Part shown: piece after piece, positions 1 through 64,000 of the stretch
Numbering within the stretch: position 1 is the stretch's first letter
How the letters are laid out: each line of letters starts with the position of its first letter
Source of the DNA: Amphiscolops sp. MND2022
Taxonomy: Eukaryota
Length of the DNA stretch: 64,000 nucleotides
Direction of reading: 5' to 3'
Assembly: GCA_964187785.1 (NCBI GenBank)
Contig: OZ076409.1
Span: 8,992,001 to 9,056,000, forward strand
Position numbers and translations under genes: made by a program
Notes under the pieces: generated by a model
Told to the model about the DNA's origin: nothing
The model's input: only the letters and a program-made list of their open reading frames with translations
Database searches by the model: none

Positions 1-729
1 GGTCAGGAGCTAAAAGATTTGATAAAAAGTCAAGAAAATTTAGCCCAAATAACCCATTCCAAATTAAAAGAAGATTTGTAACGCGATTTTGAAAATGACA
101 AATTGAAATTAATAGAAGAAAAAATGTTAGACCAAATACTAGACCCACAAGAAGTTCAAAATGTTTCATTAAACACAAAGTTAATCAATGATATTTATTC
201 CCAGTTTTCAGAACTTTCAAAAACCATAAGTAAGTTAGAACAATTTATGAAAAAATCTTTCGCCCAACAAAAACCGCTTTAGTAAATGAGGTACTAAATT
301 TAATACACAACAATAGTTTTGAAATAATAACAGTCCGTAACTTAAAATTTATGTCAACTCCGGGTCAAGCTGGAATGATTTTAATTGAAGATGAAGTAAA
401 CAATATTCTTAATAGCATAGATCGAAATAAAATCACTGTAACTAACAACATAATTCAACTGCTTTATGACAAAGGTTTGTTTGATTCTTTTCCTAATAAA
501 GATCAAGCTTTTGCAAATTGTCTAACCTTCAGTGAAACATACTTATTGGAAAAGTTGGAAAAACAATACCTACTTCAGATGGTGAATATTATCTGTCTGA
601 TCTAGAATATTCTACCAGAGAAAGTATTTTGAAGTCATTGAAAAAAGATTCCTATAAAGACTTTTTGATATGAAACACAGAATGAAAATAACACCAACGG
701 AAATAAATTTCATTTTATATGATTAATAA

Positions 730-1203
730 ATGGAACAAAAACTCTATCCTTCAATGACCACCTCCGCACCATATGATGTAGAATCATTGATAAATAAGCA
801 ATTAGCAAAAGTATCTAGTTTCAATATTTCTATTCAAAATATTAGTCTAATGATGAAATATTACGAATTGGAAGAAAAGAAATATAAGAAAAAATACATC
901 AAATACAAGCCAATAAATAACATAACTAACTCGACAGATGGTCTCATAATAATAGAAACAACTTCAGCATCAGTTACACTAAGTATTACTGTTGTGGGCA
1001 TTATAGTTGTTCCAATCACTGCAGGAGTTGGTTGTGCAACTGGTATTCTTGTTAAAATTTTTTCCGGTTATTTAAAGAAAAAGGAGCAAAATAATAAACT
1101 TGAGTACGCTATTATTCAGAAGACACTTGATGACTTTAGACAATTATTTACCACTAGCCTAAAAGTTATTCACATAGATGAAAAAAATATCACCAATTTG
1201 TGA
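730..1203 (+). CDS. Polinton ORF, predicted membrane protein with a hydrophobic segment flanked by Lys-rich regions (C-terminus possibly frameshifted)
   Basis: 157-aa ORF; hydrophobic SASVTLSITVVGIIVVPITAGVGCATGILVKIF; AATAAATG start context shared with other element genes. Confidence 0.6.
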   Translation: MEQKLYPSMTTSAPYDVESLINKQLAKVSSFNISIQNISLMMKYYELEEKKYKKKYIKYKPINNITNSTDGLIIIETTSASVTLSITVVGIIVVPITAGVGCATGILVKIFSGYLKKKEQNNKLEYAIIQKTLDDFRQLFTTSLKVIHIDEKNITNL

Positions 1204-1461
1204 ACAAGTATGAAAATTATCGCGTAGCTTCACAATCACAAAATATAACAAACAAGCGTGATACAGCAACACCGACAGCAACGCTCGCTACAACACTGAC
1301 ATCGCATATGCCATCCCATAAGCCATCGCATAATCCATACAATTTTTTATAATTAATTTATTCAATTTTAAATAAAAAGTGAAATAAAAATTAACACTCA
1401 TTATTTGAAAATACACTATTGAAAAATATACTGCTATTAAATTCGTAAATTTATTATAAAA

Positions 1462-3362
1462 ATGGAGAACTGTAGTATTTGTTATTCTGATTATAAAAAG
1501 GCTTTCAAGTCTGATCATCTAAAATCAGTAAAACATTTAGAAAAATTAAATCATTATTATTGTAAAAAATGTAATAAATTTATGCCCCTATCAGACAAGT
1601 CAAATCATTTAAGTTCAGACCAACACAAGAACAAAACCAAACAGCAACACATTTGGTGTGAAGATTGCGGTAAATACATTGGTGATAAAACAAGACATTT
1701 CCAAAGTGAAATTCACAAAGCCCACGCAGCATCGTACACAGCCTCACAATTACTTATACACTTTGATGTGGAAACTTTACCGGGTGTGGAAGTAATTGTG
1801 AATGAAAAAACATACATTAAGCTGAGAGTAAAACCAAGTGACGCAGCTTCGCCAAATCTTGAACATCACATAAATGAACTACTAGATAAAAAATACTTTC
1901 CCCGATATAAATATCAATTGAGTTATTTAGCTAAGTTTTCAAAAATAGTTAATGGAGAAGAAAATGTATTTCACAAATTGGTTAAATCAGATTTTAATTA
2001 CAATCACACACAAGATTCAATTCGCGCAGCTTTGCACAACACATTAATGCAGAAATTAGATGATGAACAATTAGAAGGATCAGGTTTTGTGTTAAACGGT
2101 ATTGTCAATGTTATATTAGAAATATATAAAGGTAATGATATTCAAGCTTCTTCGTGGGTTGAGGGGCCAGAAAAATATAAGAAAAATGAATCATTTATTA
2201 ATATAAAAAATGATGATCATTTTTGTTATCTATGGTGCATCCTAGCACACCTTTGTCCCGTTGAGGATCATAAAAATAGAACATCAAATTATTCAATACA
2301 CTTCGATAAACTCAACCTGAGATGATTGGAATTCCTCATGAAAGTTAAAGACCTTCCCAGGTTTGAAAACTTGAATAATTTAAACGTAAAGGTTTTGAAC
2401 TCACCGGAACAGTATTAACACCAATTCATCATAACAAAAATTACTTCAACCACAAGTTGACTTGCTGCTGTTTGAAAATCACTATTGTCTAATAACAAAG
2501 TTGCATAGTCTAATGAATAAGGATTCACACATGAAATGGGTGTGTAGAAGATGTCTAACTGCATTTAGTTCTGAGGATATTCTCAATCAACACATTGACC
2601 GTTGTCAAAAACAACAACCAACTAATATCACATTCAGTTGGAAAGATCAGTTAAAGTTCGAAGATTGTCATATGAAAGTTCCTGTACCAATAAAGGTATA
2701 TGCAGATTTTGAATGTATTAATCAACCCGCAAGTGACCGCGAAGCTGCGCTCAAAGTATTATTCAAACAAATTCCAGTTGCAGTAGGCTTTTATCTAATT
2801 TCACCATTTGGGAACGAGTACTACTCATACTTTGGAGTAGATTGCACCCAAGGCCAGCAAAGCGCCATAGCATGGTTTGTAAATGAAATGTTGACTTTAG
2901 AAAAAATTGCATCGGAAAATTTCGAGACTAATATTCCTCTTGAAATTGAAGATGAAGAATCATTTCAACAATCCAAAGTGTGTTGGCTTTGTGAACAAGC
3001 ACTACGCGAAAATCCACTCGGTGAGGATATAGTTCGAGATCACCATCACCTTACAGGCAAGTACCGAGGAGCAGCTTACAACAGGTGTAATTTAAATTGT
3101 AAAAAAAGTCAAGTTCGTTTGTTCCCATATTTTTCCATAATTTCAGTGGTTATGATTGTCATATTATATTTGAAGAACTCTTAACACAAGCTTATAAAAT
3201 TGGGTATGAACCAAAATAATATCCTAAGTCAATGGAAAATTTTGTAAGTGTGCAAGTAGGTTGTTTAAGGTTTTTAAACTCATACCGTTTTCTAAGCACC
3301 AATTTGGATAAATTAGTCAAGAGTTTAAACAGTTTCCCAATAATGGATGAAAATGGGTTTTA
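1462..3362 (+). pseudogene. polB: Protein-primed family B DNA polymerase, 5' part (N-terminal zinc fingers, exonuclease region), disrupted
   Basis: ORFs 1462-2325, 2462-3184 and 3232-. Motifs INIKNDDHFCYLW, YADFE, VRDHHHLTGKYRGAAYNRCN, RFLNSYRFL. Cut at 3362 by an LTR. Confidence 0.9.
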
Positions 3363-4304
3363 TGTTGGCGCCAGTCAATTGCGAGATCAGAAACTCAAAT
3401 TCGAACGTGACTGATGAAACTTAGAACTCGAAACTCTTATAAAATTTTGTCAGGATTTGAGTTAGAATATTACAAGTTTCAGCAGAAATATGCCTGAGGG
3501 AAAAAACACCACCCCCCGTCCCGGTAAACCACTCATTCAATCACCTTGAAACTTGGTACACGTATAGTAGTGGTGCTACGCTAACTTTTCACTTGGGACA
3601 CCGAACCCCGTTTCTTCCCTGGGTTCCGAGCTATTAACAACTAAAGTGACCTAGGTCGGACCCCATGAATTACCCAATTTTGATGTAATAATTATTATGT
3701 GATTTTCTCAAATGACCTTGAAGGAAATGTAACTCTGTTGCAATTAATGATGTTTACATTGTGTAAACATACTTTCTAACCCACCTGATCAACATGCCAA
3801 AACCACCACATTCTTGTTTACATAGCCAATAACTTCATATTATGCTTTAAATGTCATTTATTTATACAACATATTTCAACTGATATTTGCTTATATTTAC
3901 TGTAGAATTGTAAACCACATTTATACCATTATTAGATAGAGATTTCTCCACTGAATAGCTATAGTCAAGTTGGGTCTCAGGACCGCGAGACTAATTGATA
4001 AACTTCTCAATCTTCACAACTTTTCGCTAGAGTCAGAGCGACTAAGTAGCTACTCTCATAGTTGGAGAGCCGGAGCGCGTGAAGATACTGTGAGGGAAGT
4101 GTGTGCAGGATCACATCGGATCCAATTCAGTGAAAAGAGGGATCGCAGGAGATCCCACGGGTCACATCGGACCCATCAAGCCAAAAGATACAGTCCTTTA
4201 AAACCAGGAATTGTTTAGTGACGGTCCACAGCACTAAGCAACGGATCAGGGCGGCGTAAAGCTTGTCAAGCCTCAGCGCAGGATAAGGGCAAGCAGCCGT
4301 TACA
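3363..4304 (+). repeat. 5' LTR of Bel/Pao element
   Basis: TGTTGGCGCC...CCGTTACA; near-identical to 8976-9917. Confidence 0.95.
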
Positions 4305-4306
4305 TT

Positions 4307-4323
4307 TGGTCCGCCGACCCGGA
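4307..4323 (+). promoter_or_regulatory. Primer binding site (tRNA-Tyr-like)
   Basis: TGGTCCGCCGACCCGGA, 2 nt after the LTR; resembles the TGGTCCTTCGAGCCGGAT tRNA-Tyr PBS typical of Bel/Pao. Confidence 0.75.
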
Positions 4324-4427
4324 CAACTCGTTGGTGGACGACCCGGACTAGAAGAAGACGACTCGTTGGTGTACAACAGAAGTTTGCCCAGAAAGAACAA
4401 GTGTCTGATTCTTGGAGTCTCTGACTT

Positions 4428-4660
4428 TGTGCCTCTGGGAGATTGGGCTACTGTGTCTCTGGGAGATTGGGCTACTGTGTCTCTGGGAGATTGGGCTATT
4501 GTGTCTCTGGGAGATTGGGCTATTGTTTCCCTGGGAGATTGGGCTATTGTGTCTCTGGGAGATTGGGCTATTGTGTCTCCGGGAGATTGGGCTTTTGTGT
4601 CTCTGGGAGATTGGGCTATTGTGACGACTCTGGGAGTTTGGGCAATTGTGACTTTGAGAA
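4428..4660 (+). repeat. 24-bp minisatellite (~9 copies) in the 5' leader of the Bel/Pao element
   Basis: Unit TGTGTCTCTGGGAGATTGGGCTAT; explains the several overlapping repetitive ORFs. Confidence 0.92.
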
Positions 4661-4681
4661 TTGTTTTGATCAAGTGAAGAA

Positions 4682-7600
4682 ATGGCAGAACCTAAACGGT
4701 TCCATATCAACAAAGTTGAAAACTTTCTGAAGAACTCTGCTGACAAAGCCCAAACGTTGAGTTATTGGAATGCAGCTGTCGAACACGGTAAGACTTCAAA
4801 GAAATTGATGAGAACCTAGCTAGCAATGTTGACGACAAGCAGATAGCAGATTTGCTGTTAAGACGAACAGATGCCATAAACAGGAGAGAACGGCTCATTA
4901 AGGCAGTCGAAAATGCAATCAAAGTCAAGTATCAACCACAGATACCCGAAATCTTTTCAACAGTGAACAAAGAAATTCAGAGCCGATTGGTTGGGTTGCA
5001 GCAGCAAAGCTCTAGCATTGGAAGGGTGAAAATACTGATGTCAGCATTGCAAGATGAGAATCAGATACTAAACTACTTGGACCTTGACGAAAAGAAACGT
5101 GCTATTGATAAACTAATGGTTAGCAACGAAAAGTTGCGGGAAGATTCAATCGCAAATGGCAAAGTTGTCGACGAAGAAGATTATGCTGCAGCATGTCACG
5201 AATTGCTGCAGAAAAGGTCTGACATTAAAACGAAAATTGAAAATCTGCTGAAGTCAGGAGAAGGAGGAGCCATTTTGCGAAATCTTGAAGATGCTGAACA
5301 AAGACTGGCAGACGCTCGTGTAAACTCGACAGCAGACAAATCCAGTAAAAATTGTACCTCGCCACAAAAGAAACCACAACCAGACGACGAGCAAAAAGAA
5401 GACGATGGTCACATTGCGGATGATAGCCAAGAGCTACGAAATAGAGCTAGATCACTGCAAATAGAAGAAATGAGTATATATTCGCAAGGTGACAAAACCA
5501 AAAGTAACAAAACGTCTCTGATTTCGAAAACATCAAGTGCAAGACGAGTTCTGCACTTGGAGCTGAAAGCTTTGAAAGAACAAGAAGAGCTGCAGGCTGG
5601 GCTGACGCAACTAAAACAAAAGGAAATAGCTGACTTGCAAGAAGAGCTGGCCCGCAAGGCCAAAATTGCTGAAAAGGAAATAGAGATGGCAAAAGTTTCG
5701 AGTAGTTGTGGGTCCAGCTTCCGAAGTATCTCACCAGTCGGGACTCCAGATGACAACCTGACGAAAGTTTCAGGATGGATGGACAAGACAGAAGAAGCTG
5801 AAAACGTGGCATTGTCGATTAACGTGCAACCAGGTTACCAGCAAACGTCCGTCTTAGCACCAGCGATTACAGTACGATCAACTTATGGAGGACAATGTTC
5901 CGCGCAAGTGAGGGACTTGAAACCCTCAGTGCAACCGACCAAAGCGACAGAAGCAGTTGTGCGAGATAATGAAAGGGACAGAACAAAGACTGTCAAAGGT
6001 GCTGTCAGTCAAACTGAAACAGTACAACCAGAAGTGAAATTCGCCTCATCGAAGCCGTCGATGACTCTCAGTGCAGACCCGAATCGGTTACCGTCTACGT
6101 TTGGAGGCATCCCGAGTGGTGCATTTCAAGTACCACAGCTTGCGAACACACAGAAGCAGTATGCGCCAAGTCAAGGGCCAAGCATAGTGTCGAACGTAAG
6201 AGACGACTATTTCATCAGATCAAGCTTGCCAAAACTGAAGTTGGCAGAATTCTCAGGAGACCCGTTGGAGTGGTCAGAGTGGTCACAACTGTTTCAAGCA
6301 ACAGTCCACGCAGCAAATATAGACGACAGTGTGAAGATGAATCACCTGAAGACGATGGTAACGGGCAAAGCCAAAGAGGCGATTGCTGGCTTGGGATACA
6401 CAGCTGAGATGTACAATGTGGCGTGGAACGTGCTAGTTCGAAACTTTGGAAAACCGCAGATGGTCGTAAATGCTCAGCTGAAGCGAATATACTCCTTTCC
6501 GCCGATGAAACCTTATGATGGAGCCGCATTGATCAAGTTTGCGAGAATAGTGTCGAGTTGTGTGAACGTTTTGACACAATTCAACTACGTGGGAGACCTA
6601 AACTCAGAAGGAGTTCTGGGCAGCGCCACAAGGAAGTTAACACTGGACATGAAAACGAAGTGGCTCACTTATGTCAAGCAAATGAACCTGTATCAACCTG
6701 GACTCGCTGTATTCAGTGAGTGGCTCAGTGATATAGCAGACGTTCAAGATGAATTGCTATTTTATTCGAATCCAAATGCTGATCGCGCGAAGACGAGCTA
6801 CAAGGAAAAGGCCGAAGGATCTTCGTTTGCAACATCAGCAACAAACACAGCAAATGACAATTCGAAAACTCAGCGAGAGCGTGTGTTGAAAGATGGTCAA
6901 CACCCGATATGGAAATGTGAGAAGTTCAAGATGATGAACGCCGAAGAAAGAGGACAAAAGGCAAAAGAGCTGAAACTGTGCTTCAAATGTTTGTCAGACG
7001 CACATCAGATGAGAAATTGCTCTGGTTGACTCTGTGACGTCAATGGTTGCGGAAAACCTCATCACAGATTGCTACACAGACCATACAAGAACGTGGAACA
7101 AAAACAAAATGTTGAAAATGTCGAAGAGGTCTCCAATTTGTCATCAATGAAAAGCAGTGGAGTGCTTCCAGTCATTCCAGTAACGATAGGGAGTAGGAGG
7201 AAAACTCCGAAAACGTTCGCTTTATGCGACTCTGGATCAAGCCTGTCCTTTGTGGACGAGAACCTTATGAAAACGCTAAATCTGACGGGACAGCCAATGG
7301 ATTTGAATGTTGCAGGGATTCATGGAACGTCAGATATTAGTAGCAAACGACTTCGAGTCAAGATTGGAGATCAAGACGGAAAAGTCAAAGAAGATATCAT
7401 GGCCTATAGTCATCCCGACGTAAATGCAGGAAATCGAACGTACAACCTCAAGAAATTGAAGGAAGAATATCCACACCTGTCAGTGCTGAAAGATTCTACC
7501 ATCAGTTTGAAAGATGTCAAAGTCATTTTGGGCCAAGATTGTTACCACTTGCATAGAGCAATCGACTATAGAAAGTGTGGAAACGCAAAACCCTGGGCAG

Positions 7601-9027
7601 TGCGAACGAAGCTCGGATGGATGCTCAGTGGACCCTTGCCTCAACAAGAAACTGCGAAGCTCGCCAATGAAAGTTTGGTTTTTGCAGATGTGGATCCATT
7701 GGTGGATCAGATGAAAACTCGGTCGAGCATGGAATTGTATACTTCCCACTGCAGCGTATCCGAAATGTCCAAGGAAATAACGGAGAACTCACCAGACATA
7801 TTCGTTGTAGAAAGAAACTGGCAGGAAGTCAGTACTAAACCCCTCCTTTTGGAGATCAAGCAAGTCTGGCAAGACGAAATGCACCTAGCTGTGAGTGACC
7901 ATATGATAGTCGAAAAAGACGAAAACATGGGTTTCCCAATTGTAGAAGAAAAGAACCAACATGAAAGTTTTGCAATTAAATCAAACCTCCGAACCTTGGA
8001 AGAATTTACTGTGATGCTTGATTTGGTGAAACAGAATATGGATGTCGCCTCTGTGCGACAGCATGTGAAAGAAAAGCAATCAACTCAGAAGCAAGCAATA
8101 AAGCTCGCTGTCAACACTCTAACACATGAAGAGGGAAGAAAATGTTCTCAAATGGACATAAAAATTGAATTCGTAAAAGAGTGTCATGTCGAACTTCATG
8201 AATATTCAAGAGGAAAAGCGATGTATCGAAGACGCTCCAATGATTTGTTGAAAGGCGACCAACCGTCTGAAGAGAACACACGTGATCGAACAAAAACCGT
8301 AAAGAGGTCATTTTGTAGAAAACATGATGTTGAGCTGAAAGAAGAACTGCTGGACAAAATTATTCCAAACGACAGCGAAATTTGTAACAATTGGTTAGGT
8401 ATTGGAATTTCGGGAATGGATGCAGTGGCACAAGCTAACCTTAATGCGTACACCAAACCCAAACTGAGCAATGGCCACCCCAAGCAAATCGAGAAGCGAG
8501 CTTGGAAGTTTGAACATACATCAAACCTATTACATGGAATGGTTGAAAGTGTTCAATTGACAACTGGCATCCTATATGCAAAGATTGTGATTGATGAATT
8601 TGCAGATGAAATATCACTAATGGAAACGCGATTGGGTTCTTCAAAAGCACAAACAACAACAAGTTCGGAAAATGGGCCTTTCATAGGGCCGGCTGTATCA
8701 TGGGAAGAAATGATGATGCAACTTCAATTCTTTGGAAAATGGAATAAAGAAGAAATTAGACAACTTGAAGTTTATGATTTGGTTTGGAAAGTGGATGAGA
8801 ATGTGAAAAGAGCACATTACAAGATGGCTAGAGTGTTAGAAGTTTATCATAGAAGCAATAGGCGAGTGAGATCAGCGCTGATGAAAACTGAAGATGGAAA
8901 ACTCAAAAGACCAGTAGTGAAACTGGCACCCATGTTCAACGAAAGTGTTTTTCGGGAGAAAAACAGGGCCGGCAATGTTTGCGCCAGTCAATTGCGAGAT
9001 CAGAAACTCAAGTTCGAACGTGACTGA
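4682..9027 (+). pseudogene. gag: Bel/Pao gag-protease polyprotein fused to the Bel/Pao C-terminal (DUF5641-like) domain; early frameshift and in-frame TGA at 7027-7029
   Basis: LPKLKLAEFSGDPLEW (DUF1759-like), CFKCLSDAHQMRNC knuckle, LCDSGSSLSF protease, TKLGWMLSG, ARVLEVYH..RVRSALMKT...KRPVVKLAP. ORFs 4852 and 7069 are in the same frame. Confidence 0.85.
8954..8975 (+). promoter_or_regulatory. Polypurine tract of Bel/Pao element
   Basis: GGGAGAAAAACAGGGCCGGCAA directly before the 3' LTR. Confidence 0.65.
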
Positions 9028-9917
9028 TGAAACTTAGAACTCGAAACTCTTAGAAAATTTTGTCAGGATTGGAGTTAGAATATTACAAGTTTCAGCAGAA
9101 ATATGCCTGAGGGAAAAAACACCACCCCCCGTCCCGGTAAACCACTCATTTAATCACCTTGAAACTTGGCACACGTATAGTAGTGGTGCTACGCTAACTT
9201 TTCACTTGGGACACCGAACCCCGTATCTTCCCTGGGTTCCGAGCTATTAACATTCAAAGTGACCTAGGTCGGACCCCATGAATTACCCAATTTTGATGTA
9301 ATAATTATTATGTGATTTTCTCATATGACCTTGTAGGAAATGTAACTCTGTTGCAATTAATGATGTTTACATTGTGTAAACATACTTTCTAACCCACCTG
9401 ATCAACATGCCAAAACCACCACATTCTTGTTTACATAGCCAATAACTTCATATTATGCTTTAAATGTCATTTATTTATACAACATATTTCAACTGATATT
9501 TGCTTATATTTACTGTAGAATTGTAAACCACATTTATACCATTATTAGATAGAGATTTCTCCACTGAATAGCTATAGTCAAGTTGGGTCTCAGTACCGCG
9601 AGACTAATTGATAAACTTCTCAATCTTCACAACTTTTCGCTAGAGTCAGAGCGACTAAGTAGCTACTCTCATAGTTGGAGAGCCGGAGCGCGTGAAGATA
9701 CTGTGAGGGAAGTGTGTGCAGGATCACATCGGATCCAATTCAGTGAAAAGAGGGATCGCAGGAGATCCCACGGGTCACATCGGACCCATCAAGCCAAAAG
9801 ATACAGTCCTTTAAAACCAGGAATTGTTTAGTGACGGTCCACAGCACTAAGCAACGGATCAGGGCGGCGTAAAGCTTGTCAAGCCTCAGCGCGGGATAAG
9901 GGCAAGCAGCCGTTACA
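8976..9917 (+). repeat. 3' LTR of Bel/Pao element
   Basis: Copy of 3363-4304 with scattered substitutions. Confidence 0.95.
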
Positions 9918-11712
9918 TTTATGGATGAAATATTCAAAAAAACTGGGCTTATCCTTACGAATATCCTAACCTCGGTAATTTTCAGGAACCGTTAAATCTA
10001 ACAAAAGAAGTTTTCTGGTCAACACTAAAACAAACAATTCCACCAGATGAAGAAATTAACCGAACACAAGAAATTATTAAAAAGTTTAACGTAAAAAACG
10101 GACAAGAATTAACTATGTCGTAATTAAAAATGGATGTTCTACAATTAACTGACGTATTCGAAAACTTTGTTGAGAAGGCTACACTTGAATACAGCATCAA
10201 TCCTTTGTACTCCTATTCTCTACATAGTTATACATGGAAAGCTGGTTTAATATTTACTAATATTAAATTAAATTTCATAAAAGATAAAGAATTATTTCTA
10301 CTACTTGAGAATAATGTTCGTGGAGGAATTTCAAGTGTAATGGGACCTCGTTATACTGAATCGGATGAAAATACGAAACTTTTATACATTGATGCAGATA
10401 ATCTTTATGCATGGGCAATGAGTCAATACCTTCCTACTGGAGACTTTAAAAAGATAAAGCTCTGTTGTGAATATGATTCTGTACTGATGAATGAAATTAA
10501 AGAAGACATTTTGAATACACCAGATGATAATGAATATGGCTACTTTATAGAATGTGATTTGGAATATCCAGCAGAAATTAAAGAATAAACCGAAAACTTT
10601 CCATTCTGTCCTTATAAAACAAAAGCAGATCCAGAGTTGTTTACAACGTATATGAACAGTGTAAAACAACCCAACTACAAACCAACCGAGAAACTTATGT
10701 GTGACCTAACAAACAAACAAATATATATGATACACTACAGGATGTTGAAATTTTACACTAAAATGGGGATGAAAGTAACAAAGATACGTACAATTTACAG
10801 ATTCAAACAATCACTTTGGTTAGAAAAATATACTAATCATAACACCCAAAACCGCATCAAAGCAAAAACAAACTTTGAAAAGGATCTCTACGAGCTTATG
10901 AACAATGTTTTTTTTTTGGTAAGACAATGAAAAATGTAAGAGAAAGAGTAAACTTAGATATTATCCCCCACACCAATATTGATCAAATAATAAAAAGACA
11001 ATCGAAGTTAAGCTTCAAAGGAATAAACATGCATTACTCCACGTTTAGTTTATACAAGTTTGATAAAGAAAAGACCGTTTTTGATAAATCAATTTACTTG
11101 GGATTCTCTGTTTTAGAATTGAGTAAATTGTTAATGTATGAGTTTTATTATCACAAATTACAATCATACTACAACAAAAATGTCAAACTGCATTATATGG
11201 ATACAGACTCATTCATTTTAAGTATTAAAACTGGGGACCTTACAAAAGACTTGGAATATTTCAAAAATGATTTTGATTTCAGCGAGCTCGATGAAAATCA
11301 TGAGTTGTATGATACTATTAACGAGAAATGTTTAGGTAAAATGAAACTAGAAACATCACCAATCATTGAATTAGACAACTTCGTAGCTTTGAGATCTAAA
11401 TCATATTCTTTTAGCTATGGGGCAACGCAAAAGACAGTTCAGAAGTCAAAACAAGAAAGAATACAACATACACCACCCTACACACAATTTATAAATTCAT
11501 TATATAAATCTGAAACAACTACTGCAACTAATTATTCTATCCGTTCAGATGCTCACAATTTAACTGTTCAAAAGCAAGATAAACTAGCTTTGAATCTTTT
11601 TGATGACAAGCGTGTGTACCTAAATCCAATACAAAGTTTATCATGTGATAAACACACCCAGAAAGGTGATTGTCACTGTATATATTGTTTGAAGTTAATT
11701 GGTTTGTATTAA
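9918..11712 (+). pseudogene. polB: Protein-primed family B DNA polymerase, 3' catalytic part, disrupted
   Basis: RGGISSV, YIDADNLYAWAMSQYLP (motif A), LYELMNN (motif B, altered), YMDTDSF (motif C), LNLFDDKR; several stops and frameshifts. Confidence 0.92.
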
Positions 11713-11942
11713 AAATAATTGAGCACAAGTGAAACGGATGGGAAGCCCCTCCGAGATGAAGAAATATACTATAACATTTGGACTCTGAAAGAAAAATTGA
11801 ATCATCAACAGCTTTCAAATCTGATGAGTGATCGGGCCCATTTATTGTGACACACATCTTTTATGATTGCGCGAAGCTACGCGAAGCTAATTATAATTAT
11901 CATTTTTTATCTTTATTTATATTTTTTAATATAATGTATTTA

Positions 11943-13180
11943 TCATAATAAATCAAAATGCCTTTGTCCATCACTACTAATACTTATTAGTTTTGAGGTT
12001 AGAACTAAGGCAAAGGCTATATAATCTGCTACACCAAAAGCAGCATTAAATTTGAATTCTACACGGATTGGTTGAGAAGCTATATGGTCTTTTTGTTTGG
12101 ATAAATCGAAAACATAAAAATTATAACTTCTTCTGATTTTGTGCAAATCAATAAAATGTTTGAGTAGATTACACTCAGAGTGTAAGATTTAACAGTTTTC
12201 GATTTCACTGTATGCTTGATCATATTTGTCGCTGTCTTAGTCACATTTTATTCCATCATCGGGATATTTTTCTGATCCTATTTTACAAACAGCATTACTA
12301 ACCGAAAGTCTATCAAATGTTGCCCTATCGTGTGTTTGTGAATCAATTTTATTTCTAGCTTGAAATCCAACAATCACAAAAGTTGGTGTCGATTCTCCAC
12401 TATTACCTAACTCAAATGTCCAATTGTTATTGGTGTTAACACCTTCTCTAAAGACGGTACGTTCGGTGTAGTACAACTCGGTTGGGTCTTTATTTAATAT
12501 TCGATTAAGTTGTTGGTTTTCTAAGCTAGGAACATAATGTGGAATATACCAACTTATGTCTTTTAGAACCACTTTTGCGGCATCCAGTCCAGCACATCCT
12601 ATGATAACATCAATACTACTATTCCGTTCTAAAGTAAGAGTGTAGCCCAATCCATGAGTTATTTTTTCTTGATCAGCAAATCCAAACAAGTCTTTCCGTT
12701 TTATTTTCACAAAGAATGTTCCTTTCTCTGTCTTATTGTTCGTTAGTTCTTGTCTTCTGATAGTAGTACTTTCTTCAAACCCATACATCAATTGGGAAAT
12801 TTGTTGACTACTAGTTAAACGTTTATACATTAAACAAATTGGGTGCAAATTGTCAACTTTTTCCAGGTGTTTTCCACTAGATGTTGTCAGCTTAGCTTCA
12901 CTAAATAAAGCAACGGGCCCAAAGTTAACCAAGCTTATTTCATCACCGTTGGCATATCATGTATCATCGTTTATAAGTACTTCGAATTCAACACTTATGA
13001 ATGAGTGTTGCAAACATATGTATGCATCTTCTCTTGGCAAACTGACACTTATATTCGAGTTGGTGATTTTAACTGTCGCCAAACTACTCGGTGAGTATTT
13101 TATAAAATCATTTTTTGAATAGGTTTTTCGAGTGTGTATTTACTTTTTAAAGAAAACATTGAACGCGAAGCTGCCTCCAT
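11943..13180 (-). pseudogene. Major capsid protein (double jelly-roll), disrupted
   Basis: ATG at 13180 (MEAASRSMFSLKSKY...LPREDAY...VNFGPVALFSEAKLTTSSGKHLEKVD...FVIVGFQ...YVFDLSKQ); ~410 codons; resembles Polinton MCP. Confidence 0.75.
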
Positions 13181-13204
13181 CTATAATAAAAAATTATGGG
13201 AAAA

Positions 13205-14115
13205 TTACTCAAACTTATGGAAGATCTTCATACTTTCTAACGTTTTGCTGTTAGAGTCAATGTTGAATATACTTTTTAAAAGTTCTTGTTCATAGTACTT
13301 TCCTTGAATAATTTCTTTGTTTTCATCTTCCAAAGTGTATGTTACTGGATTCGTTGAATTAATTTTGTGTATTTTGAAAAGTTCCCTGTTCCAATTTGTT
13401 GTATAACCTTTACTATACACACTGCGTTTGTCAGGAACTCTTACAAAATCCCCCACTTGGAATTTAGGTAATTTATTGTTATGATTATTAATATTATTAT
13501 TGGGTATCAGATTGGGCGAAGCTGCGCGTATTGCACTCTGCGAAGCTGCGCAAAAACTCATTTCAAATGGTGTTATTTTTGTTGTACCATGGACACGATT
13601 ATTATTCTTATCCAAAGCATTATTAATGTGATTCAACCAGTTACCTTAACCTTCAATATACCTTGGTTCCTTTATTAGATCTAATAATGTTCTATTAAAG
13701 CGTTCAACAAAAACAACTTTTTAAATCTGAATTGGTTGAATAAATTTGAATTTCACTTTGTTTGAGAAATTCCAAAAATGTTTTATTAAAAAACTCTTTA
13801 CCTTACCTCTATCTGACCACACTTCTTGTGGTTTTCACTTTCTCAAATGAGTGTTTTGAATGCAGTTGTGGTACGTTTTCCTGATTTATCTTTGAGGGGA
13901 ATGGCCCATGCAGATTTAGTATGATTGTCAATTATTGTGAAAATAAACTTGTTGTTTTTATTATATTTTGAGAAGCTAGACGTGTCTATCAGATCAATAC
14001 TCCAATATTCATCTTTGTAGTGAGTTTGTATTTGAATTCTTTGAAACTTCTTGATTACAGGAGAGAATATTACTTTAGTGATTGCTTTAGCGATTTCTTT
14101 CTTATTTTGATTCAA
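13205..14115 (-). pseudogene. int: Polinton rve (retroviral-like) integrase, frameshifted
   Basis: WSIDLID, FIFTIIDNHTKSAWAIPLKDK, VWSDRG, KFQVGDFVR..KGYTTNWNRELF..TYTLED..IQGKYYEQEL. Confidence 0.9.
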
Positions 14116-14148
14116 TTATTATAGTATTATACAATTTTTTCTAAATAA

Positions 14149-15116
14149 ATGAATGATGACTATTACAGATGTTCTCACAAGAATTCGTCGGAAGACACGA
14201 AGGTACCCAAAGCCACTACCGAACGTGCCAGTTGGTTACGGAAATATAATCCGCGAAGCTACCCAAACTGTCATATGTTAATTTATGGAAGTAGTGCGTC
14301 AGGGATGACACTCTTTCCTCAAGCATTATTTAACACAGAGTCCACACAAATCCAATTACGTAGTATTTGGACGAGATGAAGAAGAGTTTCCTGCTTCCAA
14401 CTTTACCCTTGTTACAGTTAAAAAAATAGGCATTGAATCATTTGCTAATAAAACGGTTATACTGGATGATGCAGGTGCATACAAAAGTCTTAAAAACAAA
14501 AGTAGAAGACTTATTCCGGTTTGGTAGACATCATAACATCCAGGTGATATATTTAGCTCACTATGCAAAGGATGTTCTCCCAATAGTGAGAGAGAATTGT
14601 TTTAAGATCTTCATAACAATTAATAAGCCCGATAACTTTTTTGAAACTATAATACAAACTTATTCAATCAAAGACGGAGTTACACAATTAAAGTGGAAAC
14701 AATACCGTGATCAGTTAGAATTTGGTAATATTGAATTTGATACTAGGAGTCAGAAGTATAAAATACTAAACAACAAGTATAATATAATGTATGATTCTAG
14801 TAAGCGCAACCAGTGGAGTCCAGAGGATTACGTTGCTTATGAAAGTTATTTTTTCAGTGGCGAGGAATACAACAAACTCAAGGTGTTTTTAGAGGAGATG
14901 TCTGACCAGACAATTGAAATACCACCATACAACATAGCAATTTATTATGTATGATATTGCAAACAGAATGAAATAAAAGTAAATGAATACAAAATAGACA
15001 ACTTCGTTGAGCGTATGCAACAACCACTAATTAGTGATTCAGTTAAAGAGGACTTTAAGAAAATTATATATGATCATGCAAAAAGTTTTACTAAAAATAA
15101 ACTGAACAATGCTTAG
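14149..15116 (+). pseudogene. A32/FtsK-HerA-like packaging ATPase, copy 1, frameshifted
   Basis: LIYGSSASGMT (Walker A with K>M), VILDDAG (Walker B, adjacent frame), LFRFGRHHNIQVIYLAH. Confidence 0.8.
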
Positions 15117-15385
15117 AGAAAATTAGAAAAAAGTTAGAAAAAATTATAATGATTTAGAGAAATTTAGAGGAATTTAGAGATTCTTGGTGATTCTTAGTGA
15201 TGAGATTCTTAGAGGAATTTAGAAATTCTCAGCGAAATTAGTGAGACGCTTAGAGACACTTAGAGAGTCTTAGAGATTTAACTTAGTGATTCTAAGAGAA
15301 GTTTAGAGGAATTTAGTGATACTTTGCTCAGAGAAATTTAGAGATTCTTAGAGAAATTTAGAGGAATTTAGTGATTTTTCTCTAA
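15113..15385 (+). repeat. Low-complexity degenerate (TTAGAGA/TTAGTGA)n tract between the two ATPases
   Basis: Repeated ttagagaaat/ttagaggaat/ttagtga units. Confidence 0.75.
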
Positions 15386-15389
15386 ATAA

Positions 15390-16478
15390 TTGAAGTGCTT
15401 AATTTGTAATGAGAGTAGTGAAAAATCACTATGTGATGATTGTAGTAATAAAAAAAGTTGTAAAGAGTGTAATAAAATGAAGACAGATTCCAATACAAGT
15501 TTTTATAAGTATGAAAACGGTAAAATGTACAGTACATGTATAGAATGTTTTAATAAAAAGGTGAGGTGTGAATTTTGTAAAAGAGAATCAAATAAAAGTT
15601 ACTTAGGGTCTCATATTAAGAGGCAGCACTTAAAGAGCTACGCGCAAGGCTACACACAGGGGCAGAGCTCCACGCATTCGCAGAGCTACGCGCAGGGCTA
15701 TGGGCAGGGCTCCGCGCAGAGCTACGCACAAGGGCTTCATTATGAACAATCTATTAATATTAAAGATTCTTTCAAATCTGCTACCAAAGATACAGCGGAA
15801 GCTATCGCGAAAGCTACCGCGGAAGCTATCGCCAACCCCAATGATGATGATAATGATGTATTACAGCATTGTAGTACAATAATAGTTGGCCCATCATTTT
15901 GTGGTAAAACTCACTTATTATTAAACAAATTACAATTAATTCGATTGTGTGATAGTGAAAAACAAATACATATCATTACGAGAAGTCCTGAACAAAATGA
16001 AGATGTGGGGAGCAAGATGAAACTGGATGTCGGGGATTTTGGACTGGTAGTGGAAGAAGATTTGGGTGATAAAATTTTTCAAGATTTTCAAAATTGTTGT
16101 GTTGTGTTTGATGATATGTTAGACTCCAATCAGAAAAAAATAGATCCATTTTTTACTAGAGGAAGACACAACTTGTGTGATGTTTATTATTTAAGTCAGA
16201 GTTACTTCGAGGTACCCAGAAGAACAATTAGAAACAATTCGAATATGATAATTTTATTTCAACAAACCTTGAAAGATATAGAACACATATACAGAGATAT
16301 AGCAGGTTTTGATATATCTTATGATGATATCAAGGAGTTGTGCAGAGAGGCGTGGAAAGAAAAACACAACTACTTATTATTAAATAGGTTAGAAGATGAA
16401 AATGGGAGTAACTACCAGGTGTGTAATGAATCTAATCCAAATTACAAGATCTTTAATCCACAAACGGATCCATTTTAA
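15390..16478 (+). CDS. A32-like packaging ATPase, copy 2, with N-terminal Cys-rich zinc-binding region and repetitive linker
   Basis: IIVGPSFCGKTH (Walker A), VVFDDML (Walker B), FFTRGRHNLCDVYYLSQSYF; several CxxC at the N-terminus; (SYAQG)n linker; start is TTG (probably decayed ATG). Confidence 0.88.
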   Translation: MKCLICNESSEKSLCDDCSNKKSCKECNKMKTDSNTSFYKYENGKMYSTCIECFNKKVRCEFCKRESNKSYLGSHIKRQHLKSYAQGYTQGQSSTHSQSYAQGYGQGSAQSYAQGLHYEQSINIKDSFKSATKDTAEAIAKATAEAIANPNDDDNDVLQHCSTIIVGPSFCGKTHLLLNKLQLIRLCDSEKQIHIITRSPEQNEDVGSKMKLDVGDFGLVVEEDLGDKIFQDFQNCCVVFDDMLDSNQKKIDPFFTRGRHNLCDVYYLSQSYFEVPRRTIRNNSNMIILFQQTLKDIEHIYRDIAGFDISYDDIKELCREAWKEKHNYLLLNRLEDENGSNYQVCNESNPNYKIFNPQTDPF

Positions 16479-16513
16479 GGTTGCGTGCTTAATATACTTC
16501 GCATATTTTGGTG

Positions 16514-17537
16514 TTATGAAGGCGTTATGCATTCATACTCCAGGAGGTTATCTACAATTGCTATGATTTGTTCATTGAGTAGAAAACTGTCATTTCCTCC
16601 TACTTTTTCAAAATAAAGTAGTTTTAATTGATCCACAAGCTCATTTGGATCAGATGGGAGGAAAATAAACTGTTGTGTGGAGCCCTGCGCGTAGCTTCGC
16701 GTAGAGCCCTGTGTGTAGCTGTGTAATCCGCTTCCTGTGAAGCCCTGCAATTGATTGTTGTCAAAAGTATTACCCCAATGATAGCGAAATACAACTCTTG
16801 AATTAAATGATATCTCGTTGATTTTTTATCCCCATAATTTATGTTATATTTGATATCAATTAAGAAACTATAAATTAAGTCCAGGTTGTTTATTTCTCTA
16901 GAAAATTGTGTATTAGTTATAAAATAATGAAGATCTGGGTCACTTAGATCGTATGAATGCCCTTTCTCGAAAGTCATCGTTGAACCTTTGATTAGTACTT
17001 GTTGTGGATTATGGGGATTAATTGTGAATAAATTTGCGGAGCTGCGCGCGGAGCTGTGCAGATTGTCTTGTGTAATTGGTTCTAAACAAAATTGACTTTT
17101 GTTTTTGTCGTTAAGAACGTTGGAAACTGTCTTTATAATACTAGAATCAACTTGGTTGGAATTAACAAGATTTGTAAGGAGTTGATTATTACGATTTGTA
17201 ATTTCATCATATTCTTGTATTCCTTCTTTAATAGATTATTGTAAATTTTTATTTTAAATATCACTACTGTATTCTATTGCTCTTGTCTGATTTTCAATTG
17301 CTTGTGTTGTAGTTTGAGTAGAATCACGTAGCGCTTGTATTTGCTTTTCAGAAAGTTTCTGTTGTTGAGTTTGGTTTGTTTCTGATTTTCAGTAACAGGT
17401 TCGAAAACTCCTTCCATATCATGGTGAAAGTCTTGCTTCCCTAGTTTCTCTTTTATTCTTTCCTTGTGTAGTAAAGATTTTGTTTCTCGTAATTTTTTTA
17501 ATTTTTCCAAGTCATCGCAATTATGAAATGAATACAT
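16514..17537 (-). pseudogene. Conserved Polinton/adintovirus ORF with C-terminal DPNEL motif, frameshifted
   Basis: Fragments 17274-17537, 16624-16977, 16514-16750; C-terminus FLPSDPNELVDQLKLLYFEKVGGND..NEQIIAIVDNLLE. Confidence 0.65.
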
Positions 17538-17572
17538 TTATTAAGTATAATTAGTGAATACATTCAACGAAT

Positions 17573-17962
17573 TTAACCCAAATATAAACCCTTCCCCTGA
17601 TGAACAAATTTTATAATATCAGGTGCACTTGCGGCTATCATACGAGGATTTTTAGTTCCTGCTGCAGTTCCAATATTTGCTACTATTTCCAATGCGCGGC
17701 CTGGATTATTGAGTATTTTCATTCCAACATTTTTGGCGGCCTTGGTATTTGCTTTGCCCAAGTGTTTGAAGAAGTCTCCTAATCCTTCCCCATTTATTGT
17801 TTGATCTGATACTATAAGTGATTTATTTCTTTTACAAGTTGAACAAGTACCTCTTAATAGTTTAACTGCTGCTCCAGTTTTTTTATTTTGAGTAATATCT
17901 CCACGAATATTTGTGGTAGCGGAATAACGTTTCCCACCAACACAATATGAATTTTTTTTATA
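17573..17962 (-). pseudogene. Small virion core/membrane-lytic-like protein (Cys-rich N-terminus, adenain-type site, amphipathic helix); start decayed
   Basis: YCVGGK...RGTCSTCKRNKS...TINGEGLGDFFKHLGKANTKAAK... Confidence 0.6.
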
Positions 17963-18005
17963 TTTATTAAAACCTTTTTCTTATTATTAAATCTAAGTTA
18001 ATTAA

Positions 18006-19075
18006 TTAAATCTTGATAATTTGAACTGTAAATGTTAATGTCTCCCCGTTGAAATCAACAGGGTTATGATTGCTTTCCTCAAGGAAAAATTGGATGGTGT
18101 CCAGTCGTGTTTTGTTTATCAGCTTTTACAAAACTGTGGTTGGTTCTTATATAATTTTATATCCGGGCGGTGCGCCTAAATTAAATGAAAATAAATTTTG
18201 TTCCCGTATACCATTAACAATTGAACCACTCACACAATCACACTTCAGATGAGCTTTGTCTGTGGTTGTTATCACAACTGGTTTTTCTGAAGTGTGAGTT
18301 CCGGGTGGGTAATCTTTAAGTATAAAACCCAGGACTTTGTTGAGTTCGGAGTTAAAATGAAAAGGATTTGAGGTTGTTAAAACTGATTTCATCGATATTG
18401 TGTCGGGAATTATGTTGAATCAATACTAAAAACTGTAAGATCTTTTTTAATTTTTTGATTTGTCAACCAAGTCATAATCCGAGTCAGTAATTATTTGCTT
18501 AATGGCATTATTAATTTCTATCAGTTCGTATACACCTGGTACTAACTGTATTTCAATAAACTCATTCACAATTTCAAAGTTTGGAATAGTTATAGCAATG
18601 TTGCTCTTTATTTGCTCTAAATAGTCAAAATCTTTTTTTTGGAAGTTTCTACTTTTTTAAATAACTAGTTGTTAAAATTATCTCAGCTTTTTCTATAAAT
18701 TCATAGTAAAGTTTATTCTTTACTAAATCATAAGTTTATATAGTTTTTTTATATTCGGCACCACTCCAGTGTCAAACTCAAGTGCATCGAGTTGGTCATA
18801 TTTTAGAAGAATTTGTAGTTTGTTATTCTTTTCAGTAATATAGTAATATTATATACGGTGTTGTATACTTCTAAACTTGTTACTCCCATCATCCATTTTT
18901 CATTTAGTTGGAGAGGAACATCAAATGAGAAGGATTCTTTTTGTTCAGTCATTTTAAATACTGGAGTTTCGTGTGGTTTAGAATGAGTTTTTTCAACCAT
19001 TTCTTGATTAGATTTTGTAATACTTAAAAGAAGAGATTCTTTTTTATCATATGTTACGAAGGTTGATAGATCCAT
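18006..19075 (-). pseudogene. Minor capsid protein (penton-like single jelly-roll), disrupted
   Basis: N-terminal PLQLNEKWMMGVTSLEVYN; C-terminal HLKCDCVSGSIVNG...LFSFNLGAPPGYKI...PVDFNGETLTFTVQIIKI. Confidence 0.78.
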
Positions 19076-19279
19076 TTATTATAGGTTAAATTGTTTGAAT
19101 CCACTAGCAGCTATGTTGTTTATAAATTCTTGCCTATCTTTTGTTAATTTTTATTTATTCGGTATACTATTCGCAAAGCTCTGTGGATTTGGTGCGAAGC
19201 TTTGCGGATTCGGATTAGTTTTACGTAGTTGTATAATTTTATATTGAGCTGAATAAGTATTAATTTTCTCATTTATTTT

Positions 19280-19693
19280 TCAAATTTTTTGGTAGTATAA
19301 ACTTAGTACTGCATTTTTGAAGCCAAGTATGATTGTGAGATACAATACATATAAACAATACGCTGCACAATAACTGTCGTCGGTCTGAATTTGATATTCT
19401 GAATAAAAACCATTAATAATGAAACTCATTATGTTTAGTGGAGGTGGGCATCCATATGAATCGAATTAATATTTCTTTGTATACATTACCCAGTGTGTTC
19501 CTTTAGTTGGATGTAAGTTAACTATGCCACTATTAGTGGTAAATTTATCATCTCTCATGTATATCCCGGTTGAGTTTAATTTGAGTATGTCTAGGATTTC
19601 TTTTATTTTTACATTAGAAGTTGTTTCGTTTTTTAGTCTGTATTTTTCAACAAATTCGTTGAAAGAGAGATTTTGACATGACAAATAATTCAT
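19280..19693 (-). pseudogene. Adenain-like cysteine maturation protease, one in-frame stop
   Basis: GIVNLHPTKGTHWV (His), Y*FDSYGCPPP (Asp), QIQTDDSYCAAYCLY (Gln, Cys). Confidence 0.88.
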
Positions 19694-20101
19694 TTATTAG
19701 TTATTTTTCATTGTTATGTGTGAATACTCTATAACTTTTGTTCCTCACGTTTTTCTCAAAAATCGTTTCCCGTTCAGGTATTAGGCAACTTATCTTATTG
19801 TTGCAACTTATCTTACTCAACGCAAAAACTTAATGCAAAAGCTCAACGCAAAAGCTCATCGCGGCTTCCGTCGACCAACACCATGTGCTACAGACGTCCA
19901 CCGCTCGCAAATTAACTACACAGGATTTTACGTCCCACTGGTTAATTCACTATAGAGCCCCTGGTAATGCTCACGTTACTATTGCCAATACTGCTCGAAA
20001 TTGGAGGAAAGGATGACAAATCCTTTTAAGCAATGAGTAACTTGTCAGTAAAAATAATATACTAACTTCCTTATATACCCCCCTCCACTAATGGTGAATT
20101 T

Positions 20102-20186
20102 AAAATATGCTTTGTCGCGGACTCGAACACGTGTGAAGCTGCGCGAACGTAAAATTCTAGTGGTCTAACCACTGAGCCATTGGAAC
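20102..20186 (-). ncRNA. tRNA-like / RNA polymerase III type-2 promoter unit in the Polinton terminal region
   Basis: Minus strand GTTCCAA-TGGCTCAGTGG (A box) ... GTTCGAGTCC (B box) ... TTTT; acceptor stem does not pair, so not a canonical tRNA. Confidence 0.5.
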
Positions 20187-20328
20187 TAATTTTATGTCCA
20201 CGCCAGTCGTTTATATTGGATTGCTTTTACATTGCATTGGTAAAAACGCCAATTTGTTGATTTGTTTTAGGAAAAATGCCTCTAAGGGGGTGGGGGGTTT
20301 TGGGGCTTTTGATTTTTTTTCAGGCTTG

Positions 20329-20355
20329 GCCCGAATCGGGGTTTCGCTTACTACT
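20329..20355 (-). repeat. Putative Polinton right terminus (end of TIR)
   Basis: 5'-AGTAGTAAGCGAAACCCCGATTCGG on minus strand; partner TIR and 6-bp TSD not in window. Confidence 0.65.
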
Positions 20356-21074
20356 GAGGGGCACCAATAACAGGACGCGCGCACGACGTGAACATGGCTT
20401 CTAACGGATCCCACGGAAAAACCCAATACTGACACAAATTTTAAATTTCAAATCAATCGCAACACTATGCTTAATCGTGCCACAAAATTGATCAGTGAAA
20501 TACTTTGGTTTGCTTCGCAAGTTTTTTTCCGGGACATGAAAGAGGAGTATGACATTCAACTTCTAGAAAAAGGAAATCTGAAAACACTTATACACAGAAA
20601 TTCAATTCCATTGCAAAACTTTACAGTTCTTTTCTCCGTTTCTGTTCTAGAAAACGTTCATTCTAGAAAAACATCCTCTCGCTAATCCTGACACGTGAAC
20701 GCACTGTCCTCTGCATTAAGTCAACCTTGTTTTTTGTAAAATTTTAAATCAATCTTCTTTGAAGCTTAATTATTAGAAATATTCATTCAAAAAGGTGCAA
20801 ATTTGGAAAGTAAACATTTGAAAAAACCTAAACTATCCCTTGAAGAGTATTCATCGCTTTATATTTATAAGGAGAAGTTTCTATAAGAACTATTGATTAC
20901 GATTGTTACAAGAGTGCGCCAATAATTTTGTATATATATCCAAGGCTCAAAAATAGCAAAAAGACTTCCAAGTGTCAAGTATTTTCTTTTACAGTACTCG
21001 AAAATCGAAAATTTTTCGAAAAAAATGGACCGAGTGGCGAGCCGGGGCTCGCTAGCGCGAGCGCCTGGCGCGCT

Positions 21075-21340
21075 AAAGTCTCACAATGCCGAAAAACTGA
21101 AAGGGGGGCACTTTGAGGTTTTTTTACATCCATTCTGTCGCAAAACATGAAAAAGTTGAAGAAAACAAAAATTTTTATTTTCGGTAAAAAATCTCACAGT
21201 GCCGAAAAAATCTGAAAGGGTTCCAACATCCATTCTGTCGCAAAACAGCAAAAAATTGAAGGGACCCTTTGGAGAAAAAATTTCCGGAAAAAAGTCTCGC
21301 AGTGCCGAAAAAAATTGGAAGGGGGGACCCTTTGGCCTCG
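21075..21340. repeat. Degenerate internally repetitive interspersed repeat
   Basis: Three TCTCRCARTGCCGAAAAA...GAARGG units and two CATCCATTCTGTCGCAAAACA units; related motif near 60310. Confidence 0.55.
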
Positions 21341-22080
21341 CCCGGTACGGTATGTTACGCGGAAAAACAGGAAAAACTTTTTTAGTTCAGTTCGCTAGTC
21401 TAAATAGTGCAATTTAGTGCAATAATATTTTGTAGAACTTTTAAGAACTATTTTGGTCAGTTCGTGTGGATAGAGTCACTATAATAGTCGCGTTTCACTT
21501 CATGAAGCGCCGACTAAAAACATTGCTAAGAAAACACAAAAGCTTCTCCTCTAAGAAAAGGCCTTCGAAGATGCTGGCAAAAGCCATGTACATACTGATT
21601 ATTAATATGCAACGTTATTGGCCGAGATTTTGACCAATTAAAATCAAAGTCGGTTGTGATAAGTTATGGGGTTACAATGTTGGTTGGCAATATTGGTCAA
21701 TGCAATATCTAAACTCAAGTTCTTATTGAATGCAATTATCGAATGTAGAACCTGAGAAGTAAAACTCCCACTCTGGGAGTTTCGTTTAAAATACTGATCT
21801 TCGAAAAAAAATTTAAAAAATAGGTACCATTGTAGGCTGATCACCATAGCATGCAGATTGCATTGCGTTTGGTTTTATGTTATAGTATAGTTGACCTGTT
21901 ACCGACTTGTTCAACAGTTATATGTAACAGCGTATTTTCTGTGTATTTACCCTAGTCGAACCTGCCGGACAGTTTTCCATGGAAACATCCATTCTAATTT
22001 TTTGATAAACATAGAAAATACTGAAAGCACTCATGGAGAAATTTTGTAGGATTACAATGCAGCTTCCGCTATTTCAATTA

Positions 22081-23606
22081 TGTGATAATCCTCACCTAGG
22101 CTCTCTGCATCAGACTCTTCGTCTGAATGTATAGTTACGTCTACATCTGATTCAGCTCGAAACAAAGGCTTTGCAGGATGTCTAAGATCTTTCATTTTAG
22201 AAGCCCTAAGAGGATAATCGTCATTTTCAGAATCAGAATTTCCAATGTTTGATGCGTGAACTCCATTAGACCTATCTATTTTGGATCCCGACGGTTGCTG
22301 ATCTCTGTTTTCGTTAATTTCTGACCTTGGATTTGTTGCCGTAGAAGCGCTTTTGTTAGACTTTATCTCTTTTAAGATTGTTTCCAGTTTGTTTTCCATC
22401 TCTTCTCTCATTTTTTCAATTCGATCATTATTCTTTTGTTCCATAATTTGGGTCCAGGCTTGAATTTCATTACTAACTACACTGGGTTCGATCAACTGGC
22501 CCTCTGAATTGTTTTCACCTAAATTTTCTTGAACAACCGTATTAGAATTAGTTAAAGTCTCATTACCTGTAATGGGTATTCCTACTTGAGTTACTTCCAC
22601 TTCTCTTTCTGGGGAAGGAGTCTCTAATCTCCTAGATCGTCTATTGCGTTTGTTTCCCATATTGCTTTGGGTGAAAATGGTTTTTGGCTTTTGGGGAAGA
22701 ATTTGAATTATCTTGTCTATTTGAAATAACAAGACACTAGAGTATCAGCAAATTACCAAAAGGTTTACAGATGTTTGAAGAAGCAACTGCACTTGTTGAC
22801 AGTTCAGGATTGAATGAATTCTCCTTCAGTTTTTAGAATGAAATAGCTCCAAAAATACCATGACACTCATTTTTACTGCAATCATTATTTGGAAAAGACA
22901 AAAATAGGATTACGTCAGGGTAACGTCATTCTATTTATAGCATCAGCTGAATTGCATCACGTTCTAAGTATATTTAAGGAAAGGACTAGGGAAAACCCTG
23001 GAAATTACCTAGAATGCGATATAAAATACATTTAAGATGGTTTCCAAATAGCATTACTTCAGCTTCCAAAGCTATATAGAAGGTCCTGCTAAAACCGCAT
23101 AATGACGAGTATACGTCACTACACAATCCGCAGAATACCGCATAGTGTTTCTGCAAAAAAAACGTATAGTGACGAGTATGCGTCACTCCTCGAACTGTAG
23201 GGTGCCGCATAGTGAATCTTGACAAAAACGCATAATGACGAGTATGCGGTACTGCTCGAACCGCAGACTACCGCATAGTCGTCAGCACAAAATGGTATTT
23301 AAACTAAATTGGGCTAAATAAGGATCAATGTTACGTAACATATTGCTCATCAACACAAGTTTCCTTTAATCTAACTCGGGTTTTATGCAATTGTTTGCTC
23401 TCAATGACATGTAAAACTAGGCCCTTTTCACATTAAATTGTACAAGTTATTTACATGACTTTCGAAAAAGAGAAAAGGCAAAATGAAAACAAATAAAACA
23501 AAATGTTTATTGTGAAAGTTTCACAGTTTTCAGATGATGGTCAGACACACTGTTCGCTTCAACTACTGTTGCTCTCCGGATCCCACGCAAGTTCTGGGTT
23601 GCGACA
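22081..23606 (-). repeat. 3' LTR of element A (contains a copy of the gag 5' region)
   Basis: Near-identical to 37196-38721; ORF 22052-22732 repeats the gag N-terminus. Confidence 0.96.
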
Positions 23607-24600
23607 GTCCTGCATTTTTGAAAGTGAACAGGGCTGCCTCAAATCCATCGATGAAAGCTCGTGACCTTACATTGCGATCTCTCACAGTTTCCGCTTCATA
23701 CGCTGTTGCGAGGAGGTACTCCCCGAGAATCTCCAACCCGATTTGATCATACGTCCTGCCACACCAGTCGCAAAAACCAGCGATGTTGGGCATCACAGTG
23801 GGGGACAGGCGATATGCGTCTCTCTCTCTGGGGGGCAACAACAGGAAACTTGTACTGTGGCTAGTTTGTACTGTAAGTCCATAGCGTGCTTGTTGTTGGG
23901 CATGCAAACCTCCTGGGCTGGCTATGAATATGGGTGCGTTCTGTGGAATTTGGATCATCATTGGGACGACGTTCTGCTGTAGTGGCATACTAATAAAAGG
24001 AAAATTTGGGTTGGCAATAATTGGTCTGTTTTGATAGACACTGTTCCCAGAACCAGGATTCACTGGTTGTACTTCCTGTATGTCATTTCTTGTTAGGTCA
24101 AAGTTGCTCGTTTGAGGCAAGTAACCAGGTGGGTATGTCGGCACAGGACAGGTAACCGTTCCTCTGCCCCTACCAAGACCCCTTGGAGTCGGTAAAATTG
24201 AGGCGGTCGGACGGCCATAGCTATTCGCAGGCATGCTTCCACTCATTTCCAGTTCATCTGGGGACTCTGGGGATTCTTCGAATTCTGTATCTATAAACGA
24301 TGGTGGCGAGACTGAACCATTGCTCGAGTGTTCCTCCACCAGTTCCATCAGTTGTCTTTCGATCTGTGATCCATCAGTATCAATGACCTCCTCAGTTTGG
24401 TAGGGAATCGAAAAGGAGGGAAACAGAGTTGCGGCGGCTGCGCCCACAAAGGCTGACATGGCATCTGAGGAAGGGCCTCCCACTCGGAATCTCTCGTCCA
24501 GAGCTTGAACATTTCCTGGTTCCACCATAAACTCTTCCCCGGACTCACTGGAAACGTCGATAACTGAGGGCGAAGAGATCTCGTCTATGTTGGTTTGCAT
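23563..24600 (-). CDS. Element A 3' accessory ORF (acidic/Pro-rich with C-terminal CxxC domain), ends inside the 3' LTR
   Basis: 345-aa ORF with ATG; GFCDWCGRTYDQI..EI..GEYL...RAFIDG aligns by eye with the element B ORF at 54547-55218. Confidence 0.8.
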   Translation of the reverse strand: MQTNIDEISSPSVIDVSSESGEEFMVEPGNVQALDERFRVGGPSSDAMSAFVGAAAATLFPSFSIPYQTEEVIDTDGSQIERQLMELVEEHSSNGSVSPPSFIDTEFEESPESPDELEMSGSMPANSYGRPTASILPTPRGLGRGRGTVTCPVPTYPPGYLPQTSNFDLTRNDIQEVQPVNPGSGNSVYQNRPIIANPNFPFISMPLQQNVVPMMIQIPQNAPIFIASPGGLHAQQQARYGLTVQTSHSTSFLLLPPRERDAYRLSPTVMPNIAGFCDWCGRTYDQIGLEILGEYLLATAYEAETVRDRNVRSRAFIDGFEAALFTFKNAGLSQPRTCVGSGEQQ

Positions 24601-25942
24601 TCTTCTGTTTTATTGTTGGGTTCTACTGTAATGTATTTTTTAGAGAAAGTTCTCACAAACTTATTTGGAGTGAAAGAGCTGCTGAATGTGAATTGAATTG
24701 AAAACCATATGGTGATCTCTCTTCTCTTTCCTTCTGACTTTGGAGGAAAACCCGCGGAAAAATTGCGTGTCATGTTCTGATCCTTTAACTTCCCTTATAA
24801 GGGTTTTATAGAGGATAGGTTTTCGGGTTTCATCCATAATAAGTTGTAAACAATTTCCATAAAAGGTGTTTCACTTAAAGCTCCAACGGATCATCAGTCA
24901 TCATCAAAGCTTACAGTTTTCCTCTGATATTCAAATGATATATAAACAAATTCATCCTAACTTCAAAGTAACTAGCTAAGAAATATTTTCATGGAAGTAT
25001 TCATTTAAACAGTTCAGAATTAAATATATTTAATCCTTCATGACTAGGTAAACATGAAAATAGAAAATATTAACGTGAATGTTTCATTTCAAATTCAGAT
25101 TATTACAGGATCAAAGTTTATTTTTAAGGAAAAACATAGTTTAATCCCGGTCCTGCAATTTTGAAAAATGCAACAGGGTTAGCAATAGTGCAAATAAGTT
25201 TACATGTTTATTGGTAAATCCATTTAGGAAAACTTGCAAAGGGTACCAGCAGTCTAGAAGAGATCTCGTCTATGTTGGTTTGCATTCTTCTGTTTTATTG
25301 TTGGGTTCTACTGTAGTGTATTTTTTAGAGAAAGTTCTCACAAACTTATTTGGAGTGAAAGAGCTGCTGAATGTGAATTGAATTGAAAACCATATGGTGA
25401 TCTCTCTTCTCTTTCCTTCTGACTTTGGAGGAAAACCCGCGGAAAAATTGCGTGTCATGTTCTGATCCTTTAACTTCCCTTATAAGGGTTTTATAGAGGA
25501 TAGGTTTTCGGGTTTCATCCATAATAAGTTGTAAACAATTTCCATAAAAGGTGTTTCAGTTAACGCTCCAACGGATCATCAGTCATCATCAAAGCTTACA
25601 GTTTTCCTCTGATATTCAAATGATATATAAACAAATTCATCCTAACTTCAAAGTAACTAGCTAAGAAATATTTTCAAGGAAGTATTCATTTAAACAGTTC
25701 AGAATTAAATATATTTAATCCTTCATGACTAGGTAAACATGAAAATAGAAAATATTAACGTGAATGTTTCATTTCAAATTCAGATTATTACAGGATCAAA
25801 GTTTATTTTTAAGGAAAAACAGAGTTTAATCCCGGTCCTGCATTTTGAAAAATGCAACAGGGTTAGCAATAGTGCAAATAAGTTTACATGTTTATTGGTA
25901 AATCCATTTAGGAAAACTTGCAAAGGGTACCAGCAGTCTAGA
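24572..25942. repeat. 685-bp tandem duplication inside element A
   Basis: GAAGAGATCTCGTCTATG at 24572 and 25257; copies differ by a few substitutions and one indel. Confidence 0.93.
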
Positions 25943-26129
25943 CTTTTGAAAACATAATAAAATCAAAAGAGCATCAGTGTCGTATTCACACGTTAATAGT
26001 GTCACATGTGTTTTGTCATTAAGAATATGTAGTTTCTTCGTCATATTGCATAATACCATCCATTCATACGCTTCTAATCATTGACAATATTAATCCACTC
26101 CTTTGGAATGCATACAGCGAAAACTGCAG

Positions 26130-26275
26130 GACGCCGAGTATGCGTCATTACTCGATCCGCATACTGCCGCATAGTCCTTGCCTGCAATTCCGCATACTGC
26201 CGCATACTCGTCACTGCAATTCCGCATACTGCCGTATACTCGCTGTTAGTCGATCCGCATACTGCCGTATGCTCT
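26130..26275. repeat. Degenerate CCGCATA-containing ~30-bp repeats
   Basis: TCCGCATACTGCCGCATA repeated; same motif family at 23095-23280, 29570-29810 and 38210-38395. Confidence 0.75.
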
Positions 26276-26639
26276 AGCATACAAACCATTCCAATTTGGT
26301 TCGTATTAGCGTATTTGCATGTATTCTCTCATCCAGAATCCACAATGAGTCAATCAATCACGCCGGCAGACGAAATTGACATTTAATTAACCAATCAGAT
26401 TATAGTATTCTCTTGCACATTTGCGCAAACTTGCATCATTTGCTCTTTGCCTTCTTTTACGCCACGCCTTCTTACGTATATTGCATTTTCAGTCAACTTA
26501 TTGTTAATTTCCTTGTTCAGTCTTTAGTCGTAGTTCACACATACAGAAGCAGTTCATCCATATCTTCCCCGACTTCCTTACATAACATTTCCAGCAGGAA
26601 AATTTCAAATTCGCATAATTTCATTACTCTTTTGGGATA

Positions 26640-29600
26640 ATGGATTCTACACCTGGCGGGTCAGGTTCTTCAGGCAAACGAAGATCCAGAAAAGATCAAT
26701 CGCCACATCACCGCGACGACTTTTGGAGTGATTTACCTCTCAATCCGATGTCCGGTAAGCTCAACTCATTTGTTTTGATTTGGTTCATTTTGATTCAGAT
26801 TTGAGACTTTTTGGTTTTTTGCAAAGCTGGCCAGGCTTGCAACTTGAAAATGGCTAGCGAAAATGTCTAGTCCAAATTCGGGTTTTTTGAAACGTTTTCG
26901 CTTCGAACTTCTAAGCTACTTCCGTTCTACTTTCATTTCCTGTCCCCGCGTCCGGTTTCAGGCATTTTCAAACGTGTTTCGCTTGCTAGATCAGATCCAC
27001 TTCCTTCTTTCATTAGGTAATAGATCATTGTTTTAGTTGAACTCTGGACTTCTCGGACTTCACCAGAAAAATCGCCTCACAAAACTGCCGCCACTTCAGA
27101 AAAATCTCCTTCTGTAAAGACGCCTGACAAAGTGTTTACCCCACTAGGAGTAGCTTCGCCTAGAGCAGCCAGTCTCCAAGTTCCCTTTGTGTCTCCTAGT
27201 GCTCAACCTCTCAGCATTGACGAGGGTATAGAAGTAGTAACTACCCCTGCATCTGTGAATCGTGAAGAGAACTGCTCAGCACAGGAACCAAAACAGAGAG
27301 CTGAATTACACTCCCCAGATAGACGTGTCAATCTTGGTGAAACAGCTGCAACTACCCCCACCACTAACATGGGCGATTTTAATCCAGTATTACAGCATGA
27401 CTTTACCGGGACTTATCCTGCCCCCCAAATTGCCCAGGCTTCTCCTTTCCAACTCGGGCAGTATTTGACTCCAACTTTACTTGATGACGCTACGGGGGAA
27501 AATCCCACTCTACTCGATGACCCCGCCAATTCAGAGATTGGAAATCTTGGACTTCAAGAAACCACCCGCACTGCTCCTACTGAAGGGGACTTTACTGACG
27601 TTGCCTATCCCAGCCTTAACGTCACTCGGCAGGAGATTCTGACACTAAGTAGTGTCTTAGAACGAATCCCACAGAACTTCATGTCCGGCGAAGGGGTAGA
27701 TGCTAATCAGCCCTTATCGCTAACTGTCGTGGATCACACTCTGGATCCTACACTCCTAGCTACATCAAGTCAGGAAGACCTTCCCGGACCCTCATCGTCC
27801 AGACCTCTGTCATCTGAAGGGCATGAAAGGCAACAGACAACACATGGCAAGAGGAGGAGACCTAGGTACTCACTGACAGTCAGTATGCTCAGGAAACATC
27901 CAGTACTTAAATTTTCCGCAACCGGTCCTCTGGATGCTGAGAAAACACCTTACAAGTGGTGGTGTAGAGTATGTAGGACGGAACTATCGCTGATGAGCCG
28001 GGGACCGTTGGAATTAATTTCGCATTACCGTTCAGACACTCATTTGACGAAAGAACACCGAATTCGCATGGAAATTCCTGGCACCCCACTGTTTGACAAG
28101 GATGGGAAAGAAATTCTAGGGATTTCCCTTCAGGAAGCAAAGAAGGTGGCTAGAGACTCCCACCCAATTGCTCCCCAATTGGACTCACGTCATCCTTTGG
28201 TCGGCCAATCTGCTGTACCTGCACTAGGAGTCGTATCTAGTCCGACCGACAAAGTCCTCTTTCAAATCGCCGTCTTGGAACATGGACTCAGACATGGGGG
28301 TCACATTAAGAGCGTCACAGGGATCTACGAGGAATTGTCTCGACTGATGTCCAATGACCAATCGACCACCCAAAATTGGAGTGAGCAACGAGTGTTTGTA
28401 AGTACTTTTCTCTACCTTGCTGATCTTAGTTAGCATTCCCTTACTAGGTTGTTATTCATGCTATGTTTTTTCAACAGGGAATTCTCGTGTACATGTTCAG
28501 AGAATTGATGAACTACTGCGTTACCATGACCACTTCTTCTGGGGCATATTCACTAGCAGTACAGCATTCACCAACCCATTCCTTTGTGATTTTATCATTC
28601 TGGTCGGGGAATGTCTTTCACCGTGTCTGCTTAGGCAGTTCTCCTCGAGGACTATTACTCCCCCGGAGGATTCTTAATTTGCTTGCCTCTTTCCTCAGCC
28701 TTTTTGACGTTCCCCCTTCGTGTATTGCACTTATTGGGGTTGGAGACAAGTTAGATGATTGCTTGTCAAACACTTTACCAGGCTCAAAAAGACCATGTAT
28801 TGTCAATACTTATGGGACTACCGACCTCGAAGTTAGTTTAACACTGCCGACAGTCCAAATAATTGAACGTCACGATTTTCGCACAATTTTGGACTTTCTC
28901 CTCATGAAATTGAGGACTGCACTTGACCGTGACTGGTTGCAGAGCTTGCCTACCCTTCATAAGGTATTTCTCACTCTTGGCTGTTTTCAATTTTGTTTCA
29001 CACAATCTTAAAGTCTCTCGTTTCAGTGTGTAATTCGCCTCGAGTACTCATTAGATGAAGCATCAGTTATCATTGAAGAATTGTCAAACCATTGGGATCG
29101 TGTTCGGGAGCATTTGAACCAGGTAGCAAGACTCCCAGTATACCGATTCCACATGAGAGTGGTTATTACACTTCCCAATAATCCCATTTCTTTGGAATTA
29201 CTTTGTTACTCAATATATTTTCTCTTAATTCAGCCGAACACTCTCGACGAATGTTTCCGCTTGGATACAGCCTATTTAGCCAGACTCTTCATCATCAGAT
29301 GCGTGTTAGACCACTGTTAGTTGCTCCACATCTTCTGATAAAGTATTGTAGTATCATTTGTTACCGGTTTTTAAATTTTCTGTTCAATCATTTTGTAATT
29401 CGTGCCTTCCCGTTTCGAAATAGGAGCCGTGAGGTCGTCATTTATCCATTCTACCAGTCATTTACTGTAGCACATGCATTTGCTTTCAATTTTGTAACAA
29501 TGATGAATAGTCATCGTATCTCCATTCGCATATTTGCGTATAACCATTTGTATATGCCTAAGGTAGTAGCATATAATCGTCACTGCTATTTCCGCATAGT

Positions 29601-31008
29601 GACGCATAGTCGTCGCACCTCGATCCGCATGTTGACGTATAGTCGTCATACCTTGATCCGCATGGTGACGTATAGTCGTCATACCTTGATCCGCATAGTG
29701 ACGTATAGTCGTCATACCTTGATCCGCATAATGCCGCATAGTTAATTTCTTTCAATCCGTATAATGGCGAGTATTCATTGCGCTTCAATCCGCATAATGC
29801 CGTATAGTTCCCGTATGATATTCCGTATAGTGTAGATATTTACTATACGTTTGCTCTCGTTTCATATTACTATGCAGCATATGAAATTGATTCAGACATA
29901 GCTGATCAATTAGTGCTGTTTTTGTGTTGTTTGTCCAAACGTGTTGGTGCAATAATATATTCCGAACAAATGTGTTCCATTACGTAGATTTTGGTATGTT
30001 TCAGATAATTCGGCCTTTTCGGAAGTAGAGAAGCGCATTGAAGGCGGATTTCGTTTGTACAATCAATTTGCCGTCTTCATATACAGTCAATTACAAAGTA
30101 TACTACCCGATAGTGTGCTAGGGAGTATTTCCGATTGGGACAGATATCTCACTATTGATCTCGACCAAACTGAGCTTCCTTACAAGACGTCTAGTGAATT
30201 TATTTTGAATGAAGACTTCCACAAGTTGGTTTTGGCAAGTAGGTTACCCCGTCCGGGGAAATTTGTGGACCAATCGATCGCCTTTTGTAAGGCTTTCTGC
30301 AAGTTACTGCTGTGCCACGATGTCATAAAGTCGGACTTAATCAGGGGGTTGTCAGCTTTTGACTCCAGTGTTATGATCGAGGGTCCCGAGGAACACTATT
30401 CCAGTGCAATTGAGAAGCTGTCGTGTTACTTTTCTAGTGCCGGGTGGATTTCAAGCAGCGATAAAGTAAAGATCATTAGTCAGTATCGTTCCTTTGTTAC
30501 TAAACTCCGTGCTGGACCAATACCAGAATACGAAGATTGGGTACATTTTTTGTCGTCTCATTATGAGATCCGGTGTCGTCCAGAGTTGCTTCAGCTTTAT
30601 AAGTACTCTTGCTTATGCTTGCCTCCTCTTATCGAAATGTCTCCAGAATTCACTGTTCCAGTTCTACGTTTAGAAGGTAATACTGAGTCCTTTCAGTCAT
30701 GCTTGCGGAGTTTACAGGCTTCCTATTTAACTGTCCCACACGTATCAAGTCTGTATCGTGATCCAAAATCTATCCCTCGAGTCTTCCGGCTTCTGGGACG
30801 TGGTGAGGATCTACTTACCGACAAGAGCTTTTACAATCTACTTTTACGAACCGAGAAGCCACCCATAACTTCAAGCAGTACAACACCTAGTGTTAGTCGG
30901 CACAGCAGTATAAATAGTTCGCCGTCCCCTGACCCTTCACTAAGCAGAGTTAGCCTGGAAGTTCCTCGCTGTGGAGACCTGGAAGCTGGAGGAGCATCAA
31001 AAAAATGA
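26640..31008 (+). CDS. Spliced antisense accessory gene of element A (~1047 aa): disordered N-terminus, BED-like zinc finger, degenerate hAT-transposase-like body. Predicted exons 26640-26754, 27037-28397, 28478-28963, 29027-29122, 29234-29315, 30005-31008
   Basis: All five GT-AG introns keep the frame (3144 nt total); WWCRVCRTELS...SHYRSDTHL; homologue in element B. Confidence 0.75.
29570..29810. repeat. 30-bp tandem repeat in predicted intron 5 of the antisense gene
   Basis: Unit GATCCGCATRGTGACGTATAGTCGTCATACCTT-like, ~5 good copies. Confidence 0.85.
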
Positions 31009-31227
31009 AGAATAAGTCTGGAAAAAACAAGATGACGAATTGAGAGTGTTCTCGCTTGACTTTGGATCTGTGTATTACTAGTTTGTTTTGTTTGTTTCGG
31101 AAGCCTTATTCTATCCGACTATTTACTCATTTAGTTGTATCTTCTTTGAATGAACTGATAATTCGTCTAGTTACGAACTGAAAAGACAGGAAAGAGATAA
31201 GAGAACGACTCTTCTGTGTGTGTTTTT

Positions 31228-34200
31228 TTAGTATCTGTAAGAGTCAGAGTAGTTTGGGTTGGGATTGGGGCGTAAGTTGTATTTTTCACCACGAGTATTT
31301 ATGGGTTCTTCTCGCAATGGGGTATTTTGTGATTTTTCTAGGGTTTTTTGGGTATCATCAACCGATGAATTATTTGGTTCTTTTTGAGTTTTTTGGGTAT
31401 TTTCATCATCTTCACTGATGTGTTGTGGAATTTCATTTTCATGATTGTCGCAATTTTGATCTGGTTCAGTGGTCTGTTCCACTGGGCTCCCCCCACTATT
31501 TTTTGAAGATCCTGGGGAGGGAGGGCGGTTATCATTAGGTATTTGGATTGGAGTATATTCGGTTTCCTCAGTGTCTTCTGAGTATTCTGAAGGACCATCT
31601 TCAAACGGATTAGATCCAAAATTTGTATTCCATGATTGGGCATATAGATCATCATTTGCTATAGGCATCTGGTCATCTTTTTGCCAATCAGTTTCGCGGA
31701 CAAAAATATCTGCTAATGGAGCTTGCGGAGTGAATTTTCGCAGGCGTATCCTGTGTAGCAGTTGCGTTTTGTTAGTACCAAGTCTCCTGACAATATAATT
31801 TTTGTTAGGGAGCACTTTTTCCACTTTATATGGACCACACCATCTGAATTCTCGAAATGGTATTTTCGTCGCTTGCGTGTCGGCTTTTGGGTTGAGAATG
31901 TAGCAATAGTCCGTCGTTTCGAGCGGTGCTGCTTTGGCTTTCCTATCATAGTAGGCTTTGTACTTGAGATAGGATTGCATGATATTTTTCTTTGTTTGAT
32001 CTAAAAGGATTTTCATGCGTTTTTGTATTTCTTCTGCCACATCTGCCTGTGGTTGATATCGTGGGTTAGGGTTATATCCGAGTTTATAGTCTAGGATATT
32101 ATGTGGTATTATGCCATGGAAGACTCGTGAAGGTTCACAACTGAGTGATGCATGGTATGATGTGTTATGGTTAAGGACTGCTAACGGGAGATATTTATGC
32201 CAGTTATTCCTGAATTCGCCTGTTGCAGCTTTTAGGTGTGTTTTCACTGAGGCATGGGTTCTCTCGAGGAGTCCTATTGTTTGGGCATGTTTCATTGTTG
32301 CGTGTTTAAGTTCAATTCCCAGCACTGCAGCAACTTCGTGAGTTACTTGAGTGTTGAATTGAGTGCCTAAATCTGTGATTATCGTTGTTGGAAGGTAGGT
32401 GTGCTTGCATAGTATATCCATGATGACTCTTGATACTGCTGTGGCGGTAATACGAGTCACGGGATAAGCAAACAAGTATCTCGAGAAGACATCTATTGCT
32501 GTGATGATGTGATCATAACCTCCGCTAGAGGGGAGGTTTGGTAGAATATCCATCTGTAGAATGTCTTCCGGGCCAAGATCCCATTCTGGGCAATTAAGAA
32601 GTTCGGTTCTGAGGAGATCGTTGTTGATACGTTTCGTTTGAATGCAGACTTGGCAGTTACTGACCCATTTTTTAATGTATTTAGCCATACATGGGTAGTA
32701 ATATTTTTGTCTTGCTTCCTGAATCATTTTCGTGATTCCTGGGTGGTTTGAATTATGGCCATGAAGGGCTTGTAAGAGTTCATCTAAAAGTTGAACCAGT
32801 AGGAGAATCTGGTAGTGAGATGTGGTTCCTGTGTCCGTATAGTATTTTCGGGTGAGGACTTCTTGTTTAATTTCTATTCTTGTTATGTTTTGTAGGTAGT
32901 GTTGGTATCTGTAGTCTGATGCCAACTCATTCTCGTCGAAGGGGTTGCCTTCGATTTTTGCTCTCAGGTTTCTGAGGACTACGTCATTATTCTGCTCGAG
33001 GCGGATTTTTGCATTGTCCTTGAAGTATCCTGATGAAATAGAGATTAATCCTGAGGTGGGTTTGTGAAATTGTTGTAGTTCAGCGACCTAATTTTCGGGG
33101 TCGTTGTGTGTTTCAGTTTGAGCTTGATTTCGGATATTTTGTTTTTCTTCCCGAAGTTGTGTTTCGTCGATTTCATCATCTGGGAGAACATAGATTTGTT
33201 CTTCTTCAGCGATGCCTGTTGATTGGATATTCACTTCAATTGCTTTTGTGTGAATATCATTACGAATATTCATTTCAAGTTTTTCTGTTGGGTCGACTTC
33301 TGTTCTAGATAAGAAGTCTGCTGCGGTATTCATCGAGCCAGCAACATGGGCGATTACAAAATTGTATTGCAGGACATAATCGCATGCATTCCATAGTGCT
33401 GGAGGAATCATTTTTGTTTGGAAAAAACTAGTTAATGATCGATTGTCTGTGAAGACTATGACTGGGAAGGTGGTTCCCCACAAGAGGTGGCCAAATTCCA
33501 CGAATGCAAAATATATGGAAAGAAATTCTTTCGCATATATTGACATTTTCGTTTGAGTTGGATTAAAAGTTTTTGAACCGAATGCGATGGGTGCATAGGT
33601 TTTACGTTTGGATTGCAGTTTTTGGTTTGGGTCGTCTTCTATCATTATTGCGTATCCTGCTGCCATAAAACTGGCATCGGACATGACTATCAATTGTTTG
33701 TCTTTCAGGGGTTGCTTTAGTGCCAATTGACAAGAGTTTTCGAGTAGTTTGTTGAGGTTTGTGAAATCTTCTACCAAGTTTGTTGGTACGTAAAATTTGG
33801 ATGTTTCTTTAAGTAGTTTAAAGAAAGGAGAAAGTCGTTCTGAAAGGCGTGGAATATAGTTGCGATAGTAGTTTAAAAATCCGATATATCTCTGCAACGC
33901 CTTCTTTGATTTTGGAAAGCGAAGTTTTGAGAGGAAGTCTTTCACTTTGTCGGCTTGTGGGGCGACTCCATGGGGAGTTATTGTGCGACCCAAGAAATCA
34001 ACTTGTTTGACTCCGAAATGACATTTCGACTTGGAAAGTTTCAATCCCGCATTGCGCCTGCATTCGAAGACTGTTCTGATGTTTGTGCACAATTGTTTTG
34101 TGTCATTCGCTGCTATGCCAATGTCGTCTACATATTGGGCACATTGGTCTGCTTTTATTGCCTTGTCCAGGTACTCTCTCATGAAGCTTGAGAATGCAGA

Positions 34201-36117
34201 GAGTGATCTGCTGAAGCCCTGGGCGAGACGACGGTATGCAAATGTTCTGCTTGCAAAATTAAAAGCTAGCATCTGAATTGATTGGTAGTCTGCCATTTGT
34301 AGGCAGTGGTAAGCCTGGGAGCAATCTAGTTTGCAGAAAAGTTTTTTTCATGCCATGTGTTGAGCTGCATCCGACAAAGTGCTTACCGGGTGATTATTAT
34401 TGGTATAATCTTCAGTTATTAAGTTATTGATTTTCCTTAGGTCAACAAGGAGCCTAAGGCGCCCATTGGGTTTGCGTTGTGCAAATATGGGACTCGCGTA
34501 TTTAGAGAAGGGTAGATTTGTGATAATCCCATATTTGAGGAGAAGTGCAAGTTCTACCGTGATGTCATCCTTTAGGTTAATCGGCGTTGGTAGGCTTTGG
34601 CTATAAGCAGGTCTGTCATCATTTGGTGTAAGTTTTATTTTGAATTCACGATTTATGCCAATATCGAAACGATGTCTGGCAAAAATGTCATGGAATTCAA
34701 TGAGGATTTCTTCAATTTCCTGTTGTTCTTCATGGTTGAGTGTCGTATCAGACCAGTCGAAGTTCGACAGGAAAGCTTTTCGAGAAGATTCGTTGTCATG
34801 TGGATTCAATTTCTCGAGTTCTTTTAGTTCGAGAAGTTCGTTGTAAATTCTTTGCTGAATTGGGGTGTAGGTAGCTGGGTCACCTGGTTCTTCAGGTGAT
34901 GGGAACCAGTATGTTTCGTGGTCAGTATTTGGTTGGGGGACCTTTAGCAATTCATTTATGTAGACCTCTGTTGTCTCTTCATATTGTATCATGAAAGATA
35001 GCAACGCTGGGTCTACCGGTTGGATGTGTTTAATTTGTTCTGGAGTTAGTATCTTGAAATCCGCTAAATGGGTATCAAGGGTTATTGTATATGGGAGTTC
35101 GGAGAAATTGATGATTTGATATCCGATGGCATTGTTAGTGACAGTGCTGAGTGATGATGTGATAAATATGCTATCGTGGTTTTCAAATTGTTGTGATGGT
35201 GTGACAATTCCTGTCGCATCATGATCCATCAGATGAGGCATTTTGCTTGCTATGGCAAGTGTTTCCCCTGGTTGTAGGGTATAGGTATTTTCGGCAAACA
35301 ATGGTGTTGCTTGGCGTATTGCTGTTTGTGTATCAGGCTTGAGCTGCATCGAGAGGTAGGGAAAAGTTAAGATGCCTTGACTGACATCAAAAATTGCATT
35401 GTTCCTTCTGAGGAAACAAAATCCGATGAGTGGGTTTGGTAGGTTTTTCATGACGATGAAATTTTCCCTCAACATGAAAGCAGCCACTTCGAATTCAAGT
35501 AATACAGTACCAATTGGAACTTCCAGTTGTCCATTAGCCACCATAATTTGGAAGTTTGGTGGGGGACCAGTTTCTTTTATAGCTTCACTTGCTAGGAGTT
35601 TGATTTTGTTGAGGGCTTGTTCAGAGATTGCGCTTGTACGCGCTCCTGTATCGATAAGACCATCAAGCGTAAGTTTTTCGAAATCCATTGGTATGTAGTA
35701 CATATGGCGTTTTCTCTTCAATGTCAAGGAGGTTGAGATTGGAAGGTATGACAAGTTCCGTTCCTTGTCGAATTGTATATGTTCAGAGAGATCTTCATCT
35801 AAAAGTGGTTGTTTTTCTTCATTGCAAGAAGGTTTTATTATAACATGAATTTTTGGAGTGTGGTGAATTTCTGGAGTTGGGTCATTTTTGGGATGGGTTG
35901 GTTGTTGTGGAAAGTAATTGTCTGGTGCATCGTGCAAAAGTTCGTATAAGTCTTCAGTTTGAGTTTCTAGAGTCGATTGCTGCGAATTTTGTGTCGTTAG
36001 TTCAGTTTCGCAAACTGCTGTTTTTGTGGGTTTTGGGCTCAGCGGATGCTGCCAGTCATCTGCTAAGTTTTGTTTTTGTGGTGATTTTGTGTAGAGGCGT
36101 GGCGTTTCTAGTTTAAA
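31228..36117 (-). pseudogene. pol: pol of element A (protease, RT, RNase H, integrase); single frame with two in-frame stops
   Basis: LIDTGA; RLLVDLRKIN; QYVDDI; MSDAS..YAKEFL..FTDN..ADFLSR; H-H-C-C; MDIL..ITDLGTQF..LERTH; WCGPYKV. Stops at 34348 and 33088. Confidence 0.95.
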
Positions 36118-37775
36118 TCCTTCGACGAGGATTGTTGTTGTCGTTCCATTCTTGGTTTGATTGGTTTTTTAGCTTGTTTATAGTTTTCGATCACCTTTTT
36201 CTGGGCTTCTGTGAGAGTCCATTTAGGTGGTCTATTTTCCATGTTTGCGCCAAAGTAGCAATTTTCTTCATCATGTCCCGGTGTATTGCAATTTTGGAAT
36301 TTTTCAGCATCTGGGTCTTCCTCAAGTTTACGTCGTTTGGCTAATTTGGGGCATTCAGCCATCATGTGGCCTGTCTCTTTGCAGTAACGGCATTGATCAT
36401 TTTTGAAGGTTTTATTCGGTACTGTTTTTGGTGTTTGTGTTTTGGCTTTTTCATTTTGTTTTTTGTTGGTTTTTTCAGCGTTTTGTTCTTTTTTCGTGGC
36501 CGTCATCTGGGTTTTCACCAGGGGTTCATCAGCTTCCAAACCATTTAGCTCCATCTCTCTTTCGAGATGTTTGACGATTTGGTCGTATGTTCCATTTTCA
36601 AGGTATGCTTGATTAATGGACTTTTTAAGGTGGGGAGGCATTTTAGCGTAGAGTAGGTTTTCTATCATCTGATATGCACTCTCTTGGAGTTCCTCTAAAA
36701 AATCTGGAAGTTTCTGGTGTTCTGGGTCAAATGCAAGTCTATTGAATCTGTGCTTAGCTGAGGCACTAGATTCCGGCTTGACATACTTTCTGCGAAAGAC
36801 TTTTAGGATGTCTTCCAAAGTCGTTGTTGGGGTTCGTTGGATATTTTTAAACGTTTTGAGTGCCAAACCTCTGAGATGTGCATGGAAATGGTTGATTTTC
36901 ATTTCCTCAGTTAGGTTTGGTTGCATTTTTAGGGTTGTATGGAACAAGTCTTCAAAGTATTCAAATTTCTCATTTTTCTCATTTTTTCCATTGAAAGTCA
37001 ATGTGTTTTTCGGATGAAACAGTGATGGTTGTGTGTTTTTGTTAGCTAATCGTTCAATTGCAAGTGCAATTTGATTGACTGGGTCAAGTGGTTTTGTTGT
37101 TAAATTTGGCAGATTTTGGTCTGCGTGGAATCCTGCTGTGTCATTTAGTTTTTGTGAACTTTGTCTATGGAGTTGTCGGTTGGCTCCTGTCACCATGTGA
37201 TAATCCTCACCTAGGCTCTCTGCATCAGACTCTTCGTCTGAATGTATAGTTACGTCTACATCTGATTCAGCTCGAAACAAAGGCTTTGCAGGATGTCTAA
37301 GATCTTTCATTTTAGAAGCCCTAAGAGGATAATCGTCATTTTCAGAATCAGAATTTCCAATGTTTGATGCGTGAACTCCATTAGACCTATCTATTTTGGA
37401 TCCCGACGGTTGCTGATCTCTGTTTTCGTTAATTTCTGACCTTGGATTTGTTGCCGTAGAAGCGCTTTTGTTAGACTTTATCTCTTTTAAGATTGTTTCC
37501 AGTTTGTTTTCCATCTCTTCTCTCATTTTTTCAATTCGATCATTATTCTTTTGTTCCATAATTTGGGTCCAGGCTTGAATTTCATTACTAACTACACTGG
37601 GTTCGATCAACTGGCCCTCTGAATTGTTTTCAACTAAATTTTCTTGAACAACCGTATTAGAATTAGTTAAAGTCTCATTACCTGTAATGGGTATTCCTAC
37701 TTGAGTTACTTCCACTTCTCTTTCTGGGGAAGGAGTCTCTAATCTCCTAGATCGTCTATTGCGTTTGTTTCCCAT
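36108..37775 (-). CDS. gag: gag of element A, initiating inside the 5' LTR
   Basis: MGNKRNRR start at 37775; TFNGKNE..FEYFEDLF capsid-like region; CRYCKETGHMMAEC knuckle. Confidence 0.9.
   Translation of the reverse strand: MGNKRNRRSRRLETPSPEREVEVTQVGIPITGNETLTNSNTVVQENLVENNSEGQLIEPSVVSNEIQAWTQIMEQKNNDRIEKMREEMENKLETILKEIKSNKSASTATNPRSEINENRDQQPSGSKIDRSNGVHASNIGNSDSENDDYPLRASKMKDLRHPAKPLFRAESDVDVTIHSDEESDAESLGEDYHMVTGANRQLHRQSSQKLNDTAGFHADQNLPNLTTKPLDPVNQIALAIERLANKNTQPSLFHPKNTLTFNGKNEKNEKFEYFEDLFHTTLKMQPNLTEEMKINHFHAHLRGLALKTFKNIQRTPTTTLEDILKVFRRKYVKPESSASAKHRFNRLAFDPEHQKLPDFLEELQESAYQMIENLLYAKMPPHLKKSINQAYLENGTYDQIVKHLEREMELNGLEADEPLVKTQMTATKKEQNAEKTNKKQNEKAKTQTPKTVPNKTFKNDQCRYCKETGHMMAECPKLAKRRKLEEDPDAEKFQNCNTPGHDEENCYFGANMENRPPKWTLTEAQKKVIENYKQAKKPIKPRMERQQQSSSKDLN
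36111..36117 (-). promoter_or_regulatory. -1 ribosomal frameshift slippery site T TTA AAC at the gag/pol junction
   Basis: Heptamer correctly phased just before gag TAG; the -1 frame is open into pol. Confidence 0.8.
37182..37195 (-). promoter_or_regulatory. Primer binding site of element A (TGGTGACAGGAGCC)
   Basis: Abuts the LTR end; identical in element B; resembles a tRNA-Leu-type PBS (identity inferred). Confidence 0.8.
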
Positions 37776-38721
37776 ATTGCTTTGGGTGAAAATGGTTTTT
37801 GGCTTTTGGGGAAGAATTTGAATTATCTTGTCTACTTGAAATAACAAGACACTAGAGTATCAGCAAATTACCAAAAGGTTTACAGATGTTTGAAGAAGCA
37901 ACTGCACTTGTTGACAGTTCAGGTTTGAATGAATTCTCCTTCAGTTTTTAGAATGAAATAGTTCCAAAAATACCATGACACTCATTTTTACTGCAATCAT
38001 TATTTGGAAAAGACAAAAATAGGATTACGTCAGGGTAACGTCATTCTATTTATAGCATCAGCTGAATTGCATCACGTTCTAAGTATATTTAAGGAAAGGA
38101 CTAGGGAAAACCCTGGAAATTACGTAGAATGCGATATTAAATACATTTAAGATGGTTTCCAAATAGCATTACTTCAGCTTCCAAAGCTATATAGAAGGTC
38201 CTGCTAAAACCGCATAATGACGAGTATACGTCACTACACAATCCGCAGAATACCGCATAGTGTTTCTGCAAAAAAAACGTATAGTGACGAGTATGCGTCA
38301 CTCCTCGAACTGTAGGGTGCCGCATAGTGAATCTTGACAAAAACGCATAATGACGAGTATGCGGTACTGCTCGAACCGCAGACTACCGCATAGTCGTCAG
38401 CACAAAATGGTATTTAAACTAAATTGGGCTAAATAAGAATCAATGTTACGTAACATATTGCTCATCAACACGTGTTTCCTTTACTCTAACTCGGGTTTTA
38501 TGCAATTGTTTGCTCTCAATGACATGTAAAACTAGGCCCTTTTCACATTAAATTGCACAAGTTATTTACATGACTTTCGAAAAAGAGAACAGGCAAAATG
38601 AAAACAAATAAAACAAAATGTTTATTGTGAAAGTTTCACAGTTTTCAGACGATGGTCAGACACACTGTTCGCTTCAACTACTGTTGCTCTCCGGATCCCA
38701 CGCAAGTTCTGGGTTGCGACA
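37196..38721 (-). repeat. 5' LTR of element A
   Basis: TGTCGCA...TCACA on minus strand; CTATAAATAG TATA-like box at 38046-38055. Confidence 0.96.
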
Positions 38722-40186
38722 AATTAAAACTGAAAACATTTTCACTTCTTCATCACGTTGTTTTCACGCGTAAGTTTCTCAAGTAAGGACCTAATGTAAT
38801 CACCGTTAGTCAATAGCACGCTGAATATGACGCTACTATGATGTTTATAACGTGACTGAAGATTCTTTGCACTGAAATCGTGGTAAAATTATTAAGGTCA
38901 CAGCTGCTTTCAAAATTAGAATGGAATCTTGATGAAACCTGCAAAACTTCGTGCCTCGGAATTTCCGCCAAATTTAGGATGCATTTTATAGGCAGCTTGA
39001 TAAAATTAAATTGATTAATTAAAATTTTGATGCATGGAAGTCTCCTGTAGAATTTTATAAAATCATGAAAAATTAGCTTGGTAACCTACAAGTACTTGTG
39101 AAAAGTTCAAGCAGTTTTAACCAAGGTAGTCAATCAACCTTGTCCGTGTAAATCTGAGTATTTTAGCGAGATATAGCGTCTCGACGCCGATGCTTCATAT
39201 ATGTAAACAAAGTTATAGTGTTTTACATAGAATGTCGACCAAGTGCAAGTAACTCAGTAATGTTGGCGAAAATGGTTGCTATCTTGACCTACGAGTGTTT
39301 CAAAGACATAGCTTCTAGTTTCCACCAAGTCTCTTTCCTTTTCTATTCCAAACCACTAAGCATAAAAATATCATTTAAAAAGATCTGCTTGCATTATCAG
39401 GAAAAAATTACAAAAATTAGAAATTGTATGTTTTGCCAAACTTTCCTCACATTTGCACTTTTTCCTGGTTTTCACAAAGTTGAAAATATGTTTTTTTAAA
39501 TAAAAACGTTGGGTCAATCAATAGTCTCCTGAGGATGCTGAAAAGATTTAATTGAAAAACTTTCAAAATAATCATCAAATTCTCAAGTACAATTTTCATC
39601 GATTATCTTAATACATGTACTGCAGGACTCATAGACATTAAACACAGGGTGTTTTTTTCTGATTCGAAACAACATGTCGATCAAAACAATTCAGCAGGTT
39701 CGGGATTTTATCAGGAGTCCCAAAAAAATTTCAAAAATTTTCGATTGTAATGTACTTTTTTCGAACAAATCCAGATTTCAATTAAAATTTTTAAAAATGT
39801 TGCATTTTCAAACTTCAGTATGGAACGTAAAACTTTCAAACAAACAATGTTGTACACTAGATATAATTCCAAGAAAATTTCGTGGCTGTTCAATTTTTGT
39901 TTTCTTGATAGTTTACGATATATATTATTTTGAAATTTGCTATTTTAAGCAAATGAGGATACTATTTTTTAGAACGCTAGGGTACGCATATCACAATAAC
40001 ATAGTCATCATCACACTGCGTTTTTTTCCGTAGTTCACTCCTCCAGCTAAACAATAGATGAAATCAACAAGCTAGCAGTAGGCTAGGAATGGAAAAAGGA
40101 TTTGTTTTTCATGCTCAACATGAAAACCTCAGTTTCATCTCAAACACACTGCTTTTTTAAAATTTCAATTGTTTTCATACCCGAAC

Positions 40187-40266
40187 TTTTAGTATACCCA
40201 TATTTTGTACCCGTATATAATATGAACCAAAATCTTTTGGGAAATTCGGAATTTGGAATCGTGTAA
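40187..40266 (+). repeat. 5' part of an interspersed repeat split by element B (continues 56754-56902)
   Basis: Joined halves match the uninterrupted copy at 58452-58702. Confidence 0.8.
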
Positions 40267-41903
40267 TGTCGCAGGCTGCCGCCTGTGACGGCAATTACTA
40301 CCAAATCCCTTCAGTAGACGATCTATCTAACCCCCCGCCAGGAGTATTCCCTATTTAGAAGGTTTGACAACAATGGACCGATGGTACGGACGGCCTCACT
40401 CAAATTGAGGCAAATATAGAAGAACTGCGTCCAAAACATAAAGGACCTTAGGTCGATACGGCCTCATCAAACAATTGTGTTAAAATTAATCACAAAACAC
40501 TCTACTTTATAAAATTTACCGTTGCTTAATATTATAGTTAGTTTGTGCTTGATTTACTTGTTGATTATTGTTGAAATAGTAATGTACCAAATGAATTGGA
40601 ATTAGCAATGTAAAATGATCAATTTGAATGATGTATTAGAATGCAATTGAAGCGCAGTAAGGAAACGTGTTCAAATGTACTGTTGTTGTGGCTGATTGTA
40701 CGCAACGTCGAGTGCTATATTAACCAATCAAATCGAACTAGCTATACAATTGGTGACGCCGCATGGACGTTACGTCCGATTTGGCGTAATTGCCAATCAC
40801 GCTGTCTGTGATTTTTCTAATGACATGAAGTGTTAATATTGGAAATATAAACATGTAAATAGCATATTCAGGCATAATAAAATTCCTCCATGCGTATTTA
40901 TATGACATCATAATCTCCAGCTACAACCCTTAGCTGCTTCTCTTTGATGCTATTTTTGTCCTTACAAACATGATGAAATAGTGATGTAATGTCCCTAGAA
41001 CTGTTCCAAAACCCCATCTATTGCTATTTTTAGAACCATGACCCGCATCATTCTGTGTGTAACCCCACCCAAACTATAAATAGCGGGAACATTGGAGAGC
41101 AAGGACCAAAACTTTCACAATCTTGATACAAACAAGTCGATATAATATTGTCACAATACTGAACTTTGAGTTTAAAACTCTGCTGATTCATACTTTGCTG
41201 ATTTGGATTATCTTGTTAGTTGATATTTACAATTGACTGTGAAACTCAAATCCCCTTCTCATGCCTTCCACGAGAAAGCAAAAGGCTAAAGAAGGTCGTT
41301 CTAGACAGTTAGACATGCTGTCCGATGTAGAAAATGTTGACATAATGCTTGGAAGTTACTCTAGGGAAGATGAAGAGAATAATGTTAGTGAAAATGAAGT
41401 GAATTTGGACTTAAGGTCTAGCAGACCACAACAAAGCTCAAATGTTATAGGAGAAGACTTTAGGTCCTTGCTTAATACCAACAGCAGGGAAAACAGTGAA
41501 ATCACAATTTAGACTTCTAGGTTGATAAGCGAGGAAATTTCCAATCAAATGTCTAGAAAACTCAATGAAATTAAAACTGGTTTGAATTCCCAAATTAAGG
41601 ATGCAATTACAGCTGCAATAACAAGTACAGTGCTTCCTTCCATCCAAAATACACTAGAAATGCAGGGGATACCTAATTTCACCATGGTGGACCGGGAGTC
41701 CAACGGGCCACATCCTAGCCCAAGGTCGACCGATTTCACATTAAAGGACCGAAGGTCCAGTGGGCTACAATGGAACGCCGAAGTAGGAAATTTGCAGAAA
41801 ACATGGGAAAATCGTTCTAGAACATGTTTTACACAGGAAAATAGTAGACTGAGGTCTAGAGAGAGTTCAACAAACTCTATAACTAGCGAACAAAATCGCG
41901 ACA
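40267..41903 (+). repeat. 5' LTR of element B
   Basis: TGTCGCAGG...TCGCGACA; CTATAAATAG at 41074-41083; copy at 55118-56753. Confidence 0.96.
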
Positions 41904-43027
41904 TGGTGACAGGAGCCAAACCTACCCCACATATGGTTCCCGAGTTTCTCACTGGACGTCCCATGCTATCTCGAGATCCCCTGCAACGTCAAAATTCCAA
42001 CAATGACGAGTCTCAGGATACAACTCCCCAGGTCCCTGAGACCACAACACCAACTATTCCTTCTGATCCCAATAACCGTCTTGCAGAAGTACTAGTCGGC
42101 ATGAACAACCGTCCATCAGCACAAACACTGATGGTACGCCCAGTCAGCACGAGTACACTGACTTTCGACGGCAAATCAGAGAAATTCGAACTTTTTGAAG
42201 ATCTCTTTCACACAATGATAAAAATGCAATCTGATATGACCGAAACGATAAAAATCAATCAATTTCATTCACTGTTGCAAAAAAATGCCCTGCAAACTTT
42301 CCGTAACATCAATACGGCAAACAGGCAAACATTGGAAGACATTCTAGCTGTATTTCGTCGGAAATACGTCAAACTTGAGTCCCAGGCGACTGCCAAACAC
42401 AAATGACACAGATTGGTGTTTGATCCAAACACCATGAAACTACCCGACTTCCTTGAAGAATTAAACCAAGGAGCTGAAAAAGCGTTTGGCGAGAACGCCC
42501 AGGCCATGATCGATAGTCTCCTCTATGCCAAGTTGCCGCCAAAATTGAAACGCTCCGTCAATATGGCTAGACTTGAAAACGCCATCTATGAGGAAATTGT
42601 CACCCATCTAGAACGAGAGCTTGAGCTCAATGGACTTGAGGAGGGGGACGACATTCCAGTACCAACAATGTCCACTGCCCCTACAGCAACATGACCGGGA
42701 ACTGGCCTTCTTTCCTCTGGCATTGACCCAAACATTACTTGCAACTATTGCAAGAAACCTGGACATGTCAAAGACGATTGTCGCAAACTTAAAAGAAAGG
42801 AGGAACAACGCCGCAACGACGGACAGGTTACCAAGGAAGAATATCCAAAATGTCCAACTTGCGACAGAACGAACCACCCGGCGGAAAGATGTTGGAAAGG
42901 CGCTGGAGCCCACCTCAAGCCCAAAAACCTTAAACTGGATGACACCACGGCCACCGATAAGTCCACCAGCCAAGAAGACGCGAAAAATAAACAAACCACG
43001 TCCATTTTAAAGAATCCAAAAAACTAG
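41261..43027 (+). pseudogene. gag: gag of element B, initiating inside the 5' LTR; in-frame stops
   Basis: MPSTRKQK...RDMVTGA...TFDGKSEKFELFEDLFHT...HLERELELNGLE; knuckles CNYCKKPGHVKDDC and CPTCDRTNHPAERC; stops at ~41510, 42404, 42692. Confidence 0.9.
41904..41917 (+). promoter_or_regulatory. Primer binding site of element B (TGGTGACAGGAGCC)
   Basis: Abuts the LTR end; identical to element A. Confidence 0.8.
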
Positions 43028-46000
43028 TTTGCCACGACTCCAAATACATGAAAAACTCCGTGTACGACAGTACATAATATCCGACCCTCCAAATATATAT
43101 TACACTGAGTTTCATACAGCTCTTAAAGAAACTTCATCAGCTGACTGGCAGCAGCAGATGAAAACTCCACCTAATTTTCTTACCACTTCGGACTCTATGT
43201 CCAACAGACTACAAACTGATACTACTACTATACGACTTATACCCCTCATTGATGACTATAACCCATACTATCCTGACCCCGACTATGGTTTTGACCCCTA
43301 CTGGGAGGCTAACTGCTACAATCAACATCATCTGTACTTCTACCACAATTTTGACAAACAGAACTCGAATATAGAACCAGATTCTTTTGAAACTGACCAA
43401 GCCCTAAATACAGTTCTTACCAAAGCACGAGTTGACCCATAGCAACATGGCGCACAGCTCGCCCATCAAACCACTCACTCCAAAGTCGGTGATGAATTTC
43501 ACCATGAGGGACCACATAGGTCTCCTTGGCCACAGCCGTTGCGGCACGCTATGTGAGCACCCTGGTCACCAGAACAGGGGAACCGGACTGTGTGCCGCTG
43601 ACTACCAATCTTGGCCTCAAATACAAACGACGAATGCTCTACTTTCCAATGGATTTTGGCGAACTAACACTAGATGGCCTTGTAAACACGGGAGCTCTAT
43701 CTTGCGCAATCCCTGAAGCTGATCTACGTAAAATCCAATTATTAGCCCCTCAGTCTATTATTAAAAAGGGTCCAGCTCCCAACTTCCAAATAATGGTTGC
43801 AAACGGACAGCTGGAAAATCCTAAAAGCACCGTCGAATTGAAATTTGAAGTCGGCGACATAGATTTCGATGAAATCTTTATAGTCATGGAGAAACTCACC
43901 AGTCCATTAATAGGTCTTTCCATCCTTCAAAGGAATAACACCATTTTGGACATGCGACAAGGCGCCCTAAATTTTCCTTTCTTCTCAATGCAGCTCAAAA
44001 CTGCAGATCACAAATATATAAATGTCATGGAACCCATTTGCATTAGAGAGGATGTAACCATCCCACCTAATGACCGACACTCGGTCCTCATGGCTTCACA
44101 ACTGTACGAGGATACTACAGTTACCAGGATCCTTCAACCGAGCAACACCCTTACGGATGATGGCGACATTGCTTTCTGTGCTGCTCTGGTCACATTGACC
44201 AATGGTCAAGTATCCGTTCACCTGAACAACTCTACCGACAGTCCCTATACCCTCAGAAGAGGTACACAAGTTGCTAATTTAACTGTCCTTACACCGGAAC
44301 AGATGAAATATGTCAAACCTATTGACCCGGTGACCACATGGCACCTTTTGCAGGACAATCCTGAAAACGCTGCTTACTACGCAAGCAGCTTGATCAAATC
44401 TACTAAGCCTGAGGACTTCAAGGAAAACTACTGGTTTCCAACACCAGAGGACCCTGGGGACCCTCAGCATCATACCCCGATTCAAAAACGGATTTTGTCA
44501 GAACTGATCAATCTCCAGGAATTGGAAAACTTTAATCCTCAGGACGACTCAGGACGTCAATTCCTATCCAATTTTGATTGGACAGATTCTATGCTTCAAC
44601 CTGCTGAGATAGCCCGCATAGAAGACCTACTTGTTCAATTCCATGATATATTCGCAAGACATCGTTTTGATATTGGCATGAACGAAGACTTCAAGGTCAA
44701 ATTGACCCCGAAAGATGACTCTCCGGCCTACAGTCAAAGTTTACCAACCCCAATTAACCTCAAAGAAGACATCCTTGTGGAACTAGCCTTACTACATCGC
44801 TATGGGATTATTACAACACTTCCATTCTCGACATTGCTTTCTGTGCTGCTCTGGTCACATTGACCAATGGTCAAGTATCCGTTCACCTGAACAACTCTAC
44901 CGACAGTCCCTATACCCTCAGAAGAGGTACACAAGTTGCTAATTTAACTGTCCTTACACCGGAACAGATGAAATATGTCAAACCTATTGACCCGGTGACC
45001 ACATGGCACCTTTTGCAGGACAATCCTGAAAACGCTGCTTACTACGCAAGCAGCTTGATCAAATCTACTAAGCCTGAGGACTTCAAGGAAAACTACTGGT
45101 TTCCAACACCAGAGGACCCTGGGGACCCTCAGCATCATACCCCGATTCAAAAACGGATTTTGTCAGAACTGATCAATCTCCAGGAATTGGAAAACTTTAA
45201 TCCTCAGGACGACTCAGGACGTCAATTCCTATCCAATTTTGATTGGACAGACTCTATGCTTCAACCTGCTGAGATAGCCCGCATAGAAGACCTACTTGTT
45301 CAATTCCATGATATATTCGCAAGACATCGTTTTGATATTGGCATGAACGAAGACTTCAAGGTCAAATTGACCCCGAAAGATGACTCTCCGGCCTACAGTC
45401 AAAATTTACCAACCCCAATTAACCTCAAAGAAGACATCCTTGTGGAACTAGCCTTACTACATCGCTATGGAATTATTACAACACTTCCATTCTCTAAGTA
45501 CGCAAGCGCCCCATTTTTGCACAAAAGAAACCCAATGGCAAACTGCGACTTTTAGTTGACTTGCGTAAAATAAACAACTTGATGTCGGATGATTACATCA
45601 ACAATAACCATCCAGTAAGTACGCTTACAGACTCGGCCCAACATATGGCTGGGAAAAAGCTATTCTGTAAGTTGGACTGTTCGCAAGCTTACCATTGCCT
45701 ACAAATGGCGGACCAACGGTCCATTGAAATGCTTGCTTTCAATTTTGCCAGCAGAACTTTCGTGTACAGAAGATTGGCACAGGGTCTCAGCAGAGCCCTA
45801 TCGGCCTTCTCTAGTTTCATGCGCGAATACTTGGACAAAGTCATCAAAGCAGACCAATGCACCCAATATGTTGATGATATTGGCATTGCTGCTAACGATG
45901 CTGAACAACTCATCAACAAACTGAGGGCCACATTCCAATGCATACAAAAAGCTGTTCTCAAGCTAACGATGCATAAATGCCATTTTGGCGCAACGGAAAT

Positions 46001-48525
46001 CGACTTTCTGGGACGCACCATCACTCCTGCTGGAGTGAAGCCGCAGAGACCACGGGTCCAAAATTTCCTAGAAAATACGAAATTCCCGAAATCCAAGAAA
46101 GCACTACAGCGTTACTTGGGATTTTTGAAGTATTACCGAAACTACATCCCAAGACTGTCAGAAAAACTAACGCTGTTTTCAAACTGCTCACTAAAGATGA
46201 AAAAGTCCTGGTAACACCGGACCTATTGGAAAAATTTACCGAGATAAACAAGGCTCTTGATCGATGTTGCGAACTGGCACTCAAACAACCCTTACCGAAT
46301 AAGCAAATAGCCCTTATGACCGATGCCAGCTTTTCGGCCGCAGGGTACGCAGTCCTCATCGAAAACGATCCACTCGAGAAGTACACTTCTACGAGGAAAG
46401 CTTTCGCCCCAGTAGCTTATGGTTCCAAGACCTTTAGTCCTACCCAATTGAAAATGTCCATCTATGCCAAGGAATTCTTAGCAATTTTCTTTGCCTTCAA
46501 GGAATTTGGACATATCTTTTGGGGAACCCCAAAACCGGTGATTATACTCACAGACAACAAGTCAGTCACACGATTTTTTCAAAGTAAAATTATTCCGCCG
46601 ACATTATGGAATGCTTGTGATTATGTGATCCAGTTCAACTTCACAAAAGCTCACATCCCCGGCAAAAACAACACAGCGGCTGATTACCTGTCACGCCTGG
46701 AGATCTCTCCAAAAGAGAAATTAATCCTCAGAATCAGAGAAGATATTCCTACAATACCGATCGAACTACATGTCCAATCGGCCGGAGTTTCGAAAGAGGA
46801 ACAAACCTTCTACACAGAGGATGATGACGAGACAGAAGAACAAATTTTACAGCGTAAAAAAGACGCTAGGGACCATCCATCAAATCAATTACCTGATATT
46901 TCATTCGAAAAATTTACTACACACAAAAGTGACTATCACAAACTCTCCACGCTTCAAAAACTATCCTGCACGGACTCTATAGCAGTAGAGCAAAGCAACG
47001 ACGTCATTTTGCAACAATTGCGCCTAAAAATACTAAAAGAAAGCTATTCTGAGACCATCCTCCTGCAAGATACTCGTTACCAACATTACTGTCGCCCAAT
47101 GGACCGACTGTCCGTTATGGATGAAATTATTATTAGACAGTATTTTGATGAAACAGGAGCTGTCAAATACAATCAAGTGCTTTTACCTAAACATCTGGTA
47201 CATGAACTACTTGAATCCCTACACGGCAAAACTAATAAACACCCTGGAATATCCAAGATGCTCGTCGAAATTCGCCAAAAATATTACTACCCTGGCATTG
47301 CAAAAATTGTTAAAAAATGGGTTCAAGGATGCGAAATTTGCATTGAAGATAAAAGAGACCCAAACTCATCCATAACTCCCGAATTGCTTAACTTGCCTGA
47401 ATGGGACTTAGGTCCGGAAGATGCAATGCAAATTGATTTGTTATCGAACCTGCCCCCCAGCGGAGGTTCTGAAAACATCATAACTGCAATGGATGTGTTT
47501 TCAAGATATCTTTTTGCATATCCAGTTACTGACGCTTCGGCCACAAATACGGCAAAGGTTATTATAGACATAATGACCAAACATACCTATTTGCCTACTA
47601 CCTTGATCACGGATAAAGGGACGGCTTTTACGTCCAGACTGGTCGCCGTAGTAGCTCAAATTCTCGGAATTCACATAAAATGCCCAACTACCAAACACCC
47701 GCAAACAATTGACAAATTAGAACGTACCCATGCTGGTCTCAAAACAAACCTCAAGATGGCCTCAGGGGACTACAGGCGACAGTGGCACAAATATTTGCCT
47801 TTAGCCGTATTAAATTATAATACGACCTATCACGCTACCCTAGGTTGTGAACCATCTAGAAGATTTCACGGACGAATTCCGTATAATATATTGGATCACA
47901 AATTGGGCCTTAATCCAAACCCGAAAGTCCTACCAACTACAGACTTTGCAGATGAATTTCAGCGCCGGACGCAAATTTTGCTTGATTCAACAAAGAAAAA
48001 CATTATGCAATCCTATTTGAAGTACAAAGAATATTACGACCGGACGATGAAATTATTATTCCGCAAGATGACCTTTATGTCATCACTTGGGATACCAATT
48101 TTGGTGAATTTCCCAATTCCACTGAAGAAACCGCAATTCCTACATGTCGAGAAGCGCTAGACACTTCTAATGATTACGCAAACAATACCAGAGCGCCGGA
48201 CGAAATTTTCACCGACGTGGACGTTACGTCCCCCGGGCCTCAAGAAAATGACGCCAGAGCGCCAGACGAAATTTTCACCGACGTGGACCTTAGGTCCAAC
48301 GGGCCACACGAAAATGATGAATTCGCTCCGCTTGAAAAAACACGTTCAGAACGCATAAATGATGGGATTGACGATCAACAATCGTCAGGAGGGAGTGATA
48401 CTATCGTGCCCGAAATATTAGATGATGAAGACGATATGATTGTAAAAAACGAAAGCCCCAGAGGAGGGAAATATAACCTACGACCTAACCCCACCCCCAA
48501 CTTTACCGACGAATACATATATTAG
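43018..48525 (+). pseudogene. pol: pol of element B, with frameshifts, an internal duplication and an integrase C-terminal deletion
   Basis: A AAA AAC slippery site at 43018-43024; LVNTGA (catalytic D>N); QYVDDI; MTDAS; HPGISKM..CEIC; ITDKGTAF; shares terminal KYNLRPNP with A. Confidence 0.93.
44164..45494 (+). repeat. 665-bp tandem duplication in element B pol
   Basis: CGACATTGCTTTCTGTGCTG at 44164 and 44829; at least 3 substitutions between copies. Confidence 0.95.
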
Positions 48526-48711
48526 CCAGAATTGTAAATTAACTGTCCCGAATAAACAATTGCAGAATAATATCTTTGCGGGACTTGACTGAATAAAAGA
48601 CAAAGAATACAGTAAAAAACAGAACACTAAATAGAATCCCAAAGTGTCTATACGAAAAGTTTTAGAAGCACTGTACAACAAACTAAAATGACAATTGTAC
48701 ATATGGTACAA

Positions 48712-51700
48712 TTAAGACTTATCTAAACTAGCATTTAAACGCTCAGCGGACTTGTTTAGCTCTTCATCTGAAATCAAGTGACTACGCCTCTTCCCTGGCT
48801 TTGGCACCATAAACGACGATGAGGCTTTACTGGTACTAGGGGCATCCTCTGCGGCGGAGACCTTCGGGCCTTTGGGCGTCACACTATTGATGACGTCAAT
48901 GATCTCAGCCCATCCAAACTTATCCAAGTCACTCCAGGGACTGTAAGAGTCCCTTAGCCCAGTTGACCCAAAGGTCGGTTCCGGAGCGAGAAACTTGGAG
49001 ATCGAAGACTGAGATGAAAACTTCTGCCCCGCGGGCAACATTGCCGAGGTACGATTGCAATGATGTAACAACATCGAACATTGGACTTTTTGGGTCATCA
49101 GTATGGACTGTCCCAAACTTGACAGGGGGAAAGGAGACGCGAGGATCATCTAGACAAAGACAACTGAGTCTGAAAATCCTCATGAGATAAGGCCGAGACC
49201 TGTAGGATTCTTGTCCACACACAAACTCAATAACGTCAGGAATACAGGAATAAGCAATTTTGGCTGGGAGATGTTGGTGTGAAGTTTGCGGAGTTCGTCA
49301 AGAAATGAGAGATACTCTTCGAAGTAAACCGTCTCTTCGTCTGCCAGCAACACACCTCGCAATCGGAAACTGGTAAACAGCTCCTTGAAACAAAAGGTCG
49401 CCAAAGATATTGGGTCGACCAACATCACGTCCAAATCAAAAGAACCCAGTCCTCTCACTATATCGCTGGTGAATCTCTGGAGCTTCTGAGCAGTGCCGAA
49501 TAGGGTGACTACATAACTACGAGCAGTGCGTCCAAAATCAGCTTTTATGTTCTCTGTAACTTCAGCTAGAGTCAGCTTTTCGTTTTTCTTCTCACTCATC
49601 TCGGCTTCCGCTTTCAGCTTGCATGCAGTTGCTAGTGTTTCGCTCAACCTGGACCGGGACAGGAAGTCAGCTACTGACAGAGCCTTAGTGTCAGCCATAA
49701 CGAGACTGTAGACCCCGGGAAAATCATTTTCTTCAGGAATGCTGCTGGAACTGACGCAACGTCTGCCCAGCTTGAAGAGATATTGACCTAGCTCTCGATA
49801 CACATGGAAGCCTCGATCACGGCGCGTCTTGAGATTTGGGGTGAAACTGCTGGTGACTATAAAAGAAAGAGTGAAAACTTTGAACCCAATAGTATATGGC
49901 GAAACTATGAATGGCAACACTAACAATCGCGCACTAATCGGTAGAACAACTCGAGTCTACTCGGAAAGAAGTCGTCGTAAACAAGAGACCATTCTAAGCT
50001 CTGGGGCTGAAAAGAAACATTCAGTTGAGATACTGCATTGGACCGTAGGTCTAAGGAGCCAGAGAACTCTTACTTGTTTGCGGACTCCTGTGCCTTCTTG
50101 GGTAGGGGTGCTTTTCGACAAGAAAGCAACCACTTTGCTCCAGTGACGCAACAGTTCTTGGCAGAGGACTGGTAGACCATTGATGTCCAATTGGCATGAT
50201 CTAATTGCCTGAAAACAAAAGAAGGGCTCCGTCTAAAACCCTCGGATCTAGATGCAAAGAACAAAGTCTCAAACCAACCTTCGACAATTCAGGGGACACC
50301 AACATTCAGTCCTGATCTAGACAGCCTCCCAGGCACACGATGACAAATTGCACAACTGAGAAGAAGTCTATGTTTCCGAACACACTGTACCCCTTCTTAT
50401 GCATTATGGTCTTCAAAGACAGCTCTTCAAAACGGGGGGGGGGGGGATTTTGGATTCCATAAGCTGAGGGCTTTGGATTCCATAACCAGATGCGTAGGGC
50501 ATTGGTCCAGCAAGACGATAGTTCAGTGCGTTGTTCCAGTACAACTGACTAAGTGGGGCTTCGTTGAGAATATGCCCATGACGTTGGAAACAAGCCTAAC
50601 CTCAGCTTGCTTGAGTGAGGCCGAGGAGACGTCCGGTCCTTTTCAAGAAGACCCTAAACAATTGGTCATCACGCCAATATCGGATAAATACCAACAGAAA
50701 AACACCTTCTTGAGCGAATTCCAATGAATACTCAGAGGCAGCGACGACATGGCTTCCAATGTCATTCATCATCTCAAGGAATAAGTGATGGAAGATGACC
50801 TATAACACAATCTTGCCTTTCATGTCAGAATTTAACTAGTAAGGCGACCTCGCGTAGCATGAGGCTGAAAGAACCTTAGGTCCACTACAATACTCTAACA
50901 ATGTACCCGTCTGAGTAAAGTGAAAATACTAACTGAAAGTCTTTCCCTGCTCCAATCGAAATCTGTGAACAGTGCCTGGTGGTTCACAATCACACCCACG
51001 TCGCTCCAGAATCCTTTGAGCACATCAATATTCCCATAATGGGTGAGAAATCGGCACAGAATGGAAATCTGAATTTTTGCCCGGTCGCCCGAAGAAGATG
51101 CCATGTAATCAGTACCCGCCATGAATTCGTCAAAAAATGGAAGCTTCTTGCCGATATCCACCAACGGTACATCCTTGAACTTTGAGTATTCTAACTCCAG
51201 CTGGTAAGGTGTGAGGAGTTTGCCGTCTTTACCCCTGACTTGATGAACAACTTTGCGGGTAACTGGGTCTACCTTGGATAGATGCTCGAACCTCCACCTT
51301 TGGTCTTTCCTCAAGTGCTTTTCGGTAGAGTGGTGTCGCAAAATTTCTCGGGCTCCCTTTCCATATTATGATATGTTTGCCTTGCAAATTTGGCAATAAA
51401 ATTTGTAAGGGTTCCATCGCAGATCGACTGGCCCTGACACAAAAGTCTTCGTCCACTCCATACCTTTAAAATACGCCTCCTTCATGATCTTACAGGAGCG
51501 AGTAATCGGCCTCCTAGTACGTCCTCTCGATGCGGGAATGCGTCGGTTGCTGGGCTTGCCCCGACTTGAACTCTGATCCTGTAAGGCTTCTCTTTGTAGC
51601 GCTGCAAGGGTCTGAGATCCTGGACCATTGACGCTGAACTCTAGGTCAGGGGACGCTTGGTCATTAGAGCCACACCCAGGAATGAGCTGTGCAGTAGGTG

Positions 51701-53270
51701 GTCTGCCAATTATTTCAGTTTCGGAGTGCTCATATGCGTAGCCAAAACTCCCGAAGTCGTCATCACTACGGATACCACCACTAGTGTCACTTCCCGCTTC
51801 AATTTCGGATTCGCCTTCATCAGATCCCTGTGAAAGGCTACGTACGTTGGACCTGCCTGGTACCGAGGTATTTAAGCTAAGCCTGCTGGCACGGTATACA
51901 AGATTCTCGAGCATGTCGTAAGAAGCCCTGGCAGTCTCATCGGCTACGATCCTCAGTACGCTAGATATCTGATCTTCAGTCAAGGCTATGGTAGAGTGAC
52001 CTCGAAGCAACTCAACCGGTTCAGTTTTAGCAAAATACTCTTTCAAAAGAGCTCGGCTACTGACTTTTAGCGGTTCAGGTTTACCAGTTGGAGCAGGAGG
52101 TAAACTTGCTGATTGACTGGAGGCTTTGTCGACTTCTATCAAGGGATTGTACCTCCCGGAAGTTAGGGCATCGGCCATGGTAGAACCACCTGCATTAGAT
52201 GACTCAGCATCGGTCTCAAGCCCATAATCAGAACTGCTACCCATTCGGATCGGTTGCTCTGATTCACCAAAGCCATGATGGAGACCAATAGATGTTGTGG
52301 AAGGAGCTATGGAAGGCTCACTATGAATATCGTCCTGCAAAGTTGGGCGCAAGGGAGTAGCAGGTCGTACTAATTTGGCTCTTTTCTTAGAATTCCCAAT
52401 GGCAGAGGAATTGCTTGAAGCCGAGTACGCTGTAACAGTATCTAAGAATGCCACAGCAGGAACCTGATGAAATTGTCGGTCTGGTCGTTCCTTTTGCTCT
52501 TGGCCAGGAAAGACAGTTATTAACTCACTTTCACTCTCCTTCTGGGAGGCATCATGGTCTGCTAGGGTTCCCTCCTCGTTGGTCTCAGTACCCAGTTCTT
52601 GCATTTTGCGAGTGAAAAATGCCTGGCAGCTCTCATTCGATTCGCTTCCGTCAGAACAAAGCAGCTGAGACAAAGGCGAAACCTCTGTTGGAGTCTGATC
52701 TTGGCTAATCCCAATTTGCATGACTTCTGCTTGAACATGCTGGCTACTGGAAGGGGCTTCATGAATCTGAGGCTGACTGGACTCAGTGTCCATGGCTTCA
52801 GTCATTGGCTGGTCCTTCTTGGGAAGTTCTGATGTCTGAGGCTGACTGGACTCAGTGTCCATGGCTTCAGTCATTGGCTGGTCCTTGTTGGGAAGTTCTG
52901 ATGTCTGAGGCTGACTGGACTCAGTGTCCATGGCTTCAGTCATTGGCTGGTACTTCTTGGGAAGTTCTGATGTCTGAGGCGGGCAGAGCTCAATGTCCTT
53001 GCCCTCTGCTATTACTCGACTGTTGCTATGCAAGGGGTCGGGAGCCTGTAATTGTCTGACCTCGTTCTCTTTGATTTCACTCGACGATTGTTGACTGCTG
53101 GTTGGAAAATCATGAGCAGTATCAGGGATTGAAAATTCGTTCCTGTCAGCCTCTTCAACCTCAGCTAATTTCTGAGTTGGTTGGCCGTTAGTCTCTTGTT
53201 CTAAATAGAAAGAGATAAATTTACGCGGTGTACTTCCTGAATATGAATCCATTTTGCCGCATTTTGACAT
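48712..53270 (-). pseudogene. Spliced antisense accessory gene of element B, homologue of A 26640-31008, with frameshifts (first exon not resolved)
   Basis: YKFYCQICKANIS...LRHHSTEKHL; donor after WSRERLS (50934); acceptors at 50799 and 50208; SDIVRGLGSFD matches SDLIRGLSAFD in A. Confidence 0.78.
52766..52980 (-). repeat. 69-bp coding tandem repeat (~3 copies) in the antisense gene
   Basis: Peptide PQTSELPKKDQPMTEAMDTESSQ repeated. Confidence 0.92.
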
Positions 53271-54374
53271 TCTTCCGGAAGTAAGTTATGTTCAAATTAA
53301 TGTTTCAACGTGAAAACATTTAAAATGGAGGAAGTGAATCTAGTCAAAAGTTGAACCCTGATCAAGCTCAACTTAGACACAATTAAAGAACCAACCTGAT
53401 GCTATCTCCATAGTGGGGAAACAGAATTCTTGATCGGAATAGCTGTCGAAGGAGATGCGTTTGTAACCTGCTCAGGTTAGAGAATCTGGATAAACAATTG
53501 ATTGAGGCCAGGGAGGCTGTAGGTCCTCGTGTTCTGTTCACTCCGATGGCGAGGGAAGCGCTTTGAACGAATCGATGAAGTAACCAGTGAAAGTAACTTG
53601 TAGTTAGAGAAATGACGACGGTTGGGATTACTGTACCTCAAGCACTTATACTTTCATTCGTATATCATTCACAAACACTCACCTGTCTACCCTTTTTACC
53701 CAACTAGACTAACAGTCTAACTAATACTATTGAGACTTTTATTAGACGCTAAATTACAAATGGATGTCGTGGCTAGTACATTAGCAATTAGTTACCATTC
53801 ACTATCATTTCATTTCATTATCACATTTCTCATGTCTTGAACCTGCCAGTGAAAGCCATGAAGTTTCACTTTATTTCGCAAATAAAAGGTACAACTCAAC
53901 TACGTTCTTCATAGTTTTCATCTCCTTTACCATATTTAGTTATTCATTCGGGCGAATTATTAGTTAATGAAACGCCATTAGTCTTATCGTGAATGAGGCC
54001 TGCCGGACCGTCGGTCTTTGATCGAGTTATTGTTTACCAGTCTTTAACATTGGTAAACACTCTTACTGGGCAATTAACAACTCACAAGTTGTTAGACAAA
54101 TACGATGATAGGCCTTCAAGGACCAATTGAGAAGCTTTTCAGCTGACTTCTGATACTATTTATGAAAACTTATAACTTTACTTAAAAAGAATCCGAGGAA
54201 AATCTGAGGGAACTCCAGGTTTTGTTACCCCGCTTAAAATTTCCACAAATTTATTGAAAGTGGACCTGAGGTCTGTCGGGCTAGAGCAAATCATTCAACT
54301 CAAATCCTTACTACGATCAAGCAACACAATTCAAAATTGCCAAAAAACCTATTCTGGGAAGATATCTAGCTGAG

Positions 54375-55218
54375 ATGTCACTACAATTTAATGTAGAAGA
54401 ATTCATCCGACCGCTAGTGAGCGAAGTTTATAATTCTTCTGACGAGGATATGGAAGTGGACGTGCTTTCTATACCAAATTACTCCCAACAAGACGATGGG
54501 TGCGACAGTGATATTGAAATTATAGCGTGCTATAGAGAAGTCCCCGATGTTCCCACCACAACTAGCAGGAGGACGCGCAATGACGACCGAATTTGATGCT
54601 AACGAGTACGACCTAACTCAATCGCAATATGGACAACCCGGATCAGTGGCGTCAACCACGGATCCATCCGATAGCCTGATTGAATGGTTTGTTGGGAACC
54701 CACCCCAACGAACATATAAAGAGGGAGACTCGCGGCACCAGATTGTTCAGTGTAGTGGATTGGAACCAGTACCTTATTCCCCATTGTCACCACCGTTAGA
54801 GGAACAAGGACCTTCAGTCGCACAGTATTATGGTGAATACCCTGAAGAACAAGGTCAGGAAAGTGAATGGATTAAAAACCCCCACATTTCCGGGATGACA
54901 ATTAGTGCGAGCGGAATTTGTGGAACCCCCAACTATATCCAATATGGAGGATGTACAGTGTGTGGTAAGTCTTACTCGGCTATTCAAGAAGAGATTACTT
55001 TGGGATATTTAGAGAAAACACACATCCCTGAGGAAAACTACATTCAAAGGATTCGCAGGAGAAATTCTTTTCAAGCCGGAATGAAAGCCGGCAGTGTGAT
55101 TCTAGTCCCAGGGGGAGTGTCGCAGGCTGCCGCCTGTGACCGCAATTACTACCAAATCCCTTCAGTAGACGATCTATCTAACCCCCTGCCAGGAGTACTC
55201 CCTATTCAGAAGGTTTGA
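54375..55218 (+). pseudogene. Element B 3' accessory ORF with CxxC domain, probable frameshift near 54545, ends inside the 3' LTR
   Basis: ORFs 54375-54596 and 54547-55218; GGCTVCGKSYSAIQEEITLGYL...RNSFQAGM. Confidence 0.75.
55110..55117 (+). promoter_or_regulatory. Short polypurine tract of element B
   Basis: AGGGGGAG directly before the 3' LTR TG. Confidence 0.6.
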
Positions 55219-56753
55219 CAACAATGGACCGATGGTACGGACGGCCTCACTCAAATTGAGGCAAATATAGAAGAACTGCGTCCAAAACATAAAGGACCTT
55301 AGGTCGATACAGCCTCATCAAACAATTGTGTTAAAATTAATCACAAAACACTCTACTGTATGTAATTTACCGTTGCCTAATAATATAGTTAGTTTGTGCT
55401 TGATTTACCTGTTGATTATTGTTGAAATAGTAATGTACCAAATGAATTGGAATTAGCAATGTAAAATGATCAATTTGAATGATGTATTAGAATGCAATTG
55501 AAGCGCAGTAAGGAAACGTGTTCGAATGTACTGTTGTTGTGGCTGATTGTACGCAACGTCGAGTGCTGTATTAACCAATCAAATCGAGCTAGCTATACAA
55601 TTGGTGACGCCGCATGGACGTTACGTCCGATTTGGCGTAATTGCCAATCACGCTGTCTGTGATTATTCTAATGACATGAAGTGTTATTATTAGAAATATG
55701 AACATGTAAATAGCATATTCAGGCATAATAAAAATCCTCCATGCGTACTTATATGACATCATAATCTCCAGCTACAACCCTTAGCCGCTTCTTTTGATGC
55801 TATTTTTGTCCTTACAAACATGATGAAATAGTGACGTAATGTCCCTAGAACTGTTCCAAAACCCCATCTATTGCTATTTTTAGAACCATGACCCGCATCA
55901 TTCTGTGTGTAACCCCACCCAAACTATGAATAGCGGGAACACTGGAGAGCAAGGACCAAAACTTTCACAATCTTGATACAAACAAGTCGATATAATATTG
56001 TCACGATACTGAACTTTGAGTTTAAAGCTCTGCTGATACATACTTTGTTGATTTGGATTATCTTGTTAGTTGATATTTACAATTGACTGTGAAACTCAAA
56101 TCCCCTTCTCATGCCTTCCACGAGAAAGCAAAAGGCTAAAGAACGTCGTTCTAGACAGTTAGACATGCTGTCCGATGTAGAAAATGTTGACATAATGCTT
56201 GGAAGTTACTCTAGGGAAGATGGTGAGAATAATGTTAGTGAAAATGAAGTGAATTTGGACTCAGGGTCTAGCAGACCACAACAAAGCTCAAATGTTATAG
56301 GAGAAGACTTTAGGTCCTTGCTTAATACCAACAGCAGGGAAAACAGTGAAATCACAATTGAGACTTCTAGGTTGATAAGCGAGGAAATTTCCAATCAAAT
56401 GTCTAGAAAACTCAATGAAATTAAAACTGGTTTGAATTCCCAAATTAAGGATGCAATTACAGCTGCAATAACAAGTACAGTGCTTCCTTCCATCCAAAAT
56501 ACACTAGAAATGCAGGGGAGACCTAATTTCACCATGGTGGACCGGGAGTCCAACGGGCCACATCCTAGCCCAAGGTCGACCGATTTCACATTAAAGGACC
56601 GAAGGTCCAGTGGGCTACAATGGAACGCCGAAGTAGGAAATTCGCAGAAAACATGGGAAAATCGTTCTAGAACATGTTTTACACAGGCAAATAGTAGACT
56701 GAGGTCTAGAGAGAGTTCAACAAACTCTATAACTAGCGAACAAAATCGCGACA
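55118..56753 (+). repeat. 3' LTR of element B (contains an intact 215-aa gag N-terminal ORF, 56111-56758)
   Basis: Copy of 40267-41903. Confidence 0.96.
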
Positions 56754-57801
56754 TGTAATATTAGCGATCATATGTGGAAAGATGCGGCGCATTTAACTAA
56801 GAAACTAATTTCTTCCGTTCATTGATTTTTTGTCGTTATTCCGAACCATAGTCTGTGTTTGTATTATATCAATATTTGTTTGGGTCTTTCCTATTTTCCC
56901 TCCTAGCTTCCTGGATCAAAAATTTCTGAATCCCAAAAACAAATTGAATTAATCATTTCATAAGTTGGAAAAGAACGACGACCACCACAAATTTGAGTTC
57001 TTGATATCTTCGTGAAGGAGCAGGTCCAATTGACTCCCGAAAGAAGCCAAGGAGTCGAAACAGCGAGCAGTTGTAAAAAGGTGGCATTCTTTAGCGCACT
57101 AATCCATCAAGGTGTGTAATATACAGTGCTGGTTGAATACTTCGTTGTTCACGTGTTGTCTTTAGAGTATCTTTTCCCTTTTCTGAATCCAGATTGAAAA
57201 CAGTCACTTCCGAAAGCTTTTCATGTACATTCACATTTGGCAGATGTTGCCGTTATCAAAGTAAAACGAATATTTTGATGGTACAACCAATGCTTTCTTT
57301 CAAAGAACGTCGCATGTTAGGGCTAGGCTTTCTCAACAACCACAAAAATAAAATGTATTTTACGTTCAAATGAATACTTAGGGTCAGTTTTTGCCGAGAG
57401 TGTCAAAACAGCTATGAAGACAACTTTTCAAGTATTTACATTCTGGAAAAAAGTTTTCAAAAAGCAAAATGAGCTCTCGTTTTGGGGGAAACTCGAAACA
57501 AGGGGTACCTTGGGGGGAATAAGGCACATGATACAGAAGCGCAACCTAACAGAATTAACAAGCAGATATAAATGTGAGTTTGTTTTGCTTCAAAAGAAGT
57601 AAAATCTAAAACGAAACACAGTGTTATGAAGGATAGATTTGTATCGCTTAACTAGAACTAAAACCAAAAAGGAACGGAATGTGATAGGACATAGATTTAT
57701 GGGGAAATGAAATGACAGATTCAAAAATTGATTTAAGCAGTCCTCGATTATCCGGGTCCTTTCAAGTCCCTACTAATTTGTCAAGCTCTTATAGTTTTGC
57801 A

Positions 57802-58044
57802 TAGACGTGTCGGATCTCTTTCACTATATACCATCTTGACTCGTTACACTATGTGTATCCGAACTGAATGTATTTCATTTTCATCTGCAAATCTGCACTC
57901 AGCCAATCAGAAGCGTTGATAGTTCATACATGTATTTAAAAGAGTTTCACTTTGTCATCCTTTTGGCGATGTAATCAAAAGCGTTCAACTTACTCCTCCC
58001 ATTTTGCTGTAGGGTGACATAGTGAAAGAGATCCGAGGGGTCAA
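57802..58044. mobile_element. Small MITE-like element
   Basis: Perfect inverted repeat CGGATCTCTTTCACTAT (57811-57827) / ATAGTGAAAGAGATCCG (58019-58035), extendable imperfectly to ~26 bp. Confidence 0.65.
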
Positions 58045-58451
58045 GCTATTTTACGAAATTCAGTTTTATGAGCTCATATCGTGCACCAATAGTTAAGGAC
58101 GGGGGTGTATGAACGTTTCTGGCTCCCAACCAAAATTTTATCAGATAGATTTGTTGTGCACGTTTTGGGCTCTCAGGTCGAAAACTTTCGAAGTCCTAAA
58201 GCTCAAAGATCAAACAAATTCTTCAACTTTAATGTGTGCTATATGTCAAGTTTTGTTTACATTGCCGCATATTTTGAATTAGAATAATCGCGGCTTAGGA
58301 GCCATAAATATGTAACAAGAAATTGGGATATTACACTAATTGCAGCCGAAAAGTATGTTCATGTATAAACCTTCTGCAGTATCACGAAAATTTTTTCAAA
58401 AAACGTGTGCCTTAGTTTCATTTTGTCACACAGCTCTTCTTTTTAAGTTCA

Positions 58452-58702
58452 AGTATTCTCACAACACGCCTTTTAGTATACCCATATTTTGTAACTGTAT
58501 GTAATTTGAACCAAAATTTTTCTTCTCACCTGAAATGCGGATAATGGAATCGTGTAATATAAGCGATCATTTGCGGAAAAATGCGGCGCGAATAAGTAAC
58601 AACCTAATTTCTTCAGTTTATTGATTTTTTGTCGTTATTCCGAATAAAAGTCTGTGCTTGTATTATATCAATACTTCTTTGGGTCTTTCCCGTTTTTCCC
58701 TC
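58452..58702 (+). repeat. Uninterrupted copy of the repeat into which element B inserted
   Basis: TTTAGTATACCCATATTTTGTA...GGAATCGTGTAATATAAGCGATCA...GGGTCTTTCC. Confidence 0.8.
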
Positions 58703-61214
58703 ACAGCCTATCTGACTTTTTGATTATATATCTGAACTGAAAGTATTTCAAACGAGCGAGAATGTGGCTAGTTTTCAAATCAAACATGTTTCAAGCTTTT
58801 GTTTCCTACCATGTCAGATTTTTTACTGAGCGTACCTAAATAACGTTTTCAACAGGTCAAATGCACTATATAAGAACTTCAGCTGTTATTTCCTAACTGA
58901 AACATTTCACACAAAGAAGATAGTGGGTCTGTTTTCAAATCTAGTTCACAGCGTTTGTTACTTTCAATGTTGATAAAAACTGGTAACCTTTATCGAACAG
59001 CCAAAGCAACGGAAAGTGTGCATCATTTGCGAAAATTTGGAGTTATATCCGATCTAGAACATTTCAGACCAGAAAGAATGTGTCTTGGTTTCCAATCTTT
59101 CCAAGTTTCGATTTTTTTTTCGTTCCATTTTGGATTTCACCGATCGCCATTCAGGAATTAACGATATCATTGTGGACTGATGAAATATGAGCCAGTTGCT
59201 TCAACGAGATGAGATTGACACAATTTGATTGTTGCCAATTTTTGACAACCCAAACAAACCTCCTAGTCAAGTTGAACTTTTCAATTTTTGTTTATCTCGA
59301 CAGTCAATATCATCACAGAAACAACTTGGCATTTCTGCGTTGTCTAATAAAAGTGAAGCAATTGGATCTCGGAATTGATAATATCAAACATGACTAAAAT
59401 AGGAACGGTTTCTTTTTCTACTGATTTGGACGATAAACGGTTTTAACCGAAGTTCTGTAGTAAACCAGCTATGAACAAATCCGGCTCGATGAAAGTCATC
59501 ATCTGGCCTTTATAAAAATCACTCTTTGTTTAGCGGGAAAACGACTGACGTTCTCAGACGGGTTAAATTATAAAGTCATCTTAAAAATCCTTCGTCATGG
59601 TCAAATAAAAAAGAGTTGAGATACAGCTCCACTCATGTTGTTTTTTTTGCAACCGGCAATCTGTTGAAGCAATCGGAACACTTACTTTGATGCAATTTAC
59701 GGCAAGTTGGCACCATATGACTGGTAGCTGAGCTATGCTACTTTGCTTTTTCATTCTTTTCATTATCAAAACGATTTGTCAGAAGTCGCTTCGGGATTTA
59801 ATGAAGGACAATTTTTCGATGAAATTGATGAAATAGGTGACTCATTAGCTACGGCAGAGAAATAAGTCAGTGTCGCTGCACTGATTGCTAATCACCGCAG
59901 AGAGAGCTACAAAAAATTATCAGCTTCCTACCTAAAATTGAATAAATTAGGATGTTGACCGCTATTTATGATATGTGTTAGGAGTAGAAAAGTAGTTCCA
60001 CAAGGCGTCGATCTTTAGTGGAATCAGCAGAAATGAAATTCGTTGGTGAAAACGAATTCATCATACTGTGGCTAAAAAAATGTTTATTTTACCAGGCTGA
60101 CAATAATCCACAACAAATAAGATACCAGATTGATCGTATCAGATGTAAGATAATTTGTATTGTTTCAACGTTTGATTCTATGACCAGAGTATGATCAGCC
60201 TGATCGGCAAACACGGGAGAGAGAATTACATCTACATAAACTGAGTACTGAATTGTACCTTGAATAAAAGTCGCAGTTTCCGAACACATTTCAACAGTAA
60301 GTCGCGAGATGCCGAAAAACTCTAAAGGGAACCCCAATGCTCGCAAAACGCTTTGATTCTGCTGAACATCAAAGGGGGCTTCGTTTAAAAAAGTTTGATA
60401 TCCTTGTATCTTTGCCTCAAACAATTGTCGTCTATGGCGAGTTTCGAACTCACGAACACTCAGAGTAGCTCACTTTCCATGTAGAGAAACCCTCTTTTAC
60501 CTCCCGGCAAGCTCAGTAGTCTGCAGCCTGGCATATGAATTAAAGTTTCAGAACTTATGACAGAAATTCGTGGGTGGAAAGAACAAAAAAATTCCTCGAC
60601 TGATACTTAAGTTTTTCGTTTCTTAAGTGGACAAAAAAGTCTAAATAAGTCCACAAAAGTCGAATCAGAATCTATGAGAGTTTCTTCTTCCTCAAAAAGG
60701 CTCAAAAGGCTTCAGACGTGGTGAAATCGAGTTCAAGTTGTTCCGTCATTTTCTTTAATGCGTTTTGTCATGATTTTGAGAAATCTTGTGGAGGTCCCAG
60801 ACATGTCTCGTTATACAAAACGAAAAACAAGAAAAAGAACTGCTACGATGATTAAACTCTTCCTACAAGTTGGTGCAAAAAAAAGAGTACATTTGAACCG
60901 CATTTGTATTTTGGTAAGCTATATGAAACAAAAAAAAACATGCAATCCGATAATAATTCAATCAAGAAAAATTCCAAACAATTTTTAGCGTAGAATTGAA
61001 AAATGCTCCTCTTATGCAAAATACAATATATAAATTTTGGCGCTAGTTTTCATCCACATTGCGTCTTGGAAGCCAGTTAAGGAAGGATGTGAAATCCTTT
61101 AAATATCAGTCAAACGGAATTTGCGAGCCACGAAATCGAACAAAACTGAAGTTGTTCATTTGTCATCATTCGGCTCTGAAGAAGAGTTTCAGAAACAAAA
61201 AGAAGCTAAAACTC

Positions 61215-62170
61215 TCATTCAACTCGCAAATCGCAAACTGATTTTTTCTTACGCCAATCCTGCACATCGTTCAGCGCAGTTGATTCTACGAGTACAACGT
61301 TTTCGTCGCCAGATGGCTCGTTTAAGTTCCATATGAGTTTTTCCGCTGGAATTGGGTTGCCTTTCATGTCTCTCCAAATTACGTCATCATCAGTATAGAT
61401 GCCCAAATAAAATTCATATGGGCCCACTTTGTCCACCAAAAAATGAAGCTGTTCCGTTGTTCCATTCAAATCATCGAAAAGGTTTGCAATTTTGGACCCC
61501 CCAAGGTAATGCAATTTTGCTCGGCAGAGTGCCAGTCAAGTTCCAATGATACGAATTTCATCCATTCCAAACTTATTTGGGGTCCACCTTCGCACTCTTT
61601 ACCGCCGTGAGATGGCTGGAAACAGTCACGGAAAAGAACTTTCTTCCACTCATCAGCCGAATCAACTTGAACCTCGTGTCGTTCGTTGATCCATTGGCCA
61701 TCGATTCGCTTCAAGTTAATTTGGCATAAATTATTATAATTGGAGTCGTCTCGAACACTCTTGGAAACCCCCTTCTGGTGACATTGTACGATATAATCTC
61801 CCTTCATTCCGACGTAAACACAGGCAGGATGATTTTCTAGAACAGCTTGCATCGAGAATTTATCGCCTTGATTTAGTTCACACTTGTCTGGACTACAAGT
61901 GTTGAAGGAAAGACATTCAGGTGTGATCAAACACAGAAAGGCACAGAATAGTTTGGATGTTTTGAACTGGGTTTTCAAGTGATTGCCCATCAAGCGCTTT
62001 CCTGCCAGTATGTCTCCGTATTGAATGATTCTTTGGGATAGCAAATGCATGGATGTTTCCACTACATATAGAAGAAACATGAAAAACAATACTGGAATAG
62101 TTGATTGGAGTTTCACAGAATAGAAACAAATTGTGTAATATTTACTGATAGCAGAGATGCTCATTGTCAC
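61215..62170 (-). pseudogene. Intronless host-type secreted PAN/apple plus C-type lectin gene with one frameshift
   Basis: Hydrophobic leader; CAFLCLITPECLSFN..CELN (PAN); RDCFQPSHGGKECEG (TSP1-like); LDWHSAEQNCITLGG / WNLNEPSGDEN..LNDV..SVC (CTLD). Frame break at the C-run near 61500. Confidence 0.78.
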
Positions 62171-63029
62171 TGAAGTTCCAGCGGATGCCTAGATTTTTGT
62201 AGTTGATCTGGACGGACACGGTGATTCTTTTTCTTGTCCAATGAAGAATAGCTGTAAAAACACCATCGTACCAAAATGCAGATAATCATCGCGGTCAATA
62301 TTTATAACGCAATCGTAAAATGCAGTCAGATTCTTTGCGGACATTTCATTGCCGGACCTTTTAGTCCGACAAAAGCAGACATTTCACTCCAAGACTTCAA
62401 GTGCCAAAAATGATATCGATTCCGCCCTATTTGTTAAAATGCAATACCATTATCCCGGCTATTAACCCTATTATTGAAAGAATCATTTGACACCTTATAC
62501 CTTGGAAAAAAATTTCGTATATGGAATGGTATGAACTGAAATTTCTGCAGGTATAAATTTTTTGGGATTGAAAGGGTTGTTGTTGGGACTGGATTGTCTG
62601 GGTGCGAATCGAATTCGAGAATACATTATGAGTAAAACTACCCTAATTATGGAAAACTCAAACCTGTCGAGATTCTTGGACGGAAACCGTTTCTTGGAAG
62701 AAATCATCTGGAAAGACAACGATCGAAAACAAAAAAACCTCAGCCTAATCATAATCATGACAAAATGTAAAGAAAGTTACTTCCGAGAAATACGATAAAC
62801 TGAACAAAACTTATCGTCCTAAAGACCCATTGACACCCGATTTTTATAACATTATAAAAGTGTTATTAGAATTTATAACATTAGAACAGTGTAATTGAGA
62901 TTCATGCAAGTTTTAAAAAAAAGTAGTAGACAGGACGAAAAATTCCAGAGGTGATAAACGCTATTTAAATCGATAGTTGCTCCAACATGTTTTTTCCATA
63001 TTCAGGAAAGTTGATTTCGGCTTTCATTT

Positions 63030-64000
63030 TTATGAGATAGAAGTTTCTAATTTTGATTTTGGCAGTAGCAAAAAGACACCTTTTTTGAGCATATTGTTTG
63101 GCACGGTGTTCCACAGGGGTACAGTTTTCTTGAAAAATCTGTTTCTCAGAAAATCAGATCTACAAAGGATTTTGAAGTTAAGAGTCTCGGTTCTGGATTG
63201 TTTTTGTATTTTGACAGTGTCTAGTTGTGAGTCTCGGAACACCGGGATTATACTGTTTGTCCATTTCCTAATGTATGATATTGATTTGTTTTTGAGAAAG
63301 TATCGGATCGGTAGGATGTTATGTTTGATCTTAAGATCGGATGATCGATCGTACTTTGTTCGATTGAAAGACGCTTTTATTCCCTAATTCAGTTGTTTTT
63401 CTAAAGTCGTATTGAGATTTTTGAGTTAACCCATTCAAAAAAAGTGCCGGGTAGTGGAGATGACTGTTACGAGGGCAATCAATAGCAGTCAAGAATTTTT
63501 TCAGGAAGATGGTCTCTGATGTAATAGAGAGTTTTGATTCCGCATGCCATTTTCCGGAGTATATGCTTAACTTCTTCGTAGAATGTTAGGTTTTGGTCCA
63601 GTTAGACACCTAAATATTTGATAGTGCTACTTGAGTGATTGATTTCAACTTTAACAACAAAGTTGGCGTTTTTGTATTTATTGTTTTAGTTTGTGGTTTG
63701 GAAGGTGATAAAGTTCGTTTTGTCTGCGTTCAATATCAGTTGATATTTTCCAAAAATTGATAGAGATTGTTAACTCAAGTGAACAAACTGCTGATTCAAT
63801 TTTTTACTTGAGGTAAAGACCACGGTATTATCCGCATATTGCACAATGATGCATTTGTGATCAATGCAAGTATACAAACTGTTCGCGTATGTGTTGAATA
63901 GAAGAGGTCTAAAACTGTACCCTGCGGAACACCTTGATATTTGGTCCAATCAGAGTTGCAACTAGGAAGTTTCTATTTTGAATTCTGTATCTGAGGAAAC
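63030..64000 (-). mobile_element. Non-LTR retrotransposon (LINE) RT and C-terminal fragment, decayed, runs off window
   Basis: Minus-strand GVPQGTVL (~63915-63935), YADNT (~63825-63838), LNADKT, FFKKTVPLWN. Confidence 0.8.

Follow-up and report, generated by a model that had tools for sequence, protein, structure and literature searches.

Two diverged Ty3/Gypsy elements of an animal genome share gag, pol and two accessory genes

Introduction

Do two large Ty3/Gypsy elements in a 64,000-nt stretch of Amphiscolops sp. MND2022 DNA (contig OZ076409.1, positions 8,992,001 to 9,056,000; hereafter the window) belong to a stable lineage with two selected accessory genes, or did they capture extra reading frames at random? 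An earlier note on this DNA favored the stable lineage and called its architecture apparently undescribed. Here, we conclude that elements A and B are likely to be defective and to come from two diverged branches of a single animal Ty3/Gypsy lineage, one that is very abundant, was recently active and carries two accessory genes, a judgement that covers the whole explanation, its observed and inferred parts together.

Results

Anatomy of elements A and B

Element A lies on the minus strand, with its antisense gene (listed below) on the plus strand.

22081..38721, minus: element A, full-length Ty3/Gypsy, 16,641 bp, TG..CA ends
22076-22080 and 38722-38726: 5-bp target duplication, AATTA on the plus strand (TAATT in element orientation)
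37196..38721, minus: 5' LTR, 1526 bp
37180..37195, minus: primer-binding site TGGTGACAGGAGCCAA, inside the gag reading frame
36108..37775, minus: gag, ATG at 37775, zf-CCHC knuckle, TAG at 36108-36110
31228..36168, minus: pol (protease, RT, RNase H, integrase), -1 frame
24601..26639, no strand: region between the divergent accessory ATGs, presumed promoter region
23563..24600, minus: sense accessory ORF ("CxxC ORF"), 345 codons, ATG at 24600
22081..23606, minus: 3' LTR, 99.1% identical to the 5' LTR

Element B lies on the plus strand.

40267..56753, plus: element B, full-length Ty3/Gypsy, 16,487 bp, TG..CA ends
40262-40266 and 56754-56758: 5-bp target duplication TGTAA, backed by an empty-site paralog
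40267..41903, plus: 5' LTR
41904..41919, plus: primer-binding site, 16 nt identical to those of A, TGGTGACAGGAGCCAA
41513..48525, plus: gag-pol remnants over at least seven frames or ORFs
48712..53285, minus: antisense gene remnants, collinear with the A exons
50937-53285, minus: exon-1-like, in-frame TAA at 51366-51368
50279-50796, minus: exon-2-like, with stops
50113-50169, minus: exon-3-like
49124-49956, minus: exon-5-like
54375..55218, plus: sense accessory ORF, ATG at 54375, starting MSLQFNVEE
55118..56753, plus: 3' LTR, 97.7% identical to the 5' LTR

Self-comparison aligned the LTR pair of A (22080-23606 and 37195-38721) at 99.1% identity over 1527 nt and that of B (40267-41905 and 55118-56755) at 97.7% over 1639 nt. 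After trimming to TG..CA ends, the borders of both elements are those the earlier note had given, and both elements start with TGTCGCA as it described. The empty-site paralog of B, at 58420-58710, has one TGTAA between matches to the two flanks of B. The layout that had been reported as common to the two elements also holds: a gag start inside the LTR, gag, pol, an antisense gene and a sense ORF running into the 3' LTR, and A and B agree at each of the 16 nt that directly follow the 5' LTR.

The gag ATG is at LTR position 947 of 1526 in A and at LTR position 994 in B, the ORF crosses the primer site, and an intact-looking gag N-terminal ORF (56093-56758) lies within the 3' LTR region of B. Pfam domains follow the order zf-CCHC, aspartic protease, RVT_1, RNase H and integrase. 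The -1 frameshift that had been proposed for both elements was found in A, where a slippery T_TTA_AAC (36111-36117) sits directly 5' of the gag stop and pol is in the -1 frame; in B, no TTTAAAC heptamer was found at element positions 2000-3600. The pol of A is broken by two in-frame stops (TGA at 34348-34350 and TAG at 33088-33090). B is far more decayed: gag, pol and the sense ORF are frameshifted, the antisense gene contains stops, and 665 bp of pol are tandemly duplicated (44164-45494). Both elements are defective copies that cannot make pol.

A six-exon antisense gene

Comparison of diverged copies indicates that the antisense gene proposed earlier is real and spliced; its structure is corrected to six coding exons with five GT-AG introns and 1,060 codons in A.

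26640..26754, plus: exon 0, 115 nt, ATG, basic stretch GKRRSRK
26755..27036, plus: intron 1, 282 nt
27037..28397, plus: exon 1
28478..28963, plus: exon 2, 486 nt
29027..29161, plus: exon 3, 135 nt
29234..29315, plus: exon 4, 82 nt, phase 1 at its end
30005..31008, plus: exon 5 with the stop codon

All 10 diverged copies that were examined show, at every junction, a GT donor and a YAG acceptor preceded by a pyrimidine tract, and their exon flanks are conserved, with introns variable in sequence and length. The exon phases are consistent (0, 0, 0 and 1) and the coding total is 3183 nt. Exon 0, whose donor in A is GTAAGC in phase 1, is either 115 nt or 97 nt long, each length being 1 mod 3, in all 7 copies in which both motifs were found. 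Exon 1 encodes, in order, a variable Ser/Pro-rich part, KRRRPRYSL, a CxxC-x16-H-x5-H zinc-finger motif and a conserved domain, and exon 5 encodes an all-alpha domain followed by a Ser/Thr-rich basic tail; the intron before exon 5 is 689 nt long and contains tandem repeats. The gene converges on pol, with 219 nt from stop to stop. Intron 1 holds motifs kept across diverged copies (GCTGGCCAGGC, TTTTTGAAACGTTTCCG and CCCCGCGTCCGGTT), so that the true antisense promoter could sit there and exon 0 would then be in some transcripts only.

The accessory sequences of A and B differ, as had been noticed, and their proteins are 25-35% identical over short stretches only. The antisense matches are collinear, with 25% identity over 228 residues in exon 1 (E 1.7e-15) and 30% over 60 residues in exon 5. 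The variable N-terminal part of the B antisense gene contains 69-bp tandem repeats (52766-53013).

The sense ORF, the intergenic region and LTR signals

The sense ORF lies between pol and the 3' LTR; it spans about 345 codons and has an ATG of its own, which is conserved. Its start, MxxLQFNxEE, is common to A and B, and the C-termini are 33% identical over 64 residues (E 1e-4). In A it encodes an acidic VIDVSSESGEEF motif and a C-terminal CxxCG domain, and its last codons are the LTR start, so that the first 43 nt of the 3' LTR form its coding end. The CxxCG domain is present in the B ORF too, which extends 101 nt into the 3' LTR; this ORF is frameshifted, starting in ORF 54285-54596 and continuing in ORF 54526-55218.

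The two accessory genes point away from each other on either side of a conserved non-coding stretch of about 1.3-2 kb, which in A is enlarged by a 685-bp tandem duplication (24572-25942). The motifs AACCCTTATAAGGG, TTTTCCGCGGG and CACCATATGGTC are conserved 100-250 nt upstream of the A sense ORF. Non-coding motifs upstream of the sense ATG and in intron 1 are common to 10-12 diverged copies, and comparison of diverged copies gave no consistent reading frame in the intergenic region.

AATAAA or ATTAAA occurs 91-110 nt into the 3' LTR in 7 of the 8 copies in which the LTR start motif was found; in A, AATAAA is at position 96. A TATAAATA box is at position 668 of the A 5' LTR. The sole canonical poly(A) hexamer of the A LTR is upstream of the TATA-like box; its use in the 3' LTR would truncate the genomic RNA ahead of R.

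Abundance, selection and mosaicism

The lineage has gag and pol plus two protein-coding accessory genes. Among 20 pol-anchored relatives, drawn from the top 40 integrase matches (identity of 91% or more) and thus speaking for the branch of A only, the antisense blocks were present in 20/20 and the sense ORF and the LTR gag start in 19/20. The branch of B was checked only by its abundance and by the openness of one exon. The genome contains thousands of candidate copies, with first-look counts of 6730 for the A-type last exon, 5315 for the B-type and 4427 for the sense ORF. At 48-100% identity, 86 of 116 scored matches to the antisense last exon and 96 of 116 to the sense ORF are stop-free, and 290 clusters (50% identity) of a public protein library match the exon-5 profile.

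Purifying selection keeps both accessory genes in nearly all sampled relatives. In both genes, pN is 0.1-0.45 and synonymous sites are mostly saturated, and pN is well below pS in all accessory blocks. The median pN/pS values are 0.22/0.86 for the C-terminal part of exon 1, 0.23/0.86 for exon 2, 0.07/0.97 for exon 4, 0.24/0.88 for exon 5 and 0.38/0.80 for the sense ORF. The few unsaturated accessory pairs give omega values of 0.05-0.14, and the LTR-encoded gag N-terminus has a median omega of 0.16 (135 usable pairs). Co-occurrence, abundance, intactness and selection together support the earlier proposal of a stable lineage with two selected accessory genes over random captures.

The elements are mosaics, with breakpoints at the pol end and just upstream of the antisense ATG. 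In the same 36 pairs from 9 elements, pS is 0.03-0.57 for integrase and 0.73-0.99 for the antisense gene. At the pol stop, identity between A and one relative (L010) drops from 99% to about 62%; between A and another (L014), the drop is from 98% to about 58% and comes just upstream of the antisense ATG. The low integrase pS beside saturated accessory pS, together with these sharp breaks at gene borders, indicates recombination of old accessory modules with a young pol, the accessory genes being shuffled between copies like cassettes.

Alternative explanations

Pfam gave nothing for either accessory protein, even at lenient cut-offs, and this lack of database homology, with the partly damaged copies in A and B, could suggest that the extra ORFs are carried along neutrally or are open by chance within a long non-coding spacer. 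We regard this as very improbable, since it is contradicted by pN well under pS in every block, by the stop-free majorities and the 290 library clusters, and by the conservation of introns and start codons. It is equally hard to credit that the sense ORF is an env-like gene and the elements endogenous retrovirus-like (errantivirus-like): it does occupy the env position, sense-oriented and placed between pol and the 3' LTR, but the antisense gene separates it from pol, it has its own conserved ATG and upstream motifs and no Pfam match, and its only about 345 residues are 40-45% Ser/Pro/Thr/Gln/Asn/Gly. A transmembrane-like segment is absent, the highest 19-residue Kyte-Doolittle mean being 1.0-1.5 in 5/5 copies checked. 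Somewhat less improbable, and still doubtful, is that the antisense RNA matters rather than a protein, pairing with genomic RNA to feed small-RNA silencing or self-regulation, with the ORF incidental. The unit converges on pol, 219 nt from its stop, and regulatory roles of antisense transcripts are discussed for other retrotransposons in the available text of PMC7264820. However, protein-level constraint is strong despite saturated synonymous sites, most scored copies keep open reading frames, and splice sites and exon phases are conserved; the unit does not overlap gag-pol coding sequence and would therefore pair little with the coding parts of genomic RNA. The RNA may still have a role alongside the protein.

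Of these alternatives, the one with the best prospect, though it too is unlikely, is that the antisense gene encodes a catalytically inactive hAT-type DNA transposase, captured together with its introns at the DNA level and since co-opted by the retrotransposon; the product would combine a BED-like finger at the N-terminus with an RNase-H-like core and, C-terminally, a helical half. In both runs, the structure that the exon-5 model matched best was the C-terminal half of the Hermes hAT transposase, a weak, collinear fold resemblance of the C-terminal exon (first run: 8edg_A, Z 5.2, rmsd 3.4, 86 aligned; second run: Z 5.3, rmsd 7.8, 176 aligned, model 1-241 against chain 368-609). The BED-like finger pattern, CxxC-x15/16-H-x5-H near the N-terminal third, and the protein size are compatible, and among the language-model neighbour clusters of the finger exon one contains zf-BED (12% of members, score 0.87) and another the Spin-doc/GT2D2 finger (81% of members, score 0.86). 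These Atlas scores are all below 0.9 and are leads only, however, and the Z of 5.3 is tied with that of an unrelated cat allergen (Z 5.1), far under the tool's meaningful level for helical models. Foldseek found nothing; zf-BED, zf-C2H2_12, DUF4371 and Dimer_Tnp_hAT matched 0/53, 0/12 and 0/13 family members at E up to 5-10; and when hhalign compared the exon-5 profile with C-terminal hAT ORFs from the same genome, the probability was 0.14%. Unlike hAT transposases, to which neither sequence nor profile similarity was detected, the antisense gene lacks terminal inverted repeats of its own.

Discussion

For the lineage with two selected accessory genes, we infer splicing, promoters and poly(A) sites from conservation only, and propose the following mechanism. 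The conserved intergenic region may act as a divergent internal promoter, driving the six-exon antisense gene toward pol and the sense ORF toward the 3' LTR, where the early LTR AATAAA would polyadenylate the sense transcript. The introns of the antisense gene would persist through retrotransposition because they are opposite to the genomic RNA strand and unseen there by the spliceosome. The antisense product is predicted to be a nuclear nucleic-acid-binding factor whose roughly 1,060 residues comprise NLS-like basic stretches, a single C2H2/BED-like zinc finger and a large body that is mostly helical; it may influence the expression of the element itself or the host's control over it. For the sense product, we predict a small and mostly disordered adaptor that carries acidic SIM-like motifs and, C-terminally, a CxxC domain. 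Old accessory and LTR modules could be mixed with the younger, nearly uniform pol by template switching between RNAs packaged together.

How new is this architecture? Zhao et al. are said to have described brtn in 2011, reportedly in fungal chromoviruses and encoding a small Cys-rich protein, with no second sense gene reported. The earlier claim of an undescribed architecture stands insofar as no animal equivalent was found in full-text literature searches, with Repbase, Dfam and GyDB outside the scope of the search; it falls for the general kind, since extra genes that lie antisense between pol and the 3' LTR, in some cases with introns, are published for plants (Grande, RIRE2 and Retand) and, as brtn, for the Boty-like Gypsy elements of Botrytis cinerea, according to the available text of PMC7264820 and PMC11963269 (for brtn, PMC7264820). 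In plant Tat-lineage elements (maize Grande with gene23, rice RIRE2, Retand of Silene and others), the portions of PMC7264820 and PMC11963269 at hand place the antisense ORF in all or most copies and describe, as here, a long pol-to-LTR region with tandem repeats; the Grande antisense gene has its own promoter and a nuclear product, and Retand clusters can hold sense ORFs without known function in that region. Most Retand antisense ORFs carry Pfam Transposase_28 in the same excerpts (PMC7264820, PMC11963269), whereas no Pfam family matches here; the plant antisense proteins are set apart from ours by description. The elements studied here further differ in their animal host, in a six-exon antisense gene of 1,060 codons, and in a further gene, in sense, that is strictly conserved, has an ATG of its own and overlaps both the polypurine tract and the end of the LTR.

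Among animal elements, CERV of C. elegans Cer1 is reportedly read in sense from the element's own transcript. Cer1 is likewise a Gypsy-family LTR element encoding an extra protein, CERV, which is required for Cer1 RNA handling according to the available part of PMC10309623. In contrast, the extra genes here are separate units with their own ATGs, one of them antisense with introns.

HTLV-1 HBZ is an antisense gene, and in foamy viruses an internal promoter drives the 3' regulatory genes. Complex retroviruses resemble the present elements in having regulatory genes 3' of pol, one antisense and one from an internal sense promoter, both expressed apart from gag-pol; an HTLV antisense promoter is also mentioned in the accessible text of PMC7264820. 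They are vertebrate, carry env and are unrelated in sequence to these elements, the promoters and products here being predictions only. By this analogy, the lineage most plausibly works like complex retroviruses; we propose to label it a "complex" retrotransposon.

Structure of the two elements

Self-comparison of the window delimited two LTR retrotransposons, element A by a repeat pair at 22080-23606 and 37195-38721 (99.1% identical over 1527 nt) and the diverged element B by a pair at 40267-41905 and 55118-56755 (97.7% over 1639 nt). With the LTR repeats trimmed to TG..CA, the two Ty3/Gypsy elements are:

22081-38721 (-), element A, 16,641 bp
40267-56753 (+), element B, 16,487 bp

Both start with TGTCGCA and have target duplications of 5 bp; an empty-site paralog of B is present in the window (58420-58710), where both flanks are contiguous around a single TGTAA. 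At the nucleotide level, the sole detectable similarity between A and B is in the reverse transcriptase (73% over 591 nt), and at the protein level gag-pol shows 40-76% similarity. The Pfam domains of the A pol (gag-asp_proteas, RVT_1, RT_RNaseH, Integrase_H2C2, rve) stand in the Gypsy order with the integrase last, and a Pfam scan of all A ORFs reported no chromodomain. In gag, zf-CCHC reached 21.2 bits (cut-off 20.8) and Ty3_capsid 16.3 bits, under its cut-off of 29.1.

The gag ORF has its start within the LTR (position 947 of 1526 in A, 994 in B), and its reading frame continues across the primer site, where the 16 nt directly 3′ of the 5′ LTR are the same in both elements. The LTR-encoded part of gag is coding (median omega 0.16, 135 usable pairs). 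In A, a T_TTA_AAC heptamer lies immediately 5′ of the gag stop, with pol following in the -1 frame. These results confirm what the earlier note had read from the sequence: the element bounds, the size of ~16.5 kb and the TGTCGCA start of both elements, the identical PBS, the LTR-borne gag 5′ end and, in A, the -1 frameshift.

The A pol carries two in-frame stops. In B, frameshifts interrupt gag, pol and the sense ORF, and the antisense gene contains stops. Both are therefore dead members of an otherwise healthy family. A non-standard genetic code was considered as the cause of the A pol stops and dropped, since many sister pol frames run for >1,600 codons uninterrupted under the standard code. 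Each element also contains an internal tandem duplication, one of 685 bp in A (24572-25942), spanning the sense-ORF start and its upstream motifs, and one of 665 bp in B (44164-45494), within pol; the duplicates are >99% identical in each case, and hence recent or copy-specific.

An antisense gene with five predicted introns

The interval from pol to the 3′ LTR contains, on the strand opposite to gag-pol, a gene with five introns. Its structure was deduced by aligning ten copies whose antisense proteins share only 56-68% identity: every conserved block ends at GT (mostly GTAAGT or GTTAGT), the next block is preceded by a pyrimidine tract with CAG or TAG, and the intron sequence between them is unalignable and of variable length. 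The exon phases are mutually consistent. In all seven copies with motifs found, the first coding exon measures 115 or 97 nt; both lengths are 1 mod 3, as the next exon needs. The coding exons in A, 3183 nt in total, are:

26640-26754 (+), exon 0
27037-28397 (+), exon 1, the finger exon
28478-28963 (+), exon 2
29027-29161 (+), exon 3
29234-29315 (+), exon 4
30005-31008 (+), exon 5

The remnants in B match A collinearly. The comparison of copies supports the convergent spliced gene that had been proposed, with six coding exons. From the N-terminus, the product has two basic stretches separated by a fast-evolving Ser/Pro-rich region (pN 0.50), then a single CxxC-x16-H-x5-H finger followed by ~700 well-conserved residues, and a basic, Ser/Thr-rich tail. 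Two repeats were also seen in this gene, a ~66-nt tandem unit in the last intron of A (29591-29809) and a 69-nt unit in three copies within the N-terminal coding sequence of B (52766-53013).

Intron 1 (26755-27036 in A; relatives L010-L027) contains the near-invariant non-coding motifs GCTGGCCAGGC, TTTTTGAAACGTTTCCG, ACTTCCG and CCCCGCGTCCGGTT, while the exons flanking it are only ~35% identical in protein among copies sharing these motifs. They could mark a promoter or enhancer within the intron, or belong to a cis-element that functions in the sense genomic RNA. A Met ~169 codons before the finger domain is conserved in most of 18 copies examined and, together with a promoter-like intron 1, could give rise to a shorter antisense isoform.

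The sense gene and the intergenic region

The sense ORF (23563-24600 (-) in A, ~345 codons) starts with M-x-x-LQFN-x-EE and a conserved ATG in the relatives of A and in B. It contains an acidic motif, V-I-D-I-S-S-x-S-x-E-E-F, which we take to resemble SUMO-interaction motifs, a conserved NSYGRP...LPTPR motif and a C-terminal domain, CxxCG...AFIxGFEAALFxFKNAGLS. The ORF ends in codons formed by the polypurine region and the opening bases of the 3′ LTR; the LTR terminus TGTCGCA is thus read as L-S-Q, and the claim that a CxxC ORF runs into the 3′ LTR holds. An env-like, errantivirus-like gene was rejected, since the ORF has no Pfam match and no transmembrane-like segment (no hydrophobic segment >1.5 in five of five copies).

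The 1.3-2 kb between the two divergent accessory ATGs are conserved at the nucleotide level without a consistent reading frame, and AACCCTTATAAGGG, TTTTCCGCGGG and CACCATATGGTC, located ~100-250 nt upstream of the sense ORF, vary little or not at all among 12 diverged copies. From this conservation, we infer that the region may serve as a divergent internal promoter. In the A LTR, the only canonical poly(A) hexamer is at position 96 (regions of 23511 and 38626), upstream of a TATA-like box at 668, and a hexamer is found at LTR positions 91-110 in seven of eight relatives checked (including L009 and L015-L019). Such an early hexamer would suit an mRNA of the sense ORF and seems hard to reconcile with a genomic RNA reaching R.

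Both accessory genes are retained and selected in the sampled relatives

The family is abundant in the 1.07-Gb host assembly. The A integrase gave 27,767 first-look candidates, and the 71 integrase matches scored are 89-100% identical, many of them inside uninterrupted pol frames of >1,600 codons. First-look candidates numbered 6730 for the last antisense exon of A, 5315 for its B counterpart and 4427 for the sense ORF. As counted from the matches listed, internal stops are absent in 86 of 116 scored matches to the last antisense exon and in 96 of 116 to the sense ORF, with identities down to 48-64%. Co-occurrence was determined in the 10 kb downstream of the integrase in 20 relatives, taken as every second of the best 40 matches, so that all are at least 91% identical in the integrase. 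The antisense coding blocks were found in all 20 relatives, and the sense ORF and an LTR with the gag start in 19.

Selection was evaluated by Nei-Gojobori counts on codon alignments. In every accessory block, pN is far below pS; synonymous sites are saturated in most pairs, and in the few unsaturated pairs omega is 0.05-0.14 for the conserved accessory blocks. Taken together, co-occurrence and purifying selection support the proposal that these elements are a stable lineage with two selected accessory genes.

Accessory cassettes are older than the pol they accompany

For 36 pairs of nine elements, the integrase shows pS of 0.03-0.57 and pN of 0.01-0.05, whereas the antisense exons of the same pairs show pS of 0.73-0.99 and pN of 0.10-0.34. 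Sliding identity profiles of A against its relatives locate the changes. Against L010, identity is 99% until the pol stop and ~62% beyond it; against L014, it is 97-100% through pol and the entire antisense gene and ~58% beyond a point just upstream of the antisense ATG; the sole difference from L009 is a 300-nt patch within the sense ORF. Since identity breaks at gene borders, this indicates that recombination has joined a much younger pol to accessory and LTR modules that are old and diverged. Textbooks ascribe such recombination to template switching between co-packaged RNAs, which would account for the shuffling of modules here.

Origin of the antisense protein

No Pfam family, Transposase_28 included, was assigned to the accessory exons among the A ORFs or in 78 family members. 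Under lenient settings, only scattered single chance-level matches appeared (13 exon-5, 12 exon-2 and 53 finger-exon relatives). In a Pfam scan of 15 distant exon-5 relatives, a single match appeared, below threshold. When PDB sequences were searched with the exon-2 profile, there was no match at E up to 10. In public protein collections, only unnamed exon-sized ORFs from ENA assemblies were found: 102 clusters for the finger exon, 95 for the sense ORF and, for the exon-5 profile, 290 clusters at 50% identity, with none >419 residues among the matches listed. All public relatives listed (102, 95 and 150) are unnamed, ORF-sized fragments, and a homologue search for longer proteins found no longer, spliced or fused relative.

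One rival explanation is that the antisense gene derives from a hAT transposase. The finger exon shows a BED-type pattern by eye, and its Atlas neighbours include, as leads, BED and Spin-doc/GT2D2 finger clusters (0.86-0.87); Pfam profiles detected a BED-type or related finger in none of 53 members. For exon 5, AlphaFold gave a poor model with 13 sequences (pLDDT 46) and an all-helical domain with 105 sequences (pLDDT 78.7, at least 95 at residues 21-170). The C-terminal half of the Hermes hAT transposase ranked top in both exon-5 runs of VIA-align, but its Z of 5.2-5.3 is tied with unrelated chains and the model covers exon 5 alone; Foldseek against PDB matched nothing to this model at E up to 0.001. 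In addition, the hAT dimerisation domain PF05699 was found in none of 13 members at E up to 10, and hhalign of the exon-5 profile against eight hAT C-terminal ORFs of the same genome was flatly negative (probability 0.14%). A hAT origin is kept as an improbable rival. For exon 5, the ESM Atlas offered no more than weak leads, DUF3684 and DUF8348 in 12-22% of cluster members.

Ordinary hAT transposons are themselves numerous in this genome (2215 first-look candidates for the C-terminal domain); the 150 matches scored all exceed the Pfam cut-off. These transposons have no sequence relationship to the antisense gene.

Other features of the window

3362-9920, third LTR element, 6.6 kb, 946-bp LTRs 98.5% identical, tandem repeat at 4427-4663
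12237-12956 (-), ORF, double jelly-roll-like (E 1.8e-7)
2435-3184 (+), ORF, Endonuclease VII (E 1.4e-4)
1441-2325 (+), ORF, UBZ finger (E 2.6e-4)

The ORFs of the third element match DUF1759 and DUF5641 in Pfam, which we take to be BEL/Pao gag and integrase-tail families, and the element is BEL/Pao-like. BEL/Pao elements are not known outside animals, and this neighbour, taken with the canonical spliceosomal introns, indicates an animal host. The three weakly matching ORFs may be Maverick/Polinton-like or viral remnants upstream of A.

Comparison with known elements

The excerpt of PMC7264820 describes elements with an additional antisense ORF located between pol and the 3′ LTR, namely Grande, RIRE2, Retand and PvRetro13 in plants and Boty in Botrytis; the Grande ORF is transcribed from a promoter of its own and has a nuclear product. 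According to an excerpt of PMC11963269, one or more antisense ORFs are present in every Retand element, most of them with a Transposase_28 domain, and tandem repeats and sense ORFs without a known function occur in some. The layout is therefore of an already known kind (aORF-3R), with a conserved opposite-strand ORF between pol and the 3′ LTR at 20 of 20 loci here. The claim that the architecture is undescribed does not stand for the antisense-ORF layout, which those excerpts place in plants and fungi; for animals it may hold, with no example found in full-text literature searches. Unlike Retand, the present gene has no Transposase_28, a difference that bears on common descent and not on layout. 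Unlike the plant and fungal cases, the host is an animal, the gene has five introns and encodes a 1,060-residue orphan zinc-finger protein, it is constantly paired with a sense gene that has its own ATG and overlaps the LTR end, and the accessory genes re-assort like cassettes.

Implications

Animal LTR retrotransposons are usually described as gag-pol with an optional env. Here, two extra genes are under strong selection in thousands of candidate copies, so they presumably matter for the success of the lineage. In engineered retrotransposition reporters, introns of a retroelement persist solely on the strand opposite to the genomic RNA, and the antisense gene is a natural case of this logic. 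A near-identical integrase set against saturated accessory genes also makes the family a clean system for studying modular recombination and element-encoded regulators, and gene predictors will call the accessory exons as thousands of orphan host genes.

A possible, if still doubtful, reading is that these elements are an animal counterpart of a complex retrovirus, with two regulators of their own under internal promoters and with anciently diverged, selected types re-assorted onto a young, near-uniform gag-pol. If this is true, there might be type-specific recognition, in which each zinc-finger protein acts on the conserved motifs that its own cassette carries in the intergenic region and the intron; another possibility is that an arms race with host silencing might drive the cassettes. 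The accessory cassettes, and not pol, would then define the competing lineages.

Follow-up and report, generated by a model that had tools for sequence, protein, structure and literature searches.

The analysed window comprises 64,000 nucleotides of Amphiscolops sp. MND2022 (contig OZ076409.1, positions 8,992,001 to 9,056,000) and harbors two LTR retrotransposons, each of which carries a gene on the strand opposite to pol. Element A occupies 22081..38721 on the minus strand, as delimited by LTRs detected by self-BLAST, TG..CA ends, a target site duplication (AATTA, at 22076-22080 and 38722-38726), a primer binding site (PBS), and Pfam domains. Its 3' LTR (22080/22081..23606) and 5' LTR (37195/37196..38721), both on the minus strand, are 1527 nt long and 99.1% identical by self-BLAST, and the PBS at 37178-37195 is complementary to TGGTGACAGGAGCCAACC. 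The gag-pol region extends on the minus strand from the pol stop at 31228 to 37170, an approximate upper bound just below the PBS, and encodes a zinc knuckle, aspartic protease, RT, RNase H, and integrase according to Pfam; it is interrupted by two in-frame stops (TAG at 33088-33090 and TGA at 34348-34350). Between the 3' LTR and the antisense gene, a 685-bp unit is tandemly duplicated (24572..25942, no strand given). The second, diverged element B is located at 40267..56753 on the plus strand; its LTRs are 1639 nt long and 97.7% identical (self-BLAST), and its target site duplication is TGTAA, so that the target duplications of both elements are 5 bp. TG..CA ends and the type of PBS are common to both elements, as is the Ty3/gypsy domain order identified by Pfam (gag zinc knuckle, protease, RT, RNase H, integrase), and the pol protein of element B is about 50-76% identical to that of element A. 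Every class feature tested was found, and both carriers are complete Ty3/gypsy LTR retrotransposons. An alternative genetic code was considered and rejected: the in-frame stops that interrupt the pol frames of A and C and the antisense gene of element B mix TAG, TGA, and TAA and are therefore due to decay and not to recoding.

In each element, the antisense gene is convergent with pol and is sited in the interval from pol to the 3' LTR. In element A, the gene is located at 26640-31008 on the plus strand, flanked by the pol stop (31228) on one side and the 3' LTR (23606) on the other, and consists of six exons which are connected by five canonical GT-AG introns into a single open frame of 1047 aa. 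The preliminary description had already spoken of a spliced protein, and the sequence strings it quoted are indeed present on the plus strand, antisense to pol of element A. Exon 0 (26640..26754) starts with the ATG at 26640, is open, and ends in a phase-correct GT-AG junction; it encodes a conserved basic N-terminus starting MDSTPGGSGSSGKRRSRKDQ, which was detected at E≤0.2 in 13 of the 20 diverged genomic copies (loci) of the gene that served as comparison set. Exon 1 (27037..28397) encodes a low-complexity region, a zinc finger of the form C-x2-C-x16-H-x5-H (WWCRVC...HYRSDTH; 27963..28043, within the ORF 27024-28433), and a helical linker. Exon 2 (28478..28963) encodes a predicted RNase H-like core, and the ORF at 28448-29011 contains YSLAVQHSPTHSFVILSFW. 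It is followed by the short exons 3 (29027..29122, 32 aa) and 4 (29234..29315, 82 nt, 27 aa), the latter of which, among the exon segments compared in the 20 loci, is conserved far more strongly than any other, with a mean column identity of 93%. A model comprising only four exons contained 12 stops and was rejected, as the frame opened once the 82-nt exon 4 was included. Exon 5 (30005..31008, with the stop TGA at 31006-31008) encodes an all-alpha domain that was confidently modelled by AF2 (residues 10-205, 30034-30621), followed by a helical part of lower confidence and a disordered S/P-rich tail; the ORF at 29956-31008 contains RGLSAFDSSVM, SQYRSFV, and RPELLQLYKYSCLCLP. All six exons are located on the plus strand. 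Directly after the stop codon, no canonical AATAAA was found, only AATAAG. A bacterial promoter scan 5' of the gene was discarded as not meaningful for a eukaryote. The gene was shown to encode a product of about 1050 aa, in which a basic N-terminus precedes a C2H2/BED-like finger and a helical linker; an RNase H-like core follows, and the segments of the two short conserved exons separate it from an all-alpha domain.

The gene is accompanied by arrays of a short motif. Four copies of CCGCATAnTGnCGnATA, spaced by 33 bp, occur on the plus strand at 26157..26271, 370-480 bp 5' of the antisense ATG, eight copies of a CCGCATAnTGnCGnATA-type motif are located on the same strand inside intron 4 (29526..29806), and four 33-bp-spaced copies of the CCGCATA-type motif occur at 23095-23277 within the 3' LTR of element A. 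In total, 20 matches to the 33-bp CCGCATA-type motif were obtained compared to 0.18 expected, all of them in element A and all on one strand. Intron 4 is enriched in CGYATR half-sites in all 20 diverged loci.

The antisense gene of element B (48712..53285, minus strand) is decayed, and its product is colinear with the A protein. On the minus strand, element B encodes the counterparts of the strings of A, namely the finger and, further on, YSLEFAQEGVFLLVFIRYW and RPYLMRIFRLSCLCL. Both elements thus possess the finger, as had been proposed; however, that of element B is broken by an in-frame TAA at 51366-51368, another stop occurs in the gene, and its exon-2 equivalent contains frame changes. 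By tblastn, the A and B proteins share 27% identity over 239 aa (E 2e-17), accompanied by more colinear pieces, a likeness that on alignment score exceeds chance.

Among the 20 diverged copies, the intron positions are maintained, and GT and AG of introns 1-4 (eight splice sites checked) are retained in 17-20 of the loci. Exon 2 consists of the same 162 codons in every locus, protein conservation ends exactly at the donor of intron 2, and in 20/20 loci an integrase on the opposite strand, convergent and downstream, adjoins the antisense gene. The strict finger pattern was present in 16 of the 20 loci. The spacing of the finger of A is common to B and to the relatives P0354, P0351, P0350, and P0309, while that of P0313 is one residue shorter. 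In relatives such as P0354, finger and core reside in a single uninterrupted ORF, which confirms the join of exons 1 and 2. Compared to the two nearest lineages, dN/dS was 0.04-0.09; for the remaining 18 loci, dS was saturated and dN ranged from 0.12 to 0.44. Exon 2 was free of stops in 136 of 150 scored copies, which had been drawn from 4863 first-look candidates. These comparisons indicate that purifying selection on the antisense gene is strong and that it is a genuine, selected accessory gene of a large Ty3/gypsy family. The carrier family looks very abundant, with copies apparently in the thousands, and the antisense gene module is exchanged between element lineages. A word-index search for exon 1 within longer proteins gave no match, and a cluster look-up with six long relatives returned no named cluster.

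Structure prediction was carried out on exon-defined fragments only. The AF2 model of exon 2 (m43794af73b93) displayed RNase H topology with the textbook order of strands and helices (helix, b1-b3, a1, b4, a2, b5, helices), the b1 strand AYSLAVQH being encoded at about 28544-28567. In Foldseek, Hermes was the top match of this model with a TMq of 0.42-0.45, and the match includes the helix preceding b1. In VIA, Hermes was tied with integrase cores and ASKHA kinases. A Fanzor/TnpB-like protein was dismissed as a candidate, since matches to Cas12 RuvC reached a TMq of only 0.16-0.19 compared to the 0.42-0.45 of Hermes. For the exon 5 model (mf6f5a5fc9c54), the top match in VIA was Hermes 368-590, which is the insertion-domain region, and Foldseek yielded no match below E 1.8. 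ESM features of residues 255-620 of P0354 scored 0.87-0.92 against the DUF4371, ZBED RNase-like, and DUF659 clusters, and the named ESM matches of this relative were hAT-derived families only; those of exon 5 led to DUF3684/DUF8348 rather than hAT. The scores of these structural comparisons were modest. In the models, the RNase H-like catalytic-core fold, a feature of the hAT superfamily, is present, and the domain order of the antisense protein is colinear with the hAT architecture as described in the accessible part of PMC6027215.

At the sequence level, no relation to hAT proteins was detected. Pfam returned nothing at E≤0.1-1 for the ORFs of the window, for 47 exon-5 sequences (the window's own and 46 homologues), or for eight long relatives. 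The zf-BED model was unmatched at E≤1, and genuine hATs of the same genome reach only 0.02-0.03 on this model. The hAT dimerisation domain PF05699 was matched neither by a window ORF nor by any of the 47 exon-5 sequences; in the control, 150 scored genuine hAT copies of the same genome matched it, down to E 1.9e-20. PF14291 gave no match in the genome and likewise none in control genomes. When profiles of exon 2, exon 5, the broad family, and exon 4 were aligned by hhalign to six genuine hATs of the same genome, the probability was at most 0.12%. A search of the PDB by hmmsearch retrieved no transposase, with 0 matches for A1; the one match obtained with A4, to a phage tail terminator (E 0.14), was set aside as chance. 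By eye, FRLDTAYLARL in exon 4 resembles the TRWNS.Y.ML block of hAT transposases, but no conserved RW was found; in a sliding BLOSUM62 comparison, the best window of exon 4 overlapped the RW motif in two of six hATs, without reaching significance (shuffle p 0.09-0.79). Thus, of the hAT-type reading in the preliminary description, the structural part stood in the form of the Hermes matches, whereas every sequence-level test (Pfam, PF14291, hhalign, PDB) was negative. As structural matches exist, the likeness to RNase H-fold or hAT proteins is not confined to the finger. Architecture and predicted folds support a hAT-type transposase at the level of the fold only.

A core of RNase H-like fold might also have descended from a source other than hAT, namely a retroelement integrase, another DDE superfamily, or an old host protein, and the Hermes matches would then reflect nothing but the shared superfold. 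We consider this unlikely, since Hermes came first in Foldseek, including the helix preceding b1, since the single best match of the alpha domain was, independently, the Hermes insertion-domain region, and since the named ESM matches were all hAT-derived families. Descent from an integrase is further disfavored by the finger, which is CCHH and N-terminal as in BED-hAT proteins and not HHCC as in integrases, and by the presence, following b5, of a large alpha domain that is missing from integrases. It is, in our view, quite improbable that modelling the exons in isolation produced a spurious fold assignment and that the accessory protein has an undescribed fold. The pLDDT of 71.6 for the best exon 2 model compared to 54-58 for the other four of five, the poor modelling of residues 206-333 of exon 5, and the unmatched Pfam families would fit such an artefact; however, three methods applied to two non-overlapping parts and two sequences converge on hAT-type proteins, and the predicted order of strands and helices is that of a textbook RNase H.

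The catalytic residues of Hermes are D180, D248, and E572, and its RW motif is formed by R318 and W319 (according to the accessible part of PMC6027215). Because only exon-defined fragments were folded, the corresponding positions of the antisense protein were assigned by motif and secondary structure, without residue-level superposition. In the A lineage with its thousands of copies, the b1 positions are occupied by A/S and Q, the latter in 48 of 64 sequences. Outside this lineage, 20 of 38 sequences have E and two have D at position 27 in b1, and 10 of the 38 have E at position 29. The residue following b4, which is the second D in hAT transposases, is G in 31/38 sequences family-wide. E227 of exon 5 is acidic in 33 of 47 sequences and is replaced by P in element B. 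Position 90 is D or E in 58/64 sequences of the A lineage, and D133 is nearly universal (32 of 38 sequences) and the only single acidic position conserved across lineages. Neither a CxxH nor an RW motif was found in the antisense protein. As mapped, the canonical D, D, E triad appears not to be conserved, in agreement with the earlier proposal that the catalytic acids are missing, and the protein therefore most likely no longer cuts DNA. The acidic b1 residues outside the A lineage and the near-universal D133 nevertheless leave some catalytic activity conceivable; together with position 90 and the strong purifying selection, they might be taken to indicate a nuclease or recombinase whose acidic residues form a non-canonical set and which provides the retroelement with an activity on DNA such as target cleavage, excision, or end processing, but the A/S and Q in thousands of copies, the glycine after b4, the missing CxxH or RW motif, and the absence of any cross-lineage acidic position besides D133 render such an enzyme very improbable.

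Based on these results, we propose, with a probability of roughly 60%, that the antisense product is a hAT-like, probably non-catalytic, DNA-binding accessory protein of this Ty3/gypsy family. As the protein folds like a hAT transposase without a conserved triad, it seems that one class of mobile elements took over a protein of the other as an accessory factor. Transcription of the antisense gene would start at a promoter of its own or on the side of the 3' LTR, the transcript would be spliced, and the introns would outlast retrotransposition, since the genomic RNA corresponds to the opposite strand. The protein would then be imported into the nucleus, where it may oligomerise and bind DNA sequence-specifically on behalf of the element, either as a transcriptional or chromatin regulator or as an integration cofactor. 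Plausible candidate binding sites of the protein are the 33-bp arrays found in intron 4, 5' of the gene, and in the LTRs. In a more far-reaching and rather doubtful version, the product would be a transposase-derived, ZBED-like sequence-specific chromatin or transcription factor encoded by the element, with the 33-bp CCGCATA-type arrays of that element as its recognition sites and a role in anti-silencing, insulation, or guidance of integration, and the module would be swapped between pol lineages by recombination as the element and its host compete in an arms race.

Both modelled domains of the antisense protein have their best structural match in Hermes, with which the protein shares the order of an N-terminal CCHH finger, a linker, an RNase H-like core, a large alpha-helical region, and a C-terminal part. 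In contrast to Hermes and other hAT transposases, the antisense protein has no detectable sequence similarity, no Dimer_Tnp_hAT domain, and no conserved D, D, E or RW. The gene is also intron-bearing and internal to an LTR retrotransposon with 5-bp target duplications, whereas hAT elements have terminal inverted repeats and an 8-bp duplication. Domesticated hAT proteins (ZBED, DUF4371/FAM200/GTF2IRD2-type, DREF/BEAF-like) combine a finger with an inactive transposase core as DNA-binding or chromatin factors, and they are the nearest named ESM-Atlas clusters for the relative P0354. However, these are single-copy host genes, while the antisense gene apparently resides in thousands of retroelement copies, and its product matches no Pfam model of these families.

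The closest analogues are the antisense ORFs of plant Retand elements and retroviral antisense genes. The available parts of PMC11963269 and PMC7264820 describe, for the plant Ty3/gypsy elements Retand, Grande, and RIRE2, an antisense aORF-3R in a long region between pol and the 3' LTR with tandem-repeat arrays, for which a DNA-binding or regulatory role is suspected. The antisense gene of element A likewise occupies the region that separates pol from the 3' LTR, and this region also contains repeats (24572-25942, 26157-26271, and 29526-29806). Most of the plant ORFs carry Transposase_28 (PF04195), found in 97% of Retand clusters (PMC11963269, the part available); it is absent from the antisense protein according to Pfam. 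The word 'intron' does not occur in the main text of PMC11963269 and PMC7264820. The gene described here differs from the plant ORFs by its animal-type genome, a different protein fold, and its six exons. HBZ of HTLV-1 is spliced and nuclear, but it is a small bZIP protein, whereas the antisense product is a transposase-like protein of ~1050 aa encoded by a gene with five introns. Retroviral antisense genes encode a protein on the minus strand of the provirus that is expressed from a 3' LTR promoter (PMC10186651, the part available). The literature searched, supplements aside, contained no description of an antisense gene that is hAT-like or spliced in an LTR retrotransposon of an animal.

Antisense accessory genes are known from a few retroviruses and from plant Tat/Retand elements, and their role is largely open. 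The present case is distinguished by a recognisable fold, five introns, strong purifying selection, apparently thousands of copies, and candidate cis sites, which together make the role of an antisense retroelement gene directly testable. Annotation is affected as well: gene finders will report the antisense exons as numerous orphan 'host' genes, and the antisense region may end up as unknown in repeat masking. If the hAT origin holds true, this would represent a DNA-transposase scaffold that was domesticated by another transposon and not by the host.

Self-comparison of the window, which belongs to a eukaryotic assembly of 1.07 Gb, identified three LTR pairs. The first pair delimits element A, which is coded on the minus strand and has LTRs (22081-23606 and 37196-38721) of 99.1% identity with TG..CA termini, AATTA flanking each side, and a primer-binding site adjoining the 5' LTR. 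According to Pfam, the region from 37.2 to 31.2 kb encodes a zinc knuckle and gag, aspartic protease, RT, RNase H, and integrase in the order of Ty3/gypsy elements. Element B (40267-56753) is coded on the plus strand; its LTRs are 97.7% identical, and it has a TGTAA duplication and the same type of primer-binding site. Its pol is 50-76% identical to that of A at the protein level. Two in-frame stops occur in pol of A and at least two in the antisense gene of B. As these stop codons are of mixed kinds, a variant genetic code was ruled out and the stops were attributed to decay. In A, the segment from the 3' LTR to the antisense gene contains a large tandem duplication of a 685-bp unit (24572-25942), and gag-pol of B contains one of a 666-bp unit (44164-45494); both are of 99% identity. 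A low-complexity ORF of 348 aa without a Pfam match is located in sense orientation of A near the inner boundary of the 3' LTR (23563-24609, minus strand). The third LTR element, C (3362-9920), has 946-bp LTRs of 98.5% identity; it lacks an antisense gene and contains an in-frame TGA at 7027-7029. Among its ORFs are matches to DUF1759 and DUF5641, families typical of BEL/Pao elements. Of the ORFs at 12237-12956 (minus strand) and 2435-3184 (plus strand), one contains a double jelly-roll-like domain (PF21738, E 1.8e-7) and one matches Endonuclease_7 weakly (E 1.4e-4); they are possible remnants of an element of virus-like or Polinton type.

The peptide strings on which a transposase-like antisense protein had been proposed were all present opposite pol, in frames 27024-28433, 28448-29011, and 29956-31008 of A, and their counterparts in B were found in a region colinear with the gene of A. 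The antisense proteins of A and B share 27% identity over 239 aa (E 2e-17) and align in additional colinear blocks. In A, six plus-strand exons separated by canonical GT-AG introns, namely exon 0 (26640-26754), exon 1 (27037-28397), exon 2 (28478-28963), exon 3 (29027-29122), exon 4 (29234-29315), and exon 5 (30005-31008), form a single open frame of 1047 aa. A model omitting the 82-nt exon 4 failed. We compared this model with 20 diverged copies found elsewhere in this genome, whose exon 2 is 62-94% identical to that of A. Donor GT and acceptor AG were conserved in 20/20 and 20/20 copies for intron 1, 20/20 and 19/20 for intron 2, 17/20 and 19/20 for intron 3, and 19/20 and 20/20 for intron 4. 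The length of exon 2 was an identical 162 codons at all 20 loci, and in an alignment of 64 sequences protein conservation ended exactly at the intron-2 donor. An exhaustive profile search identified distant relatives in which a single unbroken ORF encodes both finger and exon-2 domain, among them P0354 (635 aa, exon-2 domain at residues 459-623), independently confirming the join of exons 1 and 2. The N-terminal exon, with a conserved initial Met and a basic stretch, was recognisable at 13 of the 20 loci, and within exon 1 the finger C-x2-C-x16-H-x5-H is conserved best. Exon 4 (27 aa, PNTLDECFRLDTAYLARLFIIRCVLDH) is nearly invariant among lineages whose other exons are 50-70% identical; its likeness to the RW block of hAT transposases, seen by eye, was not significant on testing.

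Compared to the two nearest lineages, three exon segments had a dN/dS of 0.04-0.09, while at the remaining 18 loci synonymous sites were saturated and dN was 0.12-0.44. Since the antisense gene does not overlap with pol, coding by the opposite strand does not account for this constraint. A six-frame genome search with exon 2 returned 4863 first-look candidates; all of the 150 that were scored had E <1e-67, and 136 of these contained no stop. A nested insertion was dismissed, as the integrase lay directly downstream on the opposite strand at all 20 loci fetched, indicating that the antisense gene is an integral module of the family. A retroelement can keep introns only where splicing does not remove them from its genomic RNA, and the antisense orientation would prevent such splicing and allow them to persist. 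We conclude that this Ty3/gypsy family carries a spliced antisense accessory gene that is conserved and very abundant. One locus, L021 (G000:C12:40692631-40699600), was a mosaic when compared to 26000-33100 of the window: its integrase region is 98.3% identical to A in DNA, but its antisense gene is just 63-67% identical, with the break falling where pol stops and the antisense gene has its 3' end. At other loci the integrase region was 78-86% identical to A in DNA, the nearer relative L011 being much lower in protein, and the antisense exons of the 18 more distant loci were 63-74% identical. The coincidence of the break in L021 with the gene boundary suggests that the antisense module has been swapped between elements by recombination.

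The preliminary description had likened the protein to hAT-type transposases, a reading that is partly supported: predicted folds speak for it, but it failed at the level of sequence, with no PF05699 match, no conserved DDE triad, and no profile homology. No Pfam match was obtained for the window ORFs, 47 exon-5 sequences (that of the window and 46 homologues), or eight long relatives; PDB profile searches returned no transposase, and the PF14291 profile had no match in the genome. Six genuine hAT transposases of this genome, which have canonical D, D, CxxH, RW, and SERxFS motifs, were aligned and compared by hhalign with profiles of exon 2, exon 5, exon 4, and the broad family; the probabilities were at most 0.12%. 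Genuine hAT transposons are also plentiful in this genome (2215 first-look candidates for PF05699), and several, e.g. at loci L043-L048, have unbroken ORFs of 597-697 aa with these motifs. Structure prediction was more informative. In the exon-2 model (pLDDT 71.6; four other models, 54-58), the elements b1-b2-b3-a1-b4-a2-b5 come after a helix and stand in RNase H order. With Foldseek, its top match among 350,542 PDB chains was the Hermes hAT transposase 4d1q_G (E 2.5e-3, prob 1.00, TMq 0.42, rmsd 4.6 over 125 columns), followed by more Hermes entries and also RT-RNase H, Argonaute PIWI, integrase, Mos1, and ASKHA kinases. In an ESM-Atlas search with P0354 residues 255-620, the sole named neighbours were DUF4371, FAM200-ZBED5_RNase-like, ZBED1_RNase-like, DUF659, and zf-BED (scores 0.87-0.92), all of them hAT-derived families. 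The exon-5 model is all-alpha, with pLDDT >80 for residues 10-205. Foldseek returned no match for it; the structure search VIA matched it best to Hermes 368-590 with a score that is weak by the tool's own calibration and takes its weight from the matched family being the one predicted beforehand. The ESM-Atlas neighbours of exon 5, an unnamed, mostly molluscan cluster and DUF3684/DUF8348, gave no support for hAT. The domain order agrees with the hAT architecture of finger, linker, RNase H core, alpha region, and C-terminal part, as outlined in PMC6027215. Membership in the hAT superfamily is supported only at the level of fold, and because the sequence-defined features fail we refer to the protein as hAT-like rather than filing it in the superfamily.

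We mapped the catalytic positions by motif and secondary structure rather than by residue-level superposition. The position of the first D (hAT h-S-L-x-x-D, b1) is occupied by Q in 48 of the 64 A-lineage sequences, and by E (10/38) or Q (8/38) among 38 diverse representatives, 20 of which have E two residues earlier. At the second D, the residue following b4 is G in 31/38. At the glutamate of exon-5 E-x-F-x-S, mapped to the third residue (E), 33 of the 47 A-lineage sequences have an acidic residue and B has P. Residues conserved family-wide are W42 (37/38), D133 (32/38), and W153 (35/38). These counts indicate that the canonical DDE triad is not conserved, as had been proposed; the A-lineage protein is likely catalytically dead, and the same may hold for the whole family.

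Among the closest systems, hAT transposases and their domesticated ZBED/DUF4371 relatives are comparable in fold. The others are retroviral antisense genes (PMC10186651) and the aORFs that plant Retand, Grande, and RIRE2 elements carry in antisense. These aORFs likewise reside in a long, repeat-bearing region between pol and the 3' LTR, but chiefly encode a Transposase_28 domain (PMC11963269, PMC7264820). Literature searches over openly accessible main texts turned up no such gene in an animal LTR retrotransposon. Antisense accessory genes of LTR retroelements are a known kind, and as far as these searches show, the protein type is new for them.

A bipartite motif, CCGCATAnTGnCGnATA, occurs 20 times in the window (0.18 expected) with 33-bp spacing, always on the plus strand and within A, and never in B. 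Its arrays lie in both LTRs (23095-23277 and 38210-38392), 370-480 bp upstream of the antisense ATG (26157-26271), and in intron 4 (29526-29806). All 20 diverged loci show an enrichment of CGYATR half-sites, spaced by 10/22-23 nt, in intron 4, and in many of them this block has a higher DNA identity than the neighbouring exons. The arrays are a candidate cis element for the antisense protein. This protein would most likely be a nuclear, oligomerising, sequence-specific DNA-binding accessory factor, whose role might be to regulate the transcription or chromatin of the element or to serve as a cofactor of integration.

Follow-up and report, generated by a model that had tools for sequence, protein, structure and literature searches.

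The window analysed here is a stretch of 64,000 nt from Amphiscolops sp. MND2022 (contig OZ076409.1) and contains element A, an LTR retrotransposon on the minus strand whose gag open reading frame begins far inside the 5′ LTR (Table 1). The gag ATG (37775) is position 947 of the LTR, and therefore 193 codons plus 1 nt, i.e., 580 nt of coding LTR, lie ahead of the LTR end; the codon of Met194 consists of the final LTR base and the first two bases of the primer-binding site (PBS), the junction being translated as ..EDYH-MVTGA. A sequence-only reading of this DNA had assigned ~193 gag codons to the LTR (37775 to 37196) and had described the attachment end and the PBS as coding; both statements agree with the ORF, the LTR borders and the placement of Met194 across the junction. 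The PBS, TGGTGACAGGAG (37195-37184), matches over 12 nt the 3′ end of a host tRNA-Leu, including the non-templated CCA, and further exact matches of the window copy to the primer tRNA, in the range from −600 to +400 nt, are at most 9 nt long. The pattern made from the 12 PBS bases occurs at 877 places in the genome, and 3 of the 10 loci scanned were called as tRNA-Leu; sequences matching the 3′ end of tRNA-Leu, which primes this clade, also form a dense tandem array at G000:C8:35587798-35638465.

Table 1. Features of element A and element B in the window (positions in the 64,000-nt stretch)
Feature	Position	Strand	Basis or remark
5′ LTR of element A, TG...CA ends	37196..38721	-	1526 nt; window self-comparison
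3′ LTR of element A	22081..23606	-	13 mismatches vs. 5′ LTR; self-comparison
Target-site duplication (TSD) TAATT, left copy	38722..38726	-	right copy at 22076-22080
gag ORF of element A, 555 aa	36108..37775	-	
LTR-borne part of gag, 193 codons + 1 nt	37196..37775	-	purifying selection
tRNA-Leu PBS, translated M-V-T-G	37184..37195	-	sequence match
pol (protease, RT, RNase H, integrase), −1 frame	31228..36168	-	in-frame stops in this copy
Basic N-terminal peptide	37740..37775	-	6 K/R in 12 residues
Predicted long helix, residues 60-105	37461..37598	-	AlphaFold2
ATG-free stretch with predicted 5′ leader	37776..37973	-	
Predicted core promoter	37900..37981	-	inferred from sister families
Conserved TGTCA element	37981-37977	-	part of predicted core promoter
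Degenerate TATA-like site, family A	37953-37946	-	
AATTCA, clade-wide	37819..37824	-	ends 43 nt 5′ of ATG; candidate R/U5 border or initiator-like element
gag N-terminal frame in 3′ LTR	22052..22660	-	202-aa ORF incl. 9 host-derived codons
3′ accessory ORF, 345 aa	23563..24600	-	through polypurine tract (PPT) position + 14 codons into 3′ LTR left end
Element B, 214 LTR-borne gag codons, 5′ LTR	41261..41903	+	one in-frame stop; 3′ LTR copy open

The window copy of element A is probably inactive, since its pol carries in-frame stops and its gag is shorter by 8 codons than that of the nearest copies. Immediately 5′ of the gag stop lies TTTAAAC (36120-36108, minus strand), with pol in the −1 frame, an arrangement that we take to resemble a −1 frameshift site. 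At the PPT position, before the 3′ LTR, we found a conserved word that leans towards purines yet is interrupted and is itself coding. Element A further contains a near-perfect tandem duplication of 685 nt (24572-25942) and antisense ORFs (27024-31008, plus strand), one of them with a zinc-finger-like stretch, and a near-perfect tandem duplication of 665 nt is present in the pol of element B (44164-45494). The window also holds a BEL/Pao-type element (3362-9920, plus strand; DUF1759, DUF5641) with 946-nt repeats, the last ORF of which reaches ~50 nt into its 3′ repeat.

The sequence-only reading had predicted a basic N-terminus and a coiled coil for the LTR-borne part of Gag. The former is borne out by the composition of the first 12 residues, and dN/dS over gag codons 1-20 is 0.09 in family A; of the latter, the long helix alone was recovered. 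In an AlphaFold2 model built from a 39-sequence alignment (mean pLDDT 46), residues 1-230 are of low confidence outside this helix, for which pLDDT is 66-91 in 10-residue blocks. By eye, the LTR-borne part begins with a basic N-terminus in each family of the clade, followed by a disordered stretch, an amphipathic helix-like stretch at the matching place, and a second disordered stretch. Further downstream, gag has a zinc knuckle at residues 461-477 (zf-CCHC above the Pfam cut-off) and a weak Ty3_capsid match at residues 254-334 (E 0.004, below the cut-off). The LTR-borne part had no Pfam match, Foldseek with the low-confidence gag model returned nothing at E 0.001, and the best ESM Atlas score for residues 1-193 was 0.77, which gave no lead. 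Because it precedes the capsid and has a basic tip, the LTR-borne part is likely to be a matrix-like module of assembly or localisation.

Selection on the LTR-borne codons

In a protein search with gag residues 1-292, in which 134 of 12,520 candidates were scored, all 134 matches span the query and 124 are free of stops. We took 90 of these 134 copies, picked by protein score (30, plus 60 of the remaining 104), as the family A set. The LTR-PBS junction and the PBS are exact in 88 of the 90, and 80 of the 90 have an open frame with a start 190-195 codons 5′ of the junction. The sequence-only reading had made its proposal depend on conservation of this frame among copies, and the frame is conserved. 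The dN/dS calculation that it had suggested for the LTR-borne codons gave 0.16 (0.12-0.20) over codons 1-193 among 29 representatives of the 90 copies, which is indicative of purifying selection; the corresponding values were 0.88 over the 190 triplets upstream of the ATG, 1.3 in each of the other frames, 0.18 in the linker that follows the PBS, and 0.04 in the capsid region. Among the same representatives, an excess of third-position changes over changes in positions 1 and 2 sets in with the bin that contains the ATG and is absent before it. All 9 distinct indels in the LTR coding part of family A keep the frame vs. 60 of 242 upstream, and synonymous change is nearly nil in codons 193-204, which cover the LTR end and the PBS. 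Where the two LTRs of an element differ, the change dates from after insertion; such comparisons within elements gave 20 synonymous and 71 non-synonymous differences and 3 stops. As these post-insertion changes look unselected, selection acted during transposition. By these measures on aligned copies, the LTR-borne codons are a conserved protein code, and because the frame is under strong selection as protein, the LTR likely serves as both promoter and protein code.

To sample the clade independently of protein similarity, we used the 14-mer CATGGTGACAGGAG, which has 7,527 occurrences in the genome. Of the first 77 places listed, all on a single contig, 70 were taken (the 7 omitted being known family A or B loci), and 69 remained after one place without orientation was set aside. 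The 100 codons upstream of the PBS are stop-free in the ATG frame at 51 of the 69 sites, and at 0 of 69 in each of the other frames. Approximately nine divergent families are represented, in which 103-216 gag codons are LTR-borne. In eight of nine family groups besides family A, dN/dS of these codons lies at 0.10-0.29, and the ninth is saturated; one of the nine contains protein-selected copies of family B. A 3′ LTR was located for 56 of 57 elements and is 98-100% identical to the 5′ LTR; in 31 of the 56, an identical 5-bp TSD is directly visible. In families other than A and B, the LTR end was deduced from the CA-PBS junction. The LTR-borne parts of different families, family A among them, show no significant match to one another (best E 0.036), so that it is their position and layout that speak for a common origin. 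The capsid tree, a quick version with one long-branch row, serves solely to show the divergence of the families. Both the pairs of copies and the leaders counted below are related by descent, and their counts are therefore not independent. In metagenomes, 18 loci with relatives were found, all ≤3.4 kb long and too short for RT plus a 5′ LTR.

Over the 100 nt that precede the start, 58 distinct leaders together contain 2 ATG triplets, compared with 72.5 expected from base composition, and 106 occurrences of the reverse triplet CAT. This depletion of ATG is the mark of a scanned 5′ leader that ends at the LTR-internal ATG. We conclude that Gag is very probably translated from the LTR-internal ATG, in a frame that crosses the LTR end and the PBS under purifying selection. 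That Gag proper starts at Met194 in the PBS, the upstream frame being a relic or a by-product of LTR composition, is hardly credible, although every family has Met194 in frame, with both the capsid and the zinc knuckle 3′ of it: dN/dS, the phase of indels, the unselected PBS sample and the ATG-free leader all favour the upstream ATG, Met194 follows automatically from the CA of the LTR and the TGG of the primer site, and in-frame ATGs are present further upstream. Met194 could nevertheless serve as a second start.

Predicted leader and RNA ends, and possible exchange at the primer site

In sister families, TATA boxes lie 116-193 nt 5′ of the start, and a TATA box follows TGTCA at a distance of 10-12 nt in 13 of 14 such leaders among those listed. 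In family A, a degenerate TATA-like site follows TGTCA, which lies ~200 nt 5′ of the ATG, and candidate start sites are found near 37933-37904; from this placement, the transcript likely starts near LTR position 790-820 (window 37935-37900), i.e., a predicted ~130-160 nt 5′ of the ATG, and U3 would be ~800 nt long. The word AATTCA is found 20-70 nt 5′ of the ATG in 37 of 58 leaders, compared with 0-4 in other 50-nt windows. Of 47 leaders, 7 carry a canonical poly(A) hexamer ahead of this word, 4 of the 7 belonging to family A (background 1.8%). The case for AATTCA as the R/U5 border is weak, and it may mark this border. Provided that one RNA both serves as gag mRNA and is packaged, R and U5 would together measure at least ~680 nt, with 710-740 nt as the best estimate. 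To this extent the long strong-stop DNA that the sequence-only reading had proposed stands; its long coding U5 is less secure, because the coding stretch may be partly R.

Two further candidate poly(A) signals were rejected: AGTAAA at LTR position 730, a hexamer that varies freely and whose counterpart in sister families sits just 5′ of the TATA box, and AATAAA at position 96, which is poorly conserved and far 5′ of the predicted transcript start. No poly(A)-tailed copies ending past the TGTCA element were found, and the inheritance of differences between 5′ and 3′ LTRs, used to map R, was uninformative, as the 260 differences included only 3 shared sites. A block of the words CTA(A/T)4TA and TGACG is conserved 200-300 nt 5′ of the start (window 38055-37975, minus strand; also in sister families), the two words resembling MEF2 and CRE sites, and three 66-nt tandem units are found upstream of this block at 38394-38206.

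A minus strand primed at the PBS can transfer to a second RNA, with R-U5 then derived from one parent and the remainder from the other. Many pairs of copies are near-identical 3′ of the PBS and divergent just 5′ of it. When all sites were considered, the LTR end had the most discordant pairs (55) among 34 boundaries and tied with position 1126 for the number of groups (5); at third positions with the PBS codons masked, the PBS led all 31 boundaries, with 73 pairs in 7 groups, or 27% of the close pairs. Chromosome painting gave 47 supported switches, which were scattered, with no clean peak for R. The exchanged segments stop at the PBS and begin at scattered positions in the coding LTR (~1190-1430). 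These patterns, which are suggestive only, suggest that the LTR-borne part of gag is swapped as a unit between elements, and the scattered upstream ends fit either copy-choice, an established retroviral mechanism, or early transfer within a long R.

The latter possibility, in which most of the coding stretch is R, with a poly(A) site far inside gag, a short U5 and an early minus-strand jump, would account for segments that end at the PBS and begin at scattered positions, and it draws on the weakness of the poly(A) evidence 5′ of the ATG, where 7 of 47 leaders have a signal. We nonetheless consider it rather unlikely: no poly(A) hexamer occurs at one conserved site within the LTR coding part across families, the canonical signals before AATTCA are enriched over background, and copy-choice between two 5′ ends yields equal mosaics. 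A precedent comes from rice Retrosat2, for which a 2-kb R is described as having been proposed from sequence (PMC3485330).

A different partition of the RNA is known from barley BARE, which, in the account of PMC3735527, has two TATA boxes, one for the translated and one for the packaged RNA. If the present clade likewise used separate promoters for its gag mRNA and its packaged RNA, the length of the strong-stop DNA would differ from our estimate. Family A has a second TATAAA in a conserved block at 38054, 279 nt 5′ of the ATG, that might provide the additional promoter. Several subfamilies, however, have a reversed A/T-rich word in place of this TATAAA, a start there would place three ATGs in the leader, and the TATAAA resembles a site for a MEF2-type factor, which also counts against two RNA pools; we regard such pools as quite improbable.

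Under the single-RNA model that we prefer, one RNA would be both translated and packaged and would be primed inside its own coding region, strong-stop DNA of ~0.7 kb would be copied from this primed RNA, and the LTR-borne part of the protein would be a basic peptide and one long helix set in disordered linkers. As strong-stop DNA is able to transfer to a different RNA, related elements would likely trade the N-terminal third of gag, with the primer site as the point of exchange. Compared with Ty1, the predicted strong-stop DNA is ~7 times as long, and since priming would take place on bases that ribosomes also have to cross, translation and reverse transcription would compete for them.

Known elements and LTR ends open to host DNA

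The Pfam order of pol on the minus strand (protease-RT-RNase H-integrase), the direct LTRs with TG...CA ends and short TSDs, and a tRNA PBS that adjoins the 5′ LTR place element A in Ty3/gypsy; together with the 5-bp TSD, the CCHC knuckle and the weak Ty3-capsid match, these are its likenesses to Ty3 and typical gypsy elements. Its relatives at 43-50% are unnamed, and named elements stand at ~30%. In sequence layout it corresponds to the Ty1 type, with the gag start in the 5′ LTR and the PBS within gag, whereas neither the Ty1/copia order, with integrase before RT, nor Ty1's tRNA-iMet primer and extra complementary boxes were found in element A, the primer of which is Leu. Element A is thus a Ty3/gypsy member that is Ty1-like in layout, and not Ty1/copia.

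In Ty1 of S. cerevisiae, gag begins in the 5′ LTR (PMC3522557), the PBS lies inside GAG (PMC4974528), and a 53-nt leader is followed by the PBS at RNA nt 95-104 (PMC5454406). On these data Ty1 has ~13 LTR codons and ~94 nt of strong-stop DNA, compared with 193 codons and a predicted ~0.7 kb in element A, and it differs in superfamily, in its tRNA-iMet primer and in its extra primer-binding boxes from the gypsy-type, tRNA-Leu-primed element A. The ORF of Candida albicans Tca5 is reported to run from nt 382 of a 685-nt LTR, i.e., over ~100 codons, an unusually deep inset whose start site its authors left open (PMC4139406). Tca5 is a low-copy, Ty5-like Ty1/copia element, and the section devoted to it reports no selection test; the present elements are gypsy-type, with 103-216 LTR-borne codons and thousands of PBS sites, and their frame was tested by dN/dS. 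The claim of the sequence-only reading that the layout is far more extreme than that of Ty1 therefore holds for codon number (193 vs. ~13), whereas its uniqueness was overstated, given the Tca5 ORF, which begins ~300 nt inside its LTR, and the occurrence of the layout throughout the clade, including element B. In Ty3, according to the text of PMC4974528, the PBS segment adjoins the 5′ UTR and lies outside GAG, whereas in element A it lies within gag. BARE-1 and Retrosat2, in the descriptions cited above, resemble element A in having long LTRs with a long R/U5 or several promoter boxes; the gag of BARE, however, is said there to start past the LTR (PMC3735527), and the extra ORF0 of Retrosat2 is a separate ORF 5′ of gag-pol. 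Among the titles and abstract openings listed from a literature collection with few subscription papers, none describes a gypsy clade with such a layout. We regard the arrangement as an extreme form, common to the clade, of a layout already known, and not as a new kind of element.

LTRs are non-coding in textbook descriptions, and here the attachment end for integrase and the primer site also have to code for protein in approximately nine divergent families. Annotation that seeks gag only past the PBS would overlook as much as a third of the protein, and fragments carried by LTRs may pass for host genes or may seed real fusions. Every 3′ or solo LTR retains the predicted promoter and a gag fragment that is open towards host DNA: 18 of 30 sampled LTR ends have no PBS after them, and 10 of these 18 keep the start and an open frame that continues for 9-154 codons into the flank. 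If the poly(A) site lies 5′ of the ATG, the RNA of the element itself would lack the fragment at its 3′ end, and the fragment would be carried only by read-out from the promoter of that 3′ LTR. At the opposite end, 56 copies were examined and the junction was found in 52; in 51 of these, the 3′ accessory ORF extends 14 codons across the left end of the LTR. This ORF has no Pfam match.

We propose tentatively, and with somewhat less than even confidence, that the whole gypsy clade has moved the N-terminal module of Gag onto the strong-stop DNA, that the PBS acts as a crossover point at which a cassette of promoter, leader and helix is swapped, that both LTR ends are coding, and that 3′ and solo LTRs in their thousands supply the host with a promoter joined to a helical N-terminus of 100-200 codons, open to the flanking DNA. 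At the 3′ LTR of L015 (locus L278), the LTR-borne frame stays open for 446 codons beyond the LTR end, probably into a neighbouring element.

Follow-up and report, generated by a model that had tools for sequence, protein, structure and literature searches.

How does an intron-containing gene come to lie on the strand opposite to the coding sequence of a retrotransposon, and how is it kept there? This question is raised by two neighbouring elements, A and B, in a 64,000-nucleotide stretch of the Amphiscolops sp. MND2022 genome (contig OZ076409.1, positions 8,992,001 to 9,056,000; hereafter the window). In a preliminary description of the window it was proposed that the antisense genes of A and B share their intron positions in spite of low protein identity, that this implies long-term selection on splicing, and that it argues against an independent DNA transposon insertion in each element. 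These proposals were followed up in the window and among further copies from the same genome.

Two Ty3/gypsy elements with an antisense gene

A and B are Ty3/gypsy LTR retrotransposons of approximately 16.5 kb in opposite orientation (Table 1). The LTR ends in both are TGTCGC...ACA, both TSDs are 5 bp long, and an identical PBS adjoins the 5' LTR of each element (two matches in the window versus 0.01 expected by chance). The order of Pfam domains is the same in A and B, namely zf-CCHC, gag-asp_proteas, RVT_1, RT_RNaseH, Integrase_H2C2 and rve. The gag-pol of A is broken by an in-frame TGA (34350-34348) and TAG (33090-33088), and that of B harbors an internal 666-bp tandem duplication (44164-45494). 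Between pol and the 3' LTR lies a region of approximately 7.6 kb in A and 6.6 kb in B, which holds tandem-repeat arrays. On its sense strand ORF3 is found, the C-terminus of which is 33% identical between A and B over 64 aa (E 4e-7); a Pfam family was not detected for ORF3 of either element.

On the opposite strand of this region A and B carry homologous antisense genes, which comprise five exons in B-like and six exons in A-like copies and encode approximately 1,000-1,300 aa. In A all exons are open, and intron 4 contains a 33-bp tandem array. The antisense gene of B is a pseudogene, a dead copy: exon 1 contains an in-frame TAA (51368-51366), exon 2 measures 521 nt versus 486 nt in relatives and has four indels (near 50613, 50500, 50492 and 50446), and exon 5 has three indels (near 49253, 49204 and 49011). 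Close relatives of B have an intact exon 2 of 162 codons. A four-exon gene model was dropped, as a phase clash at its 'intron 3' revealed the 27-codon exon 4. At the 5' end a conserved ATG exon with a GT[AT]AG donor (exon 0) was found in 9 of 13 A-like copies; the intron following it is an additional one of A-like copies and allows no comparison with B. A stretch upstream of A exon 1 (FLKRFRF...) is conserved at the DNA level and was rejected as an exon, since it contains stops in some copies.

Table 1. Coordinates of elements A and B and of their antisense genes within the window
Feature	Position	Strand	Remarks
Element A, Ty3/gypsy LTR retrotransposon incl. TSD	22076..38726	-	LTR pair, ends, TSD
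A 3' LTR	22081-23606	-	pair of 1527 bp, 99.15% identical
A 5' LTR	37196-38721	-	see A 3' LTR
A TSD TAATT	22076-22080 + 38722-38726		ends TGTCGC...CACA
A PBS TGGTGACAGGAGCCAA	37180..37195	-	directly after 5' LTR
A gag-pol	31228..37859	-	Pfam; CCHC knuckle, aspartic protease, RT, RNase H, integrase
A ORF3	23563..24609	-	sense strand; just before 3' LTR and into it
Antisense gene A exon 0	26640..26754	+	ATG, MDS...; donor GTAAGC, phase 1
Antisense gene A intron 0	26755-27036	+
Antisense gene A exon 1	27037..28397	+	basic stretch, C-x2-C-x16-H-x5-H finger; ends WSEQRVF, then GTAAGT
Antisense gene A exon 2	28478..28963	+	162 codons; intron 1 = 28398-28477
Antisense gene A exon 3	29027..29161	+	45 codons; intron 2 = 28964-29026
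Antisense gene A exon 4	29234..29315	+	27 codons + 1 nt, PNTLDECFRLD...; intron 3 = 29162-29233
Antisense gene A exon 5	30005..31008	+	incl. stop codon; intron 4 = 29316-30004
Element B, related Ty3/gypsy element incl. TSD	40262..56758	+	LTR pair, ends, TSD
B 5' LTR	40267-41903	+	pair of 1639 bp, 97.7% identical
B 3' LTR	55118-56753	+	see B 5' LTR
B TSD TGTAA	40262-40266 + 56754-56758
B PBS	41904-41919	+	match to A's PBS
B gag-pol	41513..48525	+	Pfam; several shifted frames
B ORF3	54526..55218	+	sense strand
Antisense gene B exon 1	50934..53252	-	Met at 53252, MDSYSGS...; ends WSRERLS, then GTTAGT
Antisense gene B exon 2	50279..50799	-	broken; intron 1 = 50800-50933
Antisense gene B exon 3	50074..50208	-	45 codons; intron 2 = 50209-50278
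Antisense gene B exon 4	49925..50006	-	27 codons + 1 nt, PQSLEWSLVYDD...; intron 3 = 50007-50073
Antisense gene B exon 5	48712..49856	-	intron 4 = 49857-49924

Shared introns and constraint on the coding sequence

The six peptides named in the preliminary description were all found exactly where it had placed them, on the strands it had given. Intron 1 is common to A and B in phase 0, with the donors GTAAGT (after 28397) and GTTAGT (after 50934); exon 2 starts at 28478 after TTTTTTCAACAG in A and at 50799 after TGTGTTATAG in B. Intron 2 is likewise common and lies between LPTLHK (28963) and CVIRLEY (29027) in A and between SPELSK (50279) and AIRSCQL (50208) in B. While these two introns had been recognized correctly, their count was too low: four introns are shared, the further two following exons 3 and 4, and the one after exon 4 is in phase 1 in both elements. 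All four comparable introns interrupt the same codon in the same phase at a protein identity of ~19-25%, in agreement with the proposed sharing of positions despite low identity, and the junction sequences display GT/AG ends and the pyrimidine-rich tract that had been noted ahead of the AG.

An alignment of A with B had been suggested as a check. The antisense genes of A and B align collinearly, and the profile-profile alignment of A-like versus B-like copies was significant and in register with the exon ends for the exon 1 C-terminus (97.5% probability, E 7.5e-12; 81-239 to 72-239 of 240), for exon 2 (97.0%, E 9.5e-11; 3-162 to 3-162 of 162) and for the last exon (96.8%, E 2.9e-10). The two short exons gave an in-register but weak alignment (P 5e-4 and 7e-3).

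To the two window copies 23 copies were added from the 300 matches listed in this one genome; they were chosen for identity spread and long open frames, so that intactness is overestimated. Each of the 25 copies has the five coding exons complete in number, with exon lengths of 486 nt in 20/25, 135 nt in 25/25 and 82 nt in 25/25. Both GT and AG were present at 94 of the 97 introns. Intron length varies between 63 and 744 nt, and in 93 cases the intron interrupts the reading frame. Intron 1 has GT in 25/25 and AG in 24/25 copies and blocks read-through in 23/25, while for intron 2, which is present in 24/25, these values are 23/24, 24/24 and 23/24. Intron 3 has both dinucleotides in 25/25 (read-through blocked in 24/25), and intron 4, present in 23/25, has GT in 23/23 and AG in 22/23 (blocked in 23/23). 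By their ends, polypyrimidine tract, variable length and interruption of the frame they can be classed as GT-AG spliceosomal introns. Neither AATAAA nor ATTAAA was found within 500 nt past the stop codon in 23/25 copies.

In eight within-group pairs exon identity was 66-87% and gaps were few; introns reached 46-74% and contained many gaps, with intron interiors aligning near chance level. In 72 of 73 within-group pairs pN was 0.05-0.29 versus a pS of 0.75-0.95. Between lineages synonymous sites are saturated: second codon positions are ~90-97% and third positions ~40-51% identical (89/97/51% by codon position in one pair). As judged from its codons, this shows strong purifying selection on the predicted antisense protein between lineages. 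Since B itself is dead, selection on its side was inferred from its intact relatives. The preliminary description had gone one step further and called for long-term selection on splicing. Shared positions and common descent stand, whereas selection on splicing as such is not required, because the introns are invisible to the spliceosome in the sense-strand genomic RNA and are copied by default, so that fixed positions need not reflect it. Selection visibly maintains the putative protein, as seen in the codon-position pattern, and through the protein it would maintain the splice signals.

Two copies lack introns exactly: L063 is without introns 2 and 4 and L062 without intron 4, and their junction codons, TTC and TAC, are as predicted from the split codon. 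The form lacking intron 2 was found at five loci on five chromosomes (98-100% identity), and its 90-91% relatives match exon 2 only. In addition, eight database ORFs (67-100% identity) run through exons 4-5 without a break. Database ORFs spanning exons 2-3 were at first taken for intron-less forms and turned out to be in-frame read-through of intron 2. Exact intron losses in two sublineages, which then multiplied, argue for splicing of the antisense transcript in vivo.

The gene is not confined to these copies. For each of two queries 150/150 scored candidates were matches, out of 6872 and 5347 first-look candidates, and 129/150 scored A-type matches contained no stop. In 23/23 extra copies the last exon is immediately followed by the C-terminus of pol in antisense, and the tail-to-tail layout holds for 25/25 including those of the window. 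Most members of the lineage carry the antisense gene at this site between pol and the 3' LTR; it is not a one-off transduction. At E <= 0.001 244, 238 and 191 database proteins were related, all of them ENA ORFs without names, one of which is identical to a copy of the present genome; among JGI metagenome contigs 246 pattern matches were obtained and none was confirmed, and a 'longer' protein search with the last exon of A yielded nothing.

The distance between A and B is 0.79 for the antisense genes and 0.61 for the pol tails. Distances of pol tail and antisense protein were uncorrelated among A-like copies (r -0.05; 1125 of 2000 permutations as high) and moderately correlated among B-like copies (r 0.37; 19 of 2000 permutations). 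Strict co-divergence is therefore shown for A versus B only, and recombination between element lineages is likely from these distances.

A putative zinc-finger protein with a predicted RNase H-like domain

In the antisense protein a basic stretch is followed by an invariant C-x2-C-x16-H-x5-H motif, which resembles a BED-like zinc finger. In an AlphaFold model of exons 2-3, residues 1-100 have block pLDDT values of 73-87 (order helix, three strands, helix, strand, helix), and for exon 2 of the relatives an RNase H-like beta-beta-beta-alpha-beta core is predicted. The best Foldseek match was the Hermes hAT transposase (4d1q_A, E 0.011), and in the ESM-Atlas the ten best named clusters were all DUF4371/FAM200-ZBED5 RNase-like (scores ~0.81-0.86, below 0.9), with scores of 0.80 or less for exons 4-5. 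Invariant residues of exon 2 are F7, E9, Y24, W42, R57, D133 and L160; an invariant acidic residue, as expected of a conserved DDE triad, was not found in predicted strand 1.

Pfam searches with single exons gave no family. Profiles of the hAT family (DUF4371, DUF659, Dimer_Tnp_hAT, zf-BED), from which PF27073 may be missing, had no match at E up to 1 in 140 exon 2-3 and 138 exon 4-5 members; PF04195 (Transposase_28/TRP28) did not match in any Pfam scan, and three profiles, including one for the C-terminal part, had no sequence match in the PDB. A DUF4371 search of the genome itself found nothing, which carries little weight as control genomes likewise gave nothing. True hAT elements are abundant in this genome (150/150 scored Dimer_Tnp_hAT matches from 2215 candidates). 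Around the antisense gene a TIR with TSD was not detected: A showed no inverted match of at least 10 bp, and B one, the 8-bp flanks of which did not match (4/8).

That the product is a nuclear zinc-finger protein is partly shown by the finger motif, and is for the rest a weak lead. An RNase H-like domain, probably derived from a hAT transposase and without a conserved catalytic acid in strand 1, is likewise a weak lead from the structure predictions.

Origin and maintenance of the antisense gene

It is very probable that a large and diverse Ty3/gypsy clade, whose first-look candidates number in the thousands in this 1.07 Gb genome, carries an antisense multi-exon accessory gene that has been kept for a long time. 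The genes of A and B agree in position and orientation, are collinear homologs and have four introns at identical sites, which indicates that gene and introns were already present in the common ancestor of A and B, since when the antisense gene would have diverged along with the elements.

The same introns could instead reflect the structure of a donor, an intron-bearing DNA transposon or host gene, that was acquired by the ancestor of A and, separately, by that of B. Such a history would fit a protein of transposase descent, which this one may be, the many true hAT elements of the genome and, among A-like copies, the lack of coupling between the distances of pol tail and antisense gene. Yet the gene occupies the same slot, in the same orientation and with the same tail-to-tail spacing to pol, in 25/25 copies, no inverted repeat of at least 10 bp with a target duplication surrounds it, no hAT Pfam domain was found, and the A/B gene distance is about what the pol tails lead one to expect. 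As the preliminary description had argued, shared introns speak against independent DNA transposon insertions; together with the tail-to-tail layout and the missing TIR and target duplication they make these very unlikely, and a history of separate acquisitions as a whole is extremely improbable.

A single capture might also have been followed by idleness, with frames open since the copies are young and with 'introns' that are never spliced. No recognisable poly(A) signal, no known family and the decay of the B copy in the window agree with this. However, only selection on the protein can produce second codon positions as conserved as those found here at saturated synonymous sites, 94/97 introns retain their splice dinucleotides while intron interiors approach chance, and exact intron deletions require spliced RNA, which leaves an idle passenger a slim chance. 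Should the antisense transcript matter as RNA, by dsRNA or small-RNA control of the element, with coding being secondary, its complementarity to the genomic RNA of the element would be relevant, and without a near poly(A) signal it may reach into pol; such roles of antisense RNA have been proposed for other elements (PMC7264820, as far as accessible). The codon-position pattern, the fixed exon lengths and the conserved finger residues reflect constraint on a protein, however, to which an RNA role could add but which it does not explain, and RNA function as the main reason for conservation is highly improbable.

As in antisense-intron retrotransposition reporters, the element replicates via a sense-strand RNA; the introns read CT...AC in it, remain unspliced and are copied to every new insertion. 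To our knowledge, antisense orientation alone allows a stable intron-containing gene in a retroelement. Transcription would start from an internal promoter within the 1.3-2 kb that separate the antisense gene from the divergent ORF3, and the antisense transcript would then be spliced and translated. Given the strong purifying selection between lineages, the protein most likely serves the propagation of the element itself, acting in trans. Our guess that it works by binding DNA, as a regulator or targeting factor, and not as an enzyme has about an even chance of being right. Tentatively, and with somewhat less confidence, we propose that the clade took in a hAT-type DNA-transposase gene together with its introns and kept it as an obligatory spliced antisense accessory, the catalytically silent zinc-finger/RNase H-fold protein of which guides or regulates the retroelement; intron losses would then arise when spliced antisense mRNA was occasionally copied back in reverse transcription.

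Antisense extra genes of LTR retrotransposons are known from plants and one fungal group, and the layout is now found in an animal, in an abundant and diverse clade. The size of the gene and the deep sampling reveal protein-level selection, introns fixed across ~80% divergence and exact intron losses, which makes it a test case for how a retroelement carries and keeps an intron-containing gene. It may bear on the role of accessory proteins and on the recruitment of a DNA-transposase fold by a retrotransposon. For annotation it means that gene finders will call thousands of these genes as host genes or prokaryote-style fragments, as the unnamed database ORFs illustrate. An animal multi-exon counterpart was not found in the literature searched, which included the accessible parts of PMC8220671 and covered subscription journals and Repbase reports thinly.

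With DUF4371/FAM200-ZBED5 hAT-derived proteins and Hermes the antisense protein would share, according to the models, an N-terminal BED-like C2H2 finger followed by an RNase H-like core; in contrast to these it has no Pfam or PDB sequence match, no conserved catalytic acid in strand 1 and no transposon ends, and it resides inside a retrotransposon. HBZ of HTLV-1 is a nuclear regulatory bZIP protein; its gene is spliced, has a single intron and is driven from the 3' LTR. This gene resembles the present one in encoding a protein on the antisense strand, at the 3' end of an element that replicates by reverse transcription, but it belongs to an exogenous retrovirus, whereas the gene described here needs an internal promoter, has four to five introns and encodes an unrelated protein. 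Zhao et al. (2011, cited in PMC7264820) reportedly described brtn, which Boty-like Ty3/gypsy elements of Botrytis and Sclerotinia carry in antisense. It, too, is an accessory gene on the opposite strand between pol and the 3' LTR, but the elements are fungal and the proteins small, and the likeness is one of layout. In plant Ty3/gypsy elements (Grande gene23, RIRE2 and Retand/Tat with the TRP28 domain) antisense ORFs are located between pol and the 3' LTR, according to the accessible parts of PMC7264820 and PMC11963269, which also mention antisense genes of deltaretroviruses and in the main texts of which the word 'intron' does not occur. As far as these sources describe them, the plant ORFs share with the antisense gene the slot, the orientation, the presence in most copies of a lineage and the long pol-3' LTR region with tandem arrays, and a regulatory DNA-binding role is suspected for them as well; the gene described here differs in its animal host, in having no TRP28 or other Pfam domain, in its much larger size and in its four to five introns.

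Intron positions of the antisense gene

Each of the two Ty3/gypsy elements of the window, A and B, carries a multi-exon gene antisense to pol, sited in the region that separates pol from the 3' LTR. The preliminary description had claimed that its intron positions are conserved between A and B, and all six peptides that it had named were found in place. The junctions of intron 1 were confirmed as WSEQRVF/GTAAGT ... TTTTTTCAACAG/GILVYMF in A and WSRERLS/GTTAGT ... TGTGTTATAG/VIFHHLF in B, as was the second pair of junctions, before CVIRLEY in A and AIRSCQL in B. The ORF pieces of A and B matched in collinear order: the exon 1 tails gave E values of 3e-8 and 1.6e-5, exon 2 gave 0.003, exon 3 gave 0.008, and the last exon gave 9.5e-6 and 2.4e-4.

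Relatives of the antisense gene are very numerous in the genome. With the exon 1 tail of A as query, all 150 scored places matched (59-100% identity), 129 of them without an internal stop, and with that of B 150/150 matched as well (69-100% identity); the 6872 and 5347 first-look candidates of the A and B queries are not copy numbers. From 300 listed rows, 23 full-length regions were picked for identity spread and long open frames, so that this sample is biased toward intact genes. It comprised 12 A-like copies, with 59-75% identity to A, and 11 B-like copies, with 69-95% identity to B; these were compared together with A and B. All database relatives of the protein were ENA ORFs without names, one having the same sequence as a copy of this genome, and no relatives were found in JGI metagenome contigs.

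The proposed exon boundaries were the exact ends of tblastn matches, exon by exon and in every copy, and the small exon 4 was exposed by a phase clash at a provisional intron 3. Exon 2 measured 486 nt in 20 of the 25 copies, the others having indels (521 nt in B), while exon 3 (135 nt) and exon 4 (82 nt) were constant in 25/25. If introns 1, 2, 3 and 4 were read through, the frame would stay open in no more than 2, 1, 1 and 0 cases, respectively.

Exons and introns common to A-like and B-like copies of the antisense gene
Exon	Length	Following intron	Phase	Present	GT	AG	Intron length	Exception
1		1	0	25/25	25/25	24/25	68-147 nt	L050: GG
2	162 codons	2	0	24/25	23/24	24/24	63-132 nt	L051: TT
3	45 codons	3	0	25/25	25/25	25/25	66-192 nt	none
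4	27 codons + 1 nt	4	1	23/25	23/23	22/23	65-744 nt	L053: TG
5	about 330-390 codons

An extra 5' intron was detected in A-like copies, where a short ATG exon (MD[SP]...RRSRK...DDFW), found in 9 of 13, ends in phase 1 and is followed by GT[AT]AG. B-like copies start at a conserved Met within exon 1. As the N-terminal parts of the two groups are unalignable, this intron allows no comparison with B-like copies. In A, all six exons were open and the splice sites canonical. In the gene of B, exon 1 is interrupted by an in-frame TAA, exon 2 has four indels that add up to +35 nt, and the last exon has three (reference: a relative whose exon 1 tail is 95% identical); all eight splice dinucleotides were intact despite these lesions. 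Exon 1 of B also contains a coding tandem repeat of about three 69-nt units (PQTSELPKKDQPMTEAMDTESSQ).

In a profile-profile comparison of A-like with B-like copies, positions 81-239 of the exon 1 tail aligned with 72-239, out of 240 (probability 97.5%, E 7.5e-12). Alignments were also obtained for exon 2 (3-162 to 3-162; probability 97.0%, E 9.5e-11), exon 3 (13-34 to 13-34; P 5e-4), exon 4 (1-18 to 1-18; P 7e-3) and exon 5 (7-206 to 8-228; probability 96.8%, E 2.9e-10), with the exon ends in register. Exon 2 of both groups gave a gapless MAFFT alignment; position by position, protein identity between the groups was 19-20% in exons 2-4, and near the start of exon 5 their lengths differed by one codon. 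Intron 4 is homologous judging from its phase, its split codon (T/AT, T/AC or T/TC) and the equal length of exon 4. Agreement in codon and phase at all four introns open to comparison is, by inference, far beyond chance. The conservation of intron positions between A and B is confirmed.

Origin, selection and intron loss

The preliminary description had also taken the shared splice sites as a sign of long-term selection on splicing and as an argument against an independent DNA transposon insertion in each element. Long-term retention from a common ancestor, and not independent insertions, is supported by the genomic context, as in 23/23 extra copies the last exon is immediately followed by the C-terminus of gypsy pol in the reverse orientation, by the homologous introns, and by the lack of flanking transposon ends: around the antisense gene no inverted repeat of at least 10 bp with a target duplication was detected. 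Between A-like and B-like copies, distances were large for both the pol tail (0.61) and the antisense protein (0.79), which supports, for the deep split, a common descent of the gene and its element. Within the groups, the two distances correlated moderately for B-like copies (r 0.37; 19 of 2000 permutations as high) and did not correlate for A-like copies (r -0.05; 1125 of 2000 as high). Here either the parts seem to have been reshuffled, or the pol tail, which is short and partly low-complexity, seems to be a poor marker.

Within groups, 72 of 73 pairs showed 0.05-0.29 nonsynonymous versus 0.75-0.95 (saturated) synonymous differences per site, the exception being one nearly identical pair. 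Copies L058 and L059 were 89%, 97% and 51% identical at the three codon positions, a pattern also seen in five other pairs. In eight within-group pairs, exon DNA was 66-87% identical with few gaps, and intron DNA 46-74% with many gaps. Since selection on a transposon gene works only via the success of the element, the codon pattern means that these descendants came from lineages with a working protein. The introns are kept through the antisense orientation itself.

Exact loss of introns was observed in two copies. In L063, exons 2 and 3 are joined in frame (...SPELSK/AIRTCQ...), and in L062 and L063 exons 4 and 5 are joined, the former split codon being TAC and TTC, respectively. The form lacking intron 2 was found in five places on five chromosomes (98-100% identity), and its next relatives (90-91%) matched exon 2 alone; eight database ORFs without names (67-100% identity) cross exons 4-5 unbroken. 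In the tree the A-like and B-like groups were each supported by 100/100, and L062 and L063 were basal in the B-like group, with only 82/70 separating them. With the A-like group as outside group, intron loss is the simpler reading, requiring a single event should L062 and L063 be sisters and otherwise two. Such exact removal argues for the existence of spliced antisense RNA that is at times copied back into an element. This could proceed by second-strand synthesis with a template switch to the spliced antisense mRNA, or by recombination with cDNA of that mRNA.

Architecture of A and B and their surroundings

The genome comprises 1.07 Gb, with 13 large contigs, and A and B are large, adjacent elements in opposite orientations. 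Both have LTRs that start with TGTCGC and finish with CA, the same primer-binding site after the LTR (TGGTGACAGGAGCCAA) and perfect target duplications of 5 bp (TAATT in A, TGTAA in B). Their sense strands encode gag (CCHC), protease, RT, RNase H and integrase in Ty3/gypsy order. As pol DNA is 64.5-67.9% identical, A and B represent related yet distinct families. The pol of A has two in-frame stops; that of B is spread over several frames, with a duplication inside it.

Coordinates of features in the window
Feature	Position	Strand	Description
A, LTRs	22081-23606, 37196-38721	-	1527 bp aligned, 99.15% identical
B, LTRs	40267-41903, 55118-56753	+	1639 bp aligned, 97.7% identical
A, short ATG exon	26640-26754	+	acceptor 27036/27037
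A, exon junctions at introns 1-4	28397/28478, 28963/29027, 29161/29234, 29315/30005	+	
A, ORF3	23563-24609	-
B, ORF3	54526-55218	+
LTR-to-gag open frames	36108-37859	-
	41513-42406, 56093-56758	+
A, 33-bp arrays	23091-23279, 38206-38394, 26156-26274, 29591-29809
A, tandem duplication	24572-25942		687 bp, 99.1%
B, tandem duplication	44164-45494		666 bp, 99.6%
B, 66-nt coding tandem repeat, x2	48188-48317	+	C-terminal tail of pol
B, 69-nt coding tandem repeat	52766-53013	-	antisense exon 1
A, downstream of antisense stop	31006-31600	+
B, downstream of antisense stop	48100-48714	-
B, flanks and similar DNA	40127-40267 vs 58410-58558		73%
	56754-56902 vs 58553-58702		86%
Third LTR element	3362-9920		LTR pair 946 bp, 98.5%
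Possibly virus-like ORFs	12237-12956	-
	2435-3184	+

In both elements a third sense-strand ORF (ORF3) lies just before the 3' LTR, runs into it and is head-to-head with the antisense gene. A C-x2-CG[RK][ST]Y...EI..YL motif is common to the ORF3 C-termini, which are 33% identical over 64 aa (E 4e-7); neither a Pfam family nor an obvious membrane segment was found. In both elements, one open frame leads from the LTR interior through the primer-binding site into gag, and the LTR-encoded basic N-termini are alike (MGNKRNRRSRR... and MPSTRKQKAKERRSR...). Near-perfect tandem duplications, with lengths that are multiples of three, were found between ORF3 and the antisense gene of A and inside the pol of B; these may be genuine or may stem from the assembly.

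In A, tandem arrays of one 33-bp unit (TCCGCATAGTGACGTATAGTCGTCA...), which carries TGACG half-sites, occur in both LTRs (with a period of 66), just upstream of the antisense gene and within its intron 4. These arrays may be shared enhancer or binding sites, and translations suggest similar intron 4 arrays in other A-like copies. In 23/25 copies, neither AATAAA nor ATTAAA was present within 500 nt downstream of the antisense stop codon; the transcript may extend into pol antisense or rely on a different signal.

The flanks of B resemble DNA about 1.8 kb further downstream, and the insertion target may be a copy of another repeat. The third LTR element is of BEL/Pao type, as it encodes DUF1759 gag and DUF5641 integrase-tail domains. 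BEL/Pao elements are not known outside animals, so its presence indicates a metazoan genome. Of the two possibly virus-like ORFs, one encodes PF21738 (E 1.8e-7), which is double jelly-roll-like, and the other matches Endonuclease VII below threshold; a Polinton/Maverick-like or other virus-like element may have left them behind.

The predicted protein and known antisense ORFs

No Pfam family passed for any exon of the antisense gene or among 140 and 138 family members, and a PDB sequence search with three profiles gave no matching chain. Exon 1 encodes an invariant C-x2-C-x16-H-x5-H finger preceded by a basic stretch, with a C2H2 match of 22.9 bits, below the cut-off of 27; we take its spacing to resemble that of BED fingers. 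The AlphaFold model of exons 2-3 (L063, 140-row alignment) had a mean pLDDT of 64.8, with 73-87 in blocks over residues 1-100. There, helix, three strands, helix, strand and helix were predicted, the order of an RNase H-like pattern, and the predicted first strand has no invariant acidic residue. Fold searches yielded weak matches. The best Foldseek match was the Hermes hAT transposase (4d1q_A, E 0.011, probability 0.82), four further Hermes entries were listed, and no match reached E 0.001. The ten best ESM Atlas matches among named clusters were DUF4371, FAM200-ZBED5 RNase-like and DUF659, with scores of about 0.81-0.86 that count as leads only; no lead was obtained for exons 4-5. The chances that the protein is a catalytically silent derivative of a hAT transposase appear roughly balanced, and it was not filed in a hAT-derived family.

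A review (PMC7264820) reports that the plant elements Grande, RIRE2, Retand and PvRetro13 and the fungal Boty have additional ORFs, antisense and located from pol to the 3' LTR; its animal examples are solely non-coding antisense RNAs. No animal counterpart of the antisense gene was found in the literature searched. The layout itself is thus of an already known kind. Within that literature, what is new is that the host is an animal, that the protein is unrelated and far larger, and that the gene has four to five introns, whose positions are demonstrably fixed and whose losses are exact.
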